Source of the DNA: a virus | Reading direction: 5' to 3' (one strand) | Length of the DNA: 64,000 nt | Virus record (IMG/VR): IMGVR_UViG_3300028920_000048 | Shown here: positions 1 to 64,000 of the stretch, piece after piece | Position numbering within the stretch: the stretch's first letter is position 1 | How the letters are laid out: each line of letters starts with the position of its first letter | Position numbers and translations under genes: made by a program | The notes under the pieces: model-generated | Databases searched by the model: none | The model's input: the letters and a program-made list of their open reading frames with translations, nothing else | Told to the model about the DNA's origin: nothing

Positions 1-1770
1 CACGGCGGCAATGACAACATCGAGCGAAACATCTTCAAAACTGGAGCAACCACACGCTTCCGAGCCGATATTCGTCTGACACGACAAAGCATCAACCCCC
101 GGACAACCATCCCACAAAATGACCGATGGTCTACCATAGGCCGCTGCAATACATGCCAGCCATGTACTAGGACCAATATAAAGACGAGAGAAAGCCACAG
201 CCTCACGGACAATACGCTGCTCCAAATAGCCACTCGCGCCAGAAACGCCATGTCCAAACGAAAAAACCAACCAACCGTTTGAAAGTAACCATCCAACAAG
301 CCTCGGCGCAACCCAGTCAGACCACCACTGCGGCAGACCGGACAACCATCCAGGCAACACGGCAACATCACGAGAAAAAAACTCCGACGGAATATCTAAA
401 GAGTCCATAGGCGGTTTCAAAACTGGTCTACATGGCACCGTTACACCAGCTTCAATACCTAGCAATCGCCCATACGCTTCAAACAACGACCCATCATACA
501 CATCTGGTAGATCAATCATGCCCGCACAAGACGAATCAACAAACTCAACACCTTTTATGAAATCTGAAAGCAATGAGCGAATCAAATCATCACCTGAGAC
601 TAGGCATAAACGACCAACCGACGGAACAACAGAAAGCGGAGCCGTCGCCAGCAAAGCCTTTGCCCTGTCCCTCGGAAGACGAACGACCCAAGCGTCGTCA
701 CCACGAGTCACATCAAGGCTCTGAACAAGCTCCGACGTGCCAGCACTTCTGTCCTCATGCACCAAATTGATCCTGCTCAACCTATCAATGCCATTAAGCT
801 TAGACTCCAAATCAGAAAGCTTCGCCAACGGATAGTCATTATACAAGGCAACCTCAACAAACAACCTCGCATCGGCTGGCGGCTCTCGAAGAGAAGCCAA
901 TCTGTACCACGACATAGCATCCTGAGTCTTTCCCATTGCTGAATACACGTACCCAAGCCCGCAATAAGGTTCTGCGAAACGATGATCTTCAGCCATCGCA
1001 CGATGAAACGCCCGTATAGCTTTCTCATACTGACGAAGCGTCAATTGACAACGACCAAGATACAAGAGTGCAAATAGCCTTTCTTCGGGCCAATCAGACC
1101 TGCTGACATACTGACGGTACATCTCCGCCGCTTTTTCCGGCTGATCGCCTTCACGATACGCATTGCCCAAATAAAAGCACGTTCGAGGATCTTGCCGCCC
1201 GCGCTCATAGTAATCCTTCTCCAGTATCGCAAGATTCCTTTGGACAGAACCAATCGTTTTCTTACCAGGCTTGTGATACACCTTGATGTCCTGACGGTAC
1301 ACCCTTGAATAACCCTGGGTCAACAAATACTCATGGCAGGCGTGCGTCTCATCAAAGACAATCCCACAATGGTTAGGAAACATTCTGACATGTTCCCATG
1401 CCACGCCCTGACTAACACACTGAAAGCTATATATCCTGTCCAAAGGTGAAGTTGCCCCAATTTCAACAATCTTGCCTGCACTCTCTGCATCGAAAACATC
1501 GTCACAATCGACCCAAATGACCCAGTCACCCACACACCTCTTGATCGCCTCATTCTTGGCTTTCCCGAACTCGAAGTCGCTAAAATGAGTATCCTGATCA
1601 AAGAACTCTGAGTCAAAGACATGTTGGGTGTAGTGTCTGGCAATCTCCTTTGTTGCGTCTGTGCTTCCGGTGTCAACAACCACGATGTCATCTGCGAAGA
1701 CTTTGACGCTTTCAAGACACCGAGCGATGTAATGCTCCTCATTCTTGGCAATGATCGCAACAGAGATCAA
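1..1770 (-). CDS. GT2 glycosyltransferase with TPR repeats and a C-terminal GT-B-like region (runs off the window edge; missing from the ORF track)
   Basis: Manual translation from TTG at 1770 (GAGG RBS upstream) is open to position 1: LISVAIIAKNEEHYIARCLESVKVFADDIVVVDTGSTD...WVIWVDCDD (GT2 with DxD), then TPR-like helices (FYLGNAYREGDQPEKAAEMY, EPYCGLGYVYSAMGKTQDAMSWY), then LYIGPSTWLACIAAAYGRPSV. Confidence 0.85.
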   Translation of the reverse strand, partial: MISVAIIAKNEEHYIARCLESVKVFADDIVVVDTGSTDATKEIARHYTQHVFDSEFFDQDTHFSDFEFGKAKNEAIKRCVGDWVIWVDCDDVFDAESAGKIVEIGATSPLDRIYSFQCVSQGVAWEHVRMFPNHCGIVFDETHACHEYLLTQGYSRVYRQDIKVYHKPGKKTIGSVQRNLAILEKDYYERGRQDPRTCFYLGNAYREGDQPEKAAEMYRQYVSRSDWPEERLFALLYLGRCQLTLRQYEKAIRAFHRAMAEDHRFAEPYCGLGYVYSAMGKTQDAMSWYRLASLREPPADARLFVEVALYNDYPLAKLSDLESKLNGIDRLSRINLVHEDRSAGTSELVQSLDVTRGDDAWVVRLPRDRAKALLATAPLSVVPSVGRLCLVSGDDLIRSLLSDFIKGVEFVDSSCAGMIDLPDVYDGSLFEAYGRLLGIEAGVTVPCRPVLKPPMDSLDIPSEFFSRDVAVLPGWLSGLPQWWSDWVAPRLVGWLLSNGWLVFSFGHGVSGASGYLEQRIVREAVAFSRLYIGPSTWLACIAAAYGRPSVILWDGCPGVDALSCQTNIGSEACGCSSFEDVSLDVVIAAV

Positions 1771-1773
1771 GCA

Positions 1774-2418
1774 TCACCTCTCGACCAACACACTCGTGAT
1801 ATTCACTTCCGTTTCACTCCAAGCCTTACGTATAATGTCCTCAAAATGACCCCACGCCAATGGCTCTGCCCGATTGTGGGCAAACCAATATGCCAATCCG
1901 GGCTTCGACAGAAGCCACAAATGCTCGTTCGGCTTGAAATGCCTCCAGTCCCGCAAAGACTCTGGATGCTCGGCACAAAACCACGACGGCAACTCAGGAT
2001 ATGAAATAAACGCCAAATCCCATTGGAGATCAAAAAGATAATCAATGTTCTTAAAGTGTTCAAGCACATCAGAAAGTACAACTAAATCCCAATAGGTATC
2101 CTCAAGTTCTTCCTTCGTGATCGACTCTCCACAAACATCATACGACACAATCGACTTAAAAGCCTTTTGACCTTGCATCATAAACTCGCCGTTGCCAGAG
2201 CCTATATCAACGACATGACATCTCTTCATCTCCCGAGAGCTAATATGAGATGCAAGCCAACCAATCCGAAGCCACGACATTGCAACGTCTGTGGACTGAG
2301 AAGCCTTATAGTCGTCATCGTATTCAAACGGCTCAGGATTGACCTGCCGCCACAAACTGGGCTTGGCTTCCTCATATACAGCGCCGTCAAGCTCGAATCG
2401 CCTGTCATCGTCAATCAT
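1774..2418 (-). CDS. Class I SAM-dependent methyltransferase
   Basis: VVDIGSGNG motif I and LVVLSDVLEHF motif; located in the glycan-modification cluster. Confidence 0.8.
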   Translation of the reverse strand: MIDDDRRFELDGAVYEEAKPSLWRQVNPEPFEYDDDYKASQSTDVAMSWLRIGWLASHISSREMKRCHVVDIGSGNGEFMMQGQKAFKSIVSYDVCGESITKEELEDTYWDLVVLSDVLEHFKNIDYLFDLQWDLAFISYPELPSWFCAEHPESLRDWRHFKPNEHLWLLSKPGLAYWFAHNRAEPLAWGHFEDIIRKAWSETEVNITSVLVER

Positions 2419-2419
2419 C

Positions 2420-2799
2420 CGATCAAACCCTGGTTTACCAAACCTGGAAAAACTTACCCAAGTTCAGAAGGGAGCCTCTCATCTCCCATAAAGAACGAGA
2501 AAACCTCTTCTCGTACTCCACCTGTACGACCAGTTGTAGGACAGGATTCGCCCAAGGGAGTCTCGCCCTTGCTAGTACCTATGGCAAGTCTTGAACTTGC
2601 TGCCAGTACCGGACCTGTGAGGTCGGCTTGTTTCGGTTTGAGAAAACAGTCCTCAAGCCACGAGTACGCCTTCTAAGTCAAAGCAGTCCCAAATTCTTCC
2701 TTCAAGGTTCAGCTTTGAGTTCTCTGACTCGTCCGACATAACCGTAAGATTTTCCAGATTTCTACAAGTTTTTATCTAGCTAATCAATCAGGCTCTTGA
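2420..2799 (-). ncRNA. Candidate structured non-coding RNA or leader (~380 nt, unassigned)
   Basis: No credible minus-strand ORF. Consecutive hairpins at 2470-2487, 2495-2514, 2521-2545, 2553-2571 and 2584-2600. Possible TTGATT-17-TAGAAA promoter near 2790-2760. Confidence 0.4.
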
Positions 2800-3630
2800 T
2801 CAGCACACATACTTATCATATTCCCGTTGAATGGTTTTGATACAATCCCTCGCACACTGGAGGTACTTTTCATGGTAGCCGTAGTTCTTTTCCATCGGCT
2901 CCATCAATCCACTCACATACGCCTCATCTTGCCAGTGTCCATGTAACATATAGACCGGCTCACCTTGGTGAGAATAAAGACCGTCATCGGTCTGTTTAAT
3001 GAACGTTTCTGGCTTCAACATCGTGTGGTGAATGTTCGTCCAAGAATAGGAACTAAGCCAGTACATCCGGGCTGACAAACCCATTGCCGCCGCAATCAGG
3101 TTAGGACAGCGCAAATCGTTTCCGCTCTGGTTAGTCCAAATTCTCTCCAAATAGTCATCAAACATGGAAGGATTGAAAAACGTCGGAACCGTACTAAATG
3201 TAGCGTGCACTTTCGAGAATCCATCAGGAACATCAATCCCGAACTCATCAAAATGATGCTGCTGAAAACGCAACATCGTGTTATCGGAGCACACAAGCAA
3301 AGTCCCGGCTTCTGCCATCCTGAAAATGTTGTCAATTGGTCGAATGAGCACCATATCAGCATCAAGCAAACCAACAACCTTGTACTGGCCGGCAAGTTGT
3401 CGAGCCAACTCAAACCTGAATGTCCGTATCCGGCGAAAGCTCGTATCGCACTCCGGCGCAAGCATGACATTGACAACCGCAATATCGTCAAACACGTCGT
3501 CGGGGAGGTCTCCTATCGTCGTTGCGTAAATTGCCGTATCCGGCATCCAAGTTGACAAGCTCTTGACCAACGCACGACCCTCGGCTTCGTATCCCCTCGT
3601 GACTGGGAAAATGAAAGCATAATCAGGCAT
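2800..3630 (-). CDS. GT-A fold glycosyltransferase (GT8-like)
   Basis: VGLLDADMVLIRPIDNIF DxD motif and C-terminal LHGHW; paralogous to 7081 and 7997. Confidence 0.7.
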   Translation of the reverse strand: MPDYAFIFPVTRGYEAEGRALVKSLSTWMPDTAIYATTIGDLPDDVFDDIAVVNVMLAPECDTSFRRIRTFRFELARQLAGQYKVVGLLDADMVLIRPIDNIFRMAEAGTLLVCSDNTMLRFQQHHFDEFGIDVPDGFSKVHATFSTVPTFFNPSMFDDYLERIWTNQSGNDLRCPNLIAAAMGLSARMYWLSSYSWTNIHHTMLKPETFIKQTDDGLYSHQGEPVYMLHGHWQDEAYVSGLMEPMEKNYGYHEKYLQCARDCIKTIQREYDKYVC

Positions 3631-4540
3631 CTACTGGCTCTCCGGTATCTTCATCTAGTTGCAATTCTGCCGTGTCTTCTTCTTGTTCTGACTCCGATTC
3701 TGGCTGCAACTCCGGCTCGGACTTTGCCATAATAGACCCCAACCAGCCGGAAACCGAACCATTGATATAGTCGCCCTTCAAGTCAACAATGGCAACCTTT
3801 TCCTTTGTATACGAAGAAATATCGTGTTCCTTCTGAAGGTAAAGCACCCTGTCAGGATACATCGACAGCGCCAAAGTCAAGGGACCGGAAGCAACACCAA
3901 TAAAGCATCGACACCGTTGAAGCAAGCCAATCAATGACGAAATCCTTGCCGAACAGCCCCGCACCGTGCTCGTAACACACGGGTATTTGACATTCATAGG
4001 ATTATGAAACATGTGTTGGTAATGCACCTCAATCGGCACAAGACCAGCACCAAGGATTTCATTCCATATCTGTCGTGCCGTGCGCTCATCACAATTGACG
4101 GACTGAGGCAATGCCGTGCCCTGAAAATGGACACCCACAAGCGGACTATCAAAGCTTGACAACTGCGCAAACTCTGACTTAATCTCCGCAGAATCAATGC
4201 CCAACTCCCGCTCACAACAATGTTCACTCTTGGTCACGCCAGAATTCTCAGCCATAAAGTAGTTCAACGAAAAAACCAAATCGTAAGCATCTTCATCCCA
4301 CTCCACCTTGCCGAAAATTTCTTCCTGACCGCTCTCGACGTACAGCGTGAAATCCACCTTCGGGTAAAGACGCACAAGCGCCTCATACGCCGGATAAAAC
4401 ATTATGGTATCGCCAAGACCGTGCCCGAAAAGAATCAGCACCTTTGCACCATCATAAAGGTGCTCAACCAGCTTCTTCTCCTTGAAGTCGTTAATCGCAT
4501 TGCTCTCTTTCGCCAACCGAGTATCTCCTTTCAACCTCAT
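3623..4540 (-). CDS. GT-B fold glycosyltransferase (GT9/heptosyltransferase-like)
   Basis: LILFGHGLGDTIMFYPAYEAL and FIGVASGPLTLA motifs; the real start may be TTG near 4516. Confidence 0.7.
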   Translation of the reverse strand: MRLKGDTRLAKESNAINDFKEKKLVEHLYDGAKVLILFGHGLGDTIMFYPAYEALVRLYPKVDFTLYVESGQEEIFGKVEWDEDAYDLVFSLNYFMAENSGVTKSEHCCERELGIDSAEIKSEFAQLSSFDSPLVGVHFQGTALPQSVNCDERTARQIWNEILGAGLVPIEVHYQHMFHNPMNVKYPCVTSTVRGCSARISSLIGLLQRCRCFIGVASGPLTLALSMYPDRVLYLQKEHDISSYTKEKVAIVDLKGDYINGSVSGWLGSIMAKSEPELQPESESEQEEDTAELQLDEDTGEPVDA

Positions 4541-5321
4541 AAGCCATCTCTACAACCATATTACGTCTTGACTCAATTGTATCAGGACACCGCACTGACT
4601 CTCCGTCCAGAAAAAGCCTTGAAGCTAGATTCAAGATTTCATCGTCGAAACCACAAACATACTCATCTTGGTCAATGTACTTCAACCACCTTGACATGAC
4701 CTTCATCTTGTTAGCCTGCCCATTATACTGTCTACGGTCGAAAGAACTTCCTCCGGCTTGCCCTGGCACCTTAAAAAGCCCATCGTTATTCGGACACTCC
4801 GGCAAACCGAGCCTCGCTTCTATGGAACGCCTATAGCCCTCTGAACTAAACCATCTGTTGTAGTTGATCTTCGCTGCCCACGACAAATAATCTGTGTCTT
4901 GGAGGAACTCTCTGGCGTAGACTTTCCAAAGCTCCGGCGGCGGCAAAGTAGGAGCCTGATTCCGGCTCGGCTTCGTCAATGTCTTCCACATCCTCAGCCG
5001 ACTGGCAAAAAGATTGAACGGGTCTCGAATCATTACAATACGGTCAACGCCAGCCGGACAACACAAGCCTGAAACCGCGTCGTGGACATCAAATTCACTT
5101 GAACTGAAATTGATATCCTCAAAACTTACCAAAGCCGCAAAACGATTATCACAACCGCTAAACCGCTCGCCGGGTATTCTACCGTTGTGATGATGCCACA
5201 AGCTCTTATCCCAATGCCAACCTACCCAATAAATGATCGCATGTTGCCCGCCACGACGCTGCCCAAGAAACAAGAAACAACGTTCATAAGTGGGAGTCGT
5301 CCTGTTCATCGCAAAAACCAT
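4491..5321 (-). CDS. Sulfotransferase-like P-loop protein
   Basis: LGQRRGGQHAII (5'-PSB-like) and MIRDPFNLFASR (3'-PB RDP..S-like) motifs; tandem paralogue of 5392. Confidence 0.55.
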   Translation of the reverse strand: MVFAMNRTTPTYERCFLFLGQRRGGQHAIIYWVGWHWDKSLWHHHNGRIPGERFSGCDNRFAALVSFEDINFSSSEFDVHDAVSGLCCPAGVDRIVMIRDPFNLFASRLRMWKTLTKPSRNQAPTLPPPELWKVYAREFLQDTDYLSWAAKINYNRWFSSEGYRRSIEARLGLPECPNNDGLFKVPGQAGGSSFDRRQYNGQANKMKVMSRWLKYIDQDEYVCGFDDEILNLASRLFLDGESVRCPDTIESRRNMVVEMAYEVERRYSVGEREQCD

Positions 5322-5391
5322 TCCTCAACTACCAAAGCCCTTATAGCAACCACCTGTCTGTTCTAAACCGCCCATATCCCCAACACAATTA

Positions 5392-6210
5392 CTACTCCGC
5401 TGACGATAAGGCTGTCCAGGGTGGGTATTTGGACTCAACCTCGAAAGCCATCTGCTCCACCAATTCCCGATGGGCGGTCACACTGGACGGGACTGATACC
5501 TTAAAACCATCCAGATACAAACGTGAAGCCATTGTTAAGACTTCTTCATCGAATGCCTTCACAAAGCCATCATCATTGAGAAAACCACACCATCTCGACA
5601 TCACCTGCATCTGATCCGCTTTCCCATCAAACTTGCGCTTGTCAAACGAACTTCCTTGACCCCAGTTCGTAACATCCTTCATCCCACGATCATTCAGCGT
5701 CAGTCCAAACTGCTCAGCAACGGACTGCCGGTAAGCCTTACATGAAAACCATTGATTGTAGCTAACAACAATCTTGTCCGGCAAATAACAGGTCTCACCA
5801 AGCGCCTCACGTGCGTACACCTTCCAGACGTCAACCGGAGTCATTTTCGTATTGGACTGAACACTTGCCCGATGCAAAGAATCAACCTTATAAATTTTCG
5901 ACCGACTCGCAAACATGTTAAACGGATCGCGGTGCATGAAAATCATGTGATTAGACACAGCATCGACACCACTCTCCTTAAAGAGTTCGGCAGGCTGACA
6001 TGACAGATTTCGGAAATCCCAGTCCTCAAAACTGATCAACATTACCGAGGCGTTTTTGTCCAGCTTCCGCCTCCCGACAGCCCTGCCCGGACGCCTGTTG
6101 TTGAAGTGCCGCCATTCATCGTCGTTCCAGTGTTTGAGCAACCAATTGATAATGCCGTGCTGACCACCACGACGCATCGAAAAGGTCAAAAACAACCGCT
6201 TAATCGGCAT
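5392..6210 (-). CDS. Sulfotransferase-like P-loop protein
   Basis: SMRRGGQHGII and MHRDPFNMFASR motifs; shares GSSFD.R...G.A..M.VMSRW with 4491. Confidence 0.55.
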   Translation of the reverse strand: MPIKRLFLTFSMRRGGQHGIINWLLKHWNDDEWRHFNNRRPGRAVGRRKLDKNASVMLISFEDWDFRNLSCQPAELFKESGVDAVSNHMIFMHRDPFNMFASRSKIYKVDSLHRASVQSNTKMTPVDVWKVYAREALGETCYLPDKIVVSYNQWFSCKAYRQSVAEQFGLTLNDRGMKDVTNWGQGSSFDKRKFDGKADQMQVMSRWCGFLNDDGFVKAFDEEVLTMASRLYLDGFKVSVPSSVTAHRELVEQMAFEVESKYPPWTALSSAE

Positions 6211-6258
6211 CCCAGCACCTCACCCTTCCAATGTTAATGTTCTGGAAACAGCCACACT

Positions 6259-6463
6259 GTCAACTACCGCCAGCACAAGGCATGGCGGCTTGCTCAATCC
6301 TACGAAGTAGGAGAGCATACGGGTGATTGACTGCACCCTGTTCCACTTACATGAGTGGAAAGAAAGTGATTATCTCTAATGTTATTTGCTGCATTTACAT
6401 CACTGTGCTCTGTATGACCACAACGAACATAAGACAACTACTGTCAATGCTCCAAGTTTGAGA
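6259..6463 (-). mobile_element. tnpB: IS200/IS605-family remnant: degenerate TnpB C-terminus plus right end encoding an omega-RNA scaffold
   Basis: Frameshifted SQTWS and VRCGHTEHSDVNAANNI (TnpB Zn-finger/RuvC-III DxNAA.NI). Followed by hairpins GGGTG-CAGTCAAT-CACCC, GCTC-TCCTAC/GTAGGA-TT-GAGC and CCGCCA/TGGCGG, ending GTAGTTGAC. Loop GTCAA can pair with terminal TTGAC. Confidence 0.75.
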
Positions 6464-7084
6464 CTATCTAATACGCCTCCAAAACCTGTAACCATGTCCT
6501 TTCATGCTCTTCTCACGATACGGCTTCCACTCGCCAGAAGCCTCCATATCGGCAAGCTCATCAAGCTGATCCTTTGTATCAGGATCATGTAAATACATCA
6601 AATCACAATACCGACGGGCATGTTTAATCGAATAAACCCTACCACTATCAGGTCCATCAACTAAACCAAGATCAAAATGCTCATCAAGATCGGCTGGTTC
6701 GCTATACCTGTTATCATGTTTAATTAGCTGGACTTGCTCGCCCATGCGTACCGTTTTACAAATACCAAACCAAACCGGATCGCACTCAATAGATACGATT
6801 CTCTTGATATTCTTCTCAAGCGCAAGAAGCTCAGTAGTCAATCCGGGACCATATTCGAGAACCGAACTAACTTGATGCTCCCGAACAAAAGCCACAAATT
6901 CGACCCAATGTCCACGATCTGGACGACCCGCTTGCCAAAGTATTCCAACGCCCTTCCCGGCAATAATCGAAGACATAGCCCGCTCAAGATAGTAGCGGCA
7001 CCTATTGCAAAGATTCCACGTAAATATTTGTTCTATCTTCGACTCATTAAAATCCAACTTGCACCAATCACAAATCATTATCAA
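6464..7084 (-). CDS. SAM-dependent methyltransferase-like protein
   Basis: VLEYGPGLTT motif I, RIVSIECD and LGLVDGP motifs. Confidence 0.55.
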   Translation of the reverse strand: MIMICDWCKLDFNESKIEQIFTWNLCNRCRYYLERAMSSIIAGKGVGILWQAGRPDRGHWVEFVAFVREHQVSSVLEYGPGLTTELLALEKNIKRIVSIECDPVWFGICKTVRMGEQVQLIKHDNRYSEPADLDEHFDLGLVDGPDSGRVYSIKHARRYCDLMYLHDPDTKDQLDELADMEASGEWKPYREKSMKGHGYRFWRRIR

Positions 7085-7983
7085 TCTCCCAATTGCGGAT
7101 TATGAACCGGACCCTTTTTCGTAAGCCACTCAATGCACCTTTTGAAACACTCAACGTTGTGCCGAGCATTTTCACGATAATGGTCCTGTTTCACATCCTC
7201 GACAAACTTTCTGCAAACACTTTCCATGTGCCATCTACGGTGTACAATGATCGCTCGCTCGTCTTTGTACGTAAGCATCGGTCGACCTTGATCATCTTCA
7301 GCCATGACCATCCTATCGAAATAATAGTCCGTAAAAACCCACAAATCATTGTTGAGCTGGATGACCCGCTCAGCCAGATTGTTCCGACAAACGGTCTTAA
7401 AAAGCGTCACCATGTCTCCGTAGGGCTCTTTCAAGCCCCATTCATAGACCTCTTCCATAAGCCACGCCCACTTGCTCGGAACGAAAAACAGTGGCATGTT
7501 GTGGAGCGAAGGACTGGCAGCACTACTCATCTTCTCCAAAGGCCAACTACCGTTGAGAATGTTCCGAAGCGGCACACCACGGGGATTTTGCGGCATAACA
7601 AGCTCGCCACTGCTGATCGCAAGTTCCATCTGCTTGTGGAAATTGCCCACAATAAACATATCAGTGTCCATAATCAGCACCGCATCATACTTGTCGGCAA
7701 TCCTCGGGATATACCTATACCGATAAAACCGTAGCTCCCATCCTGTCCGCTTGACTCCACTTTGGCTCTTTCTCTGCCTCTCAGAGTCCACAATATCAGG
7801 CCATCGTGTCAAAACCACACGATCAACAGCATCTAATTGGTCAAGATAGTCCGTTGGGACATCTTGATGCCCAATTAAGTGAATGTCAACGTCATTGTCG
7901 TAAGCCAATGCTCCGTTCACAATACAAGTTGTCAACGGGATCAACCCGTTCGAGAACGTTCCGACCAAAGCAAACCTTGCCAT
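7081..7983 (-). CDS. GT-A fold glycosyltransferase (GT8-like)
   Basis: RFYRY, VLIMDTDMFIV DxD motif and IVHRRW. Confidence 0.7.
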   Translation of the reverse strand: MARFALVGTFSNGLIPLTTCIVNGALAYDNDVDIHLIGHQDVPTDYLDQLDAVDRVVLTRWPDIVDSERQRKSQSGVKRTGWELRFYRYRYIPRIADKYDAVLIMDTDMFIVGNFHKQMELAISSGELVMPQNPRGVPLRNILNGSWPLEKMSSAASPSLHNMPLFFVPSKWAWLMEEVYEWGLKEPYGDMVTLFKTVCRNNLAERVIQLNNDLWVFTDYYFDRMVMAEDDQGRPMLTYKDERAIIVHRRWHMESVCRKFVEDVKQDHYRENARHNVECFKRCIEWLTKKGPVHNPQLGD

Positions 7984-7996
7984 TAAATTACTCCTT

Positions 7997-8887
7997 TTAG
8001 AAAAGCATACTGACGCTTTCCCACTTTACCAGACCATTATAATTGAACCAGTCCATCATTTTTCCAGCTATGACTCCACGTTTGCCTCTACGCTTTCGAC
8101 TCCAGTGAAATTTCCCATGAACAACACGAATACGACCAGCTTCACAAAACGCAAACGGCAAACCTTGCTTATCCACCCCAACTTCACCATTACCTAGCCC
8201 AAGACCCAACCACAAGTCCTTGTGAAGATGCACAACCTCGTCAGCCAACTCGTTCATCATAATCACATGGCTCACACCGACCATTTCATTGTAGCCAGTA
8301 TCCAGCGTGTACGCATACATCGAATCAAGCAACCAAGCCCATGATGAAGGAAAAATCACCGAATGACAAGAAAACGGACACACACCGGGCTTGCAAGCCT
8401 GAACAGGGTCAACAATATGGGTCCGATTAGGCTTCCACACTACCATGAATGGGACATCTGACGAGTCACACGCTGCATAGACATCCTTCAAGTCAGACAA
8501 AACAAAAGCATCACAATCGTAAATGGAAACCACATCATACGACCTCGCAAGCCACGCCGCATACTTGTAACGGCACGCCTGAACACACCAAAGCGGTCCA
8601 CGACGCAAACGCAATTCATCTTTCTCAATCAAACTATCATGACGAACAATATGCACACAGCCCAATGAGCGCAAAACCCGAAGATACATCTCCGGGAACT
8701 CTGGACTAACAAGTATGTGAATATCAATAGCCTTGCCATTGTACAGTAAACAACTATTCACAAAACTATTCAAGATTTCAGCAAAATCCGAAGTGGCCGT
8801 CACTACGGCAGCATAACGCCTACCTCGACTTGGTTCGTCTTCCCTTGTTCTTCTTTCTTCGCCTTCTCGGCTTTTTTTTTCTACCAC
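7997..8887 (-). CDS. GT-A fold glycosyltransferase (GT8-like); start uncertain
   Basis: CRYKY, SIYDCDAFVL DxD motif and VVHGKFHW; GTG start overlaps the upstream gene across an A9 run. Confidence 0.65.
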   Translation of the reverse strand: MVEKKSREGEERRTREDEPSRGRRYAAVVTATSDFAEILNSFVNSCLLYNGKAIDIHILVSPEFPEMYLRVLRSLGCVHIVRHDSLIEKDELRLRRGPLWCVQACRYKYAAWLARSYDVVSIYDCDAFVLSDLKDVYAACDSSDVPFMVVWKPNRTHIVDPVQACKPGVCPFSCHSVIFPSSWAWLLDSMYAYTLDTGYNEMVGVSHVIMMNELADEVVHLHKDLWLGLGLGNGEVGVDKQGLPFAFCEAGRIRVVHGKFHWSRKRRGKRGVIAGKMMDWFNYNGLVKWESVSMLF

Positions 8888-10118
8888 GTGATTGGTTCTT
8901 TTCCTTTATCCCTGATGCACTCTGCACAGTCTTCCTCTGCACAACAACCTTCGGCCTTTTGGCAATCTCGACATTGCTCACAGGTGAAATCTCATAGTTT
9001 AAGTTGTCCATATAAAACTTCACCAAGCGACAGACATCATCCGCAGTGATCATGTCCATACACTTGGCAATTGTTTGGCCTGTCGAAAGTTTTACAGGGC
9101 ACAAACAAAGCTCCTCATCCTTGTGGTCACCATCCCCAAGTGACATAACACGTGACTTCCAGCAACCACCAAGGTCACAGCACGGAAGAAGCCCACACGT
9201 GTGAATGAACTGTTGATTCGGTCCCTGCTGCCAGTGATTCGGTTCACGACCTCCAGCAATAACAATACAAGCTCTTGAATGTCTCTGAAACCTTGGGTGC
9301 GGCGGAACGGCGTACGCCAGCATCATGGGCAAACTCACTGGAGTAATAACACCCCAAGAATTGTAGACTAAGCGAATGAGCTGCCGCAAATCGGTCTGAC
9401 CCACCATGTTGATCAAATTCTCACCCTTTAGCTCCGGGTGCACATGATTAGGATGATCAAGACCAATCTGAACGAACGTCAACTCAGGGAACCGATCTAT
9501 GATCTTTTGGTAGCGATCAAAAGCCCACTGTTTCGCCGTGTAGTCCGTTTTGTAACCAGCATCAATAATCCAGTATGGCACATTACGCTTGACCTTCTCA
9601 AAGACGGCGCTGTACCAGAAATGCTCCTGTTCCCTGATATAGATAAAGCTCTGAAAAAATGTCGGAACAATCGGAAGCCGAAGCTTGGTCTGAAGATCAA
9701 TCATCATGCCATTAAGGTAGTGGTACGGCTTCTGATTGCTCTGGTGGATTGTATCGTACGTCATGTCAATCACCATGTCAACATCCGACTCGTGAAGCGG
9801 AGTAATATACGGATTGCCCTCGAAGATAGCAGGACAAGTGGTCCTTACATCGGTCAAAAACCGACCCGGATATGTCTCGTGAAGAGACTTCAAAGCAAAT
9901 GCCATGATCACGACATCGCCAGGTGACTGAAAGTTCTTGAGAATCAACTTCGCTTGCCCCTCTGCCGAAACGCCGCCCCCGCTTGACTGGCTGAAAGAAC
10001 TTGCCTGACACACTGTTTGATCAACAACAGCGCCGTCTATGACGGGCTTGACCAAATGCCAACCACTCTGAGGCTTAAACTCCTCAACTTCCTTCGGGAC
10101 AATAACAAGTTTGCTCAC
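8820..10118 (-). CDS. GT9/ADP-heptose transferase-like glycosyltransferase with Cys-rich C-terminus
   Basis: QSPGDVVIMAFALKSLHETYPG, KQWAFDRYQ, NMVGQTDLRQLIRLV and VITPVSLPMMLA. Start reassigned to GTG 10118, which overlaps the upstream stop (GTGA). Confidence 0.8.
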   Translation of the reverse strand: MSKLVIVPKEVEEFKPQSGWHLVKPVIDGAVVDQTVCQASSFSQSSGGGVSAEGQAKLILKNFQSPGDVVIMAFALKSLHETYPGRFLTDVRTTCPAIFEGNPYITPLHESDVDMVIDMTYDTIHQSNQKPYHYLNGMMIDLQTKLRLPIVPTFFQSFIYIREQEHFWYSAVFEKVKRNVPYWIIDAGYKTDYTAKQWAFDRYQKIIDRFPELTFVQIGLDHPNHVHPELKGENLINMVGQTDLRQLIRLVYNSWGVITPVSLPMMLAYAVPPHPRFQRHSRACIVIAGGREPNHWQQGPNQQFIHTCGLLPCCDLGGCWKSRVMSLGDGDHKDEELCLCPVKLSTGQTIAKCMDMITADDVCRLVKFYMDNLNYEISPVSNVEIAKRPKVVVQRKTVQSASGIKEKNQSRGRKKKPRRRRKKNKGRRTKSR

Positions 10119-11176
10119 CGTTTGTACCCCCACGGGAGTCCATACGGGCACACAAAGTTGACACCTCCCTCGGTCGCAGGATAAAGCCTCAGAATGCCCT
10201 TCCGCCAGCCTATTCTGCGGCGATCCCTGCAAATCTGGCAACTCTTCCTCGCCTCGCATTCATCAGTGTCAAAAAAGGAATCAACAGCAACGGACTCGAC
10301 GGTCGTCTTGGGAACCTCTGGCATCTCAATTGGCACAGACTCGACTTTTTGAGCCGAGTCAACAGTCCTTTCATCTGGGTGTAAGACAGAAACCGGCTGA
10401 TCAGCGCTCAACTCATCCAGACCGGCTTCGGCATCCAGCCGACCTCCGATTTTCAACTTCTCGGACAAATCTAACAAATGATCGTATACAGCCAGGTCAT
10501 TCACATCTCCGCCCTTTTCGTTGCTTTGCTTATCTGACGGAGGCACCGCAAAAACAGCACCAAAAAGAGGTCCAACTGAAGCACGAACACTGTCCAAAGC
10601 ATCTACCATCTTCAAGCCGACAAAAGCTTCATTGAGCAAATCATGCTTCCTGGCCATAAGCATGAGCTTTTGAATGACGACTGGAACAGACTCGCCGCCT
10701 TTCTCTGGCGGAACCATAAGCTGAGCGTGCAAAGCTGCTCGAAGCAACTTGACGGCTTCCCTCGGCGAAGCCACAAGCACATATCGGTCAAAAACATCAC
10801 CAATATCAGCCGGACAAGCAACCTGAGCCCGTGGTCCGCCTCCGGCGATGAAACGATCCCCCAAGAGCTTCTTGCAGTGATCAATCAACGACTGACAATT
10901 GAAAAGCGGCTTACTGTTCCATCCCCCGCCCGCACAAGCATCACAAAAGCCTTCCTCGACCTTGACATCAAATCCTACCGCCCTTGACAACAGACCACAA
11001 TGCGTCGAACCGTTATGCCAACGACGAAGTACAAACCGACACTTGGCAGCCGGTCCAGCCCCGGAAGCAAACGGATTGTCCCCCGAAGGCTGGACCTTGT
11101 TGCCCTCGTTTCGCACCTGCTCACCAATCTTAGCAAGCATCTTCATCTTGTCCTCATTACCCTGATTTTCAGCCAT
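10115..11176 (-). CDS. Hypothetical protein with Cys-rich segments (possibly fibre-associated)
   Basis: 353-aa ORF with good RBS; C-terminal CEARKSCQIC...FVCPYG. Confidence 0.6.
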   Translation of the reverse strand: MAENQGNEDKMKMLAKIGEQVRNEGNKVQPSGDNPFASGAGPAAKCRFVLRRWHNGSTHCGLLSRAVGFDVKVEEGFCDACAGGGWNSKPLFNCQSLIDHCKKLLGDRFIAGGGPRAQVACPADIGDVFDRYVLVASPREAVKLLRAALHAQLMVPPEKGGESVPVVIQKLMLMARKHDLLNEAFVGLKMVDALDSVRASVGPLFGAVFAVPPSDKQSNEKGGDVNDLAVYDHLLDLSEKLKIGGRLDAEAGLDELSADQPVSVLHPDERTVDSAQKVESVPIEMPEVPKTTVESVAVDSFFDTDECEARKSCQICRDRRRIGWRKGILRLYPATEGGVNFVCPYGLPWGYKR

Positions 11177-12416
11177 TCCTAAAGTCTCCGTTCAGAATCT
11201 CATCAACAACCGATGTCAAGCCATACTTCTCGGCAATCGACATAACCTGACTCACTATTGTACCTATTTCGTGACCGCCATTCTCACCAGAGAGCTTCGA
11301 CTGCTCCACAAAAACATTCTTAAGAAATTTCGACGCAACTTCACTGCCCGAACGCTCCAAGTGCTGTCTAATCAATTCGTCCACTTCATCCCAATCAACT
11401 GGCACAACTATCCTTACGTCACGCACTAATGGAACCACAACATCCTTATTTCCGCCTTGAAAACTAGAACTAGAACTAGAACTAGAACTAGAACTAGAAC
11501 TAGAACTAGAACTAGAACTAGATGAGCCACAAGCCTTAACCGGTGGAACTACGGCTCCCTTACCTCCAGCACTAGAACAGGGACAATTAAAAGGACTACC
11601 TGGAAGACCGGGAGAACTAGAAGGACCAGAACAATCATCAATGCCTACACATTCTTCATTTGAGCGATCTAAATAGACATAAAAACAATATGGATCAGCA
11701 TAACTATAATAAAGCCATGTATTATAAGTTCTACTAGATTCTTCACAGACTAAATTACTATAATAGGGACCACCCCAACTATCTGTATCACAATCATAAG
11801 TTGCAGCCCATTCATAAACACATCGACCTGAAGGACAAGGACAAGCACTCGGGTCTGGATCAAGTGGCACAAAACTCGGAGTAGACGAACACTGAATGGC
11901 ACTCTCACATGGTTCACCGCAGTAATAATAATAGTATTCACAAGCACTTGACGAATAAACTGGGTCTAGCCAACCTTCAGAACTAACACAAGAATCACAG
12001 CCCTGAATTAACCAACCCACAGGTATAAAAGAACTCGTTTGACAATCATAAATTGTCAGATACTGCCAAATACACCGATTTTCAGCACTCTCTGAAGAAC
12101 TAGAACTAGATGAACTACATGAACATTCCAGATTTTGAACTCTTGTGTTAAAGTCAGTAAACGGCGTCAACGTAATACAGCTTCCATCATAATCAATATC
12201 TCCGCCATCACTGTTGATCGTGCAATCGTCTCCTTCAAGTGCTCGCAAATAACCAACCCAATTCTTAAATTTGCCATAAGCATCTGCGACACACTCACCA
12301 CCTGCAATAAACGCAAGATCAGAACTAATAGAACAACAACTACAAGAAGCTCTAAATGCCTCCAAATCTGAAAAATAGCCGTTAATCTGCGCTCTGTGAG
12401 TTTTAACACATCCCAT
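11169..12416 (-). CDS. Cys-rich, poly-Ser, low-GC protein (putative fibre or receptor-binding module)
   Basis: Two related Cys/Trp/Tyr-rich repeats (RCIWQYLTIYDCQT and RCVYEWAATYDCDT), a 22-Ser tract and AT-rich codons. Confidence 0.65.
   Translation of the reverse strand: MGCVKTHRAQINGYFSDLEAFRASCSCCSISSDLAFIAGGECVADAYGKFKNWVGYLRALEGDDCTINSDGGDIDYDGSCITLTPFTDFNTRVQNLECSCSSSSSSSSESAENRCIWQYLTIYDCQTSSFIPVGWLIQGCDSCVSSEGWLDPVYSSSACEYYYYYCGEPCESAIQCSSTPSFVPLDPDPSACPCPSGRCVYEWAATYDCDTDSWGGPYYSNLVCEESSRTYNTWLYYSYADPYCFYVYLDRSNEECVGIDDCSGPSSSPGLPGSPFNCPCSSAGGKGAVVPPVKACGSSSSSSSSSSSSSSSSSSSSSFQGGNKDVVVPLVRDVRIVVPVDWDEVDELIRQHLERSGSEVASKFLKNVFVEQSKLSGENGGHEIGTIVSQVMSIAEKYGLTSVVDEILNGDFRNG
11462..11521. 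repeat. (AACTAG)x10 hexamer microsatellite encoding poly-Ser
   Basis: Ten exact tandem copies read directly. Confidence 0.95.
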
Positions 12417-12431
12417 AATCTGTCACACTCA

Positions 12432-13718
12432 TCAGAACCGAGGACAATCAGTCGTGTAGGTTATCGTGATCGTCTTAGTTATAGCATCGTAGCTGCAATT
12501 GAGCGAAACAACAAATGAATCACCAGAACCGGCAGAAGACGAACCACTGCAATTGATAGCAACCACTCCACTGTCGCCATCATCCCCCTGATTCCCCTGT
12601 GGCCCTTGCGGACCCTGCCCCCCATCATTGCCCTGTGGTCCTTGATCCCCTTGTGGTCCTTGATCCCCTTGTGGTCCTTGATTCCCCTGTGGCCCTTGAC
12701 TCCCCTGTGGCCCTTGCGGTCCTTGTGGCCCTTGACTCCCCTGTGGCCCTTGCGGTCCTTGTGGCCCTTGACTCCCCTGTGGACCTTGCGGACCTTGTGG
12801 ACCTTGCGGTCCTTGTGGTCCTTGTGGACCTTGCGGACCTTGCGGACCTTGCGGACCTTGCGGACCTTGCGGACCCTGCGGACCTTGCGGACCTTGTACC
12901 CCCGAAGCCCCAGTCGGTCCAGTCGGTCCAGTCGGTGCTGTCGGTCCAGTCGGCCCGGTCGGCGCAGACGCCTGAAGATACCAACCATCCGTTACAATAC
13001 TCGGCCTAACATCTTCTTGATTGTCAACATTATCTTTTACATCATCTTGCCAAGGAACGTTTCTGACAATTATGGGTTTCTTGAAAACAGGAACCGCGTC
13101 ATACCGACTCAAATCGCCCTGCGAGTAACTCAGCAATCCTCCAGACACAAAGCCATTAACAATCTCACCAGTCGCATAACACAATACACGCTTCGCATCA
13201 TCAATAGCTTTCAACTCATAATCAATAATACCCAGAGGGTAAATTGATGACTCACTATAAGTAAAGCTCGTATAGTCCTTATTAACATTTGTCCAGAACC
13301 ACATTCCAATCTGATTGGACACAGGATCATATATGAGTCTTGGAGCATATACCTCACGAAGTGGCCTCATTGATAATGGTAGTGAACCACTCTGTGTTGT
13401 GGCATAACATACAGTCCTAACACCACCAATCACTTCACCATCAACGACTCGGGCATACGTCAAAATTCGATCACTTTGTGACGGCCTATACCCAGCCGCC
13501 ATACTGTACAGATGTTTACCGGCAGGAAGACCAGCTGGCCCCGTTACGCCAGTCGGAGCCGCCTCAACAATATCCATACCATTACCACTGATACTTCCAG
13601 AGGCGTTATTTGTAATGTACTCAGGCGCAAAACACAGCAGTTCCCGACTGCTGACCATAATAACTTCACAGTTTCTTTCGATATGAAAAAATGTAACTGG
13701 ATTAGTTGGTGCTGACAC
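12432..13718 (-). CDS. Collagen-like tail fibre protein
   Basis: APTGPTGPT segment followed by a long Gly-X-Y run dominated by GPQ; lies downstream of the tail-tip genes. Confidence 0.8.
12570..12965 (-). repeat. 9-nt tandem repeats encoding (Gly-X-Y)n
   Basis: GGTCCGCAA, GGGCCACAA and related units read directly. Confidence 0.9.
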
Positions 13719-13726
13719 AACAAGTC

Positions 13727-14803
13727 CTACCTACAAAAAATAACGATCCTGATCGGTATGCCAACCCCACCAGTGTTGTACACGATAGCCTTGTGAGCAG
13801 CATCAACGACTCCGTCATCGGAGTACCCGACGATAAACTCACCCGCTTCTCCGTCAACAGACTGTCCATTCACCGCCCTGCGCTGAACTTCGCACCACAT
13901 GATCTCAAACTTCGACTCGACCTCGACAGGCGTCCCGTCCTTGCCGTTCGTGAACGTGTCAATCGCCACAACACACTTTGCGATACCTTTTTGGTTAGAC
14001 TTTTCAACCAAAGCATTCTTGCTAACGACCAACTCGTTAATGGCTCCCACAAGCGTCTGATTCTTGGTCAAAAGACTCTCATCACCGTCACCTGACAACA
14101 ACACTTGCAACCGCTCATCGGCAAACCTAAGCTCACCATCCGAAGCTATCGTTGGTGCACCCACACCACGCCTATCTGAGATAAAAACTACAGGTCCATT
14201 TTCATCTTCGCCGTCAATGTCAAACCTTAAGCCCTTCCTCACCGTCATATAATCCTGAACTTGCTCGACGCCATGAGGATTGGTCCAATCACCGGCATGT
14301 AAAGCCATGTTGTTGCTATAGACCTTGCCATCAGGATAAATATCCAATTCAACACTGTCAGGATTACGAAGGTCCAACACTGCCAAATACAAGACCAAAC
14401 CACGCTTGTTGTCCATTGGACGACGTGCATTCAACTCACGAAAATGTGACGGGTCTTCAGGCAACTTGGAGTTCCACTGAATATAGAGATGATGTTCAAA
14501 ACCCGGTTTCAAACCGCTCCAAACACACTGACTACTCCTATATACGAAACAACCGTTTACAATGCCCATCAAGGCAGGAAGAGGACCAGTTCCGCCCAAC
14601 AAAACTTCATACAAGCCAGTTTCATTATCCTTAAAGACATCAAAACCGCCTTCCTCAATCACACAACATCGAACGCCATGCGTAGCAGCACGAAGTTGGT
14701 TTTCTATGATCAAAGCCTTCTTCCGCTCCGACTTCGACGTAATAATTTCTCCATCAGCCGGATACGGAATACCGAAAAACGGTGTTTTCTTCTTGTATGA
14801 CAT
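13727..14803 (-). CDS. Putative tail-tip or fibre-anchoring structural protein
   Basis: ATG 14803 with GGAG RBS; position between hub and collagen fibre; HxxDWTNPH motif typical of fibre bases. Confidence 0.5.
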
Positions 14804-14808
14804 GATAT

Positions 14809-15027
14809 TCACTCCACCTTGCAGCGACCACCAACATGGCTCTCGCCGCAAACAAAAGAACCGCCAACATCCGACTTGTCTTCAACCACGATCTGATCTG
14901 CGGCACTGGTTGCCTTTACTTGAGAAAGCGTCTCGTGACCACGAATCGTTCCCTGCACAATCATTCGCTCGACCACGTTCATAAGAGGACCGAGCCCTGT
15001 TCTCGCAAACCCACTTCTCGACATCAC
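14809..15027 (-). CDS. Small hypothetical protein
   Basis: AAGGAG RBS directly after the upstream stop; fills the gap. Confidence 0.5.
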   Translation of the reverse strand: MMSRSGFARTGLGPLMNVVERMIVQGTIRGHETLSQVKATSAADQIVVEDKSDVGGSFVCGESHVGGRCKVE

Positions 15028-15036
15028 ATTCTCCTT

Positions 15037-17610
15037 CTAAACGACCGTATCGGCAAGTTCCAAATCAGTAGTCCAAGTTTTCGCCTGAAAGTCCAAATTG
15101 TGCGTAACGCTCACAATGGCTTGTGTGCCGGACCAACGATCGTACGGTTTGATTCTCGCATCTCCCCTGACCGTCGTCCTGCCTGAGAATCTGTAAATCG
15201 AAGAATCAATCCGCACCGCCTCTGCATAGTTCTGCATAATCGAACGACTAACAGCACCAGGAACCGCTTCAAGCTGAGGCCTCGACCACGGGATGTCCGG
15301 TGTCGTGCTCTGATTGATGGTCAAAATCTGAGGCTGAAGCGGCACTTTCAAGTCCGTCTCCGTTCCTCCAGTAACCTGCGAAAGACCAACAATCACAATC
15401 TCATTCCTGATATCATCAAAATCCGGCGTCCTGTCGATGGTCTGAATCTTCGAGTCAGGGTGCGAAAGCTGCCTTGCCGTATTGGCAGGATTGGACAGCC
15501 ATACCGGCATACCACTCGAATCCCTCTCGTAGAAGTAAATCCGACCGTCTCTGACCACGTAAGCGTGCTGAGCATAGCCCATGATCCCGTTAATGGCGTC
15601 CATAACACTCGTACCAGTCTTATAGTCCAGAACCGCAATCTCGATATCCTGAGAACTCGGCAAACGAAATGCTTCAGTTCCAGCATTCGGAGCGTAAGTG
15701 TAATCCGGCGTAATCCCGCCGTAACGACACAGGAAGTTCAAAGCATTCGCAAGCAAATAGCCATCAAAAAAAGGCGGTCTCACAAGCTTGATATCCTGCA
15801 TCTTCATTTCCAAGCCAACCAGCGGTATCGTCCAAACGTTGCTGTCAGCACTGTCTTGATCGGAAATACCCATTGCAAGACCTTGGAAAATCACTCCAGA
15901 AAAGGTCGACTCTCCGCCACTGGCAGAAATCGTTATAGCCCCTATGTCCTGTATAACACTGGCGTTGTAACCCGCCAAACCATACTTGTCGACCGTTATC
16001 GTCCCGCTCGAAGTCGAACCATTATCCGATATAGCGGTTGTCACCGACACAGACTGAATATACCTCGACCAACTCGCTGGAGTCGGGCCTCCAGGATCGC
16101 CTCCAACCCAGTCCAGAGCAAAACTCCCGTTGCCAGTCTTGCTCACGAAATCCCGCTCTTCCTCAGTGCGAAGAATATAGCCAAAAATTTCAGGACTGTA
16201 CCGATCCGCCTTCGGAGTCTCCAAAGACCAATTGATTACGGCGAACTTCCCACCCGGAGGAGCGTCCTTGCCGGTATCTGTCTCTATCGGAATAGCACCA
16301 GCCACAACCGGAAGACCATTATTAGTCCAAATAATGTAAGCATCATAACTATAAGTCGACTGGAACGTGTCCTCGTTAATCAGGAACCAAGTATCCCACT
16401 CAGCCGAAGGCCAGAAAAAACACGGCAAGTAAGCAAGCTCAACATGACAGTTGAGCGAACTGACTTGAACGTACGACCCGAAATCAACAATATTTCCAGC
16501 CGAAGGAACCAAAACATGAGCAGGACTGTCCAGATCAAAGTCCTCAACATATTGCGCAATGTCCAAGCCTTTCTTCTTCGGACAAAACTGACTTGAAACA
16601 TTCGTGACCAGTCCCGGAGTATCCTGAATGCCGCTCGCAATAACAATCCCGTTCCAGACAGGAAACGCAACGATCAAGAACGGAATCGTACCCGGCATCT
16701 TCTTACCTTGTGGCGGCTTCTCTTTAGACTGAGCATCGTTAAGCTGAACCTTTGTAGTCTGCCTGTCCGTGGATGGATCACCAGTGTTGGAGATCGTCAC
16801 ATCCAGCGCACCACCGTCCTGAAGCTTCATCACAATATCATCCCCAGCTTCGATGTACACTCGCCACGGGTTCTTCGCGGATTCCTCGGGAGGCGTACCA
16901 GACGGGAACGACGGAGTAACGTTCACCATTAGTGCAAACGCTCCGTTGCCGACCAGTTGACCATCCGATCCCGAACGCCAGTTGCCTTTCGGAACGTCAG
17001 CAATAGCGGGCTGAGATAAAAGAGCCCTTATGGTCGTCTGAGAAACACTATCATCCACATACGTTACCGAAGCGTATGACTCGCTCGTTTTCATGCTTCG
17101 CTTCAAAATTTGAGCAAGCTCGTCATCTCCCGCAGACGGAGCATTCAAAGTCCAATTAAAGCCATAGTACTGCGTCCCGTCCGTCGGGTGCCAAGTATAG
17201 GCAAAATACTTGCTCAGATTCGTCCAGCCATTCGCAATCAAGTATTGAGTTGGGATAATCAACTTTTGCAGAATCGACTTGCGGACACTCAAAACTGCCG
17301 ATGGGGCATACTGCAAACCTCCAGTTGTCCACGCTTCATCGGATATGAACTCACAAAGCGGCGAAGGAACGTCGGTATCAATAAGCAATGCAAAGAAGAA
17401 CGACCTCGATCCCTTATCACCCGGCTGAAAAACACTGGAACCGAAATCCAGAGCAATGTCACGCTCGCTGTCTCCGCCGTCCACAGTGGGTGGAGCATAG
17501 ATAAAAAATTCTTGCTCGTTGAAAATCACCCTTGTCCACAACACCCGAGTAATACTCGGGTCTGGCGGCGGGTCAATCGTATTACCTATTCCGACAGTCG
17601 GATTAGACAT
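15037..17610 (-). CDS. Tail tip or baseplate hub-like protein
   Basis: 857 aa immediately after the tape measure; C-terminal hub-like pattern (DIRNEIVIVG...GRTTVRGDARIKPYD...VTHNLDFQAKTWTTDLEL). Confidence 0.6.
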   Translation of the reverse strand: MSNPTVGIGNTIDPPPDPSITRVLWTRVIFNEQEFFIYAPPTVDGGDSERDIALDFGSSVFQPGDKGSRSFFFALLIDTDVPSPLCEFISDEAWTTGGLQYAPSAVLSVRKSILQKLIIPTQYLIANGWTNLSKYFAYTWHPTDGTQYYGFNWTLNAPSAGDDELAQILKRSMKTSESYASVTYVDDSVSQTTIRALLSQPAIADVPKGNWRSGSDGQLVGNGAFALMVNVTPSFPSGTPPEESAKNPWRVYIEAGDDIVMKLQDGGALDVTISNTGDPSTDRQTTKVQLNDAQSKEKPPQGKKMPGTIPFLIVAFPVWNGIVIASGIQDTPGLVTNVSSQFCPKKKGLDIAQYVEDFDLDSPAHVLVPSAGNIVDFGSYVQVSSLNCHVELAYLPCFFWPSAEWDTWFLINEDTFQSTYSYDAYIIWTNNGLPVVAGAIPIETDTGKDAPPGGKFAVINWSLETPKADRYSPEIFGYILRTEEERDFVSKTGNGSFALDWVGGDPGGPTPASWSRYIQSVSVTTAISDNGSTSSGTITVDKYGLAGYNASVIQDIGAITISASGGESTFSGVIFQGLAMGISDQDSADSNVWTIPLVGLEMKMQDIKLVRPPFFDGYLLANALNFLCRYGGITPDYTYAPNAGTEAFRLPSSQDIEIAVLDYKTGTSVMDAINGIMGYAQHAYVVRDGRIYFYERDSSGMPVWLSNPANTARQLSHPDSKIQTIDRTPDFDDIRNEIVIVGLSQVTGGTETDLKVPLQPQILTINQSTTPDIPWSRPQLEAVPGAVSRSIMQNYAEAVRIDSSIYRFSGRTTVRGDARIKPYDRWSGTQAIVSVTHNLDFQAKTWTTDLELADTVV

Positions 17611-17626
17611 CCTCTCCTACCTTATA

Positions 17627-19837
17627 TCAAGTCGAAGCACCAAACACATTACTCGTCACGCCGGGACTCTGAACGTACCGACGATCAAGCCTTGCAGCTA
17701 CTTCACTTATGAACCAGTTACCATTGAGCAAAACATCAGAAACCTTTGACCTGAACATTTCATTGTCAAATTCAACCAAAATGGTCGCTTGTCCGCTCAC
17801 TTCGCCACGCCCACTGACAGTAATCTGCTGTTCTCCTCCTCCACCGATACCAGCCGTGCCCTGTGCGCCCGGAGCAGTCATCGGCATAACAGGAGCCTCG
17901 GCACGACCGATCCCGCCTGCAACCGCACCGGCTGCCATGCCTCCGGTTACATCGGCAACATTCGCTCCCGGACCTCTATCGGCACGCTTCTCAGCTTTCG
18001 GCGGCATCGGGGCAGCAGCAACAGCCGCACCACCGCCGGGCTCTCCGCCAACAATAGCCGCCCCGCCAACTATGCCTTCATCCTTCCTAGCGGGACGAAC
18101 GCCTCCACGGACAACCCGGCGTGCAAAAGGACGACCAACTTCTTTACGCATTTCAGCTTCACGATCCGCCCTGTCCTTCATGGCGATCTTCTTCTGCTCC
18201 TCGGTCGTATTGGCAGTCTTGTCCAGCGCCTTGGCAGCACCTGCAACCGGAGCAGCCTTCGCAGGACCACCAATACCAGCCCCAGCCATGCGCTTGCGGG
18301 CAGCAGCCTTCGCCTGAGCCTGTTTGCGCCGAATGTCGTCAAGCGTCACCGTACGAACGTTGCCTTCTTCGTCCGTGACCGTCACAGAAGCCTTCGGACG
18401 ACCGGCTCCCTTCTTCAACACAGCCGCAACCCGTGCCTTCGATGCAGCTCTGGCTTCCGCACGCTTGCGCCGAAGGTCATCAAGCGTCAACTTGCGGACA
18501 TTCCCTTCCTCGTCCGCCGCAACGACAAAACCCTTCCCTGTCTTCCTCACCGGAGCCCTGAGAGTGGCAGCCGCCTTCGCTGCACCGGAAGCAGCACGAT
18601 CAACCTTCTTGACCTCAGCCTTCTCGGCTTGCCTCTCGGCACTCCTCTCCGCAACCGCCGCAGCTTTGGCTTTTCCTCTCGCCTCAGCCTTGACAGTTCT
18701 TTCAGCAGTTGCCTCCGCCGCCTTTTCGGCTGTCTTGGCAGCAGGAGCCGCCTTTGCGCCTGTAGCTTCCGCAGCACGACCAATCTCGCCACGAAGGACT
18801 TCAATACGCTTCTTGACCGACTCGTTGACAGCATCAACGGCAGCCTTCTCACCATTCAAAACGGTCACACGCTCGTCAATCGCAGCCTTCGCTTTTCCAG
18901 CGCCCGCTGCTTCACCTTGCCTTGCACCTTCAAGCTGCCGACCAGCTATGGCAGCCTGTTGTCCAGCCTTGTTCAATGCCTTAAGTCTGTCACTCAGCCC
19001 TTCAATTGCATCACCGGACTTGAGAGCTTCCAGCCTCGTACGTCTTTGCCCAAGACCTCCGCCAGGCATAAGAGCAGTTTGTCCTACGCCATAGCTTATG
19101 CCCTTTTGAGAAGCCTTTACATCCAGTTTCTTAGATTGACCCTGAGTACGCGGAATCGGACGACCGCTCTTATCATACACGACATTGACACCAAGGAACC
19201 GAGACGCCTGGGTTCTACCACCTCTCACACCAACAGACTCACGAATCTGACCAAACGCCATACCGGCCAATTGCTCAAATGCGCTCCTCTGGACACCAAG
19301 GAACCGCTTCTGAACCTTAAACTCCTGCTTGACAATCTCAAGCCGTTGTAATTCCATCTTCTCGGCAAACGCAGCACGATCAGCCGGGTCAGTCTTCTCA
19401 AAGGCAGCTTCCATAGCCTCGAGACCGACCTTCAAAGCACGAAGTCTCTCAATCTCCTTCCCGGCACTATCAGCCTGCAACTGAAGAATACGCTCATAGT
19501 TGCCGCCAATCTCTGTCAAGAAGTCAACTTGCTCATCAATCGTCGCCTGTTCAGCATCAATCAAAGTCATTCTGCGTTGAACTTCCGAATCGGCGAGTTG
19601 GACAACCTTCTCCTTTCTCTCCTTCTCAATCTCGGCCAGCTTGGCAATCTTCTTAGCATCAGCAGCGGCTTTCGCATCTTCTCGAAGACGCTTGGCTTCT
19701 AACGGCGAAATTCTGCGAGCCCCTTCAAGCATACTAATCTGCTTCTCAATCTCATCAGGAACCTTACCAAGCGATTCTTCAAGTTTCGACCTCAGTGTAT
19801 CGTATGCCCGAGACGTATTTCTGATAGCCTTAATCGT
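17627..19837 (-). CDS. Tape measure protein, C-terminal part (in frame after the TAG at 19838-19840)
   Basis: The track ORF 17627-19732 extends 35 open in-frame codons up to the TAG; Ala/Lys/Glu helical composition. Confidence 0.7.
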   Translation of the reverse strand, partial: TIKAIRNTSRAYDTLRSKLEESLGKVPDEIEKQISMLEGARRISPLEAKRLREDAKAAADAKKIAKLAEIEKERKEKVVQLADSEVQRRMTLIDAEQATIDEQVDFLTEIGGNYERILQLQADSAGKEIERLRALKVGLEAMEAAFEKTDPADRAAFAEKMELQRLEIVKQEFKVQKRFLGVQRSAFEQLAGMAFGQIRESVGVRGGRTQASRFLGVNVVYDKSGRPIPRTQGQSKKLDVKASQKGISYGVGQTALMPGGGLGQRRTRLEALKSGDAIEGLSDRLKALNKAGQQAAIAGRQLEGARQGEAAGAGKAKAAIDERVTVLNGEKAAVDAVNESVKKRIEVLRGEIGRAAEATGAKAAPAAKTAEKAAEATAERTVKAEARGKAKAAAVAERSAERQAEKAEVKKVDRAASGAAKAAATLRAPVRKTGKGFVVAADEEGNVRKLTLDDLRRKRAEARAASKARVAAVLKKGAGRPKASVTVTDEEGNVRTVTLDDIRRKQAQAKAAARKRMAGAGIGGPAKAAPVAGAAKALDKTANTTEEQKKIAMKDRADREAEMRKEVGRPFARRVVRGGVRPARKDEGIVGGAAIVGGEPGGGAAVAAAPMPPKAEKRADRGPGANVADVTGGMAAGAVAGGIGRAEAPVMPMTAPGAQGTAGIGGGGEQQITVSGRGEVSGQATILVEFDNEMFRSKVSDVLLNGNWFISEVAARLDRRYVQSPGVTSNVFGAST

Positions 19838-22800
19838 CTACACCCCAGACTCGTTAAAGTCAAGAGCACTACCAGCAAGCTCAGCAAGCAACGTTGAAGT
19901 GTCAGCAATCGCAGTCGGAGCTGCAACATCAAGACCCTTCCGGAGCACATCAGCTTGCTTGTCAATGTTCTCAAACGTATCAACAATTGCACGTGAAACC
20001 TCGCCCTCGGCCTTCGTAACAACATCAATCGCCTTCTCAACTTCACCACGAGCAGTTTCAATCTTACCAGCAATATCACCAATCTTGCCAAGAGGTGCAA
20101 GTGACTTCTCCAATCTTTTACGAATGTCATCATCAGCAATCTTACTAACTGTATCAGCTATGCCCTTGCGAGCTTTCTCCATCTCACCCGGAAGGTCTTG
20201 GAACTTACCAACATCCTCCCCTTCGAGCTTCTCGCCTGCGATATTCTTAGCTGAAAGCTTGGCAAACTCGACACTCTTCTTCTGAAGCTCTATAAACGCA
20301 TTACCCAACGCATCGGCAGCCTCTTTACCAATTTTTTTAATAAGACCTTCCTTGTTGATGTTAATAACTTTACCAAGTTCATCAATTGATGCTCTTGTGC
20401 CTTTAGCAACAGCAGCCGTAGCTTCCTTGGTGTTAGCAAGCTTCTCCTGCCACTTCTTCAGAAGCACTTCCCCCCTGACAATTTCATCCAAACCAGCTTC
20501 CAACCGTGCCGAACTGTTCTTCAACTCGGCATTGATCTGTTCTTCACCACGGCCAATAAAAGCATACGCATCAGCCCTAGCCGTAAGGATATCAGCCTGC
20601 CTCTGAGCCGCCTGAGCAGCCTTCGACTTGCCAATAGAATCAGCCACGGCTGCAATCTTACCAGTGAAGTCTTTCATGCCCTTAGCAAGCGACTCCGTGA
20701 TGTTGGCAGCCATCTTGGCTTCAAGAACAGCAACCTCTTGCAATCGGTTCATAGATGCTAAAATAGCTTCCCGCCTGGCAAGAGCAGCAAACTCTTTTTC
20801 CTTCTCAGTATAAAGTTTCTCCTCAGAAACAACAGTTGTCCTAGCAAGTTTCAACGCATCAACAAAGATTTTCTTGTTTCGCACAACGCTAATCTTGCCA
20901 ACACCACCAACTGCCTCAATCCTATTCTTCAGATCATTCACACTACGCTTAAAAGCATCAGTCCCTGTTTGTGCTGCTTTATCAAGATCAGCCAAAACAG
21001 ATTTCAACTCTAAACCAGCTCTAGTCTCACTAGAAGCCAAGTCCTTTGTAATCTTTTCTCTCTTGACATTCAGATCAACAAGCTTCGCCCTAATGCCATT
21101 TAGTCTAGCATTAGCAGATAATGCCTTTTGATTAAGCTTGTCATATTTTTTGAGCATCGACAAACGAGTGCCAAGTAAGTCTACACCTTCACCTGTCTGC
21201 TGATTAACCAAGGTATAAGTATCAAGAATCCTATCAGCAAAAGCCCTATACTTTTTCTTTGAAAAGTCAATCTTGTCGACATCTCCGCCCAAGGTTATAA
21301 ATGTCGTCCTGATTCCGTTAATTTCTCTATTCAGTTTTCCAGTGAACTGTTTCCCGAACTCTTTCTGAGACTCAAGTATGGCTTCCAAAACACTACCAGT
21401 TACCTCATCCAGTGTTTTATCAGCTTCTCGTTTTGTGTAAGAAGCCTCTCTCGCGGCTGCCTTCATTTGTTTAGCAAAACTGTTCCATTCTTTTTCAACC
21501 AAAGCAGCCTGCGTTTTCTGTTCTTGCACAGCATCAAGATATTTAGAAAGTTCATTCGTGATACTAAGCTTAGACCCAAGCTCATCAAGCTCAGCCTTGA
21601 CATTTTTAATCTGCTCACTTGTGTCCGTGCGAAGTTTTTCCAAACCATCCCAATCTATATGAACGACCTGCCCCTCAATCTTAACAAGAGCATCAAACTC
21701 CTTTTTGAAGTCCTTGGCCCGTTGCCCGCCCTCAACCGTCCACCGATCTACAGATTTAGCCACAGACTTTGCCGTAGCAACATTGGTTTTACCAACGGTT
21801 GACAGATTCTTCTGAATACGAGCATAGTCCATCGCAGCCGCACTTGTCGTATCCACAAAAGCCCCAAATGCAGACTCCAATTGTTGATCAAGATTCTTAA
21901 AAATCTGTTCGGCTGATACTGCACCAGCATCAACAGCAAGTTCAAGATCGGTCTGTCTCACCTTATTCTGAAGTTCAGCAAGCACAACACTTGGAATCTT
22001 ATCAAACTGGCCCACAAGCTCTGCCATTGCTTTACCAAACTCATTAGCCGCCTTCAACTCTGCCTTATGCAGTAACTCAAGACCAGTAAGCCTCATCGCC
22101 GGAGTAAGTGTGACATCTGTCATAAGCTCCTTACGCCACGTTTCAAGTCCTTTGGTCAAAATCATAAACTTGTCCGCTACGCCCACACTCGCCCTATCAA
22201 GTGCAAGCTGAAAACCTTTTGTAGTTCCCCCAAGTTGCGAAAGATTCTCTAAACTCAAACCAGCAACTTCTGCCTGCAAATCAGCAAACTGAACCTTAAT
22301 CGTTTTTGATGCGTTCTCAATCCCGCTCACAAGTCTACGAAGAGCCAAAGCACTTTGTTGCACAAGGCGTTGCCTTCTTTTTTCAGCTATTCCAAGTTTC
22401 ATTGTTATATTCTGAAGTTCGATCTGAGACTGTGTAAGTTGAATGTTCTGGAGTATTTCCTGCTTCCTGTTTTTGAAGTAATTACCACTCAAGACAATAT
22501 TCTGAATCAGCGACTCACCCCATGAAACAACCCAACCAGTGGCCCATGCTACTTGTTTGCCAGCCTCACGAAAAACATCAGCAACTTTACGAGCGCCATC
22601 TGCAACCCCAGTAATCTCTTTTCCAATCTCACGCCAGGCACTACTGTACATCGGAACATCCTTGCCGAAAACCTTAGTAGTCTGGTTCAAACCACGAGCT
22701 AGACTCATAGCTCCTTTTTCTATACCACGAAACGACCCAATACTTGCCGCCACTGCCCCACCAAGAACAGTCCCAATGAGTGTCCCAATGCCGGGCAAAA

Positions 22801-24448
22801 TCATAGTACCAACCGCAGCACCACTCGTGAGAGCAGCAGTAAACTCTGCAAGTGCGCCAGAAGCCTGTAAAAAACCACCAGATACTTCCTTTCCGGACTT
22901 AACAAGTTTTTCCCCGATTGACTCACTAATTGCACCAAGCAAACCAACACCGGCTGTTGCAATTGCCGGACCTGCGAAAAAGGCAACCTTCGTTCCAATT
23001 GTCGTTGCCATCTTGGGACCGCTTCTGGTGAAAGCAGACTTCAAAGCTGGAACAAAGCTCTTAACAAGACCCCCAGCAGTAGCTTTCGCTGGCAATGCGC
23101 CAGCCACCATACTGCCAGCCTTACCGGCTGGCAACGCAAGCGCACCAGGCAAGCCTCTAGCAGCAGCCACCCCAGATTGAGCAACACGACCCCCAATGGC
23201 AACAACTCTCGCTGTAGTTGGTATTACATTAGCACCAACTCTACCAGCACCACCAATCGCCGCACGCATACCAGTCGCAACGCCTCTGGCCTGGAGAGCA
23301 GTTACAACGCCTCTGACCACCGCACCAGTCGTAACTGCTCTGGCCACTTCACCACCAGCTCTACCGGCACCACCAACCGCCGTACGCATATAAGCCAAAC
23401 GCTTATTTGTGTCCGTAAGACGATCAACAGAATGACGAACACGATCAACAGCAGTTTCAACCCTTTTATTACTTCGACGAAAGGTCCGACCAAGTAAAAG
23501 ACCAGTTCCACTAACAACACCAAGTAAGGCACCAGCCATACCTGCTAGCTTACCAACACCACTTGCGATTCCGGCAACATGAGGAGACCAAGATGGCAAT
23601 GTATTTAGAATTACATCCTCAATTCGTTCCTGGGTGGCTTCCGCCGCCTGCATAGAATTAAGAATCTCTACATCACGCTCCATCCCAGGAACACCAACGC
23701 CAACACCGCCAAACAACCCAGCTTGTTGAAGCTCAATTACTGTTTGAATTTTGCCTTCTTTAGCCAAAGCAAAGAAGGCCGCTGCCTGATCATCAACACT
23801 CGCATTCAAGGTTAAATCGGTACTCAAGGTCGGTATCTTTTCGAGCAACCCGACATACTCTTTCAAGTTCTCAGTTTGGTCACCACCAAAAGTCGCCCGA
23901 AGTTTCTTAGCCACGAACACAAGCTCATTAACATTGGCAACACCTTTATCTGTCCCTTCAATCAAAACTTTTGAAAAATCTCGGAACTCCTTACGAGTCA
24001 TCCGAAGCTCACGACGGAATTGAGCAAGCTGTGCTGGACCTCCTGGCGCAATAAGCGTCGTTTTGGAAGCCTTAGCCATTTCAACCCTGTAAGTCTTCAA
24101 ATCCTTCAAACTAGACTTAACACCATCAAAAAACTTCTCAAATTTACTCAACACAAACGCAGCAGCGATACCTGCGGCAGTAAGTCCGGTAGCCGTCTTT
24201 CCGAGACCACCCGCAAAGTCGTCTGCGGCAGCAGCACCTTCGTGCATACGCTGACCAGCCAGTTTCAGAACACCAGTTTGGTGTTCGACCATGTCTGTAA
24301 ACCTCTTGCCGGTCTTTTCGGCATTTTCCGAGGCATCTGACACAGCCAAAACAGCCGCAGCATACTCGTTCACCGTCTCGGGGTCCGCTTCTGGAAACAT
24401 CTTTTCCAGTTCTTTACGGATGGCATCTGGATCGAACTCGCCTGCCAT
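19838..24448 (-). CDS. Tape measure protein, N-terminal part
   Basis: 1536 aa, helical, with Gly/Ala-rich hydrophobic segments; follows the chaperone genes. Confidence 0.85.
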   Translation of the reverse strand: MAGEFDPDAIRKELEKMFPEADPETVNEYAAAVLAVSDASENAEKTGKRFTDMVEHQTGVLKLAGQRMHEGAAAADDFAGGLGKTATGLTAAGIAAAFVLSKFEKFFDGVKSSLKDLKTYRVEMAKASKTTLIAPGGPAQLAQFRRELRMTRKEFRDFSKVLIEGTDKGVANVNELVFVAKKLRATFGGDQTENLKEYVGLLEKIPTLSTDLTLNASVDDQAAAFFALAKEGKIQTVIELQQAGLFGGVGVGVPGMERDVEILNSMQAAEATQERIEDVILNTLPSWSPHVAGIASGVGKLAGMAGALLGVVSGTGLLLGRTFRRSNKRVETAVDRVRHSVDRLTDTNKRLAYMRTAVGGAGRAGGEVARAVTTGAVVRGVVTALQARGVATGMRAAIGGAGRVGANVIPTTARVVAIGGRVAQSGVAAARGLPGALALPAGKAGSMVAGALPAKATAGGLVKSFVPALKSAFTRSGPKMATTIGTKVAFFAGPAIATAGVGLLGAISESIGEKLVKSGKEVSGGFLQASGALAEFTAALTSGAAVGTMILPGIGTLIGTVLGGAVAASIGSFRGIEKGAMSLARGLNQTTKVFGKDVPMYSSAWREIGKEITGVADGARKVADVFREAGKQVAWATGWVVSWGESLIQNIVLSGNYFKNRKQEILQNIQLTQSQIELQNITMKLGIAEKRRQRLVQQSALALRRLVSGIENASKTIKVQFADLQAEVAGLSLENLSQLGGTTKGFQLALDRASVGVADKFMILTKGLETWRKELMTDVTLTPAMRLTGLELLHKAELKAANEFGKAMAELVGQFDKIPSVVLAELQNKVRQTDLELAVDAGAVSAEQIFKNLDQQLESAFGAFVDTTSAAAMDYARIQKNLSTVGKTNVATAKSVAKSVDRWTVEGGQRAKDFKKEFDALVKIEGQVVHIDWDGLEKLRTDTSEQIKNVKAELDELGSKLSITNELSKYLDAVQEQKTQAALVEKEWNSFAKQMKAAAREASYTKREADKTLDEVTGSVLEAILESQKEFGKQFTGKLNREINGIRTTFITLGGDVDKIDFSKKKYRAFADRILDTYTLVNQQTGEGVDLLGTRLSMLKKYDKLNQKALSANARLNGIRAKLVDLNVKREKITKDLASSETRAGLELKSVLADLDKAAQTGTDAFKRSVNDLKNRIEAVGGVGKISVVRNKKIFVDALKLARTTVVSEEKLYTEKEKEFAALARREAILASMNRLQEVAVLEAKMAANITESLAKGMKDFTGKIAAVADSIGKSKAAQAAQRQADILTARADAYAFIGRGEEQINAELKNSSARLEAGLDEIVRGEVLLKKWQEKLANTKEATAAVAKGTRASIDELGKVININKEGLIKKIGKEAADALGNAFIELQKKSVEFAKLSAKNIAGEKLEGEDVGKFQDLPGEMEKARKGIADTVSKIADDDIRKRLEKSLAPLGKIGDIAGKIETARGEVEKAIDVVTKAEGEVSRAIVDTFENIDKQADVLRKGLDVAAPTAIADTSTLLAELAGSALDFNESGV

Positions 24449-24456
24449 GATTCACC

Positions 24457-25287
24457 TCACTGACTCGTCAACAGTATTTCCGACTCGAAGATCGTCAGTA
24501 CAACGTCGAGTATTGAACTGTTCAGAGCGTAAACCAGCTTGATACTAGCCTCGTCCAGCATTCCATTATCCTCACGATGTTTCAACGGGACTAACTCGCC
24601 TTTGTTGTCTCGCATGTCCCAAAACTTCAAGTGCCAAAAAATGAAGAAATCTCGCAAGCGCCACTTATCGACCACCATCTTGTCGACATCGGCTCTATAG
24701 TTTGCCGAACGACGCCGGTACTCAATCAGTTGCTCATACGTCGGCTGAGTAAACCCGAACGTATGCCGACAATGACCAAGCATTTCAAACTGGTTGAAGT
24801 CAACCTCAAGCGCTGCATTACTGACCGTCACAATCTTGCCGCTTGCCGGTGCATAGAGGATGTCAATGGCGATCTTATGCTCTTGCTTTTCCTCGACAAA
24901 GAACTTCGGGAACATTGACTCGACAACCTTTTCCTTGGTCGGAACGTTCGCTGCCGCCAGCCCATCACGGTTGACCGCAGACTCCTTCTCTCCAGCAAGG
25001 TCTTTCTCTTCCTGCTTCTCGTCCCTTGTTTCTGATGATGGAGAAGAACTTATCACCGGAGCATCTCCCTGGCTGGCTAGAGGCTTCTGCTCTGACTCCG
25101 GCTCCTTTGCAGACTCCGGCTCCTTTGCAGACTCCGGCTCCTTTGCAAACTCCGGCTCCTTTGCAGACTCCGGCTCCTTTGCAGACTCCGGCTCCTTTGC
25201 AGACTCCGACTGTTCCATAACTTCCTCCGGCGACGGAATGCTACTATCAACTCCCATCGGACCAAGCTGCATGTTTTTCTCGCTCAT
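24457..25287 (-). CDS. Tail assembly chaperone-like protein (paralogue 3) with AKEPES repeats
   Basis: Directly precedes the tape measure; shares F..PT.....R...W...L...NG.LDE pattern with 26094 and 26833. Confidence 0.55.
   Translation of the reverse strand: MSEKNMQLGPMGVDSSIPSPEEVMEQSESAKEPESAKEPESAKEPEFAKEPESAKEPESAKEPESEQKPLASQGDAPVISSSPSSETRDEKQEEKDLAGEKESAVNRDGLAAANVPTKEKVVESMFPKFFVEEKQEHKIAIDILYAPASGKIVTVSNAALEVDFNQFEMLGHCRHTFGFTQPTYEQLIEYRRRSANYRADVDKMVVDKWRLRDFFIFWHLKFWDMRDNKGELVPLKHREDNGMLDEASIKLVYALNSSILDVVLTIFESEILLTSQ
25094..25201. repeat. 18-bp tandem repeat x6 (GACTCCGGCTCCTTTGCA; one variant)
   Basis: Read directly; encodes (AKEPES)x6. Confidence 0.95.
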
Positions 25288-25305
25288 CTTTCTCTCCTTC
25301 ACGAG

Positions 25306-26097
25306 TCAAATAATAATGACGGCGTTGCTACCGCCACCTGCAAACGTCGCGTTTGCATCAAAAGTGTGTGTGTAAGTGCCCAATTCCGTCTGACCACCGA
25401 AGTTGTAGCCCTTGGCTGTTGTCTCACCGATCAGAATAAACGTACTTGTGAAAATCGAAACCGAACTGTGAGCCTGAAGTTGCTCCAAAGTTGTAACATT
25501 CAATGTGACATCCCATGCCCCGACACGTAAATATCGGGGATTGAGCGTGTCCTGGTTCACATAAACCGGAACTACATTCTGACTAATCGTCAAGTCCCAC
25601 TCACAAACATCTGTATTCCCAGACCACCAATACCCAAGCAACGTTTGATCCCGAATAAAATCATTCGGAACCGTATCCGACACAATAGGTCGATTAGCAG
25701 TCACAGAAATTGAAGCTTGAACAAACCCGCCCGGAGCACCATTCAAGGCAATCGAGTTCGCAAAACAAAAATACGTGCTCCCGTCGTGGCGCAAAACCCA
25801 CTCATCCTCGCCGTCATTGTAGCCAATACCGAAGCCATACCTTCGCTGAAACAGCCTACTCGTGTTGAACAAAGACATACACTCTTGAGTCACGTCAAAC
25901 CCGATTGTGCCCGTAAATGCAGACGTTCCATCCGCCAAAAGCACTCTCGATTCTGACTGCGTCGTTGGCGGCATTTCGACCATGTTACCATAGGGACGAC
26001 TAATCGCCTCGTTCAGACCGGCAGCCGTGACGAGCACCTGAACATCGTCAACCACACCGGAACCACCATAGCCGAGTCTTTTGGCTGTATCAGTCAT
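25306..26097 (-). CDS. Tail tube-like protein (paralogue 3)
   Basis: LGYGG N-terminus, GYWW and EWDLTISQNV...PRYLRVG; aligns by eye with 28551 and 29445. Confidence 0.55.
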   Translation of the reverse strand: MTDTAKRLGYGGSGVVDDVQVLVTAAGLNEAISRPYGNMVEMPPTTQSESRVLLADGTSAFTGTIGFDVTQECMSLFNTSRLFQRRYGFGIGYNDGEDEWVLRHDGSTYFCFANSIALNGAPGGFVQASISVTANRPIVSDTVPNDFIRDQTLLGYWWSGNTDVCEWDLTISQNVVPVYVNQDTLNPRYLRVGAWDVTLNVTTLEQLQAHSSVSIFTSTFILIGETTAKGYNFGGQTELGTYTHTFDANATFAGGGSNAVIII

Positions 26098-26855
26098 GGC
26101 ATTCTCACAACCTTGCCTCTGCTTGGTCTCACTTTGCCGCCAGCACCGGCAATCTTAGCCTTCGGAACCGAGGAATCACTGGCTTTGGACTGTCTTGAAA
26201 TATGAACGCCCTTCTGGTTGAGCATCACTTTCAAACGAATGTAGTCTAAATACGGCAGTTCTTCCAAGTCCTTCCTCGACAGCCCAAACTCGTCCCAAAA
26301 GTTACTCATACTGCAATAGAGCATAACAGCTTCACAAGGATTCTCAACACCACGAGCGTTCTTACCGAAAAGAAGAGCACATTGCCGATCAATCACAGCC
26401 GCTTCCTTCTTGGTCATGTCCAAACTTATCTCATACTTGTGGACCAAACCAGTCACAAGCGGACCCGGAAGCCTGCATACGCAACCGAAAGACTCATCTG
26501 TCAACCATCCAGTTTCCATATCACGATCAAGCGAAATGGGCAAACTCCACTCCAGCAACATTCTCCTCACGATCTGCCGACGCATCTCCTGAAGGTCTCG
26601 TATCAACTCCATCCTGTTCCGAACACTCACATAAGCCGTCGTACAGTCGGCGTCTATTCGACTATACTCACCGTATGTCATACCCTTAAAAACAGCCCAC
26701 ACAACCTCATCGCCGCCAGCCACCGGAACAAAACAATCACCAACTCGACCAACCTCAATCTCGACTCTCACCTTGCCAGTAGAGAATGGTTGCTCCCAAG
26801 GCTCGTACGGTCGCCCTGAAGGGTCTCTAATCTCAGCCATTAAATTCGAGGACAT
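26094..26855 (-). CDS. Tail assembly chaperone-like protein (paralogue 2)
   Basis: FKGMTYGE...RRMLLEWSL...GWLTDES; C-terminal FGLSRKDLEELPYLDY resembles frameshift-product chaperone domains. Alternative start at 26840. Confidence 0.55.
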   Translation of the reverse strand: MSSNLMAEIRDPSGRPYEPWEQPFSTGKVRVEIEVGRVGDCFVPVAGGDEVVWAVFKGMTYGEYSRIDADCTTAYVSVRNRMELIRDLQEMRRQIVRRMLLEWSLPISLDRDMETGWLTDESFGCVCRLPGPLVTGLVHKYEISLDMTKKEAAVIDRQCALLFGKNARGVENPCEAVMLYCSMSNFWDEFGLSRKDLEELPYLDYIRLKVMLNQKGVHISRQSKASDSSVPKAKIAGAGGKVRPSRGKVVRMP

Positions 26856-27357
26856 TGTTCATCCCCACAATGATCGCAGTCGTAATACTTGGAAACAGCT
26901 TCCGAACGATATTCCAGCTCTCATCGGCAAGCACACCGTTGACATGCAGCAACTTGTAGCGCGGACCAACATTCTCAAACGACCATGCCTTGATCAGCCT
27001 GCGAAGTTTGATCATGTTTAACCTGTCATTGTCCATGAAGTGCATTCGCCTATTCTCGTCAAACTGCATCGCCATCTTCCGAAGCTCGACCTCTTCATCG
27101 AAAGTCCACATCCTGAACTCGACCCAATGCTTTTCAACACCTTCTTGCTCCGAATCGGAGACGATCACATACCGACCGTCCTTGTTCACAAGCAAAAGCT
27201 CAACCTTGAATGTCGTCTCGGGCGTCACCTCATACTTGCCCGGTGTCGTCAGCGCCGTATCATCCAGCGAACCTTTTGTCTTGGCATGATGCTCGGCAAG
27301 CTGACCAGTCATTCCAACAGACTGTTCGTTCTTTTCATCTCTCGGTTCAACCTTCAC
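26833..27357 (-). CDS. Tail assembly chaperone-like protein (paralogue 1)
   Basis: EFRMWTFDEE...RRLIKAWSF...NGVLADES; GTG start with GGGAGG RBS. Confidence 0.55.
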   Translation of the reverse strand: MKVEPRDEKNEQSVGMTGQLAEHHAKTKGSLDDTALTTPGKYEVTPETTFKVELLLVNKDGRYVIVSDSEQEGVEKHWVEFRMWTFDEEVELRKMAMQFDENRRMHFMDNDRLNMIKLRRLIKAWSFENVGPRYKLLHVNGVLADESWNIVRKLFPSITTAIIVGMNNVLEFNG

Positions 27358-27380
27358 GCGCCAAACACCTCCCATGCAAG

Positions 27381-27442
27381 AAAAAAGGCACACAAGGATC
27401 GCCACGCAGCTATGTGCGCAGAGTCTCCGATCCTTGTGTGCC
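27381..27442 (-). terminator. Rho-independent terminator-like hairpin (15-bp stem)
   Basis: GGCACACAAGGATCG / CGATCCTTGTGTGCC followed by TTTTTT. Confidence 0.75.
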
Positions 27443-27519
27443 TTAGTCGCATATCATATTTCCCGCATGTCTACGCAGGACTCTATCATCTTATCAGCCC
27501 GACAAAGGCTGGGAAGTTA

Positions 27520-27879
27520 CTACTCGTCTTCGGCTGTCACTCTGTTCTTGATATACCAATCCAACTGCTTGCTCAGTGAAAGGTCTTTCTGTCCGTGGTC
27601 ATAGCGGAAGCTCTTGAGCTGGGAACCATCCCTGAACGTCACAAGTATATCACACTTGTCATAGCCCAAGTCTGGCTTGGGATACTTGTTGACCGCCTTC
27701 TCAAGTGCGGCGACAGTGGTGAACTTCTTACCAGCGAGGTCTGGCAAACCGCCTCTAATCGGTCCCTCTGCGAAGGTTATCTCAATCGACTTCAAATCCT
27801 TCAGCAGCTTCTTCGGGTCAGCCGCAAGCACTGCCCTTGCCATCGTCAGCAACCTTCTTGCAACTCTCAATCTGTCCAC
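27520..27879 (-). CDS. Leader-tagged small protein (putative head cargo)
   Basis: GTG start after AGGAG gives MDRLRVARRLLTMARAVLAA. Confidence 0.75.
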   Translation of the reverse strand: MDRLRVARRLLTMARAVLAADPKKLLKDLKSIEITFAEGPIRGGLPDLAGKKFTTVAALEKAVNKYPKPDLGYDKCDILVTFRDGSQLKSFRYDHGQKDLSLSKQLDWYIKNRVTAEDE

Positions 27880-27912
27880 CGGTAATCTCCTCACGTGTAT
27901 TCATACGCCTTC

Positions 27913-28539
27913 CTAAGAAATTGTCATTTTCACGTTGCCAAAATCTTTAGAAAGCATACGAACAGCAGCATCGCCAAACTTTTTGGCAGCATTCTTATCT
28001 TCAAAACTGTAAGAAAACTCATGATAATCTGGGGAAAATTGCATTCTCATCCCTCCCTGCTTCTTACCACCGGCTTTCTTCGCCAGATTATCCAGTTTGT
28101 TCTCCACATCATCTATACCATCATCATCTGAGGAGCGCCAACTTAATGTCACAACGAAAAAGTGTTGACTCAACACCGTCCTTGCTATCGCAAGTAACTT
28201 AGAAGCCAACTGCCGTTTTGACGCTTGACGAAATGTGGAAACTCTAACTCCCTTGATCATTGGCTTCAGCTTTTTGAGCAACATCTCAGAAGCCTCATAC
28301 TCAATGAGAGGCCAAACCTTGTTGTCGATCATTGCAGCAACACTCTTCAGGTCAACTTGCTTGGCATCGTCATCACCAGAAACCCAATCAACCCCAAACA
28401 CCTTTATGGCGTCCGCAATGTCCTGCGATCTGCGAAGCTGTAAGCCTACCAAGTTCGTCCAATCCTCAAAGGACATAGCCGCCCCCAAAACAACCCTCGC
28501 CATTCCAACAAGTTCCTTAGCAGTTCTCAATCTGTCCAC
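27913..28539 (-). CDS. Leader-tagged two-domain protein (putative head cargo)
   Basis: N-terminal MDRLRTAKELVGMARVVLGA and internal RQLASKLLAIARTVLS. Confidence 0.75.
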   Translation of the reverse strand: MDRLRTAKELVGMARVVLGAAMSFEDWTNLVGLQLRRSQDIADAIKVFGVDWVSGDDDAKQVDLKSVAAMIDNKVWPLIEYEASEMLLKKLKPMIKGVRVSTFRQASKRQLASKLLAIARTVLSQHFFVVTLSWRSSDDDGIDDVENKLDNLAKKAGGKKQGGMRMQFSPDYHEFSYSFEDKNAAKKFGDAAVRMLSKDFGNVKMTIS

Positions 28540-28550
28540 CGGTACTCTCC

Positions 28551-29429
28551 TCACGTGTATTTGACAAGCTCAAAAACAGCATAAGTCGCCGTCGCAGGAA
28601 CAATACTGCCTCCATCACGAATGGCGTCTTCCTTCGAGTCGATCCGAAGATCAGCACACTCCATCGTCGATCCCGCCAAGCTCACCACAAGACTGGCAAC
28701 CGTATCCGGGATCGAAAACGCGCCCTGAAGCGGAACACGGTCGTAGTTGAATGACACAGTCATCGGTCCAACAGCCAAATACCCAGGCTCCTGAACAGTA
28801 GAGTTCGCCTCGCAGAGGAAAAACTTAACCACCTCCTGAGAGAACTCAAGGCTCCAAGAAATGATACCATCCAGAACACCGTCTGCATCGACAGTTGTCC
28901 GCCAGTATGGAATCGGAACCGTATCAGACGAACAATTCAAAGCCTCAATGATCCCGCCAGTATCCAAAGCAGTCTTGAAGCCATCAACCTGACCGAGAAC
29001 GTTATTGAGATAGCAGTCACCAATCTCAAACGTGCCAACATCGAGCGCCGCGAATGCTAGACTGCAAGTCGTTGAACCACCCTCAGCAGCCGCCAAGCTG
29101 ATGCTGCTCCAAAAGCAGTTCTGATAAACCTGACTTGACGTGTACCGAGGATAAACCTCAACCTTCTTGGCGGTCTGACGGTCTAATATCCAAGGACCGA
29201 TTACTCCGGTCCAAAAATCAACGTTCAAATCAACCTCGACTGAGCCATCAAGCGTGGGCCAATCATAAACCCGAGACGATCTGACCCCGATCTCGTCGAC
29301 CGGGGTCTTGATCTGACCGCCATAACCAGCCGCAGATTCAATGGGCATCTCTTGATTTGGCACACTAGCCGAATTGCAGAGACACACATTGTCGTCAACT
29401 TCGACATAGCCCTCGTATCCGAGAGGCAT
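28551..29429 (-). CDS. Tail tube-like protein (paralogue 2)
   Basis: LGYEGY N-terminus, PIPYWRT and ISWSLEFSQEV...PGYLAVG. Confidence 0.6.
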   Translation of the reverse strand: MPLGYEGYVEVDDNVCLCNSASVPNQEMPIESAAGYGGQIKTPVDEIGVRSSRVYDWPTLDGSVEVDLNVDFWTGVIGPWILDRQTAKKVEVYPRYTSSQVYQNCFWSSISLAAAEGGSTTCSLAFAALDVGTFEIGDCYLNNVLGQVDGFKTALDTGGIIEALNCSSDTVPIPYWRTTVDADGVLDGIISWSLEFSQEVVKFFLCEANSTVQEPGYLAVGPMTVSFNYDRVPLQGAFSIPDTVASLVVSLAGSTMECADLRIDSKEDAIRDGGSIVPATATYAVFELVKYT

Positions 29430-29444
29430 AAGCGAACCTCAATG

Positions 29445-30602
29445 TTACGGACAAGCAGGCAACGTGCATGTTCCACCGGGAGCACCTGGAGTCGGCAAAG
29501 CACCAGAGTCATCCGACATGATGATCGGCGGCAACACGTTTCCACCAGTCGGGATACGACCGCCCATGCCTTTCAAAGTAAAAGCACGGTTCGTCACATC
29601 CGACTGCCCCTTCAGGCCGTAATCATCACCCTCAACCACAACAGCGGGCATTTCGATGTACACCGTGCTCAGACCAGCCCGTGTAATCGCAACACGAAAC
29701 ACGTCATCACACGCATACAGATACGGAGCAGAAAGCGTGTAACTACCACTTCCATCACCGGTAATCGGGTCATAAACACCCTCTTCGTGATAGAACGTGG
29801 CGTTACCACTTCCGTCAATGGCACCCTGAAGCACCGCCGTTGGCTCACGGTAACCATTACAGGTGTAAAGAACCACGGTGTTGTTGGCAATACTGACGCT
29901 CCACTCAACCGTCTCAATGTCAGTCTGAAACGGTGTATTAGGCGTCGTGAATGGCGTATAACCAGCACCAACCGCACCAATGTAGAGATTCGAGTTCGTG
30001 CGCCAATACGGAATCGGGTCGATATCGTTATTGGAGCAGTTCAACGGGTTTGTGGCCGCAAACGCAGTCGTACTTCCAGCCGTCCCGTGAACACCTGTAA
30101 CCTGCCGAATATAACTGTATTCGCAGTAATCTGGCGGATCATTGTCATCCGGGTCGCTCTCTTCACGTGTCAAAGCAACCACATTGATCGAACAAGTGAC
30201 AAACGATCCCTCACTCGTTGACATGTCCACACTTTGACAGAAGCAACCCGTCTTCAGAATGTTCTTCACCGTTGAACAGTCTCGGGTGTACTTATACACG
30301 TGCGCACCGTCAGGCGAGATAATCAGCGATTTCGGATAAGCCCGCTGACTGATCCCCCATTCCTCAACAACGTTCCAGAGCTTCGCACTACCCTGAAGAT
30401 CGAAGTCAATTGACCCCTCGTACCGAATAGCGTTGTTGGCATAGTGCGACGACGAACCAGCATTATACCAGCCTGCACCCCAAACCGAGTTGTTGTAAAT
30501 TGGCTCCAGAACAAGGTTGACAGACGCACCTGTAGCCAAAAACAGCGCCGTCGAGCCATCATTGGCGTAAAACTGCGCATAGCCTTGGTAACCCATGCCC
30601 AT
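29445..30602 (-). CDS. Major tail tube-like protein (paralogue 1)
   Basis: MGYQGY, PIPYWRT, EWSVSIANN...NG...P; Thr/Gly/Ser-rich beta composition; preceded by the candidate late promoter. Confidence 0.65.
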   Translation of the reverse strand: MGMGYQGYAQFYANDGSTALFLATGASVNLVLEPIYNNSVWGAGWYNAGSSSHYANNAIRYEGSIDFDLQGSAKLWNVVEEWGISQRAYPKSLIISPDGAHVYKYTRDCSTVKNILKTGCFCQSVDMSTSEGSFVTCSINVVALTREESDPDDNDPPDYCEYSYIRQVTGVHGTAGSTTAFAATNPLNCSNNDIDPIPYWRTNSNLYIGAVGAGYTPFTTPNTPFQTDIETVEWSVSIANNTVVLYTCNGYREPTAVLQGAIDGSGNATFYHEEGVYDPITGDGSGSYTLSAPYLYACDDVFRVAITRAGLSTVYIEMPAVVVEGDDYGLKGQSDVTNRAFTLKGMGGRIPTGGNVLPPIIMSDDSGALPTPGAPGGTCTLPACP

Positions 30603-30673
30603 CGGGACAATCCTCCTCTCACGAGAAATTCCAGCACGTCAGGGACGTAAGACGCCTCTATCTGTCAATCCCC

Positions 30674-30685
30674 ATATAAAAAAAA
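30674..30685 (-). promoter_or_regulatory. Candidate phage late-promoter motif (TTTTTTTTATAT)
   Basis: Variant of the T-rich TTTT(C)TTATA motif also seen at 43195, 53184 and 59091, each at an operon start. Confidence 0.4.
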
Positions 30686-30704
30686 TGTTCACTTCCAATC
30701 GAGA

Positions 30705-31247
30705 CTAACCAGGGTACCCTTCGTCCTCTTCAGAGTACAACTCAGGGTTTTCATCCAAATACCACTGGACATCATCATAAACAGCCTGTTCAATCGAGTC
30801 AGGGTCAAGCATCTTCAGGTCCATAATTCGCCCCTTCACCGGAACCGTGGTCTCTCCACCATAACCACCATAAACTGTGAAGGTACCCTTGTAATCCACC
30901 CGCGAGGCCAAACCACGTGGACCTTTGCCCTTCCGAACGATCCGGTATTCAATGCCTTCCACCTGCCCCGATCCAAAGCCTTGCCAGTCGGCAGACTCCC
31001 TGTGAGCCCACAATCCCGGAAAGCTCTTGGCTTGACCTGTCGGGACAAGATAGACAAAAGCCTCTACATGGCGTTTGTCCGGCTTACCCTTGTAGCCCTT
31101 CTTATCGAGAAGCGCCATCAAAAGTTCCTGCTTCTTGTCACCAAGCCACAGCTTAAACCGAGTGTAGCCCTTCGGCGTCCTCTCGCCAGTTCCTAAAACT
31201 TCCTTAGCAAGCCCTACCAATCTCTTCGCAAGCAGCAAACGATCCAT
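30705..31247 (-). CDS. Leader-tagged protein (putative head cargo)
   Basis: MDRLLLAKRLVGLAKEVLGT after AGGAG RBS. Confidence 0.7.
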   Translation of the reverse strand: MDRLLLAKRLVGLAKEVLGTGERTPKGYTRFKLWLGDKKQELLMALLDKKGYKGKPDKRHVEAFVYLVPTGQAKSFPGLWAHRESADWQGFGSGQVEGIEYRIVRKGKGPRGLASRVDYKGTFTVYGGYGGETTVPVKGRIMDLKMLDPDSIEQAVYDDVQWYLDENPELYSEEDEGYPG

Positions 31248-31261
31248 TTTCCAATCTCCTG

Positions 31262-32074
31262 TCATGTAACGCTAATGTCACGCTCTTTCTTGTTCCGAAC
31301 CGTTACGCGGTCTCCAACCGTGCCTTGGTCTCCGTTGAACACAGCACCTGTCACGTCGAGAAACCTGTCTGTCGCAGTCCCTACGTCAATCGAATCGCCC
31401 ACCACACTACCAGCCGGAACCGTGACAGCTATCGTCGTCGGTGAGTCATTCAAGTCCTTCACGCCAAGCAAGATATCAAGGTCTGCCGCCATGCCCGGTC
31501 CAATACCACCAACTACTTCGACCACAACACGCAACTGAGTTGCTGCAAAGTTCGACCCGCTCGCAAGATTGGTTTGAGCACCAGTGCCGTAATTGATGCC
31601 ATCCGTGAAGTCCAAGATCGGTCCAGCCAACACTTCCAGCGTGGCAAAAGTATCGTCACCCTCCGAAAACACATCAACAGCCAACATCCACTGACTGTTC
31701 TTAGCACACCAAAATACTTGATTGAAGTGATCGCTGACCCGCTCGTCCTTGACCAACAAATACTCGTCCCAGCCTCCGGTAAAGCCAACCCGAGCAAAAT
31801 GAGCGTCCATTGCACGAAGCACGTTCTGAAGATCAACAAATCCAGCCCGAAAAATCGTATTCAGGACAAAATCGTTGTCGGCGATCTCCGCCGGATTGAC
31901 CAACGGTATCTCAACGTCAGGATCGTCCGTCGCCGTTACAGACTCGAAGTAGAGCGTTCCAGCGTTGCCAGCACCGGTCAGATTGATGCTCTCAAAAGCA
32001 GTGCGAATCTGATCGTACTGATAGGCGATTCTGTCGGCAATCGCAAGAAGTGTGGCTGTGTCAATGATCGGCAT
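31262..32074 (-). CDS. Putative virion structural protein
   Basis: 270 aa, acidic and beta-rich, between tail-completion and tube genes. Confidence 0.55.
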   Translation of the reverse strand: MPIIDTATLLAIADRIAYQYDQIRTAFESINLTGAGNAGTLYFESVTATDDPDVEIPLVNPAEIADNDFVLNTIFRAGFVDLQNVLRAMDAHFARVGFTGGWDEYLLVKDERVSDHFNQVFWCAKNSQWMLAVDVFSEGDDTFATLEVLAGPILDFTDGINYGTGAQTNLASGSNFAATQLRVVVEVVGGIGPGMAADLDILLGVKDLNDSPTTIAVTVPAGSVVGDSIDVGTATDRFLDVTGAVFNGDQGTVGDRVTVRNKKERDISVT

Positions 32075-32376
32075 TACTTCAAATATCTCCGGTAGAACTT
32101 GTCCATCTGTTTTGCTATTTCGTTAAGAGCCTTTATCGAAAGCACAACCCTACCCCTGATCTCCTCAGTGTTGTCAACAACCGAATCTTGAAAACCTTCC
32201 TCGAACAAAGGAGCACCACCAAGCGACCGAATTCTCGCCCGCATTAAAGCATGATGACGGGCAAGCATTGTCAGTTTCGCCATGACTGGAATAGCTCTAA
32301 ACGTTTTCAACAAGTTGTTCACGGAACTTCTCAGCGCCATGAGACAATACCTCCAAATCAGCCCGCCAAAGCGCAA
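32074..32376 (-). CDS. Small hypothetical protein (start uncertain, possibly 32283)
   Basis: Fills the gap; its stop overlaps the next start. Confidence 0.4.
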   Translation of the reverse strand: MRFGGLIWRYCLMALRSSVNNLLKTFRAIPVMAKLTMLARHHALMRARIRSLGGAPLFEEGFQDSVVDNTEEIRGRVVLSIKALNEIAKQMDKFYRRYLK

Positions 32377-32524
32377 GCTCGGCCATCATTTTGAAGTAAA
32401 CTTGCTTCGCCCCTCCAAGATCACCAGCTTCCAAAGCCGTTTCAAGAGCGTCATACTTGTCCACAAAAACATCACCACGCCGCTGAGACTCGTTATAAAG
32501 CTTATTAAGATTTAGCAAAGCCAT
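32297..32524 (-). CDS. Small helical hypothetical protein
   Basis: ATG directly after the upstream TAG. Confidence 0.5.
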   Translation of the reverse strand: MALLNLNKLYNESQRRGDVFVDKYDALETALEAGDLGGAKQVYFKMMAELALWRADLEVLSHGAEKFREQLVENV

Positions 32525-33106
32525 CTATAGAACCTCGACTACCTTCGGAAGAACAATACTCGGAGAATCGAGCCCTATCGTGGTCACACGCCACTTGCTT
32601 TCCGGGAAAGGCTCGTGTACAAGAGCAAAATAAGAAAATTCAGCAACCCTGATCGTGCCGTCACGAGATGCAGAATACGACACATCCTCGGCAAGACTGT
32701 CCAGTATCCGAGTCTGGACAAGTCCATCTGTCGGAGTCCACCGACACTCGTTAATCACCTCAAGTTGCAAATTCTTCGGGTCACAAAGCAGATCAGCAAC
32801 GCACGTCGCCATAGTCGTGATATATTCCGCTGCGATCTCTTCGTCCTGACAAGTCACCGTAAGCACGAACCTAAAGCTGTAACGTGGTCTCTGAGCCCTT
32901 GTAGTCGCCCACTGATTCGAGCCACTTGTAGCCTCCATTTCCAGAGCAGGATACAAGTTCTGAGGCAGCGTCGGACGAATGCCCTCAAAGACATTCAAAG
33001 CCAAATCCGAGCCCACATAGTAATGAACAACCTCATCAATCGTATCCAGATTGCGTTCCAGCATCAAAATCAGAGTTTTGATAATATTGGACGGATTTGT
33101 ATACAT
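32525..33106 (-). CDS. Tail terminator or completion-like protein
   Basis: Size, position and the YPALEM...QWATTRAQRPRYSFRFVLTV pattern. Confidence 0.5.
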   Translation of the reverse strand: MYTNPSNIIKTLILMLERNLDTIDEVVHYYVGSDLALNVFEGIRPTLPQNLYPALEMEATSGSNQWATTRAQRPRYSFRFVLTVTCQDEEIAAEYITTMATCVADLLCDPKNLQLEVINECRWTPTDGLVQTRILDSLAEDVSYSASRDGTIRVAEFSYFALVHEPFPESKWRVTTIGLDSPSIVLPKVVEVL

Positions 33107-33115
33107 TTTTCGACC

Positions 33116-34699
33116 TCACAGTGCCTCAAGCATCTCTTCAATGTCGCCAATCGAGAACTCCACCACATCATCACCTTCCTCAAATTTCGTTTCCGCCACA
33201 AACACTCTGCTGCTCTTTCGACGACCCCTCGACTTGGTCTTCTTTTTCGGTGCTCTAGCAAGCGTCTTAATAAAGTCAACCGGATCGAACCGGACCACGA
33301 CCGACTTGCCATCCTGAGCAAAGATGTCCTCCAAGCTCCTATCAAGCTTGCCACCACTATTAAGATACTCCATGATCACAAGCGGATTGATGTAGCTCCC
33401 AATGGTTGTATCAATCGACTCATGGCTCATAACACTACTCGTGGCTTCTGCCGCCTTCGTCATGTGATCAACAATGATCTCAACAGCCTTCTGCTTCATC
33501 TGCTCAGTCGCCTCAGCCTTCAAATCGCCAAGTTGAGACAACAAGTCAGCCTTCAGCCGATTCACATCTTTCTTCAGGGCGTCATACATCTTCCTTGTTG
33601 CCCGAAGTTTGCGAAAGTCGCTGACCTCGACAAATTGTTTGAGCACCTTCTTGAAGTAGGCGTTCAAAGCGTCATGACTGATCCCCTTGCCAGACTTGGT
33701 GACAAAAATCGGGGCATCTGAAGACTGACCGGACAAGCCCTTGGCGTGCTCTGAAAGCGCATTCACGATATCCTTGTCCTTCAAGTCCGCCACGTTCACC
33801 GTACCCCACTTGCCAGTAAACTCAAGACGAACAAAGCTCTTCCTCACGAACTTGACATGCTTCTTAAGCAAGGTCAAAGCACCATAAGTCTGCAACTCTT
33901 TACCACCCTTAGTCTTAGCCTTTGTCTTGCCCTCTCCCCACTTGCCGCCACGAATGCCCGTCTGCGCCACAACAAGCGCCACAAGAGCCATAAGCCTCTT
34001 ACGCTCGTTTCCGCCGGTAAGATCAGCTTTCAACTTGGTAACCAAATCCTTCCAGTTCTGAATAAGCACTCCAAGTTGATGGGCTTTTTCCTGAGCTGTC
34101 TTTCCTTTGTTCCCGAAAACCTCGATCATACGGAGCAAACGACCATCCGGCGCTACTTCAGCCCCAAAAGTATTAGGAAACAACTTGAACACGTCCGGCA
34201 CATACCCCGACTCGTAAAGCTGAGTACGAGCTTCTTGTACCATATTTTCACGCACCTTCTTTTCCGCAGCACGCCGGATCGTCGCCTCGCCCTTCAACGG
34301 ATCAACATCAACACGCTTACCCTTGGAGTACGTCCAACCAAAAGCATTGTTCATTATCGCATTCTCGACGGTCCTCTTCTGCATCTCAGTCGTCGCATCG
34401 ACAAATTTGCTGATCTTCTTACTGCTTCGAGCCCGCTTCAAGAACTCAGCCCGAATCGCAAGCTCATTGCCCCTGACCTTGTTCTTGAACTTCGACAGCA
34501 CACTGGAAGCCAGACGACCAGCCGATCCGGTTGGTCCAACAAGCAACTTAAAAGCACTCATAGCTTCTTCACCAGTCGAAGCCATAGCCTGCTGCTGTTC
34601 CTGCCACTCACGCTCGTACTGAGCAACCTCATCGCTCTTGCGAGTTGCACAAACAAGACGATCTACAATGGCGGCACAATCTTGCATCTCAGTCTCCAT
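33116..34699 (-). CDS. Type IB DNA topoisomerase (catalytic core) with long helical N-terminus
   Basis: Catalytic R-K-R-H-Y set in order: TGIRGG, FTGKWG, SDFRKLRAT, MSHES, GSYINP. Confidence 0.8.
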   Translation of the reverse strand: METEMQDCAAIVDRLVCATRKSDEVAQYEREWQEQQQAMASTGEEAMSAFKLLVGPTGSAGRLASSVLSKFKNKVRGNELAIRAEFLKRARSSKKISKFVDATTEMQKRTVENAIMNNAFGWTYSKGKRVDVDPLKGEATIRRAAEKKVRENMVQEARTQLYESGYVPDVFKLFPNTFGAEVAPDGRLLRMIEVFGNKGKTAQEKAHQLGVLIQNWKDLVTKLKADLTGGNERKRLMALVALVVAQTGIRGGKWGEGKTKAKTKGGKELQTYGALTLLKKHVKFVRKSFVRLEFTGKWGTVNVADLKDKDIVNALSEHAKGLSGQSSDAPIFVTKSGKGISHDALNAYFKKVLKQFVEVSDFRKLRATRKMYDALKKDVNRLKADLLSQLGDLKAEATEQMKQKAVEIIVDHMTKAAEATSSVMSHESIDTTIGSYINPLVIMEYLNSGGKLDRSLEDIFAQDGKSVVVRFDPVDFIKTLARAPKKKTKSRGRRKSSRVFVAETKFEEGDDVVEFSIGDIEEMLEAL

Positions 34700-34794
34700 A
34701 GAACCAAAACGGCAACGGTCTTATATCGGGCACGTCATCCCACTTTTTCATGCCCGGCATGTAGAACTTTACCTCGTCCAGCATCTTCATCACC

Positions 34795-36276
34795 TCAAGC
34801 TGGAACAATCTCGCCACGCCCAGTCAACTTACCCGGAAAAATCAACTGAAACGTACCTTGATCCGTCTGGCGCACAATCGAGCCATCAACCGTGAAAACG
34901 TACCGATCAACCATTGGTCCGGCAATATCAGCACTCTTCTTTGAAGACGTAAAGAACTTTCCGGTCGGTATCCTTTCGCCGCCACGCCAAGCCTCATATT
35001 CATCATCGCTCATCCAACGATAGAGCTTTAATTTCTCTTCGCCAGCCTTTTGAGGCAATTTACCGCTTCTCATATACTCCACAAGATTGAAATAAGTCTC
35101 TTGCTTACTCCCCTCAGGAAAGAAATCCGGGTCTCCGACATCAAGCACGTCATCGACAACGAAATTGGAGCCCCGAGCAAACACCGTAAAGCCAGGAGCC
35201 ATAGAGCCTTTGCCCACCACGACATAAAACGTCGGATTTTTCATGGTATTTACAATGTCAATAGCCTCTCGATCCGGTCCTTTAACCTCAATCACGACAG
35301 TCTCAGAAGTACCCGTAGCCTTACAAAAGCGTCCTACCCGACTCAAAAGTTGCTTCAGAGCCTTCTTGATAAACTTCAACACAGCCTTGTCAAGCGTCTG
35401 CTTGGTCTTGACAAGCTCCGCATCAACATCCTTGATTGGTGTTGTTTTGTCGGAAATGAACCGCCCAATGTCAACAACCAGCATCGAAGACATCGAAACC
35501 AGATATCTTTCTCCAGCCTTGTACCGCTTGCTGTATTCTTTGAAGAGCTTGTTGCTGTCCTTAGCAATCCTTTTGAGCTTCGATACGTCATCGCCAGCCT
35601 TAGCAACTGCCGTCGCAATGGCAGTCAAATCAGTCTCGACTTGATCAGCAACATCGTCCGGCATCGGATCGTACCCCTTCTTCTCCGAAGCGATCTCCTT
35701 GCGAAGCTTCGCCCTGAAACCAGACAAGTCAAACGACCCACGACCACGCTCCTGACTCCTGAACAGCGAATATTCGTAACTGGAGAGCCTTTCCTCAAGA
35801 GCCGCTTCAACATCCGACATGTCGACCACGAACTTGCAGTCGCCGGTCACAATCCGTGAAGCACAACGAACCGGACCAAAAACTCCCGCTCCCTTAGTGA
35901 CCCTCACGATCACCTGCGAGACCGGAGTCCCTTTCACAAGGCGAAGCTTCATGCACATTCCAAAGCTCCTCTGAACCGAACTGGACCAATCGGAAAGGAC
36001 CGAAAGCACGTCACGAACGTCATGGTTATCAGCGTCCACAACGACCACAACCGACCCAAGCCTATCTGACATACCCGTTGACCTTGCTAGCTCAACACGA
36101 AGCCCATCAAGGCGTCCAATCTCCAACCTGATCGCCTTAATAATCTCCTTTTGGACATCACTCATGTCCATAGGCGGCTGTTTCGACACGTAACCCACAA
36201 GCAGTGACCTTGCAGCAACGAGGAGTCCTCTTGCGGCTGTCAAACGACCTCTGCATCTTTTGGCATATCGTGTCAT
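34795..36276 (-). CDS. Leader-tagged multidomain protein; C-terminus possibly ADP-ribosyltransferase-like
   Basis: GRLTAARGLLVAARSLLVG leader variant; C-terminal KLYRWMS...KFFTSS. Confidence 0.65.
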   Translation of the reverse strand: MTRYAKRCRGRLTAARGLLVAARSLLVGYVSKQPPMDMSDVQKEIIKAIRLEIGRLDGLRVELARSTGMSDRLGSVVVVVDADNHDVRDVLSVLSDWSSSVQRSFGMCMKLRLVKGTPVSQVIVRVTKGAGVFGPVRCASRIVTGDCKFVVDMSDVEAALEERLSSYEYSLFRSQERGRGSFDLSGFRAKLRKEIASEKKGYDPMPDDVADQVETDLTAIATAVAKAGDDVSKLKRIAKDSNKLFKEYSKRYKAGERYLVSMSSMLVVDIGRFISDKTTPIKDVDAELVKTKQTLDKAVLKFIKKALKQLLSRVGRFCKATGTSETVVIEVKGPDREAIDIVNTMKNPTFYVVVGKGSMAPGFTVFARGSNFVVDDVLDVGDPDFFPEGSKQETYFNLVEYMRSGKLPQKAGEEKLKLYRWMSDDEYEAWRGGERIPTGKFFTSSKKSADIAGPMVDRYVFTVDGSIVRQTDQGTFQLIFPGKLTGRGEIVPA

Positions 36277-36287
36277 GGCTACATAGT

Positions 36288-37271
36288 TCAGAACGTTACC
36301 ACAGCCTTGAATCCCTTAGCCCGAAAAATTATGTCCTTGCCCACTGGACGCTCGAAGGTGGAATTGATCTTGACCGTCTTTCCTACAAGTTTCTTGTCGA
36401 GCTTCTCAGCGGGTGAATAGTCCAACGACTCGCCAGGCTTCATTTTCACAAGTGACTCAACAATGTCGTGGTTGAGAAGAATATAAGCCCTCTGCTTGTA
36501 GCCCTTCGGCTGTCCAATCAGGGCAATCCTCGGATTCGCCACAATCGTCCAATTGTACTTAATAAACATTACCTTGACCGGCAATACCATCTTCACCTTC
36601 TCGCCCTCGGGGAAGTCATCGGCTTTGGCAACACCCTTCAGACGCTTGGCTTCATCCAGCATCTTCGTCCATGCGTTGTCGCTGATCTTGAAGCCTTCCT
36701 TCAATTGGTTAACAAATTTGCCCCAAAAGTCATGTCCATCAAGCTGCTTGATCACAAGAGAGACAGCCGACTTGTTCTTTGTAAACCACGCCTGGTCTTG
36801 CCGCTTGACCTCGGTCATGCGCTTTGCTTCTGATTCCGTAACGGACTTGTCCCTCGTAAACGTGGTCTCCGCCCTGTCCGGCTTGCCGTCCTTGAACTTG
36901 ATCTTGAACTCCAAGGCGACACCGTAAGGATCAATCCAGTAACCGTAGCCGTACACCGTCCGACGCCTTCCCATTCCAGCCACGCCGACATGGACAACCG
37001 CAGCCTTCAGGTCCGGCACAGACGGCTTGACCGAATTGGCAAGCTTCTCGTAGACAGTGCCCTTCTCGGAATCGAGATTGCGACCAGACGCCAAAGCCTT
37101 GAGGATGAAAGCGCCTTGCTTGTCAGACTTCCAAACCCCGTTGTTGGACTTGACCATAGACCGGAGCGACGGGAAGTAGTCGTTGGCACTGTCACGATAG
37201 ACCATCACAGACGCCGTGACAAGCTCACGAGCCATCTTGACAAGCTCTTCTGCAACTCTCAGTCTGTCCAT
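36288..37271 (-). CDS. Leader-tagged protein (putative head cargo)
   Basis: MDRLRVAEELVKMARELVTA. Confidence 0.8.
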   Translation of the reverse strand: MDRLRVAEELVKMARELVTASVMVYRDSANDYFPSLRSMVKSNNGVWKSDKQGAFILKALASGRNLDSEKGTVYEKLANSVKPSVPDLKAAVVHVGVAGMGRRRTVYGYGYWIDPYGVALEFKIKFKDGKPDRAETTFTRDKSVTESEAKRMTEVKRQDQAWFTKNKSAVSLVIKQLDGHDFWGKFVNQLKEGFKISDNAWTKMLDEAKRLKGVAKADDFPEGEKVKMVLPVKVMFIKYNWTIVANPRIALIGQPKGYKQRAYILLNHDIVESLVKMKPGESLDYSPAEKLDKKLVGKTVKINSTFERPVGKDIIFRAKGFKAVVTF

Positions 37272-37275
37272 CGCC

Positions 37276-37584
37276 TCACTCCCATTCAGTGTATTTGCCC
37301 ATCTCGTCCTCTTTCGTGACTTTCTTGGGCTTGTGGTCGTAAGTCATATTCAAAGGTGCTGAACTGCCATCCTCAAGGAAAACACGACCAGAAGAAAGCC
37401 GGTCGCTCTGCGACACGCTCTCTACTACGCCGCTATGGAGACCCTTGCCCGGAGTCCAGCCCCATATCCACACCTTCTCTCCAACCTTGGGCTTCTTGCC
37501 GTTGTCCTCGAAAGTTCCCTTACTGGCTCCAACCAAGTCACGAGCCATCTTGACAAGCTCTTCTGCAACCCTCAGTCGATCCAT
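37276..37584 (-). CDS. Leader-tagged small protein (SH3/KOW-like beta domain)
   Basis: MDRLRVAEELVKMARDLVGA followed by KPKVGEKVWIWG...SGVVESV. Confidence 0.8.
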   Translation of the reverse strand: MDRLRVAEELVKMARDLVGASKGTFEDNGKKPKVGEKVWIWGWTPGKGLHSGVVESVSQSDRLSSGRVFLEDGSSAPLNMTYDHKPKKVTKEDEMGKYTEWE

Positions 37585-37596
37585 TATATCACCTTT

Positions 37597-38085
37597 TCAG
37601 AAGTCAGGCTCCGGTTTGAATGGAGGTTGAAAGCCCGGTGGCAAAGTATGAGAAATGTTCGACTTCATCTGCTGGGCTGGCACCCGAAGCCGAACATTGA
37701 ACTGAATCATCCGGTTCAACTCTTTCTTGCTGTCCTCGACATACCGTTCGGCAACGTCAGTGGTTTGCTGTGCGAGCTGCTGGAACGTGCTCAACACAAG
37801 CAAACCAGCAGACCAGTACTGAGCCAACCTGCGAATATTGCCATCAAAATAGGTCTTGGTAGAGCCGTCCGGCTGAGCGCGCTTAATGGGTCGCAAAGGA
37901 GTCCAATAGAGCGCTTCCAGCATGGAGTCGATCTCTCGGTCAACTTTCTCCTGAAACTCCTCAACGAGTTGCATATTAACCTTACTTGCCCTGCCCTCTC
38001 CAATCTGAAGGATCATAACAATGTTCTTGATCTCCGTCCAATCGCCGCTGTAAAACTCTTGACCCGTCGTCGGGGAATTACCCAT
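37597..38085 (-). CDS. Head-tail connector-like protein (Mu gp36/DUF1320-like)
   Basis: EFQEKVDREIDSMLEALYWTPL...IRRLAQYWSAGLL pattern. Confidence 0.55.
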   Translation of the reverse strand: MGNSPTTGQEFYSGDWTEIKNIVMILQIGEGRASKVNMQLVEEFQEKVDREIDSMLEALYWTPLRPIKRAQPDGSTKTYFDGNIRRLAQYWSAGLLVLSTFQQLAQQTTDVAERYVEDSKKELNRMIQFNVRLRVPAQQMKSNISHTLPPGFQPPFKPEPDF

Positions 38086-38096
38086 ATCGTCACCGC

Positions 38097-38915
38097 CTAT
38101 GCAGGCTGAGGTTCAAGTTTCTGCTCCACAATAGCATCGTCCTTGGCTGTCCACTTCTTGAGCCGCTTGCCCAAAACCTTGTATGCCAACGTTCCGAGTA
38201 TAGCGCCAATGAACAGCCCCGTCGATGGACCGGGCCACGGAAACGACGCCCCAGTAACCATGCCAGTCGCAATCGCCACAAGCAACTTCATACCATCCTT
38301 GCCGCCAAACAGCTTTGCCAAGCTAAAACCGCCCGTCAAGGCAGCCAAAATGTAAGTCATGTCGAAGTCGAACTCGGGATGACCCACAAAGCTCTGATTA
38401 AACCAAAAATAGATCAACATGGCTCCTATCGCAATGCCAGCCAGATGCTTCGTCTTTGAGTGCTTCTGAAGCCAAACATCAAGGTATTCAAGCTCCTCGG
38501 TCGTCCATTTCCCAACTTTCGCCTCAGAGATATACTCTCCGATGGCGTCCAACAAAGTGTTGTACGCCTTGTAGCCCCTCTTGAGCAAATCAAACAGCTT
38601 CTTGAATGACCATTTGATCTTGCCGAAGAACTTGACCACCAACGAGTTCTTAAAGAGATTCACAACATCAACGATGGACTTCTGGGCAAGCTTCGCCATC
38701 GAAGAGAAGAACTTCAGCTTGCCCAGACCCGCCAAAATGCGTCTCGCCTCACGATGCTGTTTGAGCTGTGAGGCCACAAGCACACAAGAGCGGATCACAC
38801 CGTCATAGTGGGCAATCAGAATGTCACGAGGACTCCAACCGGTCGCCAACTGACACTCGATCAGATAGTCTTCAGCAACCGAGTCAGCTATCCCTGCCAG
38901 ACGAGCCCTTGTCAT
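38097..38915 (-). CDS. Protein with multiple C-terminal hydrophobic helices
   Basis: LAGIAIGAMLIYFWF, YILAALTGGFSLAKLF, LLVAIATGMVTGA and GLFIGAILGTLAY. Confidence 0.65.
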   Translation of the reverse strand: MTRARLAGIADSVAEDYLIECQLATGWSPRDILIAHYDGVIRSCVLVASQLKQHREARRILAGLGKLKFFSSMAKLAQKSIVDVVNLFKNSLVVKFFGKIKWSFKKLFDLLKRGYKAYNTLLDAIGEYISEAKVGKWTTEELEYLDVWLQKHSKTKHLAGIAIGAMLIYFWFNQSFVGHPEFDFDMTYILAALTGGFSLAKLFGGKDGMKLLVAIATGMVTGASFPWPGPSTGLFIGAILGTLAYKVLGKRLKKWTAKDDAIVEQKLEPQPA

Positions 38916-39219
38916 GCTTCACTCTCCTCGCAGTCTTTACACCTAAAACGCCCTTCACAAGCCTGTCAACCTTTGCATCTGGCAAAGTCTTCTTCAGGCT
39001 CGCAATGAGGTTCTTCAAGTCGTCTTCACTAGCTTGCACAACCACATCATACCGTCTGGACCTCGCCGTGACACTGCAACCACTCTCAGAATCGAAGACT
39101 TTAACGCCATCTAACTTGCTTGCCTTGACAGCCCTATGTATCTCACGACGAACCATCTCCATTGTCCTAATCTTGGACACAAGATCGCCGATTCTAGTCA
39201 CGTCATCACGGAAACCCAT
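38884..39219 (-). CDS. Hypothetical protein
   Basis: Contiguous ORF in the operon. Confidence 0.55.
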   Translation of the reverse strand: MGFRDDVTRIGDLVSKIRTMEMVRREIHRAVKASKLDGVKVFDSESGCSVTARSRRYDVVVQASEDDLKNLIASLKKTLPDAKVDRLVKGVLGVKTARRVKHDKGSSGRDS

Positions 39220-39222
39220 TGC

Positions 39223-39735
39223 TCAGTCCGTTTCGTTCTTTCCAGCATCCCAACCCTTGTCGATTTCATTGAAGAACTCTTTCTTCTTTTCTTCCGACAA
39301 GTCAGCCGGACTGTCAACGCCGTACTTCGCCAAAACACCCTCAAAATACTCACGATACTGCTTTTGTTTCTTACTCAACTTGGCAACGACACGCTTGGCG
39401 ACACGCCCAGCAATCCGATCAAAGCGTGAAGCCTGCTTGAAGATATTATCAAACTTCCTCTGCGTGCTCGGATCGGTCGGGATATATTCTTCGCCCCGAA
39501 GCTGCTTCAAAAGTCCAATAACCCGTGGCAACGCTTCCTTCTTGATAAGTCGACGAGGAATGGACTGCACCTGAAAACGCAACTCGTCACGGTCATCCAT
39601 CGACAAGTTCTTCGGATAGCCTTTAGCTTTCTTCAGCAACTCAATGATCTTGTCAACAGCCATCGTGGCAAGACGAAGCTCCCTTGCCATAAGCACCATA
39701 CTACCAAAGATTTCCTTCGCAATCCTACTAGCCAT
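39223..39735 (-). CDS. Two-domain small protein with leader variant
   Basis: MASRIAKEIFGSMVLMARELRLA; C-terminal YREYFEGVLAKYGVDSPADLSEEKKKEFFNEID. Confidence 0.65.
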   Translation of the reverse strand: MASRIAKEIFGSMVLMARELRLATMAVDKIIELLKKAKGYPKNLSMDDRDELRFQVQSIPRRLIKKEALPRVIGLLKQLRGEEYIPTDPSTQRKFDNIFKQASRFDRIAGRVAKRVVAKLSKKQKQYREYFEGVLAKYGVDSPADLSEEKKKEFFNEIDKGWDAGKNETD

Positions 39736-39750
39736 CTTGCACCTCCAGGG

Positions 39751-40521
39751 TCAAATCCATCTGTTCGGACGCCAACCTCGGGTCTTCCCGTAGTTGCAAC
39801 AGTTTCCACGACGACCAATGCCGCTCACAGCCGCATAATAGAAGCGAGTCGGCGGTGATAGGTAGTTTCCGTTCTTGAACTTCTCGTTCTCCAAAGTCTT
39901 CGCAGCACGTTCCTCGGCGTTACGCTTCAGCGTTTCCAAGATACTGATAATATCGCCACTGTCCTCAAGATTCGGCAGTGCAAAAATAAGACGACCATAC
40001 CAGAGAGCGAAGTCCTCTATCAATCGTTCCATCGCCATCGCAAAGGTTAAATCAGAGATCACGCCGTCCCAATAGTCGGGAGCAGTATCAATCGTATACT
40101 CAGTTGGCGCTCCAAGCGCTGATGTGTTGATAATGTCAACCACTTGATCTATCATGCCAGCCAGAATCACGGTCGGAAACCAGTTAATGTTATAGCTCAA
40201 ATGAACCGTATCAGAATCATTAACGGCAGCAATTAACTGCAATGTCCCGTAGACGTAATCGACAGAACCGTAAGCCGCCGAAGTGACAATGTCGCCGTTG
40301 TGTCGCACCACAATCGGAAAGGTCGGATTCCAGTTGCCGTACGTCGATTTCCACGTCACGTCATCGGGTTGAAGAGTCAGAGGCTCGTTGAAAGCATTGA
40401 CCTGACGGAAATGAACCATGCGAGGAGTCAGCAGATTGTCAACAATATGGTTAATCCTTGAATTGCTGCTCGCGCCTATTTCAATGTACGTGCCCGGAAA
40501 GACTGCCATGTAAGCCTCCAA
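39751..40521 (-). CDS. Neck or head-tail adaptor-like protein
   Basis: Position, beta-rich middle domain and helical C-terminus (IISILETLKRNAEERA). Confidence 0.5.
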   Translation of the reverse strand: MEAYMAVFPGTYIEIGASSNSRINHIVDNLLTPRMVHFRQVNAFNEPLTLQPDDVTWKSTYGNWNPTFPIVVRHNGDIVTSAAYGSVDYVYGTLQLIAAVNDSDTVHLSYNINWFPTVILAGMIDQVVDIINTSALGAPTEYTIDTAPDYWDGVISDLTFAMAMERLIEDFALWYGRLIFALPNLEDSGDIISILETLKRNAEERAAKTLENEKFKNGNYLSPPTRFYYAAVSGIGRRGNCCNYGKTRGWRPNRWI

Positions 40522-40815
40522 TCAAGAGCCAAGCGGAACACTCAGCCGTAACTCCCTGCCAACGTCCTCGACCTCCATGCCCCCATAATCACGAACACCG
40601 GCACGCTGAAGCAAACCCTCAGCAGCCGTCAAAACTTTGCCGGTATCCTTGCCCTTGCCCTTGTACTTGAAGACAGCGTAGTACTGATTGGAGTCGCCAG
40701 ACAGATAGTCAAAGTTGCGCTTCAAGATGGTCTTTAACTGCTCAACGTCAGCCTTGGTAGCCAAAACCATCTTCGCAAGCCTTACAAGCTTTCCAGCAAG
40801 CCGAATACGATCCAT
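40522..40815 (-). CDS. Leader-tagged small protein
   Basis: MDRIRLAGKLVRLAKMVLAT. Confidence 0.75.
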   Translation of the reverse strand: MDRIRLAGKLVRLAKMVLATKADVEQLKTILKRNFDYLSGDSNQYYAVFKYKGKGKDTGKVLTAAEGLLQRAGVRDYGGMEVEDVGRELRLSVPLGS

Positions 40816-40833
40816 CGGTGAACTCCCTTCAAA

Positions 40834-41184
40834 TCAAACATAACACATTTCAGCCAACAAACCGGTTTCCCTTGGAGGCGTTGTCTGCAAGCCACTTCGG
40901 TTGCAAGTTACACAACGCCAACACTGCTGGAACTCAGGGTCTTCCTCGTACCGCTTCTTGTTGCGAGTGCGGCTCTTCCGGTCATCTTCTTCCTTGTTTG
41001 CCCAGTAGTACTTGCGACGTGATTCACGCTGGCATAGCTTGCACCATTTAGCAAGACCATCTGGGAGGTTTCTATGCTTACCAAATTCAGACACTGGCTT
41101 GGAAACCTTGCACTTCGTGCATGTCTTCTCAAGAGCCACTTGTTGTAACTCCAGTATACATAAGGACTTACCTAGACGTAGCAC
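40834..41184 (-). pseudogene. Truncated HNH/EndoVII-type homing endonuclease (N-terminal zinc finger only)
   Basis: KTCTKCKVSKPVSEFGKHRNLPDGLAKWCKLC is the usual N-terminus of such genes; no intact nuclease core follows. Confidence 0.5.
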
Positions 41185-41441
41185 ATTGACTTCAAGTCCT
41201 TCAGACAGTTGCAGAACTTCTTGGCTTTGACCGTCCCACTACCACCAAAAAAAGAAGCCTTAAGATGTTCTATATCCTTATGTGGAACCGTAAAGACAAA
41301 GGTCAACCGCTTCCACCTGCTCGCCTTCGACTCGTCGTCCTTTTCCGTGCGCACAAGAGGCACATCGAGAGCACAGAGGTACGCAGCAAAATATATATCC
41401 GTGGTACTGTAAGGCACCATTTTGTCAGCATCAGTCGGCAT
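41172..41441 (-). CDS. DUF5659-like small protein
   Basis: YSTTDIYFAAYL...LTFVF pattern. Confidence 0.6.
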   Translation of the reverse strand: MPTDADKMVPYSTTDIYFAAYLCALDVPLVRTEKDDESKASRWKRLTFVFTVPHKDIEHLKASFFGGSGTVKAKKFCNCLKDLKSMCYV

Positions 41442-41456
41442 CTGTCATATCTCCTG

Positions 41457-41726
41457 TCAGTCTTGATTAACAAGCTTTGGCTCAGTGCCACGCCACGTCT
41501 TCTCCATGTGGCATCCGGCAGCTTCGTTACGCTTTGTCATTTCGCCGTTGAACTTTAGGAACTTCGTAGGCCAGCCTCCGCCCTTAAAATGAACTGCAAC
41601 CGACCCAAAATGCCTCTCACATTTCTTCCCACAGGAAGGGCAAGACGCCCGTTTGGGAGCCTTGCCAATCCTGTGGGACTGCTCAAAAACATGCTCACAG
41701 TCGGGACAACTGTATTCATAAATCAT
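41457..41726 (-). CDS. FmdB-family zinc-ribbon protein
   Basis: MIYEYSCPDC...CPSCG...HFKGGGW. Confidence 0.85.
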   Translation of the reverse strand: MIYEYSCPDCEHVFEQSHRIGKAPKRASCPSCGKKCERHFGSVAVHFKGGGWPTKFLKFNGEMTKRNEAAGCHMEKTWRGTEPKLVNQD

Positions 41727-42700
41727 CAGCCGTCGCCTCCCGTGTCAGTAGGCCGGGTTGCCCGCTTTGGACTCACTTTCCCCGCCACCTTTGGTCCTTT
41801 TTGGACCTGCCTAACGGGCACCCGCTTGATCTTCGCAGCAACCGGAGCCTTCGTCTGCTTCACAGCCTTACGACGTTTCTTAACCTTCTTGATCTTCCTC
41901 GGTGATCCATCACTGACCTGCGCCGTCGCCTTGGATTGACCCTTCTTGACGGCCCTCTTAACCACCTTCTCGGACTGCTTCCGAAGCTCCGCGTGCTCCT
42001 GCGGCGGTCTCACGGTCACTTGACCGGCGTTCATAGAGTCATAACCAGAAACACCCGCAAGGGAACCGTCATCTGTAACAACATCCATCTTCGCAGGAGT
42101 TGTCCGCATTTTCATTACACGCCTCTGCATCTCTACAACCGACTCAGGCTTACGCTTACCAGCGGATGTTTTCAGACGAGACTGACGCTCCGCCGGGCTC
42201 TCATCACCACGAATGATCGGGAGAGCCCTTGTGCCGGTATTCCCGGTCTTCGGCATACGATTCTTGCGCTCCTTCGTGTAACTGATGTCGATTGTCTCGC
42301 CCATCTCGTCCTCGTCAGACATGACAATCTTCATCCCGTCACGATTTTGAAGCTTCTCCAAATTGGTCCGCCGACGCTCCTCGGCAGTATCGTGAACCAA
42401 AGACTCACCGTCGATCTCAGCAGCCGCTTCATCAGACCACGGAACAACCCAATCGTTACGCTTCAAAATCGTCAAGTCCTTGGTCGTATCAAACTCACGA
42501 CCGTCGATGATAAGCCGGTTGTTCTCTTTGTCATGGACAATCTCAGTACCGGCCCGAAATGACTCCTTGATCCACCCAAGGTGCATGGACTGGATCAACA
42601 ACCAACGCTCCTGCTTCTGCACGACTTGCTCACTACTCATCTTTTCCTCCTTCATCCTTATGCTAGAACAAAAACCCACCACATGCGGGTCAACAAACAA
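41726..42700 (-). CDS. Hypothetical protein with basic low-complexity C-terminus
   Basis: Long ORF; likely start MSSEQ near 42640. Confidence 0.6.
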   Translation of the reverse strand: MFVDPHVVGFCSSIRMKEEKMSSEQVVQKQERWLLIQSMHLGWIKESFRAGTEIVHDKENNRLIIDGREFDTTKDLTILKRNDWVVPWSDEAAAEIDGESLVHDTAEERRRTNLEKLQNRDGMKIVMSDEDEMGETIDISYTKERKNRMPKTGNTGTRALPIIRGDESPAERQSRLKTSAGKRKPESVVEMQRRVMKMRTTPAKMDVVTDDGSLAGVSGYDSMNAGQVTVRPPQEHAELRKQSEKVVKRAVKKGQSKATAQVSDGSPRKIKKVKKRRKAVKQTKAPVAAKIKRVPVRQVQKGPKVAGKVSPKRATRPTDTGGDG

Positions 42701-42701
42701 C

Positions 42702-43073
42702 TCATATCAAGTTCCCCAAATCACCATACCGACGATTGCCAGTCGCAGCAATCAAAGTATCAACTTGAGCAGCCTCGGCATCGGTGAGAGGTATCTTCTT
42801 CAAGTCACGAGCGATTACACCCAAATTTTTCACGTCAACATACGTAGGTTCAATATCAGGATCACTCGGGGCACTTTTGAACGGATAAATACTGTTTTGA
42901 ATGAACCTCGTCTGAAGCCACGGACGAGTTCCCGTCTTGGTGGACTCATCCCAAAAGAACTTAATGAAGGACTCCACGATAGCCAACTCAGCAGCCGAGG
43001 GCAAATTGATCCTCATTGTCCGAGCAATCACCCACACCCAACGTGAATATTGCCAAACATCAGCAGAAGACAT
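42702..43073 (-). CDS. Small protein, paralogue of 62537-62896 (possible minor capsid protein)
   Basis: Shares WxYxRWV and VDTLIAATGNRRYGD. Confidence 0.75.
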   Translation of the reverse strand: MSSADVWQYSRWVWVIARTMRINLPSAAELAIVESFIKFFWDESTKTGTRPWLQTRFIQNSIYPFKSAPSDPDIEPTYVDVKNLGVIARDLKKIPLTDAEAAQVDTLIAATGNRRYGDLGNLI

Positions 43074-43194
43074 TTTCTAGCCTCCCTTCCTGAAAAAACC
43101 TTGACAGTCTCTTCAGCTACACTAGCGGTCTGTGATGCAGCCATATAACCTCGGCCTCCTCAGAAAATCAGAAATCGAGTCAATTCTACGGCAC

Positions 43195-43207
43195 ATATAA
43201 GAAAAAA
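43195..43207 (-). promoter_or_regulatory. Candidate late-promoter motif TTTTTTCTTATAT
   Basis: Just downstream of a terminator and upstream of the neck operon. Confidence 0.45.
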
Positions 43208-43223
43208 CAGAACACCAGTACAT

Positions 43224-43257
43224 AAAAAAAGCCCGCAGATCGCTTAAACCTGCGGGC
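43224..43257 (-). terminator. Rho-independent terminator
   Basis: GCCCGCAG/CTGCGGGC stem plus T7. Confidence 0.85.
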
Positions 43258-43286
43258 TCTACACACCTTACGTCATATCGGTTGGT

Positions 43287-43832
43287 TCACCTCGCCAACT
43301 GCTTTCCAAACTCCTCAAAGTCGTCCACGATCTCGTCATGTTCAGCTTCCGGTTCTTCCACCAAAACACGCTTACCATCGGTCCTGTCTTCAAGCTTGTA
43401 CTCGTCTACGCCTTGAATGGTGCCATATAAGAACGCCTTCATCCGTTCGATGTTGTCCTTGCCGATCTTGCTGACCGAAGCAGTCGGACCATAGCCCAAC
43501 ATAGCAGCGGCAACCACTTGCTGAATGAAATACCTGTGCTCAACAGGCACCTTCGCAACCAACTCCGCCGCCAACTCAGACTCAGTTAAAGCGGCAATGG
43601 AACCCGTATCAAGAAATGTCAACAACGTCTTACACGTCTCCTTGATTTTTGCCGCCTTTTCCATCACTGTATCAGCGCTCTGCATGTCCAAAGCCACGGA
43701 AACACCAATCTTCGCACTACCGTTCAGCCCGGCTCTTTGGACATTCATAGACACCTTCTTGTCGAAAGTACCAGTACAGCCCAAAGTTAAAACCAAACAA
43801 CACACAATTGCCAACAACACAATTTTCTTCAT
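43287..43832 (-). CDS. Lipoprotein
   Basis: MKKIVLLAIVCCLVLTLG-C signal peptide with lipobox. Confidence 0.7.
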   Translation of the reverse strand: MKKIVLLAIVCCLVLTLGCTGTFDKKVSMNVQRAGLNGSAKIGVSVALDMQSADTVMEKAAKIKETCKTLLTFLDTGSIAALTESELAAELVAKVPVEHRYFIQQVVAAAMLGYGPTASVSKIGKDNIERMKAFLYGTIQGVDEYKLEDRTDGKRVLVEEPEAEHDEIVDDFEEFGKQLAR

Positions 43833-43853
43833 CCTTTTCTGTCTCCAAAAAAA

Positions 43854-44528
43854 CTAAGACCACGCTCTCAACTGCCTAGACGACCAATACTCCCGCCAAT
43901 CAGGCAACTTGTCAAGCATCACTTTGCGCACCTCACTCCAGTTCACCGGTGCATAATCCCAACAGTCGATCCCAACATCCAAAGCCAAGTACTTCGGCTC
44001 GTCTGGCAAGTTACCATGATGATGCCCAAACAAGTTCCAAGACCCGTTGCCGAAGCCAGCCCATGACCGAAACGGTCTATGACACAAAGTCACCTTCGTC
44101 CCGCTCGGACACCTCAAGTCAATCGCCTTGCGCACACATACCAAACCGTCACGCTTGCCAACGAGAGACTTGTAGAACTTCAGATACGGCTTGTCGTGGT
44201 TGCCGCAAAGCAAGTGTATCTGACCGTTCAACCTGCTAAACAACTCCGTCAGCATCTCATTGCGCTTATCGCTCGACATGCGCTTGACCATCGCCACATC
44301 GCCGAGATGATAGACCCTATCGCCCGGTCTGACTCGATCATTCCAGTTATCAATCAAGTCCTCGGTCATCTCAGCAGCACGTTCGGCTCCTACAGCCCTG
44401 TCGACCCACCGCTGCTTACCGTCCTCGTCCACGTACACATCACCTTCCTCGCACCAAGGACGGTTGCAGTGCAGAATGATGTTGTCATGCCAAAAATGCG
44501 TATCCGCCGTAAACCACAAGTTAGTCAT
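43854..44528 (-). CDS. Calcineurin-like metallophosphoesterase
   Basis: ADTHFWH, HLGD, GNHD and GHHHG motifs. Confidence 0.85.
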   Translation of the reverse strand: MTNLWFTADTHFWHDNIILHCNRPWCEEGDVYVDEDGKQRWVDRAVGAERAAEMTEDLIDNWNDRVRPGDRVYHLGDVAMVKRMSSDKRNEMLTELFSRLNGQIHLLCGNHDKPYLKFYKSLVGKRDGLVCVRKAIDLRCPSGTKVTLCHRPFRSWAGFGNGSWNLFGHHHGNLPDEPKYLALDVGIDCWDYAPVNWSEVRKVMLDKLPDWREYWSSRQLRAWS

Positions 44529-44755
44529 CCGCTATTGGACCTCTTAACAAGAAACCACACGAAACCCCCAACCAACGCCCATGCGCCAGCCGGTACGCCC
44601 AGCGCACAAAACAGAAACGGAATAACGAAACGCCTGAAAATGCGTCCATCAAGCTCCATATCGCCATCACCAAACATGCAAAAGCCTTTGTAGAAGATCA
44701 AACCGATCCCCACAATCGACAACACAAACAGCGACCCTCCAACGATCATCAACAA
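44525..44755 (-). CDS. Small membrane protein
   Basis: Two hydrophobic segments. Confidence 0.5.
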   Translation of the reverse strand: MLMIVGGSLFVLSIVGIGLIFYKGFCMFGDGDMELDGRIFRRFVIPFLFCALGVPAGAWALVGGFVWFLVKRSNSG

Positions 44756-45522
44756 TCCGGGTGTGATTCTACATCCTCCTTCTCGATTTGATCTATTCTA
44801 CTCTCAACCGTGTCAAGAAGTTCCCTCAATTCCGCAACAACCTTCCCAACAACACCTTCGATCTTCTCAATCTCTTCGCCGGAACAGTACTTCGCCAATC
44901 GAGTGCGCTCCCTGTCATCCCCAAGCGCCCTATGAACCCCGGTCCACAAATCAAAAGCACTACGATAAACTTTTCGCTCCTGACCAAGCTTTGTTAGCCC
45001 ATCCCGACGACACTTCGCTTCCATCGTCATGAAGTCCTCACACAAGCTTCCGTCTGGGTGTTTCGGTCTACCAAGGCTCTTAATCACGTCCTCGGGCACA
45101 TAAGGGCAAACAAAACAATGTCCATCGTGCATGTGCGCCGTACAAGTTAACCCATCTCTGCCCAAAACCTGACACCCGCACCATAAGTCCTTGGCGGTCA
45201 AAGCCGGAAACGGCTGCTTGCGATCATCTTCATTGCTGTTGATAAACCGTAGGACATCGTACCTGCAAAGAGACTTCTCAATCCATTCTATCGCCCGACG
45301 ACGACCCATAAGACAAAGCACGACCAACCCGGTACTTGGCGACTTAACGATCCAAACCGTGGACCGCGCCTGAACAAGCTTGTCATAGACATCCCTGCCA
45401 TCCTTCGGCAACTGCTTGACCAACACCGGCCAATCGTGTTTTACCAACGAAAAAAGAGCATCGGCAAACCGATGCTCCATCTCCTGCTCGATGAACGGTC
45501 TTTTCGCATTCTCGGTCGACAT
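44749..45522 (-). CDS. Hypothetical protein (Cys/His cluster)
   Basis: Long ORF; CGC..CTAH..C..C motif. Confidence 0.55.
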   Translation of the reverse strand: MSTENAKRPFIEQEMEHRFADALFSLVKHDWPVLVKQLPKDGRDVYDKLVQARSTVWIVKSPSTGLVVLCLMGRRRAIEWIEKSLCRYDVLRFINSNEDDRKQPFPALTAKDLWCGCQVLGRDGLTCTAHMHDGHCFVCPYVPEDVIKSLGRPKHPDGSLCEDFMTMEAKCRRDGLTKLGQERKVYRSAFDLWTGVHRALGDDRERTRLAKYCSGEEIEKIEGVVGKVVAELRELLDTVESRIDQIEKEDVESHPDC

Positions 45523-45589
45523 TCAGTACTCACCTTTCGTCAATTACCACTAAGACAGACGATCAAACGAACTGACCAATCCTTGAGTA

Positions 45590-45680
45590 TGGCGGAGACG
45601 GGAGGACTCGAACCCCAATCCCTCATCAGGATCAATCGGTTTTCAAAACCGTCCCGGCACGCCCATCCGGTTCCGTCTCC
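45590..45680 (-). tRNA. tRNA-Ser(TGA) with non-canonical 8/4 (allo-tRNA-like) fold
   Basis: GGAGACGG/CCGTCTCC 8-bp acceptor, 4-bp T stem, AA connector, long V arm, G73, CCA; loop TT-TGA-AA. Confidence 0.8.
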
Positions 45681-45681
45681 G

Positions 45682-46173
45682 TTATTTTTTCTTGGCAACA
45701 AACTCTTTCAACATGCTGATGTTTCCCTGGGCCACATGCTCAATCCAGTCCATTTCGTCAACAGTTTCCGCCAGTTCAAAAGCCTGAAAATATAGCTTAT
45801 CGGCATAAGCACGTGCTCTGTTTCGTTTCTTGCGCTTCATCTCCTTCATCTCCTTCTTCAACCGCCGCAATTCCGATCTTTGTCTTTGTAGGACACTGGC
45901 TTTGTCATTGTGTTCCTTAATTCCATTCTCAGCCTCATTCCTGGTACGGAACACCGTTACTCCAGGTTTCAAAACATCGACCAATGCTCCACTATACATA
46001 ACGCCTTCCCGCGCTCCAGGAGGCACAAGCACACAACCCATTGGTCCGTCTTCTACCACTGCCTCCCTGAAGCTACGAATGCTGTATTGATCCTTAGCCT
46101 TGGGAGCCCACCACACGGTATCACCAATGTCCACATTCAGCTTACGCAAAACATTTTTTGCCCTGCTATTCAC
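45682..46173 (-). CDS. Hypothetical protein
   Basis: Intact ORF between tRNA genes. Confidence 0.6.
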   Translation of the reverse strand: MNSRAKNVLRKLNVDIGDTVWWAPKAKDQYSIRSFREAVVEDGPMGCVLVPPGAREGVMYSGALVDVLKPGVTVFRTRNEAENGIKEHNDKASVLQRQRSELRRLKKEMKEMKRKKRNRARAYADKLYFQAFELAETVDEMDWIEHVAQGNISMLKEFVAKKK

Positions 46174-46272
46174 GATCCCAAGCCTAATTTTTCAAGCTTG
46201 GAAAACTTATCCAAGCCTAAAAGGAAGCCTTTCTCTCCCTAACGAACAACATCAAACGATACCAAGCGAAAA

Positions 46273-46364
46273 TGGCGGAAAGGGAGGGATTTGAACCCTC
46301 GTGCCCCCTTTCGAGGACGCATGAATTAGCAATCCAGCCCGATTAGCCTCTCCGGCACCTTTCC
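46273..46364 (-). tRNA. tRNA-Ser(GCT)
   Basis: Canonical type II cloverleaf; loop TT-GCT-AA; GCCA end. Confidence 0.9.
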
Positions 46365-46378
46365 GTGATTGTCGAGTA

Positions 46379-46471
46379 TGGCGGAAGCGGTGGGACTCGA
46401 ACCCACAGCCCGTGGTTGCCCACGACCCACACGCTTTCCAAGCGTGCTCCTGATCCAGCCGGTTCGCTTCC
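46379..46471 (-). tRNA. tRNA-Ser(GGA), atypical (A8-A9, 6-bp anticodon stem)
   Basis: GCACGC-TT-GGA-AA-GCGTGT; long V arm; GCCA end. Confidence 0.85.
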
Positions 46472-46478
46472 GTGAATG

Positions 46479-46571
46479 TGGCGGAGGAGGTGGGACTCGA
46501 ACCCACAGCCCGCAGTTGCCTACGACCTACCTGTTTTCGAGACAGGCTCCTCATCCAGCCGGTTCTCCTCC
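46479..46571 (-). tRNA. tRNA-Ser(CGA), atypical; near-duplicate body of tRNA-Ser(GGA)
   Basis: GCCTGT-CT-CGA-AA-ACAGGT; GCCA end. Confidence 0.85.
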
Positions 46572-46579
46572 GCTCTCAT

Positions 46580-46882
46580 CTAATCCCTCTTGGGAACAAG
46601 ATCAAACCGACGTGACTTGAACTCTTCCAGTCGGATTTCCGGGCTGCTGGCGATCTCGAAAAGAGGAAACACGACCTTCTTTGGTTTCGGAATGAACACG
46701 AAATTATACGGATAGACAACCTTGTTCAACTCACGCCACAACCGTCCACACCTACGGACCCAATAATCACGTTCAGCCCGGTCTCTTGGAAGCAACACAC
46801 GAAGCGCCATTCCCAAAACCGACACACGTCTACCAAACCAAAGGATCATGTCTTTCTCTGCTTCAATGAAGTATATGTTCAT
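46580..46882 (-). CDS. Small protein carrying a 31-aa copy of a major capsid protein segment
   Basis: KPKKVVFPLFEIASSPEIRLEEFKSRRFDLV versus MCP KPKRVQFPLFEIASNPEIQLTEIKSRRFDLV; ATGA-coupled to the upstream gene. Confidence 0.75.
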   Translation of the reverse strand: MNIYFIEAEKDMILWFGRRVSVLGMALRVLLPRDRAERDYWVRRCGRLWRELNKVVYPYNFVFIPKPKKVVFPLFEIASSPEIRLEEFKSRRFDLVPKRD

Positions 46883-47376
46883 CTCTCCAAAACGTGCCAC
46901 GTCCAGCACTGCTCTCCGACATGCTCCGAACCTTCAATCCGAAAGCCATGTCTTAGGAACAACCTGATCGAGGCTTGGTTCATCGCCCAAATCCTCGCCA
47001 CGTGTGAACCCGGATACATCGCCAGTGCGAAGCTAAGCAACAAACTCCCGAAACCTTTACCCTGCTTGCCCTTGAAGACCGTAATGCCGGTGATGTAGTT
47101 AAACTTCCTTCGACCGAAAATCGACAGAAAACGCTTCAAAATATCAGCATCGTCCGTCTCCTCCATCGCCCGAAAAGCGGGCATCTTCATCCTCAAAACC
47201 TGAACATTCCCAATCCAGCAGTCGTCAGCCCCGACAAGAAGCCAACTATGAACACCCTCGTTGTATAACCGAAGATAAGAAGCTTCCGAAAACTGAGAAT
47301 GAGGCGGGTAACACTCCTTGTCTTGCTTCGACAAACGAGCCCAGTCGGAATCATTGTCCATCAGTGCGAAACGCAT
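46879..47376 (-). CDS. GNAT-family acetyltransferase
   Basis: ITVFKGKQGKGFGSLLL (motif A) and NQASIRLFLRHGF (motif B). Confidence 0.85.
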   Translation of the reverse strand: MRFALMDNDSDWARLSKQDKECYPPHSQFSEASYLRLYNEGVHSWLLVGADDCWIGNVQVLRMKMPAFRAMEETDDADILKRFLSIFGRRKFNYITGITVFKGKQGKGFGSLLLSFALAMYPGSHVARIWAMNQASIRLFLRHGFRIEGSEHVGEQCWTWHVLER

Positions 47377-47773
47377 CACGCCACCTCTCAGGCTGCATGG
47401 CAACAAATACAGTGTAACTGTCTATGTCCAAAAGACCGCCGCCGTCTGGATGAGGATCATGCACGACCTTGCCGTCACGACCGACGCAAGCGTGCATCAA
47501 ACCCCTCGGACTTGTGCCCGAAACGATGTAATAAGGACCAAACTCGCCATAAAGGCTAATCCAAGGAAACGGCTCTTCACAGCGAAAGTCGTGCAACCCA
47601 ACGCCGCAGTACCTCAAAAGCCACTCATTGCTGTCAGCAAACCACGTGTCGCTCGGGAAATCCACACAGAAGTTCGGCAAGTTACCAAGCGGAACTTCCA
47701 AGATTGAAGCCACGCAAGCTGCAAAACAGTCGCCCTTGCCGTCGCCAAACTTGGTCTGCATTACTGGCTTCAA
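47351..47773 (-). CDS. Papain/C39-like Cys-His peptidase-fold hypothetical protein
   Basis: GDCFAACVASIL...GLMHACV...HDPHP. Confidence 0.5.
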   Translation of the reverse strand: MKPVMQTKFGDGKGDCFAACVASILEVPLGNLPNFCVDFPSDTWFADSNEWLLRYCGVGLHDFRCEEPFPWISLYGEFGPYYIVSGTSPRGLMHACVGRDGKVVHDPHPDGGGLLDIDSYTVFVAMQPERWRDAFRTDGQ

Positions 47774-48318
47774 CAGGCTCGACTCCTCTTCTCCTTGTCT
47801 GTGAAGACACCCTCGCCGTGCATTCGTGTCAAGGCGATCTCATTTACCATCTGAAGTGCTTCAGTGCAACGATCTCCAAGGAAACGTGTGCCCTGAAGGT
47901 ACTTAAACAGTTCAAACATTTTTTCCCTGTTTTTGTCAGTTGCGACATCCTTCAAGACAGCCCGACACAGCCCAACCCGAATGATCTCAAGCAGGTTCTG
48001 GTGGACCTTTCGAGCCAGTTCATCCTTCGTCAAGCCCATGCACCAAACCTCGTCCATGCGCTTGTTTACGTACCACGGGCTGGTCTCAACGTTGTCAATG
48101 TCTATGAAGTGAATCTCGTCACTAATGTTGCGACGACGATGTACGTGCACCTGAACACGCCCGATGGGCAGAAGCGGCTCAACAACGTGGTACCGGAACG
48201 GGTCGCCCTCTTCATGGCGGCTCGGATGGTGCTGAGGACGGAGCCCAGCGACTTCCAACTCGCAGATCAAAACCGGCACAAACTCCTCAACGGTAAAACT
48301 CGTTTCACTCTTCTCCAT
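47770..48318 (-). CDS. Hypothetical protein
   Basis: Start moved to ATG 48318 (GGAGG RBS) to avoid overlap with tRNA-Pro. Confidence 0.55.
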   Translation of the reverse strand: MEKSETSFTVEEFVPVLICELEVAGLRPQHHPSRHEEGDPFRYHVVEPLLPIGRVQVHVHRRRNISDEIHFIDIDNVETSPWYVNKRMDEVWCMGLTKDELARKVHQNLLEIIRVGLCRAVLKDVATDKNREKMFELFKYLQGTRFLGDRCTEALQMVNEIALTRMHGEGVFTDKEKRSRAC

Positions 48319-48348
48319 TGTGCATTCCTCCATTTTTTGGTGAAAAGA

Positions 48349-48427
48349 TGATCGGAGTGAGAGGATTTGAACCTCCGATCCCTCGGCCCCCAGCCGAGTG
48401 CCCTGAACCAGACTAGGCCACACTCCG
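48349..48427 (-). tRNA. tRNA-Pro(GGG); 3' end reads A-TCA instead of A-CCA
   Basis: CGGAGTG/CACTCCG acceptor; CTCGG-CT-GGG-GG-CCGAG. Confidence 0.85.
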
Positions 48428-48433
48428 ATCCTT

Positions 48434-49048
48434 TCACAACTCATAGCCATAGAAACGAGCCCCACGCTGAAGCTCGGTCCACAGCACAGCATCGACCGCA
48501 TCACGGACGATCTCCTTGGTCACTTCGTACTTGGGTCTCCGAGTGTTCCGATCTATCGGCACAGCCGCAAACGCCTTCTGAATCGCATCGTCGCTTGCAT
48601 TACAACCAAAGACCTCCAAGATTCGAGGCAGCACTTTACCGATATCCTCGATCCTGTAAAAGAAAGACGAGCAACCAGAAGCAATCCTGTTCCAGTAGAC
48701 CCAGTAAAGCGTTCCAGCCACAACCAGCTCATCCCGAGTCTCAAGTCTGCCCGGAAGAGGCAACTGAAACCGCTTCCTGAGCACTCTATCTATGAACGCC
48801 CAACTCTCGGGTATCGCAGTCGTCATGGACTGGATCACGACTACAGGCTCACGAACTTGATGAAGCACCACGCCGAAGCGGTCAAACGGTCTTGCAGGAG
48901 CTTCGTACCATGAAACCTTGCCGTCGCCGCCCATACGAATCTCGTGCGGCATATCCAGCCCAATATGACAAAGCACATCCGAGATATATCGTGTCCCGCT
49001 CCTGCCACAACCTGTAATGAGGACTCTTGGCATGTTCCATTCTCGCAA
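48434..49048 (-). CDS. Sulfotransferase-like protein
   Basis: LITGCGRSGTRY (5'-PSB) and HQVREPVVVIQS (3'-PB); likely start ATG 49033. Confidence 0.7.
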   Translation of the reverse strand: MREWNMPRVLITGCGRSGTRYISDVLCHIGLDMPHEIRMGGDGKVSWYEAPARPFDRFGVVLHQVREPVVVIQSMTTAIPESWAFIDRVLRKRFQLPLPGRLETRDELVVAGTLYWVYWNRIASGCSSFFYRIEDIGKVLPRILEVFGCNASDDAIQKAFAAVPIDRNTRRPKYEVTKEIVRDAVDAVLWTELQRGARFYGYEL

Positions 49049-49049
49049 C

Positions 49050-49124
49050 TGGTGGACCCGACAGGACTCGAACCTGTAACCAACGGTTTATGAGACCGCC
49101 GCTCCGCCATTGAGCTACGGGTCC
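49050..49124 (-). tRNA. tRNA with CAT anticodon (probably Ile2, possibly elongator Met)
   Basis: GCGGT-CT-CAT-AA-ACCGT; acceptor GGACCCG has C4 and C5 as in TilS substrates; ACCA end. Confidence 0.85.
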
Positions 49125-49167
49125 GAGAAAAGATCACCAATCTAAGCCCATTATACTTCCGTCTTCA

Positions 49168-49740
49168 CTACCTTACATTGAAAACGGCAACCCCGTCCTG
49201 AAAGTCCTTCAGGTTGTATTTGGGGCTGTACTTCCCACGAAGGTAGTTCAGAAGGCTCTGCACCCTTTCGTCGTCGGGTGCCTTGAAGAACTGATCTGCC
49301 GGAGAGACGGCAAGCTTGGCGCTTGTCACGAACCGAGAACCCTTGTACTTGCCCAGCTTCAGCGACAGCTTGACCTTGAATCCCTTCTCCTCAAGGTCTT
49401 TGATAAGCATGTTCGCCAGCTTCTCGCCAGCTTGTTTCTCGGTCTTCTCCTTGAACTTCTTGGCTTGCTCGCGGACTTGCTGAAACGCACTCTCGAACAA
49501 CGACGCCCCCGCCGTTCGAGGTGCTCCAATCAAAAGTTTCGATGCTTCAAGCAATCCACGAGCAATGATCAGTTTCTCCACGGTCATTCTCCTATCAACC
49601 TGTCGTGAATGCTCCACGGGGACAAGCCCTGTGGCTTCTAGGTTGTCGCTTTCGCTCCAACCAAAGACTGCATTCCCAGTCTCAATACGTTCCTTGCGGC
49701 ATTCATCCACGAAGACGAGCCCCATAGTTTTCTGCGGCAC
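49168..49740 (-). CDS. Leader-tagged protein (probable start GTG 49581)
   Basis: AGGAG + 7 nt + GTG gives MEKLIIARGLLEASKLLIGAPRTA. Confidence 0.65.
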   Translation of the reverse strand: MPQKTMGLVFVDECRKERIETGNAVFGWSESDNLEATGLVPVEHSRQVDRRMTVEKLIIARGLLEASKLLIGAPRTAGASLFESAFQQVREQAKKFKEKTEKQAGEKLANMLIKDLEEKGFKVKLSLKLGKYKGSRFVTSAKLAVSPADQFFKAPDDERVQSLLNYLRGKYSPKYNLKDFQDGVAVFNVR

Positions 49741-49772
49741 ACATCATAACAGGTCTGGATATAGGAGAAAAA

Positions 49773-49907
49773 TGGCTTGCCCTGTCTGGACTCGAACCAG
49801 AACTTCCGGCATCGTATGCGCCAGCAGAATAGCCCATGCCCTTGGGTTGTAAACCGCCACGCACCCAATGTGGCGTCCGACGTGCTACCACTTACACCAC
49901 AAAGCAA
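49773..49907 (-). ncRNA. tRNA-like RNA (135 nt) with ~58 extra nt in the anticodon arm
   Basis: Intact D arm (GTGT-AAGTGGTA-GCAC), T arm (TCTGG-TTCGAGT-CCAGA), 8-bp acceptor TTGCTTTG/CAGGGCAA, G discriminator and CCA. Confidence 0.75.
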
Positions 49908-49914
49908 ATAGTCT

Positions 49915-49991
49915 TGGCTGGCCCGGCAGGACTCGAACCTGCAACCTCCTGATCCAGAGTCAGGCGTTCCGCCAAATTGAACTACGGACCA
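49915..49991 (-). tRNA. tRNA-Gln(CTG)
   Basis: T1-A72, CCTGA-CT-CTG-GA-TCAGG, GCCA end. Confidence 0.92.
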
Positions 49992-49995
49992 GTAG

Positions 49996-50069
49996 TGGCT
50001 GGCCCGTCAGGACTTGAACCTGAAATAGAAGGTCCAAAACCTCCTGTGTTGCCATTACACTACGAGCCA
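49996..50069 (-). tRNA. tRNA-Gln(TTG)
   Basis: GGAGG-TT-TTG-GA-CCTTC, GCCA end. Confidence 0.92.
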
Positions 50070-50111
50070 GTACGCTACGGTCAGTCTATTCGGTTATCAA
50101 TGAGCGCAAAT

Positions 50112-50186
50112 TGGGGTGACCAGCGGGAATCGAACCCGCATACCTCGGGCCACAGCCGAATGCCCTACCCTTGAGCGATGATCACC
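50112..50186 (-). tRNA. tRNA-His(GTG) with encoded G-1
   Basis: TTCGG-CT-GTG-GC-CCGAG; G-1:C73; CCA. Confidence 0.92.
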
Positions 50187-50195
50187 ACTCAAATT

Positions 50196-50272
50196 TGGTC
50201 TGGCTGGGCAGATTTGAACTGCCAATCCCGGCGTCCCGAACGCCGTGCCTTACCAAGTTAGGCCACAGCCAG
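50196..50272 (-). tRNA. tRNA-Pro(CGG)
   Basis: CGGCG-TT-CGG-GA-CGCCG; C1-G72, A73, CCA. Confidence 0.92.
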
Positions 50273-50346
50273 TTACACTTCTTTCAATTTCCACCACGCT
50301 TCTGCTGCATCTGAACTCACCGAAACAACTTACGTCCGCATGTTTT

Positions 50347-50388
50347 CTATGTGGGACTGTTTGTCAAACAAAAAACAGTCCCACATAG
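50347..50388. repeat. Perfect 16-bp inverted repeat (10-nt loop) between tRNA genes
   Basis: CTATGTGGGACTGTTT / AAACAGTCCCACATAG. Confidence 0.9.
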
Positions 50389-50406
50389 CGAACATCTCTA
50401 TCAAAA

Positions 50407-50483
50407 TGGTCGGAGTGACAGGATTTGAACCTGCGACCCTCTGCTCCCAGGGCAGATGCGCTACCAGACTGCGCTACACTCCG
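50407..50483 (-). tRNA. tRNA-Pro(TGG) with C33
   Basis: TCTGC-CC-TGG-GA-GCAGA; CGGAGTG acceptor; ACCA. Confidence 0.88.
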
Positions 50484-50491
50484 AGAATTTT

Positions 50492-50568
50492 TGGCGGGAT
50501 CGACGGGACTTGAACCCGCAAACATCCGCCTCGACAGGGCGGCGCTCTGCCAATTGAACTACGATCCC
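50492..50568 (-). tRNA. tRNA-Asp(GTC)
   Basis: CCGCC-CT-GTC-GA-GGCGG; GCCA end. Confidence 0.92.
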
Positions 50569-50611
50569 ACTTCACACTCATATATCAAAAAGCGTCGATT
50601 TTTCAAAAAAC

Positions 50612-50812
50612 AAAAAAAGCCCGTAACCGGCTAGCGGCTTCGGACTCTTATGTCGCTTGGCGTCCTTCGAGTTTGCTGTCAGACACCGTGGACCGAGACC
50701 ACGCCGCAGCCGGAACTATCCGGCTGGCAATCCGACGATGGACTCGATTGTGGTGATATCCTGACAGCGTTCATTCTCGTTGACTCCTCAACCTTGGGTT
50801 TTCATCCTACAC
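50612..50812 (-). ncRNA. Unassigned ~200-nt structured RNA with its own promoter and terminator
   Basis: Long-range helix GCTGTCAG/CTGACAGC, hairpin CAGCCGGA-TAGT-TCCGGCTG, and terminal GTCCG...CGGGC plus T7 terminator (50612-50645). Confidence 0.65.
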
Positions 50813-50817
50813 ACTGT

Positions 50818-50846
50818 ATTCTACACGATCACGGAGATTCTGTCAA
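50818..50846 (-). promoter_or_regulatory. Sigma70-type promoter
   Basis: TTGACA - 17 bp - TAGAAT. Confidence 0.85.
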
Positions 50847-50895
50847 GTCTTTTTTTGAATCAAGCTTCTTTTTCTTCCTGCACTTGCCAATCGCC

Positions 50896-51060
50896 CTATT
50901 TATAAGCTGTTAGTCGCAGAAAACCACGGGGCTCGTCCCCGTGGTAATTGACGACTTCAATAGCCTTACGGTCCTCTTCCTGGTATATTTTTGCAATCGG
51001 GCTCATAATAATGCGCCTCTCGTCGAATTCTTCCAGATCAGGAACATCAGACTTTTTCAC
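50896..51060 (-). CDS. Small hypothetical protein (54 aa)
   Basis: AAGGAG RBS and GTG start directly after the upstream stop. Confidence 0.5.
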   Translation of the reverse strand: MKKSDVPDLEEFDERRIIMSPIAKIYQEEDRKAIEVVNYHGDEPRGFLRLTAYK

Positions 51061-51061
51061 G

Positions 51062-52177
51062 CTATGACTCCTTTCGTTTTCCTGACGGCAAAGCCAAGCC
51101 ACCTCTATGACCAACAACGTAATATTCTCGCATTGGATTAACCACCCAATGATCATCTTGATCTTGTTGAACCCACCCAGCCGATGGAGCCGATGGTACT
51201 TGTCCAGGACGAAGAAGACGCCAAGACCCGCCACCTGCCTTATCACTAACATAAATACTACAACCAGCAGCCCACAACTTCGAGGCCCTCACTCTAAGCA
51301 ACGGACGATCCCCTACTGGCAAATCATGACCACGCTCGTCCGCCCAAAACCTTCCTCCAGGAACCGGACCCTTTACTATTCTCTTACGTCCCTTCGGCAC
51401 ACCCGGATAACGAACAAGCCAAAAATCCCCGGCCATTCTCTCTGTTCCCAAAACCAAAAACTTAGCAACTTTAAGCAACCGTCTCGCCAGTCTGACATTG
51501 CCGTCAAACACTTGACAAGCATCAAAAGCCTGAACAAAACCATACCGAACATCCATACGTTTTTTGAGGGCAACACCTTCTGGAGTCATCATTCCCCACT
51601 GAACATTAGCCTTACCATACTCGTCATAAAGTTTCTTCATCAAGGCTTCGCCAATGCCTATACGACGATAGTTTTTGTTAACGAAGATATAGTTGACATG
51701 AATCTTGCCATCAAACTCGGAGTATTCCACGTAACCAAGCACTTTCCTGTCCGCTGCACTTGTCGCAGTCATGCAAAGATCAGTCTGCCCGTGATGCGAG
51801 CCCGTCACCTCTTCGTTGAACACCGGAATTGGTTGACTTTCAACACTAGGCATGAACTTTTTCAAGGCGTTTACAACAGTTTGATCAGCTTTCCCATGCG
51901 GACGATGCTTCCCAATCATCGGACGACCACCCTTCCACGCTGCAATACCATTTCCGCCCATCCAAAGACCGTCCAACGTTTTCCCGTCCGTATAGAGCTT
52001 CTTACTCTCGGCTCGCTTGCCGCCCAAAAACGCCTCAAGCACCTTCTTATCGCCCTTTGTCAACCGCACAAAAGCTTTCCTATCCTCTAAAAACCTCAGA
52101 ACAAACTTCAATTGCCTCAGCAACGCCATCCAAAGGCTCATCATGTTCAAGAGCCAACCGACGCAAAATCCAATCAC
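51062..52177 (-). CDS. Multidomain protein with a GNAT acetyltransferase domain and an internal leader motif (start probably GTG 52069)
   Basis: VNYIFVNKNYRRIGIGEALM (GNAT motif A); NVRLARRLLKVAKFLVLGT between domains. Confidence 0.75.
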   Translation of the reverse strand: MIGFCVGWLLNMMSLWMALLRQLKFVLRFLEDRKAFVRLTKGDKKVLEAFLGGKRAESKKLYTDGKTLDGLWMGGNGIAAWKGGRPMIGKHRPHGKADQTVVNALKKFMPSVESQPIPVFNEEVTGSHHGQTDLCMTATSAADRKVLGYVEYSEFDGKIHVNYIFVNKNYRRIGIGEALMKKLYDEYGKANVQWGMMTPEGVALKKRMDVRYGFVQAFDACQVFDGNVRLARRLLKVAKFLVLGTERMAGDFWLVRYPGVPKGRKRIVKGPVPGGRFWADERGHDLPVGDRPLLRVRASKLWAAGCSIYVSDKAGGGSWRLLRPGQVPSAPSAGWVQQDQDDHWVVNPMREYYVVGHRGGLALPSGKRKES

Positions 52178-52427
52178 CAGTGCCCGGTCTATAAACGAGA
52201 ACCACAGAGGTATCCGACTCGTATTTATCTCCGATCAGCCACTCCTCTGGTTGCTTCTTTTTCGGCTTGGCTTTGAGATGAACAACAGAAACCCTACCGC
52301 CGTCAAGACCGACAAGTTCGGCTTCGACCTTCAAAGCCCGAAGCACCTTATCAACATCTGAAGGCGTGTCATCAACCAAATCCTTCGCAACGAATAGAAG
52401 AGCCCTTGCAGCCCAAATACGATCCAT
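52080..52427 (-). CDS. Leader-tagged small protein
   Basis: MDRIWAARALLFVAKDLV. Confidence 0.7.
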   Translation of the reverse strand: MDRIWAARALLFVAKDLVDDTPSDVDKVLRALKVEAELVGLDGGRVSVVHLKAKPKKKQPEEWLIGDKYESDTSVVLVYRPGTGDWILRRLALEHDEPLDGVAEAIEVCSEVFRG

Positions 52428-52438
52428 CTCGCCCTCAC

Positions 52439-53128
52439 TCAGAAATCAGAATTGAAAATGTTACGACCCTTAACACCATTCTTAAGCAGATAGCTCTTTT
52501 CAATTTTCATTCGACGCCACACCAGCTTCAAATCAGCCTCATTCTTATGCAGCCATACCTTCTTGCCCTGAAAAGACAACCAAGGATGATAAGACGTCTG
52601 AATCAAAAAACCTCGATCAAAAATCCTCGTGACGACTTTACGATCCAAAATCCACACCTCATCACGGATATAGACAATGACCCAAGCGTGCAAATTCGAC
52701 ACATGCTCCGGACCATTTGTGCCCACAACAAAACGAGCGTCATAACCACGCTTCCATAAAACACTATAGCACAAAAACATTGCCCAATCCTTACATATCC
52801 CACCACCATTTCGCACGAACTCTGTTGGCGTCATAATCTGAACAGGATACAAAGCCACAAAATTGAAATGAGCAAGCATAAAGTCCCTGGACTTCTGCAA
52901 CACGAAAATGTCATCCGCACCTGTGACATTAAACTCAAAACCATGCTTCTCCCAAAACTCATAATACGGACGATACGGACGCCTTGCATAACCGATCTCC
53001 CGCCCCCACCAATCGGCAAAAATCATCCGCCTCAGCATAACAGGCTCTTGCTCCTGCTCTTGCTGCGATACACAACCCATCACAAACACAACAAGCCACA
53101 AAAAACATGTTAAAGTGGCAATTTTCAT
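52439..53128 (-). CDS. Transglutaminase-like Cys-His-Asp lipoprotein
   Basis: Lipoprotein-type signal (LVVFVMG-C); GGICKDWA...LHAWV...WILD triad. Confidence 0.7.
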   Translation of the reverse strand: MKIATLTCFLWLVVFVMGCVSQQEQEQEPVMLRRMIFADWWGREIGYARRPYRPYYEFWEKHGFEFNVTGADDIFVLQKSRDFMLAHFNFVALYPVQIMTPTEFVRNGGGICKDWAMFLCYSVLWKRGYDARFVVGTNGPEHVSNLHAWVIVYIRDEVWILDRKVVTRIFDRGFLIQTSYHPWLSFQGKKVWLHKNEADLKLVWRRMKIEKSYLLKNGVKGRNIFNSDF

Positions 53129-53183
53129 AAGCCGTTGCGTCTCCTCTATAGACCATAAAACAAACTGTCTAGTACGGCAATAG

Positions 53184-53195
53184 ATATAAGAAAAA
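53184..53195 (-). promoter_or_regulatory. Candidate late-promoter motif TTTTTCTTATAT
   Basis: Same motif as 43195 and 59091, in an intergenic gap. Confidence 0.45.
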
Positions 53196-53208
53196 TCTAC
53201 GTCAAGCA

Positions 53209-55236
53209 TCACGGCTTCTGATACACCAGTATAGGTTCAAGGCGCACAGCCCCATCGAACACCGACTTGTACCTCATAGAGTGCGTGTCAACGTACCTGG
53301 CAACTTGACGCAATACTACCTGAGCATCATCAAGAAGCAAATACTTTCTGTCACCAATAGTCACATCAGCAATGTTCAGCACCAAATAACCACCAGATAC
53401 CAACAATCCAGCAGACTTAGTTATCAAACGCTCAAGAAACTTAACACGCCACTCATCATAAGTCGAATAACGGTTATGGCTTATACAATCATCGTCGCCA
53501 TACCACTCCTTCGTATAGTAAGGCGGAGACGTGAAAACCACATCATATTGTTCATCTCCAATATCCACATCCTCAAAAGCCCCGTACCTTATGTCCACCG
53601 TCTTTCCTGGAATATCCCTACTCAAAATGCACCGCATGTGCTTCAAGCCCTTCACCGTTTCCCCACAAGCATCTACACCTGTATAACTGCCAGCCTGCGA
53701 CACATAGAAGCCAAGCAACCGCCCCCCAAAACCAGCACACGGGTCTAACACGCTACCACCACTCGGACAGTACCTATCCCAAATCGCCTTAGCAATCGCA
53801 GGACGAAAATTGTACACACCACCAAATGACGAACGCATCTCATTTCGCAAAGCTGATGACGACACAGAGTCACGATACTTCAATGTCCTAACAACTGCCT
53901 TCTCAAGTAGCCCAACATTACCAAACACATTCAATGGACTCTTCCCGCCATTTCGATGAGCCCTCCATAACGACGGAAAAAAACACGCACAAACACTAGA
54001 ACCCGCATTGTAACCAGAATCTATTGGCTCATCCAAAATCACATCAGTCCCCCGAAGTCTCGCAACTTCAACTGCCCTGTCCTTTTTCTTCATCTTTGGG
54101 TAAGGAAATCCACGAATCTGCCACATTTTTGTTATCTTAGCAACCAAACACGAATCATCAGCATCAGATGCACCATAACGCCCAATCGAGCGATACACCG
54201 GTACAAGATCAACACAGGCGTTAAACGGAAGGCAAAAACGCAAACTAACGGGAACCTTGTACTGCATGGACTCATGTAGGTGCTCACCTATAACATCAAA
54301 AACTTTTTGCTTGTTATCCAACCACAAAATAACACCACCATCCGAACGCCACTGCACTCTCGTATCAAACGTAAACCGCCGGTTCAGACCATCAGCAATC
54401 AACTCAGCATCATCACGAAACGCATTGATACACAGTGTGAACCGCCCATCAAGACTGCAATCACTCAAATGTCCATCATCCATATACCAAACAGCCAACG
54501 AAAGAGGCGTTACATTGTCAATCATCCCTTCAGGAAATCTTTTCTTTCCACCCTCGGAATAAAACATCTCATAATATGGGACAAACACAGAATGAAAACA
54601 TGTCACAAAACACCTACCATGACAAACTCTATCATCACCAAGCACTTTTTCTGTTGCCCTCACGCGCTTAGAAAACGGTCTCAATATATCGCGTTTCCAT
54701 CTGAGATACAACTCCTGATTACAACTATGACCCTCTTTGAACCTCGCAACATCACCTGCCTTGCTGATATGCACATTCGCATCGCCAAGCAATGACCCAA
54801 CGACAATCTCGTGTTGACCCTGCGTCAGCGAGTTTGGCAAATCCGCTCGAATATGCTGCCCCTTCGACATTGCAACAATACCAAACTCCTTGAGCCGCGT
54901 CCGCACCAACATTCGACTACACCCAAACCGTTTTGCTAATCGACGCTCTCCCAAACCTTGATACAACTTCTCTAATTCACCCTTCGACACAGCATTGATG
55001 TCCTGACGTCCAGATCGTCTTGCCTTAGCAGCTATCCGATCACGAGCCTTTATCGTTACAATCCCATACTTCCTCCTGTAATAGCCAACAGCAACATCAG
55101 TCAACCCAAATCGCCCAGCAATCTCAGCATCGGATAACAACAACTCCTCGTACAGCTTTCTCAACACATCCTCCGCCAATCCGTGGTCCTTGTGTGTCCT
55201 CTTATCAGACATGGCATCTCCAATCAACTTAATCAT
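53209..55236 (-). CDS. Fusion of HTH repeats, LAGLIDADG endonuclease and amino-(N4/N6) DNA methyltransferase
   Basis: IVVGSLLGDANV and LAVWYMDDG (LAGLIDADG_2); VLDPCAGFGGRL (motif I) and VFTSPPY (motif IV). Confidence 0.8.
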   Translation of the reverse strand: MIKLIGDAMSDKRTHKDHGLAEDVLRKLYEELLLSDAEIAGRFGLTDVAVGYYRRKYGIVTIKARDRIAAKARRSGRQDINAVSKGELEKLYQGLGERRLAKRFGCSRMLVRTRLKEFGIVAMSKGQHIRADLPNSLTQGQHEIVVGSLLGDANVHISKAGDVARFKEGHSCNQELYLRWKRDILRPFSKRVRATEKVLGDDRVCHGRCFVTCFHSVFVPYYEMFYSEGGKKRFPEGMIDNVTPLSLAVWYMDDGHLSDCSLDGRFTLCINAFRDDAELIADGLNRRFTFDTRVQWRSDGGVILWLDNKQKVFDVIGEHLHESMQYKVPVSLRFCLPFNACVDLVPVYRSIGRYGASDADDSCLVAKITKMWQIRGFPYPKMKKKDRAVEVARLRGTDVILDEPIDSGYNAGSSVCACFFPSLWRAHRNGGKSPLNVFGNVGLLEKAVVRTLKYRDSVSSSALRNEMRSSFGGVYNFRPAIAKAIWDRYCPSGGSVLDPCAGFGGRLLGFYVSQAGSYTGVDACGETVKGLKHMRCILSRDIPGKTVDIRYGAFEDVDIGDEQYDVVFTSPPYYTKEWYGDDDCISHNRYSTYDEWRVKFLERLITKSAGLLVSGGYLVLNIADVTIGDRKYLLLDDAQVVLRQVARYVDTHSMRYKSVFDGAVRLEPILVYQKP

Positions 55237-55252
55237 TACCTACTACCATTCT

Positions 55253-55310
55253 ACCAAAAAGAGGCATATCACCAAAGAAAAACCCGGACCAAAAAGAGGC
55301 ATATCACCAA
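55253..55310. repeat. 24-bp direct repeat x2 (period 34)
   Basis: ACCAAAAAGAGGCATATCACCAAA at 55253 and 55287. Confidence 0.9.
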
Positions 55311-55373
55311 AAAAACCACCCTAGAAACTCGAACCCGTGGACTAACAATCAATACAGTCAATCACAGAAAACC

Positions 55374-55410
55374 AAAAAAAGGACCAAGCCCCGAGCAGAG
55401 GCTTGGTCCT
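55374..55410 (-). terminator. Rho-independent terminator after the major capsid gene
   Basis: GGACCAAGCC/GGCTTGGTCC stem plus T7. Confidence 0.9.
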
Positions 55411-55443
55411 ATAAATGACGTGTTACTAAGGACTTATGTCTAT

Positions 55444-56313
55444 TTACGTGCGGGTAATCTGGAGAACCTGAAGAGCGTAAGGGTTATAAGCCCCGATGCC
55501 CAAGTTCTCAAACATACTAAAGCCGATGAGCCTGTTCTTCGGATCATCTGCCGACAAAACCGTAAGTTCTGTGCGCACTGGAACGCGCCCGAAGAACTCG
55601 GGTTCACCGCAAACATACACGGTCCCCTCAGGAACAATACGACTGACGATCAACTTGGCACCCCACAGAATCGCCATCAAACCAGTGTTCAACAAGCGAG
55701 CCTGCGTCTCGATGTCAAGGGTATCGCGGTCCCACTTACGCAAGTCCGCATAATCCTTGGCATTAAGGAACACGTTGGCGACCCTCATGTCCGTCCTCTC
55801 GACGTTCGCAAAAGCGTCTGCCAGAGAATTGGCCGTGAGGTTTCCGGTCACCGGAATGATCGGATTCGGGTTCGTCGGATCAGCAGCCAGAGCATCCATA
55901 ACGGCGAAGACCTTGCGATCCTCTTCCGCCTGAATCTCGGACTTGCCGAGGTCGACCGAGCGCTCAACGAGATCGAACCGGCGAGATTTGATCTCAGTAA
56001 GCTGGATTTCCGGGTTACTGGCGATCTCAAAGAGAGGGAACTGCACCCGCTTGGGCTTCGCAACGGCGACGATGTTCTCGCCTTCCTCGCCGATCACGTA
56101 CGCCGTAATGTTGGGGTCTTTGTCGTAAATAGGCAGAGCGCCATCGGGCAGTTGCTCGACGTAAAACGCCTTACGACCCACGGACGAATAATCACGACGC
56201 CGCCTCAAAGGCTGGATCATACTCGCCGCAAGCCGCTGCCGACCGGCAGCCGTGCGGATGTACCGTGAAATAACACGGTTTTTCGTCTTATTGGAGACTC
56301 GTCTCCTTGCCAT
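55444..56313 (-). CDS. Major capsid protein (HK97 fold)
   Basis: Follows protease, scaffold and decoration genes and is followed by a strong terminator. Motifs (QRLAASMIQP, FEIASNPEI, PEGTVYVCGEPEFFG) resemble, from memory, Bxz1-like mycobacteriophage capsids. Confidence 0.9.
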   Translation of the reverse strand: MARRRVSNKTKNRVISRYIRTAAGRQRLAASMIQPLRRRRDYSSVGRKAFYVEQLPDGALPIYDKDPNITAYVIGEEGENIVAVAKPKRVQFPLFEIASNPEIQLTEIKSRRFDLVERSVDLGKSEIQAEEDRKVFAVMDALAADPTNPNPIIPVTGNLTANSLADAFANVERTDMRVANVFLNAKDYADLRKWDRDTLDIETQARLLNTGLMAILWGAKLIVSRIVPEGTVYVCGEPEFFGRVPVRTELTVLSADDPKNRLIGFSMFENLGIGAYNPYALQVLQITRT

Positions 56314-56382
56314 TTTCCGATCCTCCTCTCAGGACGTTTTTGGCGACACACTTAGCCCGCTCCGGCGGGCAAACAACAATTG

Positions 56383-56886
56383 TCAAATACGCTCATCAAG
56401 CCCCAATGTGGGCGAAGCCGTCGATGGAGCCTTCGTCACGATGCCGATAACCGTGCCTTCGGTACTAAGCTCGTTAGTCAAGAAGTTCTGTGCAGAGCAG
56501 TAAAGCTTCTCGCCAACGGCATACGTCAGGTCAGCAGTATCAGCAGCGTTTCTCGTCTCGTAAACATCGACCTCACATGACGACTGCCCTTTTACAATGG
56601 CGATCTTGTTCGACGCCACGGCGGGGCTGTTGTCAAAAGCCGCTCCGGCAGCATCATTGGCGAACAACCCAACGGGCATCAGCTCGTCAGTACACGGGAC
56701 CACAGTGTAGTCCAATCCGGCGCTCAAACCAGCGACGGAGCCACCGAGCACACCACGGGGCGTGTTGATGCTCAAAGTGTCGTTGGTGTTGACCCCATAA
56801 TTGGCCTTCGTGAAGCAGGTCTCATGCAGTTCGGGGATGCTGTCCATTTGAGCCCGAATCAACAGGAAAAGTGCCATACTTTTCAC
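56383..56886 (-). CDS. Putative head decoration protein
   Basis: Small Ala/Thr/Gly-rich beta protein directly upstream of the MCP. Confidence 0.65.
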   Translation of the reverse strand: MKSMALFLLIRAQMDSIPELHETCFTKANYGVNTNDTLSINTPRGVLGGSVAGLSAGLDYTVVPCTDELMPVGLFANDAAGAAFDNSPAVASNKIAIVKGQSSCEVDVYETRNAADTADLTYAVGEKLYCSAQNFLTNELSTEGTVIGIVTKAPSTASPTLGLDERI

Positions 56887-56927
56887 CTCCTAAGTCTGAA
56901 AGTAACACGCCGTCAACAACGACCCGT

Positions 56928-58253
56928 TCAGTCGTCAAACACATCGGAAACGTCGGGAACATCATCCCAAATCTTGCTAATGCTACGAATTTCGTCGTCC
57001 ACACCACCACTGTTGGCAAGACGGGCCTGCCCGCCCAACCGACGCACACCTTTCTTACCCTCACGACCCTTGGCCTTGCGGCTTTGCTTACGAGAAGACT
57101 TGCGACTCGACTTCTTCGCAACTGGCTCTTCCTCTTCGTCATCTTCGTCATCAACATCGCCGCCGAAAATCACGCTCAGAAGCTCGTCATCGGAAGCCGT
57201 CACGTCTTCGTCGTCTTCAGCTTCCTCGTCCTCATCCTGAGCTGCCTCGACTTCCTCTTCATCGTCATCATCTTCGTCGTCTTCGGCATAAAGAGAAGCC
57301 AGAAGCTCAGACTCTTCCTCGCTCATGTCGATCTCGTCACCAAGTCCAGCCGTCAACTCAATATCAAGCTCGTCTTCCTCTTCGTCTTCGTCTTCCTCTT
57401 CGTCTTCGTCTTCGTCTTGCGAACGACGAGACTTTGCCTTTTTCGACTTCTTAGAAGCAGTCTCTTCTTCGTCTTCGTCTTCCTCTTCCTCTTCGTCTTG
57501 CGAACGACGAGACTTTGCCTTTTTCGACTTCTTAGAAGCAGTCTCTTCTTCCTCTTCGTCGTCTTCATCTTCATCCTGCGAACGATGAGACTTTGCCTTT
57601 TTCGACTTCTTAGAAGCAGTTTCCTCTTCCTCTTCGTCTTCGTCTTCGTCTTCCTGCGCCGTCTCGACCTCTTCTTCCTCGTCGTCTTCGTCGTCTTCAT
57701 CTTCATCCTGCGAACGACGAGACTTTGCCTTTTTCGACTTCTTAGAAGCAGTTTCCTCTTCCTCTTCCTCTTCCTCTTCCTCTTCATCTTCGTCTTCCTG
57801 CGCCGTCTCAACCTCTTCCTCTTCAAGGTCTTCATCTTCATCGTCGTCGTCCTGCGCATACAACTCTTCCGTCGCAGCCCAACGCTTCAAGGCACTGTCA
57901 AGACGCCTATTGCCGAGACGCACGAAGTCCTTCGCCTGTTCCTCAACTACTTCGTCATCAGCCTTGTCACCCAAAAGCAACACAGCTAAACGAACGGACT
58001 TCTGAGCCGCCGTCCTGATTGCTGCAACCCTCGGAATACCAAAACCGATTTCGTCACGCTGGTCTTCCTTCCACTCGTGCCGAAGGTCCGGCAGAGGATG
58101 GTTAACCGTTTCCACGTAGTTGTCGTACTGATCACGAGTCTTGAAGCGACGACCCGGTTGATTCACAGTGCCGGGGTAGGGAATGGCGTCTTCGACAGCC
58201 TTGCGGTCCCTTGCGCGCCGCCTGTCCGTCAACCTGATTCTCTTTCTCGCCAT
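56928..58253 (-). CDS. Acidic scaffold-like protein with basic/acidic repeats
   Basis: ATG 58253 after GGAGG; four ETASKKSKKAKS(R/H)RSQDE blocks between poly-Asp/Glu tracts. Confidence 0.75.
   Translation of the reverse strand: MARKRIRLTDRRRARDRKAVEDAIPYPGTVNQPGRRFKTRDQYDNYVETVNHPLPDLRHEWKEDQRDEIGFGIPRVAAIRTAAQKSVRLAVLLLGDKADDEVVEEQAKDFVRLGNRRLDSALKRWAATEELYAQDDDDEDEDLEEEEVETAQEDEDEEEEEEEEEEETASKKSKKAKSRRSQDEDEDDEDDEEEEVETAQEDEDEDEEEEETASKKSKKAKSHRSQDEDEDDEEEEETASKKSKKAKSRRSQDEEEEEDEDEEETASKKSKKAKSRRSQDEDEDEEEDEDEEEDELDIELTAGLGDEIDMSEEESELLASLYAEDDEDDDDEEEVEAAQDEDEEAEDDEDVTASDDELLSVIFGGDVDDEDDEEEEPVAKKSSRKSSRKQSRKAKGREGKKGVRRLGGQARLANSGGVDDEIRSISKIWDDVPDVSDVFDD
57415..57760 (-). repeat. Four imperfect copies of a basic block within acidic tracts
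   Basis: CGAACGACGAGACTTTGCCTTTTTCGACTTCTTAGAAGCAGT repeated on the + strand. Confidence 0.9.
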
Positions 58254-58305
58254 CTTTTCACACCTCCGTAAGGCTTCTGGTAGATGGAACCGATTCAGAA
58301 CACCA

Positions 58306-59022
58306 TCACCTGCGGGCCGAAGCCACAACACGGCGAACCTGACTCGCAACTCTCTTGCTGTTCAGGTCGATCTGATCGGACAACTTGTCGATGCGAAGAG
58401 CAAGGTCAGCACGGCCATTCTTCTCAAGGTAGTTGGCAATGCCTTCCAGTTTAACAGACGCCTTCCGCATGGTGGCAACCTTCGCCTTGGCTGCCTGAAC
58501 AATGTCAACAGTTGGAACCTCATCGCCAAGTTCATCAGAAACTTCATCAAACGGCATCTCAATTTCATCCTCGATCCCGTAATCCGTCTCGCTTGACGTA
58601 ACGTCGTCTTCGTCCTCGTCCTCGTCTTCGTCCTCGTCTTCGTCGTCTTCGGCATACATGCCCATACTCTCAATGGCGAGGTCTTCCTCGTCCATCATCT
58701 CAACGTCTTCCTCGCCCATCATGTCGAGGTCGTCGTCCTGAGCATAGTCCATGCCCTCCATGTCCTCGTCCTCCCCTTCAAGCATGGCTTCAAGCTCATC
58801 GAGTTCATCCTGAGCATAATCCATACCCTCCATATCCTCCACATCCTCGTCCTGCCCCTCAAGCATGGCCTCAAGCTCGGCCAGCTCGGCATGGACATCA
58901 CGCTGTGCAACCCTGCGACGGCGACCACCAGAAGCCTTGCGACTTCTCTTAGAAATCACCTTGTCCAGCTTGTCGATCTCGGCGAGCAGAGCACGCCTTT
59001 GCCTCGCAGCACTTCTCCTCAT
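58306..59022 (-). CDS. Second acidic scaffold-like protein
   Basis: Duplicated ELEAMLEG.DED..MEGMDYAQD unit; basic termini. Confidence 0.7.
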   Translation of the reverse strand: MRRSAARQRRALLAEIDKLDKVISKRSRKASGGRRRRVAQRDVHAELAELEAMLEGQDEDVEDMEGMDYAQDELDELEAMLEGEDEDMEGMDYAQDDDLDMMGEEDVEMMDEEDLAIESMGMYAEDDEDEDEDEDEDEDDVTSSETDYGIEDEIEMPFDEVSDELGDEVPTVDIVQAAKAKVATMRKASVKLEGIANYLEKNGRADLALRIDKLSDQIDLNSKRVASQVRRVVASARR

Positions 59023-59090
59023 TTCTCTGTCTCCTTTTGTAGAAGAACGAGTGCGAAAACAGAACTTACTGCATTCACTAGAAAAAAGAT

Positions 59091-59100
59091 TATAAGAAAA
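59091..59100 (-). promoter_or_regulatory. Candidate late-promoter motif TTTTCTTATA
   Basis: Upstream of the scaffold-capsid operon. Confidence 0.45.
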
Positions 59101-59121
59101 TTATAAATTTCGCACCAAGCT

Positions 59122-62100
59122 TCAATCTAACGCACTCTGCACTATACGTTCTGCGATATCCGAAAGATGTTGACGGCGCAACTCTTCTCTGGCAAGCCGA
59201 ACTGCCATCATCCCCCCGCAATCCGCCACACGAAGCCCCCGAACCCTACTCGCATATCTCAAGCCACCACCCGTATATTCTCCAGCCGAAACAAGAACCG
59301 GCTGTGAATCTTCCCCAATAGAAACCAAGTGATTGATGACTGCACCGCGAAACGCCGGACTTTCAACCCATGAAGCTTCAATAAATCTCACAGATGTTGG
59401 ATCGCCAACTCGCTTCCCCGTGACGGGATCAATATAAGACCGGCCACAAAGCTCGGCAACAATCCGTCTGACGCCATTCTCGTCCTTGAAATACTCCCCG
59501 AGCTGATGTCTGACATGCTCGCACTCATCATTGTCGTCCAGAGACTCGTGCCCACACCTTGAGCATTGCAAAATCTCTGCAACGCAGTTATGCACAGCCA
59601 CGTCCCCAGCAATAAACGAGTGATCGCCAGCATCATTGACAACATGAAGATTGTTTACAAAATAACACCCACCCACGGGATCATTCGCTTTAACTCTGAC
59701 AAGCATATATCCATCAAAACACGAAATGCGTTCCTTCGACACTGGTTGTTGTCTAAATTTTCGTGTATAGCCTTCAAGTCGAATCGCCCAACTCTTACGT
59801 GTATTTACATGCCAGAAAGGCTTCCTGTCCTGCATTTTGTATGGACCCGAAACTGAAGCAGGCACACCAACGAAACGTAACATCGTCAAAACCTGTTGCG
59901 ACAAAAAAGGACTGGTCGACACCGTAGTAAAACGACTATCATCAACACGACAATGACCATCCCCATCAATGTAAGCTCCAATAATCTCACACAACGATTC
60001 ATCATCAAGAAGCAACACCTCCGAAGAAAACCGCTTCATATCACAGTGCTCACCACACATACTTTGCAACCAGACAGCCAAATCGCTATTATGCACTACA
60101 ACTCTTGTGCTCTTGCCACATTCACGATTTCTGGACTGTACGTACACTTTCTCTAGTTCAATACCTTCAGCATCAACACAAGACTTTACATCATCAACCA
60201 AATAACCTTCATCCTGCGAAAACGTAAACTCCACAGCCCGTGGCAAACTATGCTCATCTTTTTGAAGGTTCCCATCAGCCGCATACAATCCAAGCAGCCT
60301 ACAACGACTTTTCGCCCACACAGTACGCTCTTGCTCGGGACGACCAAGTGGAACAGCTACAAAATCTCCGACTCTAAGCTCTTCCGCCGCAACCCACTCA
60401 AATACCGGATGTTGCTCTTGCAAAACCGCAACAGATTGCACCTTGGGGTTTGTGTTGCAATGAGTCTGATAACAACTACTTGAACACCACTCTCTCATAA
60501 GTGTATCCAATGATCCCGCTCGTCCTCTTGGTAGTTCCTTACCACAACCCTTGCACTTGTCATAACCTCTCAAAGTCCAATACGGGTGCTCTTTAGTCAC
60601 ATAAGTATCTGGACGACCCACCAATGACAGCCTTCGCAATTCTCCATCCGAACACAAACGCCTACGCTTTGATTCAACCGTACCGACACCGCCAGTATGC
60701 GTAACCACGCTCGCCCCAATAGGGACATCTTCCACACACATCTGTGTGCCATCAGCAAGTCTCACAAGCGTACCATCAAGATGGCAGCCCATCGAAAGGG
60801 TGCTCAACTCCCCACTGGCAATGCGACGACACAAACCAATGTGAATACGATCTGTTTGGACAAGGATATCACAATACCAGACATTAGCCTTGCCGCCTTT
60901 CTTCCCCTCATAAACCACCGGACGAAGCACTGCGTCGATCACTCGACCCTTGCTCAATTCCGGGATTTGGACATGTTCATAGTAATTGTAAGCTCCGATG
61001 AAGGAGCGAAACGTCGACAACAATACCGGATTACTCCATGCGTTTGCATTGCTGTTGACAAGTTCATCACACGGAGACTTGATGTAGTAACCGTTGTCCT
61101 CGGTCTCTACAGAGCAAACAATCGTACAGTTATGCGTCGCCACACCTTCCACGACATAACTTTCATCTTCTTCAACCGAGAGATTATGAATATAACCTTC
61201 ATACTGGGAAACACCCTTTTTGTTGACCCTCGTAACGACTCGGCCAGCAACTTTCCGTCTACGACACACTTTGTCAGCGACAACAATCGTGGACTTGCCC
61301 ACCCAATTTTCAAAACCAAACTCCTCGGAGTTTTTAGCAATGAAAGACGGCATAATCTTCAACGTGTATTCTGTCCTCTTCCTATGCTTTGGTCTCCGAT
61401 ACAAATTCGACTCTATACCACAATTAGACGCAACGATTTGAGCCTGTTCCGCCAACGTCTGTGATACTGTCACGCCGCTATCGCCCCGAAACCAACATGC
61501 CAACAACTCTCTCTGTTCGGCCAAGTCCCAATCAAAAACTTCTCTGGCGATCCTTTTCCCATAACACTTAGAGCCTCCAAGAGCCAACAACTTATCTGCA
61601 AGCACCTTGTCCTTGACATCAATAACAACGCAATTAGAGTCGGGTCGCCTATCCGCAATGTGTGGTTTAGCACCGGTCAAACGCTCAAGAATACTGCACA
61701 CCTCAGTAACATATTCTTCTTCGTCCCCGGAAAACGCAAAGAAAATGCGATTAAATACACCATAATCACTCGCCTGCCTGCAAGACGTTTGCGAAACCCA
61801 ACCCTCGGCAAGATAATAGCCAAGCAATCTCGCCATGTCACTTCCAACATTGACCCCACAACTTTTGTAAATACCCAAAGCCACGTAATCGCCTACATCA
61901 AGGCAACATGAGTCCCGCCACTCAAAGGAATCCAAATCATGCCGAAACTGATCAAGTCTCTGTGCATAATCTGGACTATGCGGTGAACCATAAACCCTGT
62001 TCTGATGTCCAAGAACAAACGATCTTTTCCTCTTACAGTTTACGGACGCCCCGCAACCACAAACACAAGTCTTATGCACTTTGACTGCATAAAACGGGTG

Positions 62101-62511
62101 CTCTGGTGTAACAGAAACCGTATTTGGGACACCAGAGAACTTAAAATCAAACACGATACCGGAGTACGGTCGTTTCGAGATGGCTCGAACACGCCGTGAA
62201 GCTCCGGTATGAGAAATTACAAAATCGCCAACCTTTACTTCCTCAATGGCTTTATACGTCCCATCAGCCATAAGAACCCGCATTCCGGGAACAAAACAGT
62301 GTGTATAGAGATGGTCCCTGACCTTGATCTTGCCCCAATCAAGGTCAATGTTGCGCTGCGAAGCAACACGCTTGCCCTTAGAGCGAGAAATCAAACTCCA
62401 CTCCCGAGCCGGATCGTACAAGATATTGGCTACGGGGAGATTCAAAGAAAAAGTTCTGGACTTCCTTGCCGCCGCCAATTGACACGCACCACTTATGCAA
62501 CGTCTGGACAC
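59122..62511 (-). CDS. Prohead maturation protease with two inteins (339-aa extein)
   Basis: Extein motifs YYEH, LSMG-C, CxxC..C.H and FIEASWVESPAF; upstream of scaffold and MCP. Confidence 0.85.
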   Translation of the reverse strand: MSRRCISGACQLAAARKSRTFSLNLPVANILYDPAREWSLISRSKGKRVASQRNIDLDWGKIKVRDHLYTHCFVPGMRVLMADGTYKAIEEVKVGDFVISHTGASRRVRAISKRPYSGIVFDFKFSGVPNTVSVTPEHPFYAVKVHKTCVCGCGASVNCKRKRSFVLGHQNRVYGSPHSPDYAQRLDQFRHDLDSFEWRDSCCLDVGDYVALGIYKSCGVNVGSDMARLLGYYLAEGWVSQTSCRQASDYGVFNRIFFAFSGDEEEYVTEVCSILERLTGAKPHIADRRPDSNCVVIDVKDKVLADKLLALGGSKCYGKRIAREVFDWDLAEQRELLACWFRGDSGVTVSQTLAEQAQIVASNCGIESNLYRRPKHRKRTEYTLKIMPSFIAKNSEEFGFENWVGKSTIVVADKVCRRRKVAGRVVTRVNKKGVSQYEGYIHNLSVEEDESYVVEGVATHNCTIVCSVETEDNGYYIKSPCDELVNSNANAWSNPVLLSTFRSFIGAYNYYEHVQIPELSKGRVIDAVLRPVVYEGKKGGKANVWYCDILVQTDRIHIGLCRRIASGELSTLSMGCHLDGTLVRLADGTQMCVEDVPIGASVVTHTGGVGTVESKRRRLCSDGELRRLSLVGRPDTYVTKEHPYWTLRGYDKCKGCGKELPRGRAGSLDTLMREWCSSSCYQTHCNTNPKVQSVAVLQEQHPVFEWVAAEELRVGDFVAVPLGRPEQERTVWAKSRCRLLGLYAADGNLQKDEHSLPRAVEFTFSQDEGYLVDDVKSCVDAEGIELEKVYVQSRNRECGKSTRVVVHNSDLAVWLQSMCGEHCDMKRFSSEVLLLDDESLCEIIGAYIDGDGHCRVDDSRFTTVSTSPFLSQQVLTMLRFVGVPASVSGPYKMQDRKPFWHVNTRKSWAIRLEGYTRKFRQQPVSKERISCFDGYMLVRVKANDPVGGCYFVNNLHVVNDAGDHSFIAGDVAVHNCVAEILQCSRCGHESLDDNDECEHVRHQLGEYFKDENGVRRIVAELCGRSYIDPVTGKRVGDPTSVRFIEASWVESPAFRGAVINHLVSIGEDSQPVLVSAGEYTGGGLRYASRVRGLRVADCGGMMAVRLAREELRRQHLSDIAERIVQSALD
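59587..60786 (-). mobile_element. Intein 2 (400 aa) with LAGLIDADG endonuclease
   Basis: Begins CHLDGT after SMG and ends AVHN before C; LLGLYAADG and IIGAYIDGDG. Confidence 0.9.
61129..62298 (-). mobile_element. Intein 1 (390 aa) with LAGLIDADG endonuclease
   Basis: Begins CFVPG after YTH and ends ATHN before C; LLGYYLAEG and LLACWFRGDS. Confidence 0.9.
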
Positions 62512-62536
62512 GTCAATTACCTCGAACTTTGAACCA

Positions 62537-62896
62537 CTACGGGTGCGTAACGTCAGACCCGATCAGATTGGCTTTGTCGCCGTAACGCCTGTTGCCGGTT
62601 GCAGCAATCAGCGTATCAACGTAGCCCTTCTCCGCTGCGCTCAGGATCGGAATGACATACATGTTGCGCCCAATGTCGACGATCATCTTGCCAACGTCCT
62701 GAATGCTGCCGTACGCAGTACCAGACGGGTTCGTGGCTTTGTCAAGATCAACATCGAGCCACGTCCGAAGAGTCATCACATTGGTAATAAAAGCCCTCGC
62801 AGCCGTAAGTTCAACACCTGTAGCTGGGTTCAGCCGCAACGAACGCCCAACCACAACAACCCAACGGGCATATTCCCAATTGTCAATGCCAGTCAT
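62537..62896 (-). CDS. Small protein, paralogue of 42702-43073
   Basis: WEYARWV and VDTLIAATGNRRYGD. Confidence 0.75.
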   Translation of the reverse strand: MTGIDNWEYARWVVVVGRSLRLNPATGVELTAARAFITNVMTLRTWLDVDLDKATNPSGTAYGSIQDVGKMIVDIGRNMYVIPILSAAEKGYVDTLIAATGNRRYGDKANLIGSDVTHP

Positions 62897-62976
62897 GGCT
62901 TTCTCCTCTCAAGAGGTGAGAAGTGACCCGCCTATGGCGCAAACCACAGACGGATCACGAATAAACCCTCAGCCAC

Positions 62977-63228
62977 TCAGGCTGGCGTCCCGTTGTACTT
63001 GTTCGGGTTGTACGCAGACTTCAGACCCTTGTCCCGGTTCGTGTTCTTCCCGACATCCTCATCGCCAAGGAAGTCCTCATCAACCGTAGGCTGCGTCTTG
63101 CCGCCCTTCGCCGTGATCTCGAACGATCCGGCTGGCGTGGCAACTCTGTTCTTCTTGAAAAAACCGATTGCCTCGTCTTCACGAGTCCTTCCAGCAACAA
63201 CAGTTTGATACGCTTTAGAATACGCCAC
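62977..63228 (-). CDS. Small hypothetical protein
   Basis: GTG 63228 after GGAGGAG RBS. Confidence 0.6.
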   Translation of the reverse strand: MAYSKAYQTVVAGRTREDEAIGFFKKNRVATPAGSFEITAKGGKTQPTVDEDFLGDEDVGKNTNRDKGLKSAYNPNKYNGTPA

Positions 63229-63298
63229 TTTTATCTCCTCCCATGACGAACACAAAACTGCGAATCTGAAAACCTACCACAGTTTGACATCTATTCTA

Positions 63299-63664
63299 TC
63301 AGCCCTTTCCCGGAGGTTTGTAGCCCTTTGGTGTTGGAGTCGGAGCCTTACTCTTCTTCCCACCGGGACCGTACCACCTCAGCCAGCCACAAAGAGCCTT
63401 CGGGTCTTTGGCTCCCTTCTTCTTCGCATCTGCAATACACTCTTCCCAAGTCATATCCGCAGTTCGGAATGCAGCCGCTTTCTTGACCTTGGAAATCCTC
63501 TGTGTCCGCATCTTCTCGGCACACGCCGGACAAATCGCTTCCATCTCCTCAGCCGTTACATAATCCCTCGACTCGAAAGCACGCAACAACGCAACCGCAA
63601 GCTTTATACGACCACGCTTGGCATCGGCTGCAACACGAGTAAGCCTCGTCCTTCGTTTTTTCAT
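63299..63664 (-). CDS. Basic small protein with Cys pairs and a leader-like segment
   Basis: RIKLAVALLRA, ICPACAEKM, FRTADMTWEECI...ALCGWL. Confidence 0.65.
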   Translation of the reverse strand: MKKRRTRLTRVAADAKRGRIKLAVALLRAFESRDYVTAEEMEAICPACAEKMRTQRISKVKKAAAFRTADMTWEECIADAKKKGAKDPKALCGWLRWYGPGGKKSKAPTPTPKGYKPPGKG

Positions 63665-63679
63665 CTCTGCACTCCTGAA

Positions 63680-63994
63680 CTAGCTGCTGATGTTGGAGAA
63701 CTTCCACGCACCAGACTTGTATGCAGCATCGGCAACCTTGGTACTGACAATCCCGCTGCCGCTACCCTTGATCATGAAGTGAACCCAAACCTCACCAACG
63801 AAAGCTCCCTTCACAGGCTTCTTGCTCATCTGGACATCAATCCTCGCATGACTCGTCCCAACCTTCAACAGACCCATCTTCCTGATGTTATGCGAGAAGA
63901 TCACCTTATCGCCTTGATCGTTCGCAGACCAAACCATCTTGGCACGAAACGACTTGCCGAACGCATCGGTCAGTTCCTTGGTTTCAGCCTTCAT
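63680..63994 (-). CDS. Hypothetical protein (may begin beyond the window)
   Basis: Open to near the window edge; stop followed by the RBS of the next gene. Confidence 0.55.
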   Translation of the reverse strand: MKAETKELTDAFGKSFRAKMVWSANDQGDKVIFSHNIRKMGLLKVGTSHARIDVQMSKKPVKGAFVGEVWVHFMIKGSGSGIVSTKVADAAYKSGAWKFSNISS

Positions 63995-64000
63995 CTTGTC

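Follow-up and report, generated by a model that had tools for sequence, protein, structure and literature searches.

A conserved transferase cassette beside poly-serine genes in phages and a possible methylated and sulfated fibre glycan

Directly behind the tail and fibre genes of the viral contig IMGVR_UViG_3300028920_000048 (101,369 bp) lies a run of transferase genes, and the question raised by this locus is what these enzymes modify: a protein of the phage, the surface of the host or the phage DNA. The window analysed here is a stretch of 64,000 nucleotides of this contig, in which ten transferase genes on the minus strand, tightly packed or overlapping, run from position 10151 to the window edge and encode one GT2-TPR, two GT9-type and three GT8-like glycosyltransferases, two methyltransferases and two sulfotransferase-fold paralogs. 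An earlier note on this DNA had proposed these classes and a single orientation; all ten genes are present as described, and the Pfam, homolog, profile and fold assignments agree with the classes. Only two of the ten products (GT2-TPR and MT1) pass Pfam, the other eight being assigned via homologs, profiles, motifs and folds; for C, D, H, B, F, G and A no match was found in Pfam, PHROG or NCBIfam, and E had sub-threshold matches only. The ten transferases are soluble enzymes, none having a predicted transmembrane helix. No promoter or terminator signal in the operon exceeded shuffled controls.

On the same strand, the cluster is preceded by a collagen-like fibre protein (12432..13718; Pfam Collagen, 1.4e-18), which carries 41 G-X-Y triplets after APT/GPT repeats, has PHROG tail-fibre family matches driven by the collagen repeats, and may be a second acceptor. 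It is followed by a Cys-rich poly-serine protein of 415 aa (11169..12416), our proposed main acceptor, and by a 353-aa Cys-motif protein (10115..11176) with no family match and no homolog among the cassette loci described below. Thus, of the contiguity with the fibre genes claimed in the earlier note, the co-orientation stands, but one Cys-rich gene separates the poly-serine gene from the first transferase. The poly-serine protein contains runs of eight (12093-12116) and 21 serines (11463-11525), the latter, previously counted as 22, being encoded by a TCT/AGT hexamer repeat; it is the sole protein with at least two serine runs on the coding strand of the window.

Among the glycosyltransferases, GT2-TPR (1..1770, minus strand) is cut by the window edge and extends 13 codons beyond it, to 603 aa in total. 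Its GT2 domain (residues 2-187) matches Glycos_transf_2 (PF00535; 5e-20, 72 bits against a cut-off of 23) and is followed by TPR repeats (residues ~186-300), with TPR_1 and TPR_2 exceeding the Pfam cut-offs. The best PDB match is the glycosyltransferase domain of GmaR (E 1.9e-22), followed by SunS, a peptide glycosyltransferase (1e-12), so that by sequence the enzyme belongs with GmaR-like protein glycosyltransferases; since these closest solved relatives glycosylate proteins or peptides, the protein-directed glycosylation suggested earlier gains support. Listeria GmaR, a flagellin O-GlcNAc transferase, likewise has a glycosyltransferase domain followed by TPR repeats (PMC9638930), the N-terminal GT2 domain spanning about 180 residues in both proteins, and it attaches its sugar, in the cytoplasm, to a filament protein. 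In contrast to the anti-repressor C-terminal half of GmaR, that of GT2-TPR gave no match in our search.

The GT9-type enzymes are H (8820..10151, minus strand), whose C-terminal tail is basic and which contains a cluster of conserved Cys residues, and B (3623..4516, minus strand), which is compact with an acidic C-terminal tail. For the start of H, positions 10151 and 10118 are more likely than 10259. Neither passes Pfam directly, and they are of GT9 type via a homolog (H) and via fold (B). H shares 44% identity (2e-89) with a protein at locus L010 (12526-13530) that itself scores 35.2 bits on PF01075 (cut-off 22); it also falls with Atlas GT9 clusters, and the sole structure match of its family profile is WaaF (0.005). 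In this family C319, C338 and C353 are invariant, and C313 and C314 nearly so. B has 142 homologs at 50-60% identity, without a Pfam domain; when its AF2 model (pLDDT 89) was compared with known structures (VIA), the top eight matches were all GT9, including WaaF (Z 14.2), TibC (13.8), WaaC (13.2) and 3tov (12.6), followed by other GT-B folds at Z of 11.8 or less.

The three GT8-like enzymes are A (2800..3630; GT-A, DAD motif), F (7081..7983; DTD motif) and its paralog G (7997..8887; DCD motif), all on the minus strand. The gene caller starts G at 8803, yet its alignment with F (27% identity, E 4e-22) reaches upstream of that point, and we place the start within 8803-8887. F and A are similar over their full length (BLASTP 7e-6), and homologs of A occur at cassette loci with E-values of 1e-21 to 1e-27. 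A six-sequence profile of F, G and A, in which the DxD is invariant, matches GT8 structures (E 0.0017-0.08) across the N-terminal 120 residues, DxD included, best of all 5gvv (0.0017), followed by glycogenin (0.007-0.08). Furthermore, the Atlas model of F reaches TM 0.65-0.70 to clusters of PF01501 (GT8) and PF03407 (Nucleotid_trans).

Regarding the methyltransferases, MT1 (1774..2418, minus strand) is assigned to the class I SAM methyltransferases by its matches to Methyltransf_23 (PF13489; 1.1e-8, 35.4 bits against a curated cut-off of 27) and to phrog_6564, methyltransferase (1e-10). E (6464..7078, minus strand), which bears an N-terminal Cys4 motif, is a probable SAM methyltransferase, as suggested by an invariant motif I (LEYGxGLxT) and by sub-threshold matches to RrnaAD (0.006, 16 bits) and to the methyltransferase structures 3cvo (0.013) and 3g5l (0.018). 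Behind E, and directly upstream of the sulfotransferase pair, lies a non-coding gap of 253 nt (6211..6463, minus strand) with several hairpins, for which a search of Rfam up to E 1 gave no match; according to gene-order comparison, this is the point where the window phage leaves the conserved cassette order.

C (4491..5309) and D (5392..6210), both on the minus strand, share 41% identity (E 5e-66). Known from the earlier note by their RRGG and RDP motifs, they had been taken as sulfotransferase-like, with kinases as the competing possibility, and structure comparison points to the former: the top 50 VIA matches of the D model (AF2, pLDDT 85.5) are all sulfotransferases (Z 10.2-12.1, 176-226 aligned residues) with no kinase among them, the top 38 in Foldseek are PAPS-type sulfotransferases, the Swiss-Prot models matched are NoeE, TPST2 and carbohydrate sulfotransferases, and the Atlas model of D is likewise a sulfotransferase. 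Residues R14, G16, H18, E62, R94, D95, N98 and S102 are 98-100% conserved across 149 family representatives and kept in both proteins, although position 15 of the phosphate loop is Gly in C and D against Ser/Thr in 89% of the family. With the known PAPS enzymes (NoeE, CHSTs, Stf0, TPST) the family shares the fold (Z 10-12). At canonical spacing it carries what may be a 5'-phosphosulfate-like loop, R-[ST/G]-G-x-H (R14-x-G16-x-H18), and a 3'-phosphate motif, R-D-P-x5-S (R94-D-P-x5-S102), both comparable to the canonical loops by position and spacing only. It differs in its invariant H18 and G-S-S-F-D motif, which have no recognised counterpart, and at the sequence level: C, D and 15 homologs had no Pfam match (PF00685, PF13469 and PF09037 sought), and a PDB search with the family profile returned no sulfotransferase. 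Because curated sequence models and PDB sequences are not matched, membership of C and D in the PAPS-dependent sulfotransferase superfamily holds at the level of the modelled fold only. The D-type family is large (3,769 clusters, without a Pfam model); elsewhere its domain is fused to GT32-like, TPR-GT9, GT8, GT2, TPR-GT41 and Stf0 sulfotransferase domains, and at 14 other viral loci D-type genes have neighbours that include methyltransferases, GT1 enzymes, canonical sulfotransferases and nucleotide-sugar enzymes. Locus L010, part of a 57-kb genome that has terminal repeats and is rated complete, combines a D-type gene with an H-type GT9 and three poly-serine tracts.

Five or six of the ten genes recur together in other viruses. 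A cassette of MT1, H, B, F and optionally E and A, with gene order and strand preserved, was found at 17 loci in IMG/VR (13 distinct other viral loci after dereplication), with MT1 homologs at 16 of the 17, E homologs at five, and H as the most widely shared member. A poly-serine ORF lies at most 200 nt away on the same strand at eight of the 13 distinct loci, and of the remaining five, four are truncated by a contig edge; none of 16 distinct loci lacking the cassette, taken as controls, had such an ORF. The largest class of these proteins measures from over 2,100 to 2,780 aa with 39-52% serine, and since the giant ORFs use all six serine codons, serine is selected at the protein level. The cassette is located between a giant poly-serine gene and a terminase with a P22-type portal, behind a Mu-type portal and major head protein, or behind a weakly tail-fibre-like gene (phrog_18512, 3.7e-5), and hence occurs within structural modules of unrelated phages. 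The link to the poly-serine fibre gene, first drawn from this window, thereby receives comparative support from many phage lineages. Our literature search found no paper describing an association of poly-serine with glycosyltransferases, and the recurrence of the cassette beside poly-serine proteins is new here. The enzyme classes, cofactor-motif conservation, cassette, poly-serine gene association and domain fusions are what these data show.

In this context, we propose cytoplasmic O-glycosylation of the poly-serine fibre protein by phage enzymes, followed by methylation and sulfation, a reading to which we give about an even chance of being correct. The alternative that survives best, which we nevertheless regard as unlikely, is that the enzymes work on the inner side of the host membrane and remodel the envelope: heptosyl, hexosyl, methyl and sulfo groups would be transferred to lipid A-core or some other glycan of the cell surface, so that superinfection is blocked or progeny do not stick to debris, and the poly-serine neighbours would be unrelated. 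Indeed, GT8 and GT9 are the classical families of LPS-core transferases, WaaF and WaaC are among the top fold or profile matches of B and H, and for the fold of B the LPS heptosyltransferase WaaF (14.2) ties with TibC (13.8). In published work on cyanophages, large sets of glycosyltransferases have been interpreted as modifying the host surface (PMC12801897), and one cassette-bearing contig (L041/L042) has signalling and DNA-methylase genes around the cassette and no poly-serine ORF within 10 kb. However, remodelling of the envelope leaves unexplained the repeated adjacency of poly-serine ORFs in unrelated phages, the placement in structural modules, the GmaR/SunS-like GT2-TPR and the fusions of sulfotransferase domains to TPR-GT41.

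We rank next, and consider rather unlikely as well, that the poly-serine protein is glycosylated without belonging to the virion, for example as a mucin-like product of infected cells that is released or stays bound to the cell. Family searches recognised no virion domain in poly-serine proteins, and a giant protein with 52% serine would be unusual as a structural fibre. Against this, the window gene lies on the same strand two genes upstream of the transferases, directly after the collagen-like and tail genes, and neither a signal peptide nor a transmembrane segment was recognised in its product; moreover, poly-serine genes come after the major head protein at locus L037, and one follows a weakly tail-fibre-like gene at L036.

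It seems improbable that C and D sulfate the serine hydroxyls of the poly-serine protein directly, in parallel with glycosylation. The best structural matches of D include tyrosylprotein sulfotransferases (Z 11.4-11.9), and the minimal systems at L010 and L012 hold only a D-type sulfotransferase, one GT9 and poly-serine tracts. Yet carbohydrate (NoeE, CHSTs) and small-molecule sulfotransferases match equally well, and the repeated fusion of the D-type domain to glycosyltransferases, with sugar-nucleotide enzymes as neighbours, argues for a glycan. Finally, hypermodification of phage DNA with glycosylated and methylated bases for restriction evasion is very improbable: glycosyltransferases that act on DNA bases are known from phages (PMC13326640) and the replication module begins directly downstream of the cluster, but no base-hydroxymethylase or related gene was seen beside the cassette, and the GT8, GT9, GmaR-like GT2-TPR and sulfotransferase families and the poly-serine association point elsewhere.

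Known systems offer partial parallels to the proposed glycosylation of the fibre protein. In mycobacteriophages of the Che8, Corndog and Myrna type, phage glycosyltransferases encoded beside structural genes reportedly glycosylate capsid or tail-tube C-termini. They share with the window phage the location of the glycosyltransferases with structural genes and, as proposed here, the phage's own virion proteins as target. They differ in their transferase families. The window phage, an uncultured large phage represented by a metagenome contig, also encodes two methyltransferases and two sulfotransferases, and its proposed acceptors are long poly-serine tracts in fibre-module proteins. This virion glycosylation (Freeman et al., 2023, Cell Host Microbe 31:1216) is cited in PMC12801897. 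Furthermore, TibC and AAH (BAHT family) are cytoplasmic GT9-related GT-B enzymes that hyper-glycosylate serine, not threonine, in repetitive proteins, and are defined by a four-Cys iron finger, an N-terminal beta-barrel, a dodecamer and Ser-specific heptosylation (PMC4358343). B has among its top fold matches TibC, which by score is inseparable from LPS heptosyltransferases, and the C-terminal Cys cluster of H is, in sequence only, reminiscent of the iron finger.

The serine-rich-repeat adhesins of Gram-positive bacteria are O-glycosylated stepwise in the cytoplasm by GtfA/GtfB (GT4) and GT8 enzymes. Serine-rich acceptors, GT8 extension enzymes and the stepwise cytoplasmic route would be common to both systems, and 5gvv, the best PDB match of the F/G/A profile, is what we take to be GlyE, a GT8 enzyme of adhesin glycosylation. 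In contrast, no GtfA/GtfB pair or accessory Sec system was seen for the phage, and its tracts are near-pure poly-serine with Phe or Cys spacers instead of SxSx repeats.

The O-glycosylation of the poly-serine protein that we favour is inferred with regard to the acceptor, the sugars and the sequence of steps, and equally to the chemistry of sulfation and the placement on the virion. During late expression, soluble transferases would add single sugars from host nucleotide sugars to serine hydroxyls of the poly-serine protein before it is assembled; the gene for this protein closes the tail/fibre block, two genes upstream of the transferases. No lipid carrier, flippase or oligosaccharyltransferase would take part. 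Against this reading, genes for PAPS or nucleotide-sugar synthesis, which the earlier note suggested looking for beyond the left edge, were not seen within 8 kb left and 10 kb right of the window nor, in the roughly 82 kb with inspected or program-listed genes, among the window genes up to ~27 kb and from ~59 kb on. The strongest candidate for attaching the first sugar is the H-type GT9, as the only glycosyltransferase common to the minimal systems; B and the GT8-like F, G and A would extend the chain, MT1 and E would methylate it, and C and D, as a lineage-specific addition, would transfer sulfate from host PAPS to the glycan. The GmaR-like GT2-TPR may place a further sugar directly onto protein recognised through its TPR domain. 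In the end, a fibre of the virion would carry a mucin-like brush that is methylated and anionic.

Our main new result, drawn purely from comparative genomics, is an apparent link between a conserved glycosylation cassette and poly-serine proteins. A search of viral contigs with the family of B, one of the two GT9-type proteins of the window, recovered 17 loci, 13 of them distinct after dereplication, in which the genes follow on one strand in the order MT1 (a methyltransferase), H (the other GT9-type protein), B, F (GT8-like), sometimes E (a second methyltransferase), and A (GT8-like). The window carries the same genes rearranged, as H-G-F-E-[D-C]-B-A-MT1-GT2TPR, and three gains set it apart from the core: G, a duplicate of F; a pair of sulfotransferase-fold paralogs (C and D); and GT2-TPR. 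An ORF with multiple serine runs lies on the same strand, within 200 nt of the cassette, in 8/13 distinct loci. In the L031-L035 class, these ORFs range from >2,100 to 2,780 aa, contain 39-52% serine in repeats where Phe or Cys follows six or seven Ser, and stand directly upstream of MT1; L036 has one upstream (988 aa, 42% Ser) and another three downstream, L026 two poly-Ser ORFs directly downstream, and L037 one on each side. Among the remaining five loci, four end at the contig edge beside the cassette and the fifth (L024/L025) adjoins a 982-aa fibre-like gene. By comparison, no multi-serine-run ORF was seen in 16 distinct control loci, 20-kb sulfotransferase loci that lack the cassette, and the only one in the 64-kb window lies two genes upstream of H. 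With a loose WSN codon pattern for poly-Ser, which matches many unrelated periodic sequences and is a rough control only, at most three Ser/Thr-rich tracts were seen by eye in 1.86 Mb of huge-phage contigs. All six serine codons occur in the giant ORFs, and selection for serine is therefore at the protein level; the S21 run of the window is a TCT/AGT hexamer repeat. The giant ORFs of L031-L035, located at about 1-8360 on contigs with a P22-type portal and in some cases extending past the locus end, are among the most serine-rich long ORFs known to us.

In phages unrelated to one another, the cassette was found in structural contexts: L034 has it flanked by the giant poly-Ser gene on one side and by the terminase and a P22-type portal on the other, in L037 it follows the genes for a Mu-type portal and the major head protein, and in L036 a gene whose tail-fibre PHROG match is weak (3.7e-5). 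The one exception found is L041/L042, where the cassette stands with a PfkB-family kinase among signalling and DNA-methylase genes, with no poly-Ser ORF within 10 kb. This kinase gene (L041:13296-14228) follows the cassette, and its family includes the heptose-7-phosphate kinase domain of HldE, which would point, as a lead only, to ADP-heptose as donor for the GT9 enzymes.

The window comes from a 101,369-bp metagenome contig (ENA ERZ27252253) of a phage that also occurs in SRR8554435; the long ORFs of the window are all on the minus strand. In transcription order, large tail-module proteins (24448-15037, one with a weak PHROG tail match) are followed by an unknown 374-aa protein, a collagen-like fibre protein (12432-13718; Pfam Collagen, 1.4e-18), a poly-serine, Cys-rich protein of 415 aa (11169-12416), a 353-aa protein with several CxxC-type motifs (10115-11176), for which the other cassette loci hold no homolog, and the ten enzyme genes (1-10151). 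Past the left edge, the contig gene list gives the final 13 codons of GT2-TPR and a 162-aa ORF, after which a replication module begins, with genes for an intein-bearing SNF2 helicase, DnaB, a primase and a sigma factor; the enzyme block therefore closes the late, structural arm. Both the SNF2 helicase (1,062 aa) and a 1,129-aa protein (59122-62511) contain intein or homing-endonuclease domains, and a LAGLIDADG domain lies inside a DNA methyltransferase-like gene. Neighbouring genes overlap or are separated by 3-82 nt, except at two wider gaps, one of 253 nt ahead of the sulfotransferase pair and one of 381 nt ahead of MT1, and a scan for consensus promoters and terminators gave counts no higher than in shuffled sequence. 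The 253-nt non-coding stretch (6211-6463), directly upstream of the sulfotransferase pair, holds several hairpins and is the exact point where the window order deviates from the conserved cassette; it may be an insertion scar. Rfam gave no match at window positions 1-15000, including this stretch, at E up to 1.

Pfam recognises only two of the ten enzymes, GT2-TPR (Glycos_transf_2, 5e-20, plus TPR) and MT1 (Methyltransf_23, 1e-8), and Pfam, PHROGs and NCBIfam gave no significant match for the other eight. Among solved structures, the GT2 domain is closest to GmaR (1.9e-22) and to two peptide glycosyltransferases, SunS (1e-12) and 7msk. GmaR, the Listeria flagellin GlcNAc transferase, for whose TPR a role in recognising the protein substrate is proposed (PMC9638930), has the same layout as GT2-TPR, glycosyltransferase then TPR; the C-terminal half of GT2-TPR had no match in the PDB or in the fusion protein of locus L005. 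The three GT8-like proteins are interrelated (F-G, 4e-22; F-A, 7e-6) with an invariant DxD motif, their profile matches GT8 structures (5gvv, 0.0017; glycogenin, 0.007-0.08), and an Atlas model of F reaches TM 0.65-0.70 to GT8 and Nucleotid_trans clusters. E retains methyltransferase motif I, and its matches are weak. No transmembrane helix was predicted in any of the ten enzymes, and genes for a flippase, polymerase, priming transferase or oligosaccharyltransferase are absent from the block.

H is 44% identical (2e-89) to an L010 protein passing the Pfam GT9 cut-off; phmmer found no match for it in the PDB, and by BLASTP its similarity to B is limited to the N-terminal G-D motif. The B family, with 142 homologs at 50-60% identity, comprises proteins of ~255 aa without a Pfam domain; a fusion to Methyltransf_24 in some members ties this compact GT9-fold type to methylation, the fused proteins P0063, P0104 and P0136 measuring ~430-490 aa (PF13578). 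The tails of H (8820-8990; strongly basic, Arg/Lys-rich) and B (3623-3720; strongly acidic, Glu/Asp-rich) have opposite charges that might mediate H-B contact or substrate binding; the L041 homolog of H has a basic low-complexity stretch at its N-terminus instead of the tail. The nearest GT9 structures to the B model (pLDDT 89) are WaaF (Z 14.2), TibC (13.8), WaaC (13.2) and 3tov (12.6), with other GT-B folds next at Z 11.8 or below. TibC heptosylates serine, not threonine, in autotransporter repeats and has a four-Cys iron finger (PMC4358343); the Cys cluster conserved in the C-terminal part of the H family may resemble this finger. TibC is thus a top fold match of B, although the fold scores fail to separate it from WaaF or WaaC, and GT8 and GT9 are LPS-core families; on these grounds, remodelling of host LPS by the enzymes is a possible alternative, but it leaves the poly-serine adjacency unexplained. 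Three further readings, a glycoprotein outside the virion, direct sulfation of serine, and modification of DNA, are less probable.

C and D share 41% identity. In an alignment with 15 homologs, R14, G16, H18, E62, R94-D-P, N98, S102 and G-S-S-F-D were invariant or near-invariant, and motif residues were 98-100% conserved among 149 family representatives. At position 15, both window copies have Gly, versus Ser or Thr in 89% of the family; heparan sulfate 3-O-sulfotransferases probably also carry Gly-Gly at the corresponding position. An AlphaFold model built from the C/D-family alignment (pLDDT 85.5) retrieved PAPS sulfotransferases as the best 38 Foldseek matches, and the best 50 in VIA were all sulfotransferases (Z 10.2-12.1, ~200-226 residues), the VIA matches including olefin-synthase and CurM domains, SULTs and tyrosylprotein sulfotransferases. 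An Atlas model of a D-type protein gave the same fold assignment; Swiss-Prot models matching this fold include NoeE, TPST2 and carbohydrate sulfotransferases, the best 30 containing one P-loop nucleotide-binding protein (rank 3) and otherwise nearly all sulfotransferases. The sulfotransferase-like class proposed in the earlier note is therefore borne out by the structural matches; the kinase fold, which that note had named as evidence against it, was rejected, no kinase being among them. Phmmer with D against the PDB, and a 17-sequence sulfotransferase profile against the PDB and Pfam, gave no match, and family membership consequently stands at the level of fold and motif only. With D as a single query, the viral-contig scan also gave no match, the family alignment being required.

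The D-type family comprises 3,769 representative clusters (50% identity; E up to 1e-3), has no Pfam model, and is found in IMG/VR chiefly in huge phages of 200-527 kb. Fusions join its domain to a GT32-like domain (L001), TPR and GT9 (L005, P0273), GT8 (P0148), GT2 (P0178), TPR and GT41, the O-GlcNAc-transferase family (P0244, 3.8e-57), and Stf0-type carbohydrate sulfotransferase domains. In 14 other viral loci, the genes directly flanking a D-type gene encode, among others, methyltransferases, GT1 enzymes, canonical Sulfotransfer_3 proteins, UDP-galactopyranose mutase, a sugar epimerase/dehydratase and UDP-glucose dehydrogenase. Within the structural genes of L010, which lies in a 57-kb genome with terminal repeats rated complete, and of L012, one H-type GT9 gene is grouped compactly with the sulfotransferase gene(s) and several poly-Ser tracts (a 112-122-aa ORF with 46-70% Ser and a ~255-aa protein with a terminal serine tail); this group represents the minimal version of the proposed system. 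The short Ser-rich ORFs (L010:10065-10430, L012:12182-12517) lie directly after the sulfotransferase genes and just before a 421-aa protein, and may be separate poly-Ser proteins or a frameshifted N-terminus.

The enzyme classes, conserved motifs, cassette, poly-Ser association and fusions are the observed basis for the mechanism that we propose, in which soluble transferases would glycosylate the serine tracts of a fibre-module protein stepwise in the cytoplasm. H is the likely initiating enzyme, because an H-type GT9 is the one glycosyltransferase of the minimal L010/L012 system; B, F, G and A would lengthen the chain, MT1 and E would methylate it, and C and D would add sulfate with host PAPS, while GT2-TPR may transfer sugar directly to a protein. 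Genes for PAPS or nucleotide-sugar synthesis, which the earlier note proposed to seek beyond the left edge, are absent from the gene lists covering 8 kb to the left of the window and 10 kb to its right; the host would therefore supply the donors.

Phage-encoded virion glycosylation has been described in mycobacteriophages (Freeman et al., 2023, as cited in PMC12801897). Among the papers covered by our literature search, none dealt with phage sulfotransferases or with poly-serine phage proteins with glycosyltransferases. To our knowledge, experimental proof that phage-encoded enzymes glycosylate virions is confined to some mycobacteriophages. We tentatively suggest, at somewhat less than even chances, that several tailed-phage lineages share a mobile kit making poly-serine fibre proteins into mucin-like glycoproteins, to which the window phage and the complete 57-kb phage add sulfate via an uncharacterised sulfotransferase family; the product would be a sulfated virion glycoprotein without precedent among bacterial viruses, and it may mimic sulfated polysaccharides bound by the marine host of the phage. 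A testable function is hereby proposed for D-type sulfotransferases and for compact B-type GT9 proteins, and the cassette-poly-serine link would supply concrete, clonable enzyme-substrate pairs. If this link holds in many uncultured phages, self-glycosylation would be a widespread phage trait, and a sulfated, methylated glycan brush on the fibres could influence adsorption, particle stability or stickiness in sediment and, more speculatively, recognition by hosts foraging on sulfated glycans.

Follow-up and report, generated by a model that had tools for sequence, protein, structure and literature searches.

The scaffolding protein of phage P22 ends in a C-terminal helix-turn-helix. The 80alpha scaffolding protein and CpmB of SaPI1 have in common a C-terminal 'helix-and-hook' that binds the N-arm of the capsid protein, which has the HK97 fold (PMC5644958). 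Internal proteins IPII and IPIII of T4, and also IPI and Alt, carry a capsid-targeting sequence (CTS) (Mullaney and Black 1996, reviewed in PMC9958956), which is enough by itself to bring foreign proteins into the scaffolding core (PMC9958956). Encapsulin cargo-loading peptides are short and terminal and anchor cargo of various kinds in the lumen of an HK97-fold shell (PMC8346489). A multi-omics study of phage G lists many proteins in its particles and reports nothing on leaders (PMC12484599). The peptide helix analysed here has, as far as searches reached, not been described in the literature.

The window, the whole 64,000-nucleotide stretch from IMG/VR record IMGVR_UViG_3300028920_000048, contains eight minus-strand genes that open with the same 18-residue helix, each with its own ribosome-binding site. 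The consensus of this tag is M-D-R-[LI]-x-x-A-x-x-L-[LV]-x-[LM]-A-[KR]-x-[LV]-[LV]-small, and the window uses the subtype D-R-L-R-V-A. A regular expression run in six frames matched exactly eight times, always on the minus (coding) strand (positions 27876, 28536, 31244, 37268, 37581, 40812, 49578 and 52424). An HMM built from the eight leaders scored them at 20-28 bits, and its best match in any other frame or strand of the window reached ~4 bits. All eight start codons are ATG or GTG and lie 6-9 nt downstream of a GGAG-type ribosome-binding site, so the leaders are true N-termini, and the shared leader reported in the first-pass annotation is real. The tagged and probably tagged genes of the window are as follows.

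27520-27879, minus strand: tagged gene, 119 aa, GTG start; tag encoded at 27823-27879
27913-28539, minus strand: tagged gene, 208 aa, GTG start; N-terminal tag at 28483-28539 and a second tag-like helix at 28165-28218
30705-31247, minus strand: tagged gene, 180 aa, immediately downstream of tail-tube-like genes
34795-36276, minus strand: 493-aa gene with a probable tag at residues 10-28 (36193-36249), preceded by a 9-residue extension
36288-37271, minus strand: tagged gene, 327 aa; tag, linker, new alpha/beta domain and C-terminal OB fold
37276-37584, minus strand: tagged gene, 102 aa; leader nearly identical to that of 36288-37271
39223-39735, minus strand: 170-aa gene with a degenerate, interrupted tag; C-terminal domain homologous to a canonically tagged protein of the relative G001
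40522-40815, minus strand: tagged gene, 97 aa, found by regular expression and seed HMM
49168-49581, minus strand: tagged gene, 137 aa, GTG start, divergent tag; inside a tRNA array
51062-52177, minus strand: GNAT acetyltransferase ORF with an internal tag at residues 227-244 (51446-51499)
52080-52427, minus strand: tagged gene, 115 aa, found by regular expression and seed HMM

Three window copies are weaker, two of them internal and one near an N-terminus. The last, near the start of 34795-36276, scores 8.8 bits and fits at every core position by eye, so this copy, also proposed in the first-pass annotation, is probable. The internal copy in 27913-28539, which had been placed at a domain boundary, is weak by sequence (9.1 bits), but the AlphaFold model does put the tag-like helix (residues 108-124) directly before a confident ferredoxin-like domain. 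The internal copy in 51062-52177 scores 10.7 bits, has neither a start codon nor a ribosome-binding site upstream, and is followed by about 125 further residues. The first-pass annotation took internal copies as marks of polyproteins; what the data show is tag-plus-domain modules fused into longer proteins, and not their cleavage. Of two further variants proposed earlier, that at 39735 reaches only 1 bit, although its C-terminal domain has the tagged homologue listed above, and that at 63664 found no support.

The proteins behind the tag are unrelated, as had been claimed. BLASTP among the tagged window proteins gave sole cross-matches between the leaders of 36288-37271 and 37276-37584 themselves; these are near-identical at the DNA level too, and the second is, judged by sequence, a recent duplicate of the first. 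PHROGs and Pfam returned nothing for the eight tagged window proteins except a weak, sub-threshold LPD25 match for 27520-27879. Among 5.8 billion proteins, 27913-28539 had no homologue and retrieved only itself, as did residues 1-40 of 37276-37584 in a region-restricted search; 36288-37271 had no usable neighbours in the ESM Atlas. The AlphaFold model of 36288-37271 (mean pLDDT 84) resolves a tag helix (residues 3-18), a low-confidence linker (19-31) and a fold from residue 32, in which the new alpha/beta domain precedes the OB fold (218-327). Within this protein's family the tag is present in the 5-6 closest homologues and absent from distant ones, and one homologue is embedded in a 1331-aa protein. 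Because the tag is confined to the closest homologues, it is modular. For homologues P0133 and P0139 the contigs are short and offer no gene context.

The comparison was extended to relatives, defined as IMG/VR records whose major capsid protein (MCP) is 85-90% identical to that of the window. A motif-HMM search of their loci, a check suggested in the first-pass annotation, gave 104 matches of at least 10 bits on the coding strand versus 3 on the other, and 90 versus 0 at 15 bits or more. The tag is position-independent: most copies in relatives are N-terminal (54 distinct copies), and others are C-terminal, mostly on a protein described below, or lie inside fused modules. Nearly all of 65 tagged proteins are ORFans, the exceptions being an OB fold, a type IB topoisomerase, a CCA-adding enzyme, a GNAT and a half-ferritin of the rubrerythrin/EncFtn-like kind, tagged in one relative. 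The topoisomerase and the CCA-adding enzyme carry the helix in N-extensions; the window topoisomerase has no detectable tag, unlike its counterpart in G001, a 253-kb relative. Orthologues of 49168-49581 have canonical or decayed tags. Identity between tags is 0.47/0.65/0.31 at codon positions 1/2/3, and two tags that agree in a residue use the same codon for it in only 30% of cases, so selection acts on the peptide and not on the DNA. The tag is kept over 10-15% MCP divergence while the cargo turns over completely. Its identity is 0.51 within one genome versus 0.40 across genomes, for which duplication or gene conversion could be an alternative cause.

Tagged genes lie mostly in head and tail modules, as the first-pass annotation had described. 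Most of those in the window lie at 27-41 kb, interspersed among tail-tube-like and neck genes, and in G001 tags occur between terminase, portal, protease and MCP and within the tail module. The slots are syntenic between the two genomes: flanking tail genes are common to both, and the intervening tagged genes are not homologous. About half of the G001 matches lie outside recognised head and tail modules, in a tag island at 59-68 kb beside RNA-repair-type genes and at 157 and 188-191 kb. Near the MCP of the more distant relatives LR745208, phage G and Tunturi_5 no copy of the helix was found, and the first 50 kb of phage G likewise contain no tag.

The head genes of the window bear on what the tag may dock to.

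55444-56313, minus strand: HK97-type MCP, one candidate receptor of the tag
56928-58253, minus strand: SP3, a hyper-acidic scaffold-like protein with a tag-like helix at 57966-58028
58306-59022, minus strand: SP2 orthologue, an acidic scaffold-like protein
59122-62511, minus strand: prohead protease gene interrupted by two inteins, a candidate processing enzyme

The MCP is closest to phage G gp27, Tunturi_5 and cluster C mycobacteriophages, and the prohead protease is 41% identical to Tunturi_5 gp331; its G001 orthologue is intein-free. The C-terminus of the protease was considered as a tag copy; although it forms a helix, the register does not match, and it was not counted. The tag-like helix of SP3 is conserved and lies within a conserved N-domain (residues 1-140), and the C-terminus of the window SP2 is only vaguely tag-like. 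Relatives encode a further protein between protease and MCP, SP1, which is charged, moderately acidic and about 80-110 aa long. Most of the 16 distinct C-terminal tag copies in relatives are on SP1, with 0-3 unconserved residues after the helix, and the tag is thus common to cargo and to a protein in scaffold position. The SP1 helix is slightly closer to cargo tags of the same genome than to those of other genomes (identity 0.41 versus 0.38, permutation p=0.044), a weak covariation. SP1 is missing from the window.

From this comparison of sequences we propose, at roughly even confidence, that the tag is a docking helix which works irrespective of its position and draws scaffold and cargo alike into the prohead. 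A scaffold-position carrier, as seen in relatives, is what would be expected if the tag were a prohead address. The helix would be a portable peptide that docks proteins to the interior of the prohead during assembly, with an alanine-centred hydrophobic stripe (A6, L9/L10, A13, L16/L17) packing against a common receptor. The lining of capsid protein or the acidic core of scaffold may serve as this receptor, with the tag-like helix of SP3 as a candidate. Any protein carrying the helix, whether at the N-terminus, at the C-terminus or between domains, would be co-assembled into the head, and cargo would use the same contact as the scaffold, by analogy with SP1 and its C-terminal helix in relatives. 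The cargo would comprise fast-changing small proteins along with a few that are enzyme-like or bind nucleic acid, and these would presumably be delivered together with the DNA or work inside the head. We infer prohead binding, packaging, injection and, should the tag be removed at all, its removal by the prohead protease with its inteins. Several findings count against this proposal: the window phage is without SP1, the source of the scaffold link, no conserved protease site follows the tag, about half of the G001 matches are outside the recognised head and tail modules, the covariation of scaffold-position and cargo helices is weak, and the more distant relatives gave no copy near the MCP. 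The prohead-loading interpretation of the first-pass annotation, which had the tag addressing effectors to the prohead for injection, is partly supported.

An unlikely but serious alternative is that the helix is a docking or oligomerisation module for a non-capsid complex (an intracellular assembly, a replication body, a chaperone or an adaptor), with proteins gathered in the infected cell and not packaged. Such a module would fit the position independence of the helix, its heptad-like alanine core, which is typical of helix-helix packing, the window tag inside the tRNA array, the G001 tag island, which adjoins a CCA-adding enzyme and an RNA-binding protein, and the G001 sites far from structural genes. 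It fits less well with the enrichment of tags in head and tail modules, the synteny of slots among tail genes, and the presence of the helix at the C-terminus of a scaffold-position protein directly between protease and MCP. It is less probable still that the helix addresses another part of the virion (the tail lumen, neck or baseplate) or the capsid exterior, as on accessory or decoration proteins. The crowding of window tagged genes amid tail-tube-like and neck genes would suit this, but in relatives tagged genes often sit between terminase, portal, protease and MCP, the scaffold-position protein bears the helix, and the enzyme-like cargo is unlikely to be structural.

The chemistry of the helix bears on a third alternative, improbable in our judgement, in which the tag binds a membrane or is recognised by host machinery as a localisation, secretion or degradation signal. 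The tag resembles such a signal in being an N-terminal helix that is short, basic and hydrophobic, with a net charge of 0 to +5, and its conserved residues (A6, L9/L10, A13, L16/L17) follow a heptad-like pattern, in keeping with the helical periodicity claimed for it. The label 'amphipathic' was overstated, however, since the hydrophobic moment is not higher than in shuffled sequences. Charged residues break any signal-peptide-like core, C-terminal and internal copies exist, and A6 and A13, which are invariant or nearly so, speak for tight packing between proteins. Conservation at the nucleic-acid level (a translation-initiation region, a regulatory RNA or a recombination site), or a passive duplication remnant without peptide function, is very improbable: the DNA likeness of the 37271 and 37584 leaders and the greater similarity of tags within genomes would agree with it, but third codon positions are near random and second positions the most conserved, residues are kept via different codons, copies inside proteins or at C-termini cannot act in initiation, and the tag outlasts MCP divergence and the complete turnover of cargo.

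If the docking helix is indeed a prohead address, tagged genes could be recognised directly in the sequence as the arsenal that an uncultivated clade of huge phages injects or encapsidates. Of all that a phage encodes, such an arsenal faces the arms race with host defences most directly, and homology is of almost no use in annotating it. Capsid-targeting peptides would then have evolved more than once, here via the contact helix of a scaffold protein, and the tag would offer a short, position-tolerant label with which very large HK97-type capsids could be loaded with foreign proteins. More tentatively, and at somewhat less than even confidence, we suggest that this clade of huge HK97-type phages uses one position-independent helical 'zip code', carried by a scaffold protein as well as by dozens of enzymes and hypervariable proteins, to load its capsid with programmable cargo (topoisomerase, CCA-adding enzyme, OB-fold DNA binders and half-ferritin). 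This would be encapsulin-like loading in a DNA-packaging virus, arisen independently of the T4 CTS, and could serve as a transferable engineering handle.

The T4 CTS is among the closest described systems, and the tag is best read as a functional analogue of it rather than as a member of that family. In both, a short N-terminal peptide stands on unrelated, fast-changing proteins encoded with head genes (the T4 ones are non-essential), a prohead protease gene is present, and hypervariable cargo occupies conserved genomic slots, here seen in the comparison of the window with G001. The peptides themselves differ, as the first-pass annotation had held: there is no sequence similarity, and the present tag is helical and longer, with ~18 residues versus ~10 in T4. 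No T4-like I/L-x-E cleavage site was found at the tag end. The position profile of 88 distinct copies ends L-[LVTI]-[AGS] and contains no conserved Glu after the tag, the only regularity being a small residue at position 18. Unlike the CTS, the tag also occurs at C-termini, internally and on a scaffold-position protein, and the head is not of the gp23/gp22/gp21 kind: it is HK97-type, its acidic scaffolds are separate, and its protease is a relative of Tunturi_5 gp331.

The 80alpha and CpmB helix offers a parallel to SP1. There too a short helix lies at the extreme C-terminus of a scaffold, as in the SP1 of relatives and not in the window, and an unrelated second protein reuses the helix for the same site, which is the logic proposed here for SP1 and cargo. 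The tag has no RIIK-type hook and no sequence similarity to that helix, and it has dozens of carriers, mostly with the helix at the N-terminus. Encapsulins combine, as this clade does, an HK97-type shell protein with terminal tags, and the half-ferritin tagged in one relative adds to the likeness. In contrast to encapsulins, these are DNA-packaging phages, with terminase and portal encoded beside the head module in relatives and tail genes in the window, and their tag is a longer helix that bears no resemblance to the encapsulin consensus peptides.

Eight proteins of the window begin with a shared 18-residue helix, the tag. A regular expression of its consensus, applied in six frames, gave exactly eight matches, each at the start of a coding-strand ORF, bearing out the eight N-terminal leaders listed by the first-pass annotation. 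An HMM built from these leaders scores them at 20-28 bits and finds no match above about 4 bits in other frames of the window. Each leader has a GGAG-type ribosome-binding site 6-9 nt upstream, and three of the eight start with GTG. The same HMM recovers two further copies that had been proposed, in the GNAT ORF (51062-52177; 10.7 bits) and near the start of 34795-36276 (8.8 bits); the GNAT-ORF copy is truly internal, as neither a start codon nor a ribosome-binding site lies upstream of it. The domain-boundary position proposed for the internal copy of 27913-28539 agrees with a single-sequence model, in which a tag-like helix (residues 108-124) directly precedes a confident ferredoxin-like domain. 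A weak variant reported at 63664 found no support, and that at 39735 is a degenerate tag on a protein whose C-terminal domain nonetheless has a canonically tagged homologue in a relative. As claimed, the sequences behind the tag are unrelated: there are no matches among the window's tagged proteins except between the leaders of 37271 and 37584, the only pair resembling a recent DNA duplicate.

About 65 IMG/VR contigs, the largest 253 kb (G001), encode a major capsid protein (MCP) 85-90% identical to that of the window. The HMM was iterated across the MCP-flanking loci of these relatives, yielding 104 coding-strand matches versus 3 on the opposite strand at ≥10 bits, and 90 versus 0 at ≥15 bits. 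The tag directly follows the initiator Met in 54 of 88 distinct copies and forms the extreme C-terminus in 16; the other 18 fall in neither class, several probably following GTG starts and some being truly internal, in long ORFs with repeated tag-plus-domain modules. More distant relatives (MCP 65-70% identical) have only faint, shorter variants, and no tag was found within 20-50 kb of the MCP genes of LR745208, phage G and Tunturi_5. In many relatives (for example, L011:3246-4955, L035:4391-4918 and L040:3280-3801), a conserved ~30-residue module, D-F-P-T-Q-D-A-x-D-K-Y-x-K-E-H-P-D-A-x-x-S-x-H-K-V, comes after the tag, sometimes with 2-3 repeats per ORF, and lysine-rich low-complexity sequence comes after the module. 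This module matches no Pfam family and was not found in the window.

When 65 tagged proteins of the window and relatives were compared with Pfam and annotated PHROGs, almost none had a match, the exceptions being DUF7007, MORN repeats, zinc ribbons and a rubrerythrin/EncFtn-like half-ferritin. The half-ferritin forms the remainder of a 111-aa tagged protein (L009:16885-17217, plus strand; Rubrerythrin 28.8 bits; EncFtn-like 24.3 bits, below the EncFtn-like cut-off), apparently a ferritin-like protein addressed to an HK97-type shell, by analogy with encapsulins. In G001, a type IB topoisomerase encoded between terminase and portal (L088:4808-5782; G001 84808-85782) has a tag-like helix (12.5 bits) in its N-terminal extension, just ahead of the catalytic core; the window TopoIB (33116-34699, minus strand) has a 197-residue N-terminal extension with no detectable tag. 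A tag-like helix also occurs in the N-terminal extension of the G001 CCA-adding tRNA nucleotidyltransferase (L087:4933-6612; G001 64933-66612). The gene belongs to a 9-kb island whose small ORFs are tagged, some of them C-terminally. Neither 27913-28539 nor 37276-37584 (residues 1-40 as query) has a homologue among 5.8 billion sequences.

The largest tagged protein, 36288-37271 (minus strand), illustrates the modularity of the tag. An exhaustive HMMER search returned 17 representative homologues (a family of 18 representative clusters). The tag helix is present in every one of the five or six closest (26-36% identity), in one case behind a 70-residue extension; distant homologues lack it, and in one the domain is embedded in a 1331-aa protein. 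An AlphaFold model from the homologue alignment (mean pLDDT 84) shows the tag as helix 3-18 and, beyond a linker of low confidence, the start of the fold at residue 32. A new alpha/beta domain precedes a C-terminal domain (218-327) modelled as an OB fold, a fold assignment only; its top matches are all nucleic-acid-binding OB proteins (Z 5.7-7.5, Foldseek probability 0.99, domain-sized alignments). The two domains, together with the family's conserved motif S-L-R-S-L-V-K-x-N-N-G-L-W-K-S, make this protein a candidate nucleic-acid binder.

G001 contains 19 tag matches, on the coding strand only. Five lie in the head module (terminase at 83 kb, portal at 87 kb; tags at 85, 92.6, 95.5, 103.6 and 104.7 kb) and four in the tail module (210-213 kb), where their slots are syntenic with those of window tags 40815 and 37584/37271; the others form the island at 59-68 kb and three weak sites elsewhere. 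A G001 homologue exists for only one of the eight tagged proteins of the window, so conserved slots are filled by non-homologous tagged genes. About half of the G001 matches fall outside recognised structural modules, as might be expected of a helix that docks proteins to some complex other than the capsid, an unlikely reading that leaves the head-module tags aside. Targeting to another part of the virion would suit the tail-module slots and not the head-module ones, and we rate it lower still.

The conserved tag positions (A6, L9/L10, A13, L16/L17 and a small residue at 18) have heptad-like spacing, and the hydrophobic moment is not above that of shuffled sequences. The tag thus has the look of an alanine-cored packing helix, not of a classical amphipathic one, and 'amphipathic', the term of the first-pass annotation, is too strong. 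A membrane or host signal, for which the short, basic and hydrophobic character of the N-terminal helix might speak, would have to tolerate this moment and the C-terminal copies, and seems improbable. Identity among tag copies at codon positions 1/2/3 is 0.47/0.65/0.31 and copies with the same residue share the codon in only 30% of cases, indicating that selection acts at the level of the peptide rather than of DNA or RNA, and making a nucleic-acid-level or passive feature very improbable indeed.

The minus strand carries every gene of interest in the window. The MCP (55444-56313) is HK97-type. It shares 68% identity with its counterpart in metagenomic phage LR745208 (485 kb), 47% with that in Tunturiibacter phage Tunturi_5, 37% with gp27 of Bacillus phage G and 27% with the MCPs of cluster C mycobacteriophages. 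The head module runs, in transcription order, protease, two scaffold-like proteins, decoration-like protein and MCP:

59122-62511, minus strand, prohead protease, 41% identical to Tunturi_5 gp331, interrupted by two inteins
58306-59022, minus strand, SP2 orthologue, very acidic scaffold-like protein
56928-58253, minus strand, SP3, very acidic scaffold-like protein

On the 3' side of the MCP gene follow a methyltransferase, a transglutaminase-like protein, a 12-gene tRNA array and then neck/tail genes to ~12 kb. The protease inteins (about residues 72-461 and 576-975) each begin with Cys, end in His-Asn with Cys next, and contain Hint and LAGLIDADG domains; the 337-aa G001 orthologue is uninterrupted at both insertion points. 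The DNA methyltransferase ORF (53209-55236, minus strand) is collinear with its G001 orthologue from end to end, and its N-terminal half includes a homing-endonuclease domain of the LAGLIDADG_2 type (residues 143-304). The C-terminal part of a small ORF (46580-46909, minus strand) matches the G001 MCP region (65% identity over 37 residues), and paralogous ~120-aa genes on either side of the head/neck region (42702-43073 and 62537-62896, minus strand) both match one G001 gene (207896-208189).

In relatives, the gene order is protease, SP1, SP2, SP3, decoration and MCP. Most C-terminal tag copies belong to SP1, a small (about 80-110 aa), charged, moderately acidic protein in the canonical scaffold position between protease and MCP, which ends in the tag helix with 0-3 residues beyond; sometimes tagged genes separate protease from SP1. 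SP1 is missing from the window, although the SP2 orthologue and SP3 are present. The conserved N-domain of SP3 holds a tag-like helix matching 7 of 11 core positions; SP3 is extremely acidic and contains alternating acidic and basic blocks (the basic one being S-K-K-S-K-K-A-K-S-R-R-S), arranged as four or five near-identical repeats. The SP1 helix covaries weakly with the tags on cargo (0.41 against 0.38, p = 0.044).

The tag fits best as a peptide that docks its carriers to the inside of the prohead, a reading to which we give even chances, because the peptide is short, protein-selected, position-tolerant, common to a scaffold-position protein and to small proteins and enzymes prone to turnover, and encoded mainly in morphogenesis modules. 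Its main weaknesses are the absence of SP1 here, the non-structural half of the G001 matches and the weak SP1-cargo covariation. Tagged proteins would be packaged into the prohead through a receptor that may be the MCP lining or the SP3 helix; tag removal and cargo injection might follow.

Literature searches found no paper describing the tag helix. Two established systems set the logic of the docking reading. The T4 capsid-targeting sequence is sufficient to bring foreign proteins into the scaffolding core (PMC9958956), and the likeness is in working only: sequence, length, cleavage motif (no T4-like motif follows the tag) and head type all place the tag outside the T4 system, in line with its earlier description as different and longer. 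In the 80alpha scaffold and SaPI1 CpmB, a common C-terminal helix binds the capsid protein N-arm (PMC5644958); the tag lacks the hook and any sequence similarity, and the proposed likeness is one of logic. Large phages may have a general and largely undescribed means of addressing cargo to their heads, of which the tag would be one example.

Follow-up and report, generated by a model that had tools for sequence, protein, structure and literature searches.

The tRNA gene and its setting

The window analysed here is a stretch of 64,000 nucleotides from the IMG/VR virus record IMGVR_UViG_3300028920_000048, in which genes lie on the minus strand throughout, GC skew is strongly negative, and the predicted proteins include phage tail-tube, LAGLIDADG and intein matches. 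Between 45590 and 50568 the minus strand carries 12 tRNA genes according to ARAGORN; four of them are serine tRNA genes (anticodons UGA, GCU, GGA and CGA), which together cover all six serine codons. The gene at 45590-45680, called as tRNA-Ser(tga) on the minus strand, is 91 nt long with the encoded CCA counted in. Its parts and the three other serine tRNA genes are listed below with the evidence for each (8/4 and 7/5 denote the base pairs of the acceptor and T stems).

45590..45680 (-): whole tRNA-Ser(UGA) gene (ARAGORN; 86.5 bits with family model R1, 86.9 bits with leave-one-out model R2)
45673..45680 (-): acceptor stem, 5' strand GGAGACGG, 8 nt, with G8 at 45673 (full pairing with 45594-45601)
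45594..45601 (-): acceptor stem, 3' strand CCGUCUCC, 8 nt (sequence; pair covariation across the family)
45671..45672 (-): AA linker, with A8 replacing the usual U8, followed by A9 (sequence)
45654..45670 (-): D arm, stem CCGG/CCGG and 9-nt loop AUGGGCGUG containing GG (sequence)
45634..45653 (-): anticodon arm, with G.U, A-U, a bulged A (45636), then CGGU/ACCG (family covariation for the outer pairs)
45643-45645 (-): anticodon UGA, within the loop UUUGAAA
45617..45633 (-): long variable arm, 5-bp stem AUCCU/GGGAU and 5-nt loop (RNAalifold consensus; R2 structure)
45602..45616 (-): T arm, 4-bp stem GGGG/CCUC (one G.U) and loop UUCGAGU (sequence)
45590..45593 (-): discriminator G73 (45593) and encoded CCA (45590-45592) (sequence)
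46273..46571 (-): the three other serine tRNA genes
46273-46364 (-): tRNA-Ser(GCU), canonical 7/5 with U8
46379-46471 (-): tRNA-Ser(GGA), 7/5 with A8 A9
46479-46571 (-): tRNA-Ser(CGA), 7/5 with A8 A9

The variable arm, T loop, D-loop GG, G73 and CCA of the UGA gene follow the pattern of class II tRNAs, and the marks of serine identity are present in full (G1-C72, G2-C71, A3-U70, C11-G24, G73 and the long variable arm). The anticodon loop has the normal 7 nt, including U33 and A37, while the variable arm measures 17 nt with a 5-bp stem, opening with a near-invariant G and ending with a near-invariant U before the T stem. Four base pairs of the D arm are certain and a C follows the GG; the stem can be extended by A-U and U.G around a GGGC tetraloop, provided that one G bulges, and it may in that form resemble the Sec-like D arm described for the (8/4) class, which has a long stem closed by a tetraloop, and Y20. 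This anatomy agrees with a preliminary description of the locus, which had claimed AA in place of U8, an extendable D stem, a long variable arm with G73, and an anticodon that reads UCA as serine and makes no opal suppressor. Opal suppression is indeed ruled out by the anticodon UGA, which reads UCA.

The 5' end of the tRNA lies one base past the stop codon of the ORF at 45682-46173, and the next ORF begins about 70 bases downstream. A scan of the window for promoters and terminators returned counts not above those of shuffled sequences, and a 9/12 promoter-like match that ends at 45684 was disregarded. Some 110 bases downstream of the tRNA, at 45455-45478 on the minus strand, there is a strong terminator-like hairpin (10 pairs, then a T run). 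It falls within ORF 44749-45522, 44 bases in from the start predicted for that ORF; either the ORF begins later than predicted, or the tRNA transcript stops at the hairpin.

The UGA gene encodes the only 8/4 serine isoacceptor of this phage. Its GGA and CGA siblings show D-stem mismatches (G.A or G.G) and a six-pair anticodon stem, and both score below the Rfam tRNA cut-off with a weak match to tRNA-Sec. Relatives of this GGA/CGA type are present in an IMG/VR contig (L126, 4566-4650) and in the 636-kb uncultured phage LR756504 (L128, 2999-3088). The true 5' end of tRNA-Ser(CGA) is at 46571, as given by GGAGGAG/CUCCUCC pairing, the start drawn by ARAGORN being three bases late (46568-46571, minus strand).

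Other genes of the window, all on the minus strand, include two for GNAT acetyltransferases (46879-47406 and 51062-52177), which lie on either side of the tRNA arrays. Charged tRNAs are acetylated by some GNAT toxins; nothing in the window ties these two genes to tRNA. In the ORF at 53209-55236 a LAGLIDADG endonuclease domain is joined to DNA methylase domains, and the ORF at 59122-62511 (1129 aa) carries a Hint/intein with a LAGLIDADG insert.

The register of the acceptor-T branch

The acceptor-T branch of the UGA gene contains 12 stacked pairs, the normal total, split 8 + 4 and not 7 + 5. Read from the sequence, GGAGACGG and CCGUCUCC form an acceptor stem of eight Watson-Crick pairs. In the 7/5 register, by comparison, G8 is left unpaired, the connector becomes the three nucleotides G-A-A, and U49.C65 is a mismatch, so that the mismatch and the 3-nt connector attributed to the 7/5 fold in the preliminary description are both to be seen in the sequence. 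When the two registers are imposed on one and the same cloverleaf, 8/4 is favoured over 7/5 by 3.3 kcal/mol. The unconstrained minimum-energy fold of the single sequence is not a cloverleaf; it retains the 8-bp acceptor helix, and its z-score is only -1.27. With the general tRNA model of Rfam (RF00005) the gene scores below the gathering score, and its top match in the Rfam clan is tRNA-Sec, at 37.8 bits versus a family cut-off of 47. The gene thus has neither the 7-bp acceptor, the 5-bp T stem nor the U8 of a canonical 7/5 tRNA, nor a score at the gathering level.

ARAGORN draws the gene as 7/5 with a mismatch, and the GGA and CGA serine tRNAs of the same phage, which are clearly 7/5, have the same AA linker. 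Both points favour the reading of an ordinary 7/5 tRNA-Ser, in which the U49.C65 mismatch arose by chance, one extra nucleotide was added to the 8-9 connector, and the eighth acceptor pair is a coincidence. The energy difference speaks against this reading, and the pairing of positions 8, 49 and 65 in relatives of the gene bears on it directly.

No real homologue came up when the tRNA was compared by BLAST with 50,697 records of cultured phages, and the neighbouring protein (44749-45522) has no relatives in IMG/VR. A first, loose DNA pattern yielded mostly chance matches among the matches listed, and a second recovered only relatives of the 7/5 A8A9 sibling type. The working pattern was anchored on the AA linker, on the CCGG D stem, on U33 and A37-A38 in the anticodon arm and on the T loop, with no constraint on the acceptor stem or on positions 49 and 65; it retrieved real relatives from IMG/VR, GTDB genomes and metagenomes, including 41 distinct sequences in the same register. 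Membership of this set was decided by acceptor pairs 1-7 together with the four inner pairs of the T stem, positions 8, 49 and 65 being unused. Thirty-nine sequences were aligned with MAFFT (alignment A1), and a family covariance model then brought in more members from the same contigs whose different D stems had put them outside the reach of the pattern, giving 64 distinct sequences. The alignment of these 64, A2, was fitted to the covariance model and so favours the model structure, a bias of which the MAFFT- and anchor-based counts are free. Model R2 was built from 57 sequences, the window's own not among them, using the structure predicted by RNAalifold. An unpublished genome (G003, a Phycisphaerales MAG, locus L153) supplies one row of A1 and its own genome-search matches; it is absent from A2, A4 and R2, and no conclusion rests on it. 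The nearest relative is about 70% identical to the window gene, and the comparison therefore includes no true orthologue.

Across the 41 relatives, positions 8 and 65 are paired in every case (GC 20, AU 9, UA 7, CG 3, GU 2), positions 49 and 65 in only 13, and position 49 is U in 35 of the 41 whatever stands opposite. The 8/4 structure is paired in 95.4% of the cells of A1 (n=39), where the column pair of the eighth acceptor pair (8:84) is never broken (GC 18, AU 9, UA 7, CG 3, GU 2; unpaired 0/39) and that of the extra 7/5 T-stem pair (68:84) is broken in 28 of 39. The enlarged set of 64 distinct sequences gives the same picture, with pair 8:65 kept in 64/64 (GC 32, UA 13, AU 12, CG 5, GU 2; unpaired 0) and pair 49:65 broken in 45/64. 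RNAalifold, applied to A1, predicts the 8/4 cloverleaf de novo. The covariation check set beforehand, which asked whether the 7/5 register was favoured, therefore came out for 8/4, and with the de novo consensus it upholds the preliminary claim that an 8-bp acceptor with a 4-bp T stem fits better than 7/5.

An ordinary 7/5 tRNA-Ser can still draw on the 19 of 64 relatives in which 49:65 could also pair, so that both registers are available. Against it, every relative pairs 8:65, using all four Watson-Crick types plus G.U, U is kept at position 49 regardless of position 65, and both RNAalifold and folding energy choose 8/4; we regard it as highly improbable. The 8/4 fold, which we prefer, is reflected also in the model scores: R2 matches the window gene at 86.9 bits (E about 6e-18) with all modelled pairs standard, and the three sibling serine tRNAs at 38-43 bits. 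By this model-based measure, the match of the window gene to the family is more than chance.

The alignments reveal further regularities of the family. The anticodon stem consists of six pairs with one bulged 3' nucleotide and no position-26 spacer; the base after the D stem and the one next to it pair beyond the 3' bulge, and the two outer pairs occur as GC 14, AU 10, CG 7 and GU 2 in one case, and as CG 13, AU 9, GU 3 and others in the other. The window gene likewise has an anticodon stem of more than five pairs, with G.U and A-U outside its bulged A. Nearly all members have A as the first base of the linker, and the D stem covaries in the wider family (for example CCAG/CUGG and CCAC/GUGG), two more pairs around an RGGN tetraloop often being possible in the D loop. 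The commonest state of T-stem pair 2 is G.U, and the discriminator is G in 27, U in 11 and A in 1.

Relation to described tRNAs and distribution of the family

Serine tRNAs of this shape have been described before. The paper that defined allo-tRNAs (Mukai et al. 2017, Nucleic Acids Res 45:2776, PMC5389517) describes phage tRNA clusters that contain (8/4) tRNA-Ser with serine anticodons, and places (8/4) tRNA-Ser in phages, proteobacteria and rumen Clostridia. The preliminary description had placed 8/4 allo-tRNAs in bacterial metagenomes, which is correct as far as it goes and understates what was known, since the phage tRNA clusters were already in that paper. The 8/4 shape is rare, and by its sequence the window gene is a divergent further member of a group described for phage serine tRNAs in 2017. 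By description, it resembles the published (8/4) tRNA-Ser in its 8-bp acceptor and 4-bp T stem, its long variable arm and G73, its lengthened anticodon stem with a serine anticodon, its position in a phage tRNA cluster and possibly its D arm, which is Sec-like in the published class; the nearest relative retrieved is about 70% identical. The 8 + 4 split, the long variable arm with a discriminator that is G73 or U73 in the class and G73 here, an anticodon stem of more than five pairs and the serine anticodon, which mark that class, are all found in the window gene. Unlike the published cases, only the UGA isoacceptor is 8/4 in the window, and there is no adjoining (8/4) tRNA-His, the tRNA-His of the window being 7/5 with G-1:C73.

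Three other groups invite comparison. With the allo-tRNAs of non-serine anticodon (from Acidobacteria and others) the gene has in common the 8/4 scaffold and the serine identity marks; those tRNAs are, according to PMC5389517, predicted missense or nonsense suppressors or are inactive, whereas the window gene carries a cognate serine anticodon and would leave the code unchanged. With bacterial tRNA-Sec (8/5, RF01852) it has in common the 8-bp acceptor, the six pairs of the anticodon stem, the long variable arm and G73, and the D arms are similar. It differs in its score (37.8 bits, under the cut-off of 47), its anticodon and its branch, and a tRNA-Sec role is ruled out by the anticodon UGA (not UCA) and the branch of 12 bp (not the 13 bp of 8/5 or 9/4 tRNA-Sec). 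With canonical class II tRNA-Ser (7/5, RF00005) it has in common the identity elements, variable arm, T loop and predicted function, and it departs from them in the 8/4 split, A8 for U8, the missing position-26 spacer and the bulged six-pair anticodon stem. Genuine 8/5 tRNA-Sec genes with UCA anticodons were caught by the same pattern in a Myxococcales MAG (L140) and an Alphaproteobacteria MAG (L146); they have the AA linker and CCGG/CCGG D stem of the 8/4 serine family, and this common D arm hints at common ancestry or convergence.

Family members on viral contigs lie within large tRNA arrays (24 ARAGORN calls in L129 and 26 in L131), and the arrays of relatives hold 20 or more tRNAs. Complete 8/4 serine sets (UGA, CGA, GGA and GCU), arranged as four tandem genes, are frequent, examples being the four contigs that follow.

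L129, 7767-8198: tandem four-gene 8/4 serine set
L131: tandem four-gene 8/4 serine set
L132, 4815-5970: tandem four-gene 8/4 serine set
L147, 166-541: tandem four-gene 8/4 serine set

Mixtures of 8/4 and 7/5 serine tRNAs, as in the window, are also found in phages L134 and L126. Bacterial carriers comprise MAG contigs of Planctomycetaceae, Phycisphaeraceae, Akkermansiaceae and Polyangiaceae, as well as Oceaniferula spumae, whose genome is complete; the titles of the records suggest carriers in Planctomycetota, Verrucomicrobiota and Myxococcota. In each of the four bacterial genomes searched, the 8/4 copy is an extra alongside a full canonical serine set. The O. spumae NT6N chromosome, for instance, has an 8/4 tRNA-Ser(GCU) among at least 9 other tRNAs (L156, 7350-7440), in an array that is probably a prophage or island, and a canonical set of all four serine isoacceptors elsewhere in the genome. 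In the unpublished MAG G003, contig C102 carries a second 8/4 tRNA-Ser(GCU) (L262, 684-770) adjoining an 8/4 CGA copy, with one U.U mismatch in its acceptor stem.

Of the four genes that make up each complete set, ARAGORN recovered a single one in L131, L132 and L147, and none in L129. Because ARAGORN missed most relatives and the Rfam tRNA model fails on the window gene, censuses of phage tRNAs would under-count serine tRNAs, and apparent gaps in arrays where serine tRNAs seem to be missing may be false; the family alignment and model offer a means of finding 8/4 serine genes. To the published class the present analysis adds a family-wide covariation test, the bulged six-pair anticodon stem (set beside that class by description), carriers in Planctomycetota, Verrucomicrobiota and Myxococcota, and this under-detection by ARAGORN.

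Predicted function

As far as can be judged from its letters and those of its relatives, the window gene is a genuine gene for a serine tRNA of 8/4 fold, carried by a large uncultured phage, and its product probably works as a serine elongator of the published (8/4) tRNA-Ser / (8/4) allo-tRNA class. Since the gene starts one base past an ORF stop and ends about 70 bases before the next ORF, it is probably co-transcribed with the surrounding minus-strand genes and cut out of the transcript, RNase P presumably cleaving its 5' end. Charging would fall to the seryl-tRNA synthetase (SerRS) of the host, an enzyme whose recognition of tRNA depends on the long variable arm, on G73 and on the first pairs of the acceptor stem, and not on the anticodon. 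Among 64 window proteins scanned with Pfam there was no SerRS, no CCA-adding enzyme and no tRNA repair enzyme, and charging by a phage enzyme is accordingly unsupported within the window. EF-Tu would be expected to carry the charged tRNA, because the branch has 12 bp and not 13 as in tRNA-Sec. The tRNA would then decode UCA, plus UCG and UCU by wobble at U34, and with the GGA, CGA and GCU tRNAs it would give the phage a complete serine-decoding set of its own. The elements that SerRS recognizes (long variable arm, G73, G1-C72, G2-C71, A3-U70 and C11-G24) are cited in PMC5389517, according to which, and to the review PMC7609411, 8/4 and 9/3 allo-tRNAs with serine identity insert serine in E. 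coli. The identity marks, the 12-bp branch and serine insertion by other 8/4 members in E. coli together lead us to the reading of a normal serine elongator.

Serine accounts for 6.8% of codons in the window genes and UCA for 11% of serine codons; the ORF at 11169-12416 reaches 17.8% serine, chiefly through AGU and UCU, and no special demand for UCA is evident in the codon use of the window.

Some allo-tRNAs are inactive in E. coli and may have roles outside translation, according to PMC5389517, and the window gene might by analogy encode a tRNA-shaped RNA that does not decode, such as a decoy, a regulator or a decaying gene, comparable to the inactive allo-tRNA(UAU) group that is linked to toxin-antitoxin loci. 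We think this unlikely: no stem is broken, the anticodon loop has the normal 7 nt, U33 and A37 included, both the T loop and the GG of the D loop have their canonical form, and the gene encodes its own CCA. Moreover, UGA fills the sole position of the serine box left by the three neighbouring serine tRNAs, and the family as a whole keeps serine anticodons (55 of 57 tabulated members) and complete sets, which is the pattern of decoding tRNAs and not of decoys.

A different possibility accepts that the tRNA decodes serine and seeks the reason for its shape in defence, the 8/4 fold being kept as protection of the phage's serine supply from host enzymes that cut or modify tRNA. The shifted junction, A8 and bulged anticodon stem could make it a poor substrate for enzymes that disable host tRNA-Ser. 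The distribution of the class lends this some plausibility, as it is found almost only in phage or prophage-like tRNA arrays, the 8/4 copy stands beside a full canonical serine set in the bacterial genomes checked, and several phages have replaced all four serine isoacceptors by 8/4 forms. The anticodon loop, the usual target, is however ordinary, the same phage also keeps 7/5 serine tRNAs, and no tRNA-Ser-directed nuclease or defence system was identified here, all of which makes protection, in our judgement, rather improbable as an account of the shape. A broader version, to which we give only a small chance, holds that 8/4 serine tRNAs form a phage-borne, self-contained serine-decoding kit, found in bacteria only as surplus copies within tRNA arrays, its shape kept to escape host enzymes during infection, with the UGA tRNA the one protected in this phage.

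Under the preferred reading of a serine elongator, the window gene entails no change of the genetic code and no new mechanism identified; it would be an example, backed by covariation, of bacterial translation tolerating an acceptor/T junction shifted by one pair, in a family of 8/4 tRNAs that large phages appear to spread. Two members of that family have non-serine anticodons, GAU (an Ile codon) at L180 670-758 and GAG (a Leu codon) at L198 11322-11410, and going by these anticodons they are of the mistranslating allo-tRNA type.

Follow-up and report, generated by a model that had tools for sequence, protein, structure and literature searches.

Within the 64-kb window, by which we mean the whole stretch of viral DNA that was analysed, a small accessory ORF lies on the minus strand at 46580..46882 (100 aa plus stop, protein P0014, as given by the ORF list and its translation); an alternative GTG start at 46909, also on the minus strand, would give a product of 109 aa (P0001). 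The ATG of the small ORF overlaps the TGA of the upstream GNAT acetyltransferase gene (46879..47406, minus strand; Pfam PF00583, E 1.4e-6) as ATGA, and 11 nt past its stop begins tRNA-Ser(cga) (46479..46568, minus strand; ARAGORN), the first of three tandem tRNA-Ser genes. All neighbours are encoded on the same strand. The initial annotation had located the gene in a tRNA and accessory island, which agrees with the 12 tRNA genes that we found between 45590 and 50568. This minus-strand island includes four tRNA-Ser genes (anticodons tga, gct, gga and cga), three of which stand in tandem with adjacent copies about 80% identical, and it is interleaved with small ORFs and two GNAT genes (46879-47406 and 51062-52177). 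A near-consensus promoter-like site was detected at 50846..50818 and a transglutaminase-like protease gene at 52439-53212.

The major capsid protein (MCP) gene is located 8.5 kb from the small ORF, at 55444..56313 on the minus strand. It is intact in one frame and encodes a 289 aa protein (P0013) of the phage G gp27 type, which matches phrog_2522 'major head protein' (E 1.6e-55), NCBIfam NF042927 and, found by sequence only, the phage G gp27 capsid protein of PDB 6WKK (E 6e-77, profile positions 2-279). MCPs 86-90% identical to it are encoded on many IMG/VR contigs of up to 253 kb, while others, on contigs of up to 467 kb, are 64-72% identical. Across the many large-phage contigs of the closer group (55444-56313 versus L001-L066) synonymous sites are saturated. 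Taken together, the compared sequences indicate an unusually strong protein-level constraint on the phage G-type MCP. Directly after the MCP gene follows a terminator-like hairpin (55380..55410, minus strand; a 13-bp stem, then a T run). This strong hairpin, read 55410..55380, divides the head genes from the accessory and tRNA block that holds the small ORF, which thus lies behind the MCP terminator. Upstream of the decoration-like and MCP genes, an extremely acidic protein of 473 aa is encoded (56928-58349, minus strand). Its gene contains a 78-81-nt tandem repeat (3.4 copies at 57385-57658) that encodes Asp/Glu runs alternating with 'SKKSKKAKSRRSQ'-type basic blocks, and the protein is likely the scaffolding protein. 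Between this scaffold candidate and the MCP gene, a 167-aa ORF (56383-56886, minus strand) weakly matches Phage_cement_2 (E 0.019) and occupies the place that decoration protein gp26 has in phage G.

The C-terminal part of the small protein is derived from the capsid protein. BLASTP aligned its aa 60-96 (46595..46705, minus strand) with MCP aa 80-116 (55966..56076 in the MCP gene, minus strand), 27 of the 37 residues being identical (E 7e-16). The 31-residue core with 25 identities that had been reported initially was recovered in the same BLASTP comparison, and the 13 synonymous changes counted among these 25 residues are correct within the 31 codons. Over all 37 positions, 12 codons are identical, 15 differ synonymously and 10 non-synonymously. 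The DNA likeness between the two genes is confined to 98 nt (74.5%), and together with the 15 synonymous versus 10 non-synonymous differences it upholds the earlier view of conservation at the protein level rather than a recent DNA duplication. Judging from its sequence, the capsid copy is old. An MCP profile recognised the small ORF with 40.4 bits (hmmsearch, i-E 2e-13, profile positions 75-112), and all nine positions conserved across the family described below are kept (F-P..F-E...P.I......R-R-F). The NCBIfam NF042927 profile of HK97-fold MCPs scored only 12.5 bits, at positions 82-110 of 280; this is under the curated cut-off of 80 bits and no full-length match was obtained, so the small protein is not itself an HK97-fold MCP. 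A PHROG match of the small ORF was not found, and tblastn with the MCP detected no other MCP pieces in the whole window (next match E 0.24, opposite strand).

The closest MCP of the module is the phage's own. At the protein level, it shares 27 of 37 residues with the own MCP and at most 26 of 37 with any other among about 80 related MCPs; at the DNA level, the own gene reaches 72% and the relatives listed at most about 70%. In a segment tree the module falls inside the clade with its own MCP, on a long branch. We had considered S110 and V116 as markers of this origin and dropped them, both residues being present in other MCPs and small ORFs as well. The evidence for an own-MCP origin is therefore restricted to the overall nearest neighbour and the tree placement.

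The N-terminal 59 aa (46706..46882, minus strand) are of a different kind. That the rest of the ORF is unrelated to the capsid had been noted before and is supported by a Smith-Waterman comparison with the MCP (score 22 versus a shuffle mean of 25, p 0.83). The same shuffle test (p 0.83) spoke against a degenerate MCP C-terminal region, for which 'ILW.G' and 'YPYNF' had been considered. AlphaFold2 with the family alignment (mean pLDDT 73.6, pTM 0.37) predicted a helical hairpin in this part, with helices at 3-30 and 35-56 (pLDDT 76-87), behind which the capsid module (pLDDT about 70) extends as an unpaired tail whose only helix is short (aa 85-90). The module ends 4 residues before the stop. 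No homologue of the N-terminal part was found by exhaustive HMMER among 1.84 billion representatives, by word-index search, in the ESM Atlas or among the family leaders, and in the collections searched neither this part nor the whole small ORF has a homologue outside this one phage. A Tat-like leader was also considered and rejected: a profile of 11 family leaders ranked the small ORF 96 of 431 window frames, and neither TIGR01409 nor PF10518 matched it, which places it outside the Tat-leader subclass.

The small ORF has the features of a real accessory gene. On a codon-usage score that was trained with the window's long ORFs, its frame reached 0.30 and the non-capsid part alone 0.27; the long ORFs themselves scored 0.21 +/- 0.15, off frames about -0.5 and the remaining five frames of the small ORF between -0.60 and 0.04. 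The protein was called identically on three public assemblies. A search for expression data led to a single sequencing run with this stretch, a marine-sediment DNA metagenome. We use the term mini-gene for stand-alone ORFs of <180 aa that lie outside the head module and are co-oriented and coupled with accessory genes, and the small ORF has all of these properties.

The initial annotation had named a decaying recombination scar, with its best match to the MCP of another phage and disrupted flanks, as one of the findings that would refute its interpretation. On the sequence evidence, the small ORF is not a decaying capsid-gene copy or recombination scar, because its own MCP is the nearest MCP, no further MCP pieces or broken frames occur nearby, the frame-specific codon usage is gene-like with the non-capsid part included, the start is coupled by the ATGA overlap, and the nine family-conserved positions are spared by all 10 amino-acid changes (p 0.038). 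Further MCP likeness in the flanks was absent in any frame, as were stops and frameshifts. An exon of an intron-split MCP gene was rejected as well, since no group I intron flanks the small ORF and the MCP gene of the window is intact in one frame.

Whether the small ORF itself is under selection is harder to judge. Between module and own MCP, the Nei-Gojobori method gave dN 0.185 and dS 1.61. However, the relatives' MCPs (86-90% protein identity) likewise differ at 14-27 of about 34 synonymous codons in the segment, and a fragment taken from a related MCP would look the same even if the small ORF were free of selection. A low ratio may thus be inherited from the donor MCP lineage, and the pairwise dN/dS is no proof of selection. 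The earlier argument from synonymous changes hence holds for conservation of the protein, but does not extend to selection on the small ORF, which is inseparable from selection in the donor MCP lineage. Substitutions that avoid the conserved positions are an independent, suggestive and modest sign of selection on the small ORF at the sequence level. The search for homologues and dN/dS proposed at the outset was productive in part: modules turned up in many small ORFs, one pair of them under purifying selection, but in the collections searched the small ORF itself had no diverged orthologue.

What the initial annotation had missed is that the borders of the segment coincide with group I intron sites of relatives. 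Their MCP genes carry introns after G75, at 79/80, at 115/116 and at 118/119, and numerous fragmentary MCPs in the databases end after G75 (170 contigs carry one such fragment), at 79/80, 115/116 or 118/119. The module of the window, N80..V116, has the size and the borders of the exon between sites 79/80 and 115/116. The related loci L091 and L092 have their MCP gene in four exons (aa 6-32, 33-46, 47-115 and 116-288; L091 3450-6962) that are 87-90% identical. Rfam detected a group I intron in L091 (51.4 bits, 3520-3851), and LAGLIDADG (LAGLIDADG_2) genes reside in two other intervening sequences of both loci. In the window, a LAGLIDADG-methyltransferase fusion ORF of 675 aa (53209-55236, minus strand) lies directly downstream of the MCP terminator. 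It comprises DNA-binding or HNH-like N-terminal repeats, a LAGLIDADG domain (phrog_11023, E 2e-22) and a DNA methyltransferase-like C-terminal region (phrog_12517/67). Such a free-standing endonuclease beside the most conserved gene may cut the MCP genes of relatives.

Since the module borders are intron sites and a LAGLIDADG gene stands beside the MCP gene, endonuclease-linked capture of a fragment is plausible as the mutational origin of the module. In both respects it resembles exon co-conversion or ectopic capture by group I introns and homing endonucleases. It differs in that the small ORF has no flanking intron or endonuclease remnant (Rfam found tRNAs only), and such capture explains an origin, not a maintenance. 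It could bias which piece is caught repeatedly, but it does not explain the borders of other family members (84-90 on the N-terminal side, up to 143 on the C-terminal side), their common leaders or purifying selection.

The small ORF could then be a neutral by-product, namely an exon-sized MCP fragment that endonuclease cuts at the intron sites 79/80 and 115/116 had freed or laid bare, captured in a chance open frame, so that the capsid part is functionless. The homology of exactly N80..V116, the intron and LAGLIDADG genes between the relatives' exons, the endonuclease gene next to the MCP gene of the window, the orphan status of the small ORF and a dN/dS that may stem from the donor all fit this explanation. 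We nevertheless consider it unlikely for the small ORF: the frame is open, gene-like and ATGA-coupled, the 10 substitutions avoid the conserved core (p 0.04), no remnant of an intron or endonuclease lies beside the gene, and the same module is kept in many small genes, with one family clearly purifying and borders that are not all intron sites.

Exhaustive HMMER with the small protein returned several short proteins in which foreign sequence flanks this MCP stretch. A profile search (A2) gave 72 proteins, from which plain MCP fragments were set apart; about 22 other small ORFs of 58-175 aa remained, in which MCP aa ~84-118 (some to 143) are joined to unrelated flanks. Their conserved pattern reads [KR]xV-x-F-P-[LMT]-F-E-I-x-S-x-P-x-I-x-L-x-E-I-K-x-R-R-F, and hhalign aligned the small-ORF family to MCP 79-150 of the MCP family (probability 99.7%). 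Wherever the surroundings are known, the small ORFs stand alone, in many cases with translational coupling, and have accessory or replication genes as neighbours. P0010 is found near genes for Cpn10, a caspase-like peptidase, an HD_4 hydrolase, EndoV and CYTH, P0011 near GIY-YIG and 2OG-oxygenase genes, and P0078 near Mom-like, NADAR and papain-like genes; P0062 is the middle one of three coupled small genes, and nine contigs of up to 476 kb carry P0042. The latter is an orthologue of P0011, to which it is 51% identical over the full length, with dN/dS of 0.24 for the full length, 0.37 for the leader and 0.14 for the module (dS is saturated). By these sequence-derived ratios, both are working genes under whole-length purifying selection. 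Relatives of P0042 were not found in IMG/VR.

Among large relatives the trait is sporadic. In 80 related IMG/VR loci there was no second MCP copy near the MCP gene, and nine large relatives searched as a whole (5 IMG/VR genomes, phage G, LR745208, Myrna and Stormageddon) have none either, which makes the gene dispensable. Judging from the tree, mini-genes were born on at least three separate occasions or were re-matched repeatedly to their cognate MCP (window, Tunturi_5 and P0010), and the tree also contains an older clade made only of small ORFs. At the P0010 locus (L082 1-805), collinear MCP pieces (aa 11-68, 84-118 and 114-143) lie in three successive ORFs with a TGA stop and a frameshift between them, and a similar leucine-rich tail comes after each piece; E-loop and axial domain are absent there. 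A further locus encodes two small paralogues (L081 1-312 and 914-1159) that resemble MCPs lacking the axial domain, in that strand or spine-helix pieces run straight into MCP aa ~222-250 ('EEFVCRV').

One carrier is in culture. The Tunturiibacter phage Tunturi_5 (308.7 kb, PP885688.1) gave a second match, gp172, besides its MCP gp334. This protein of 97 aa is annotated as hypothetical, and the block around its gene includes DnaB-like helicase, SbcD and exonuclease genes; the paper on the Tunturi phages contains no proteomics and leaves gp172 unmentioned. In gp172, 5 residues separate the module from the stop, and the module shares 23 of 29 residues with the phage's own MCP (dN 0.18, dS 0.70), including lineage-specific residues common to both, and it groups with gp334 in the tree. 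The module thus tracks the residues of the cognate MCP in both genomes for which the two genes are known (window and Tunturi_5). In addition, gp172 residues 33-61 match MCP 266-294 (score 71 versus a shuffle maximum of 45), a second and older piece in permuted order. The leader of gp172 is of the TRRQFF type.

Other parts of the capsid protein are used in the same manner, and ORFs adjoining several family members carry other MCP pieces. At L085 6001-7089, each of three adjacent genes combines a twin-arginine-like leader with a different piece, in the non-collinear order aa 88-143, 251-270 and 5-73; further weak MCP-like pieces were seen at 2679-3107 and 9069-9488 of this locus. In about 29 small ORFs revealed by a control profile search (A5), the MCP N-arm (aa ~6-78) follows a foreign stretch of at least 20 residues; P0120 and P0146, the two whose context was inspected, are stand-alone genes rather than first exons. 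Leaders recur with different pieces. Tat-like RR leaders are joined to the strand piece in P0011, P0042 and gp172 and to the N-arm in P0118, P0122, P0146, P0156, P0159, P0167 and P0175; the 'MEHD..II.TS' leader is found with the strand piece in P0062 and with the N-arm in P0165, P0168 and P0173, and 'MWRKWR..GAV' with the strand piece in P0045 and the N-arm in P0143. A C-terminal tail, 'L.G.L..L..D', is common to family members as well. The curated Tat model stayed below its cut-off for P0042 (13 versus 16.7 bits), so export of the Tat-like subclass is only putative. The N-terminal part of the window's small ORF resembles no other family leader. In sum, the family uses the N-arm, the post-E-loop strand with the start of the spine helix, and C-terminal P-domain strands, while the axial domain or E-loop occurred in none of the family ORFs examined.

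From the general HK97 fold, we take MCP aa 80-116 to comprise the end of the E-loop return strand, the next strand and the first turns of the long 'spine' helix. Mapping the segment on a model of the MCP, as had been suggested, did not succeed: AlphaFold2 with a 22-row alignment reached a mean pLDDT of 56, with values below 50 across the segment, and the model was too poor for this purpose; it starts a helix near aa 105, with low confidence there. The stretch of aa ~84-118 ranks 120 of 259 in MCP conservation. It is not the most conserved part of the protein, and its recurrence is therefore not simply the survival of the most recognisable piece. In the general fold, strand and helix start are presumably accessible in the free MCP subunit and covered in the shell by the E-loop of a neighbour, so that a free-standing copy would imitate unassembled capsid protein. 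Two partners are plausible for such a copy, a capsid-protein sensor of the host or the MCP or scaffold itself. The two putative roles put forward in the initial annotation, a decoy that titrates a capsid-sensing defence and a dominant-negative inhibitor of capsid assembly in related phages, would correspond to these partners.

We propose, giving it somewhat less than an even chance, that the small ORF encodes an orphan helical part with an exposed copy of MCP 80-116 that mimics unassembled MCP, likely against a host capsid sensor. The accessory region probably took up a piece of the MCP gene about the size of an exon, with homing-endonuclease or intron sites at its ends. The helical N-terminal part would present the piece as an exposed, extended copy, this free copy would imitate newly made, unassembled MCP, and the mimic would occupy a protein that otherwise binds that surface of the MCP. 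The most likely partner would be a host defence sensor reading capsid protein, towards which the small protein may act as decoy or antagonist. Such a decoy or antagonist is the function we tentatively favour, well short of certainty, because the family lies in accessory blocks, is sporadic, changes fast except for the capsid piece and uses several MCP pieces. Against it stands that a decoy binding a sensor might be expected to trigger it, and that Tat-like leaders in part of the family would put the piece outside the cytoplasm. A complex prediction of MCP and small protein scored 0.00, which counts neither for nor against binding.

Capsid-sensing immunity is established, and Lit, with the Gol peptide, and CapRel read short MCP motifs (PMC9712102; bioRxiv 10.64898/2026.01.04.697583), while the likewise established sensors Avs7, Avs8, Avs10 and Dsr1 wrap the whole capsid fold. 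Lit with the Gol peptide of T4 gp23 and CapRel (PMC9712102) thus share with the mini-genes that a short stretch of an HK97-fold capsid protein can be read by another protein. Since such a stretch is readable as a unit, there is a logic for a decoy. This likeness leaves aside where the stretch sits within the fold, and it ends at the gene: the peptide read by Lit or CapRel is part of the MCP and triggers defence, whereas the mini-gene copy is separately encoded.

A second explanation is that the small protein modulates or interferes with assembly, its MCP piece binding to MCP, to capsomer edges (e.g. the E-loop) or to the scaffold. Assembly of the own capsid would be delayed or capped, or co-infecting relatives, whose MCPs are about 90% identical, would be poisoned; the extreme conservation of the MCP across many large phages makes such cross-poisoning conceivable. 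The pieces used by the family are, as far as general HK97 knowledge allows us to infer, inter-subunit and scaffold-contact parts, and conservation in the small ORFs falls largely on positions that are also conserved among MCPs. Blocking assembly is moreover a known strategy. Tab (PMC10884400) and Tai (PMC11364771) are, according to the accessible text of these reports, small proteins of mobile elements whose target is the assembly of structural proteins. By the same text they are carried by prophages, satellites (PICIs) or defence islands and act on tails, and it does not describe them as fragments of their target protein. On the other hand, the module follows its own MCP, which implies self-poisoning unless timing or localisation prevents it, and Tat-like leaders would take the piece away from the assembly site. 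We regard a role in assembly as rather improbable on balance.

The small protein might also be targeted to the capsid, the MCP piece co-assembling with MCP or scaffold so that the protein is packaged as a minor or ejected component. T4 internal proteins carry capsid-targeting sequences, and the analogy to these would fit a module that is predicted to form an exposed tail at the very C-terminus. Several family members of 58-68 aa, however, contain little beyond the module and thus have no cargo to deliver, and we consider a targeting tag very improbable.

Literature searches found no phage-encoded copy of a capsid fragment acting as a decoy, and no Pfam, PHROG, NCBIfam or PDB family covers the mini-proteins beyond a partial match to the MCP. 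The T4 gp24 vertex protein is a full-length MCP paralogue that is used as an accessory capsid protein. The mini-genes share with such paralogues an origin by duplication of the MCP gene, but the small ORF has kept only 37 residues, is fused to an unrelated part and cannot adopt the HK97 fold. In the literature and family libraries searched, capsid-fragment mini-proteins are thus an undescribed class.

We suggest, with clear reservations, that large phages carry a modular class of mini-genes in which fragments of their own capsid protein are combined with interchangeable leaders and serve to disarm capsid-sensing immunity or to control or sabotage assembly, the small ORF of the window being an independently born member. 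Capsid proteins are now known as major triggers of bacterial immunity. If the mini-proteins are decoys, they would embody a counter-defence principle of a new kind and could serve to identify the epitopes read by sensors; if they modulate assembly, a new type of regulator, or of weapon between phages, would exist for very large capsids. Since Tunturi_5 with its gp172 is in culture, the question is directly testable. Finally, the module borders at intron sites point to homing endonucleases as possible makers of new genes from pieces of essential ones.
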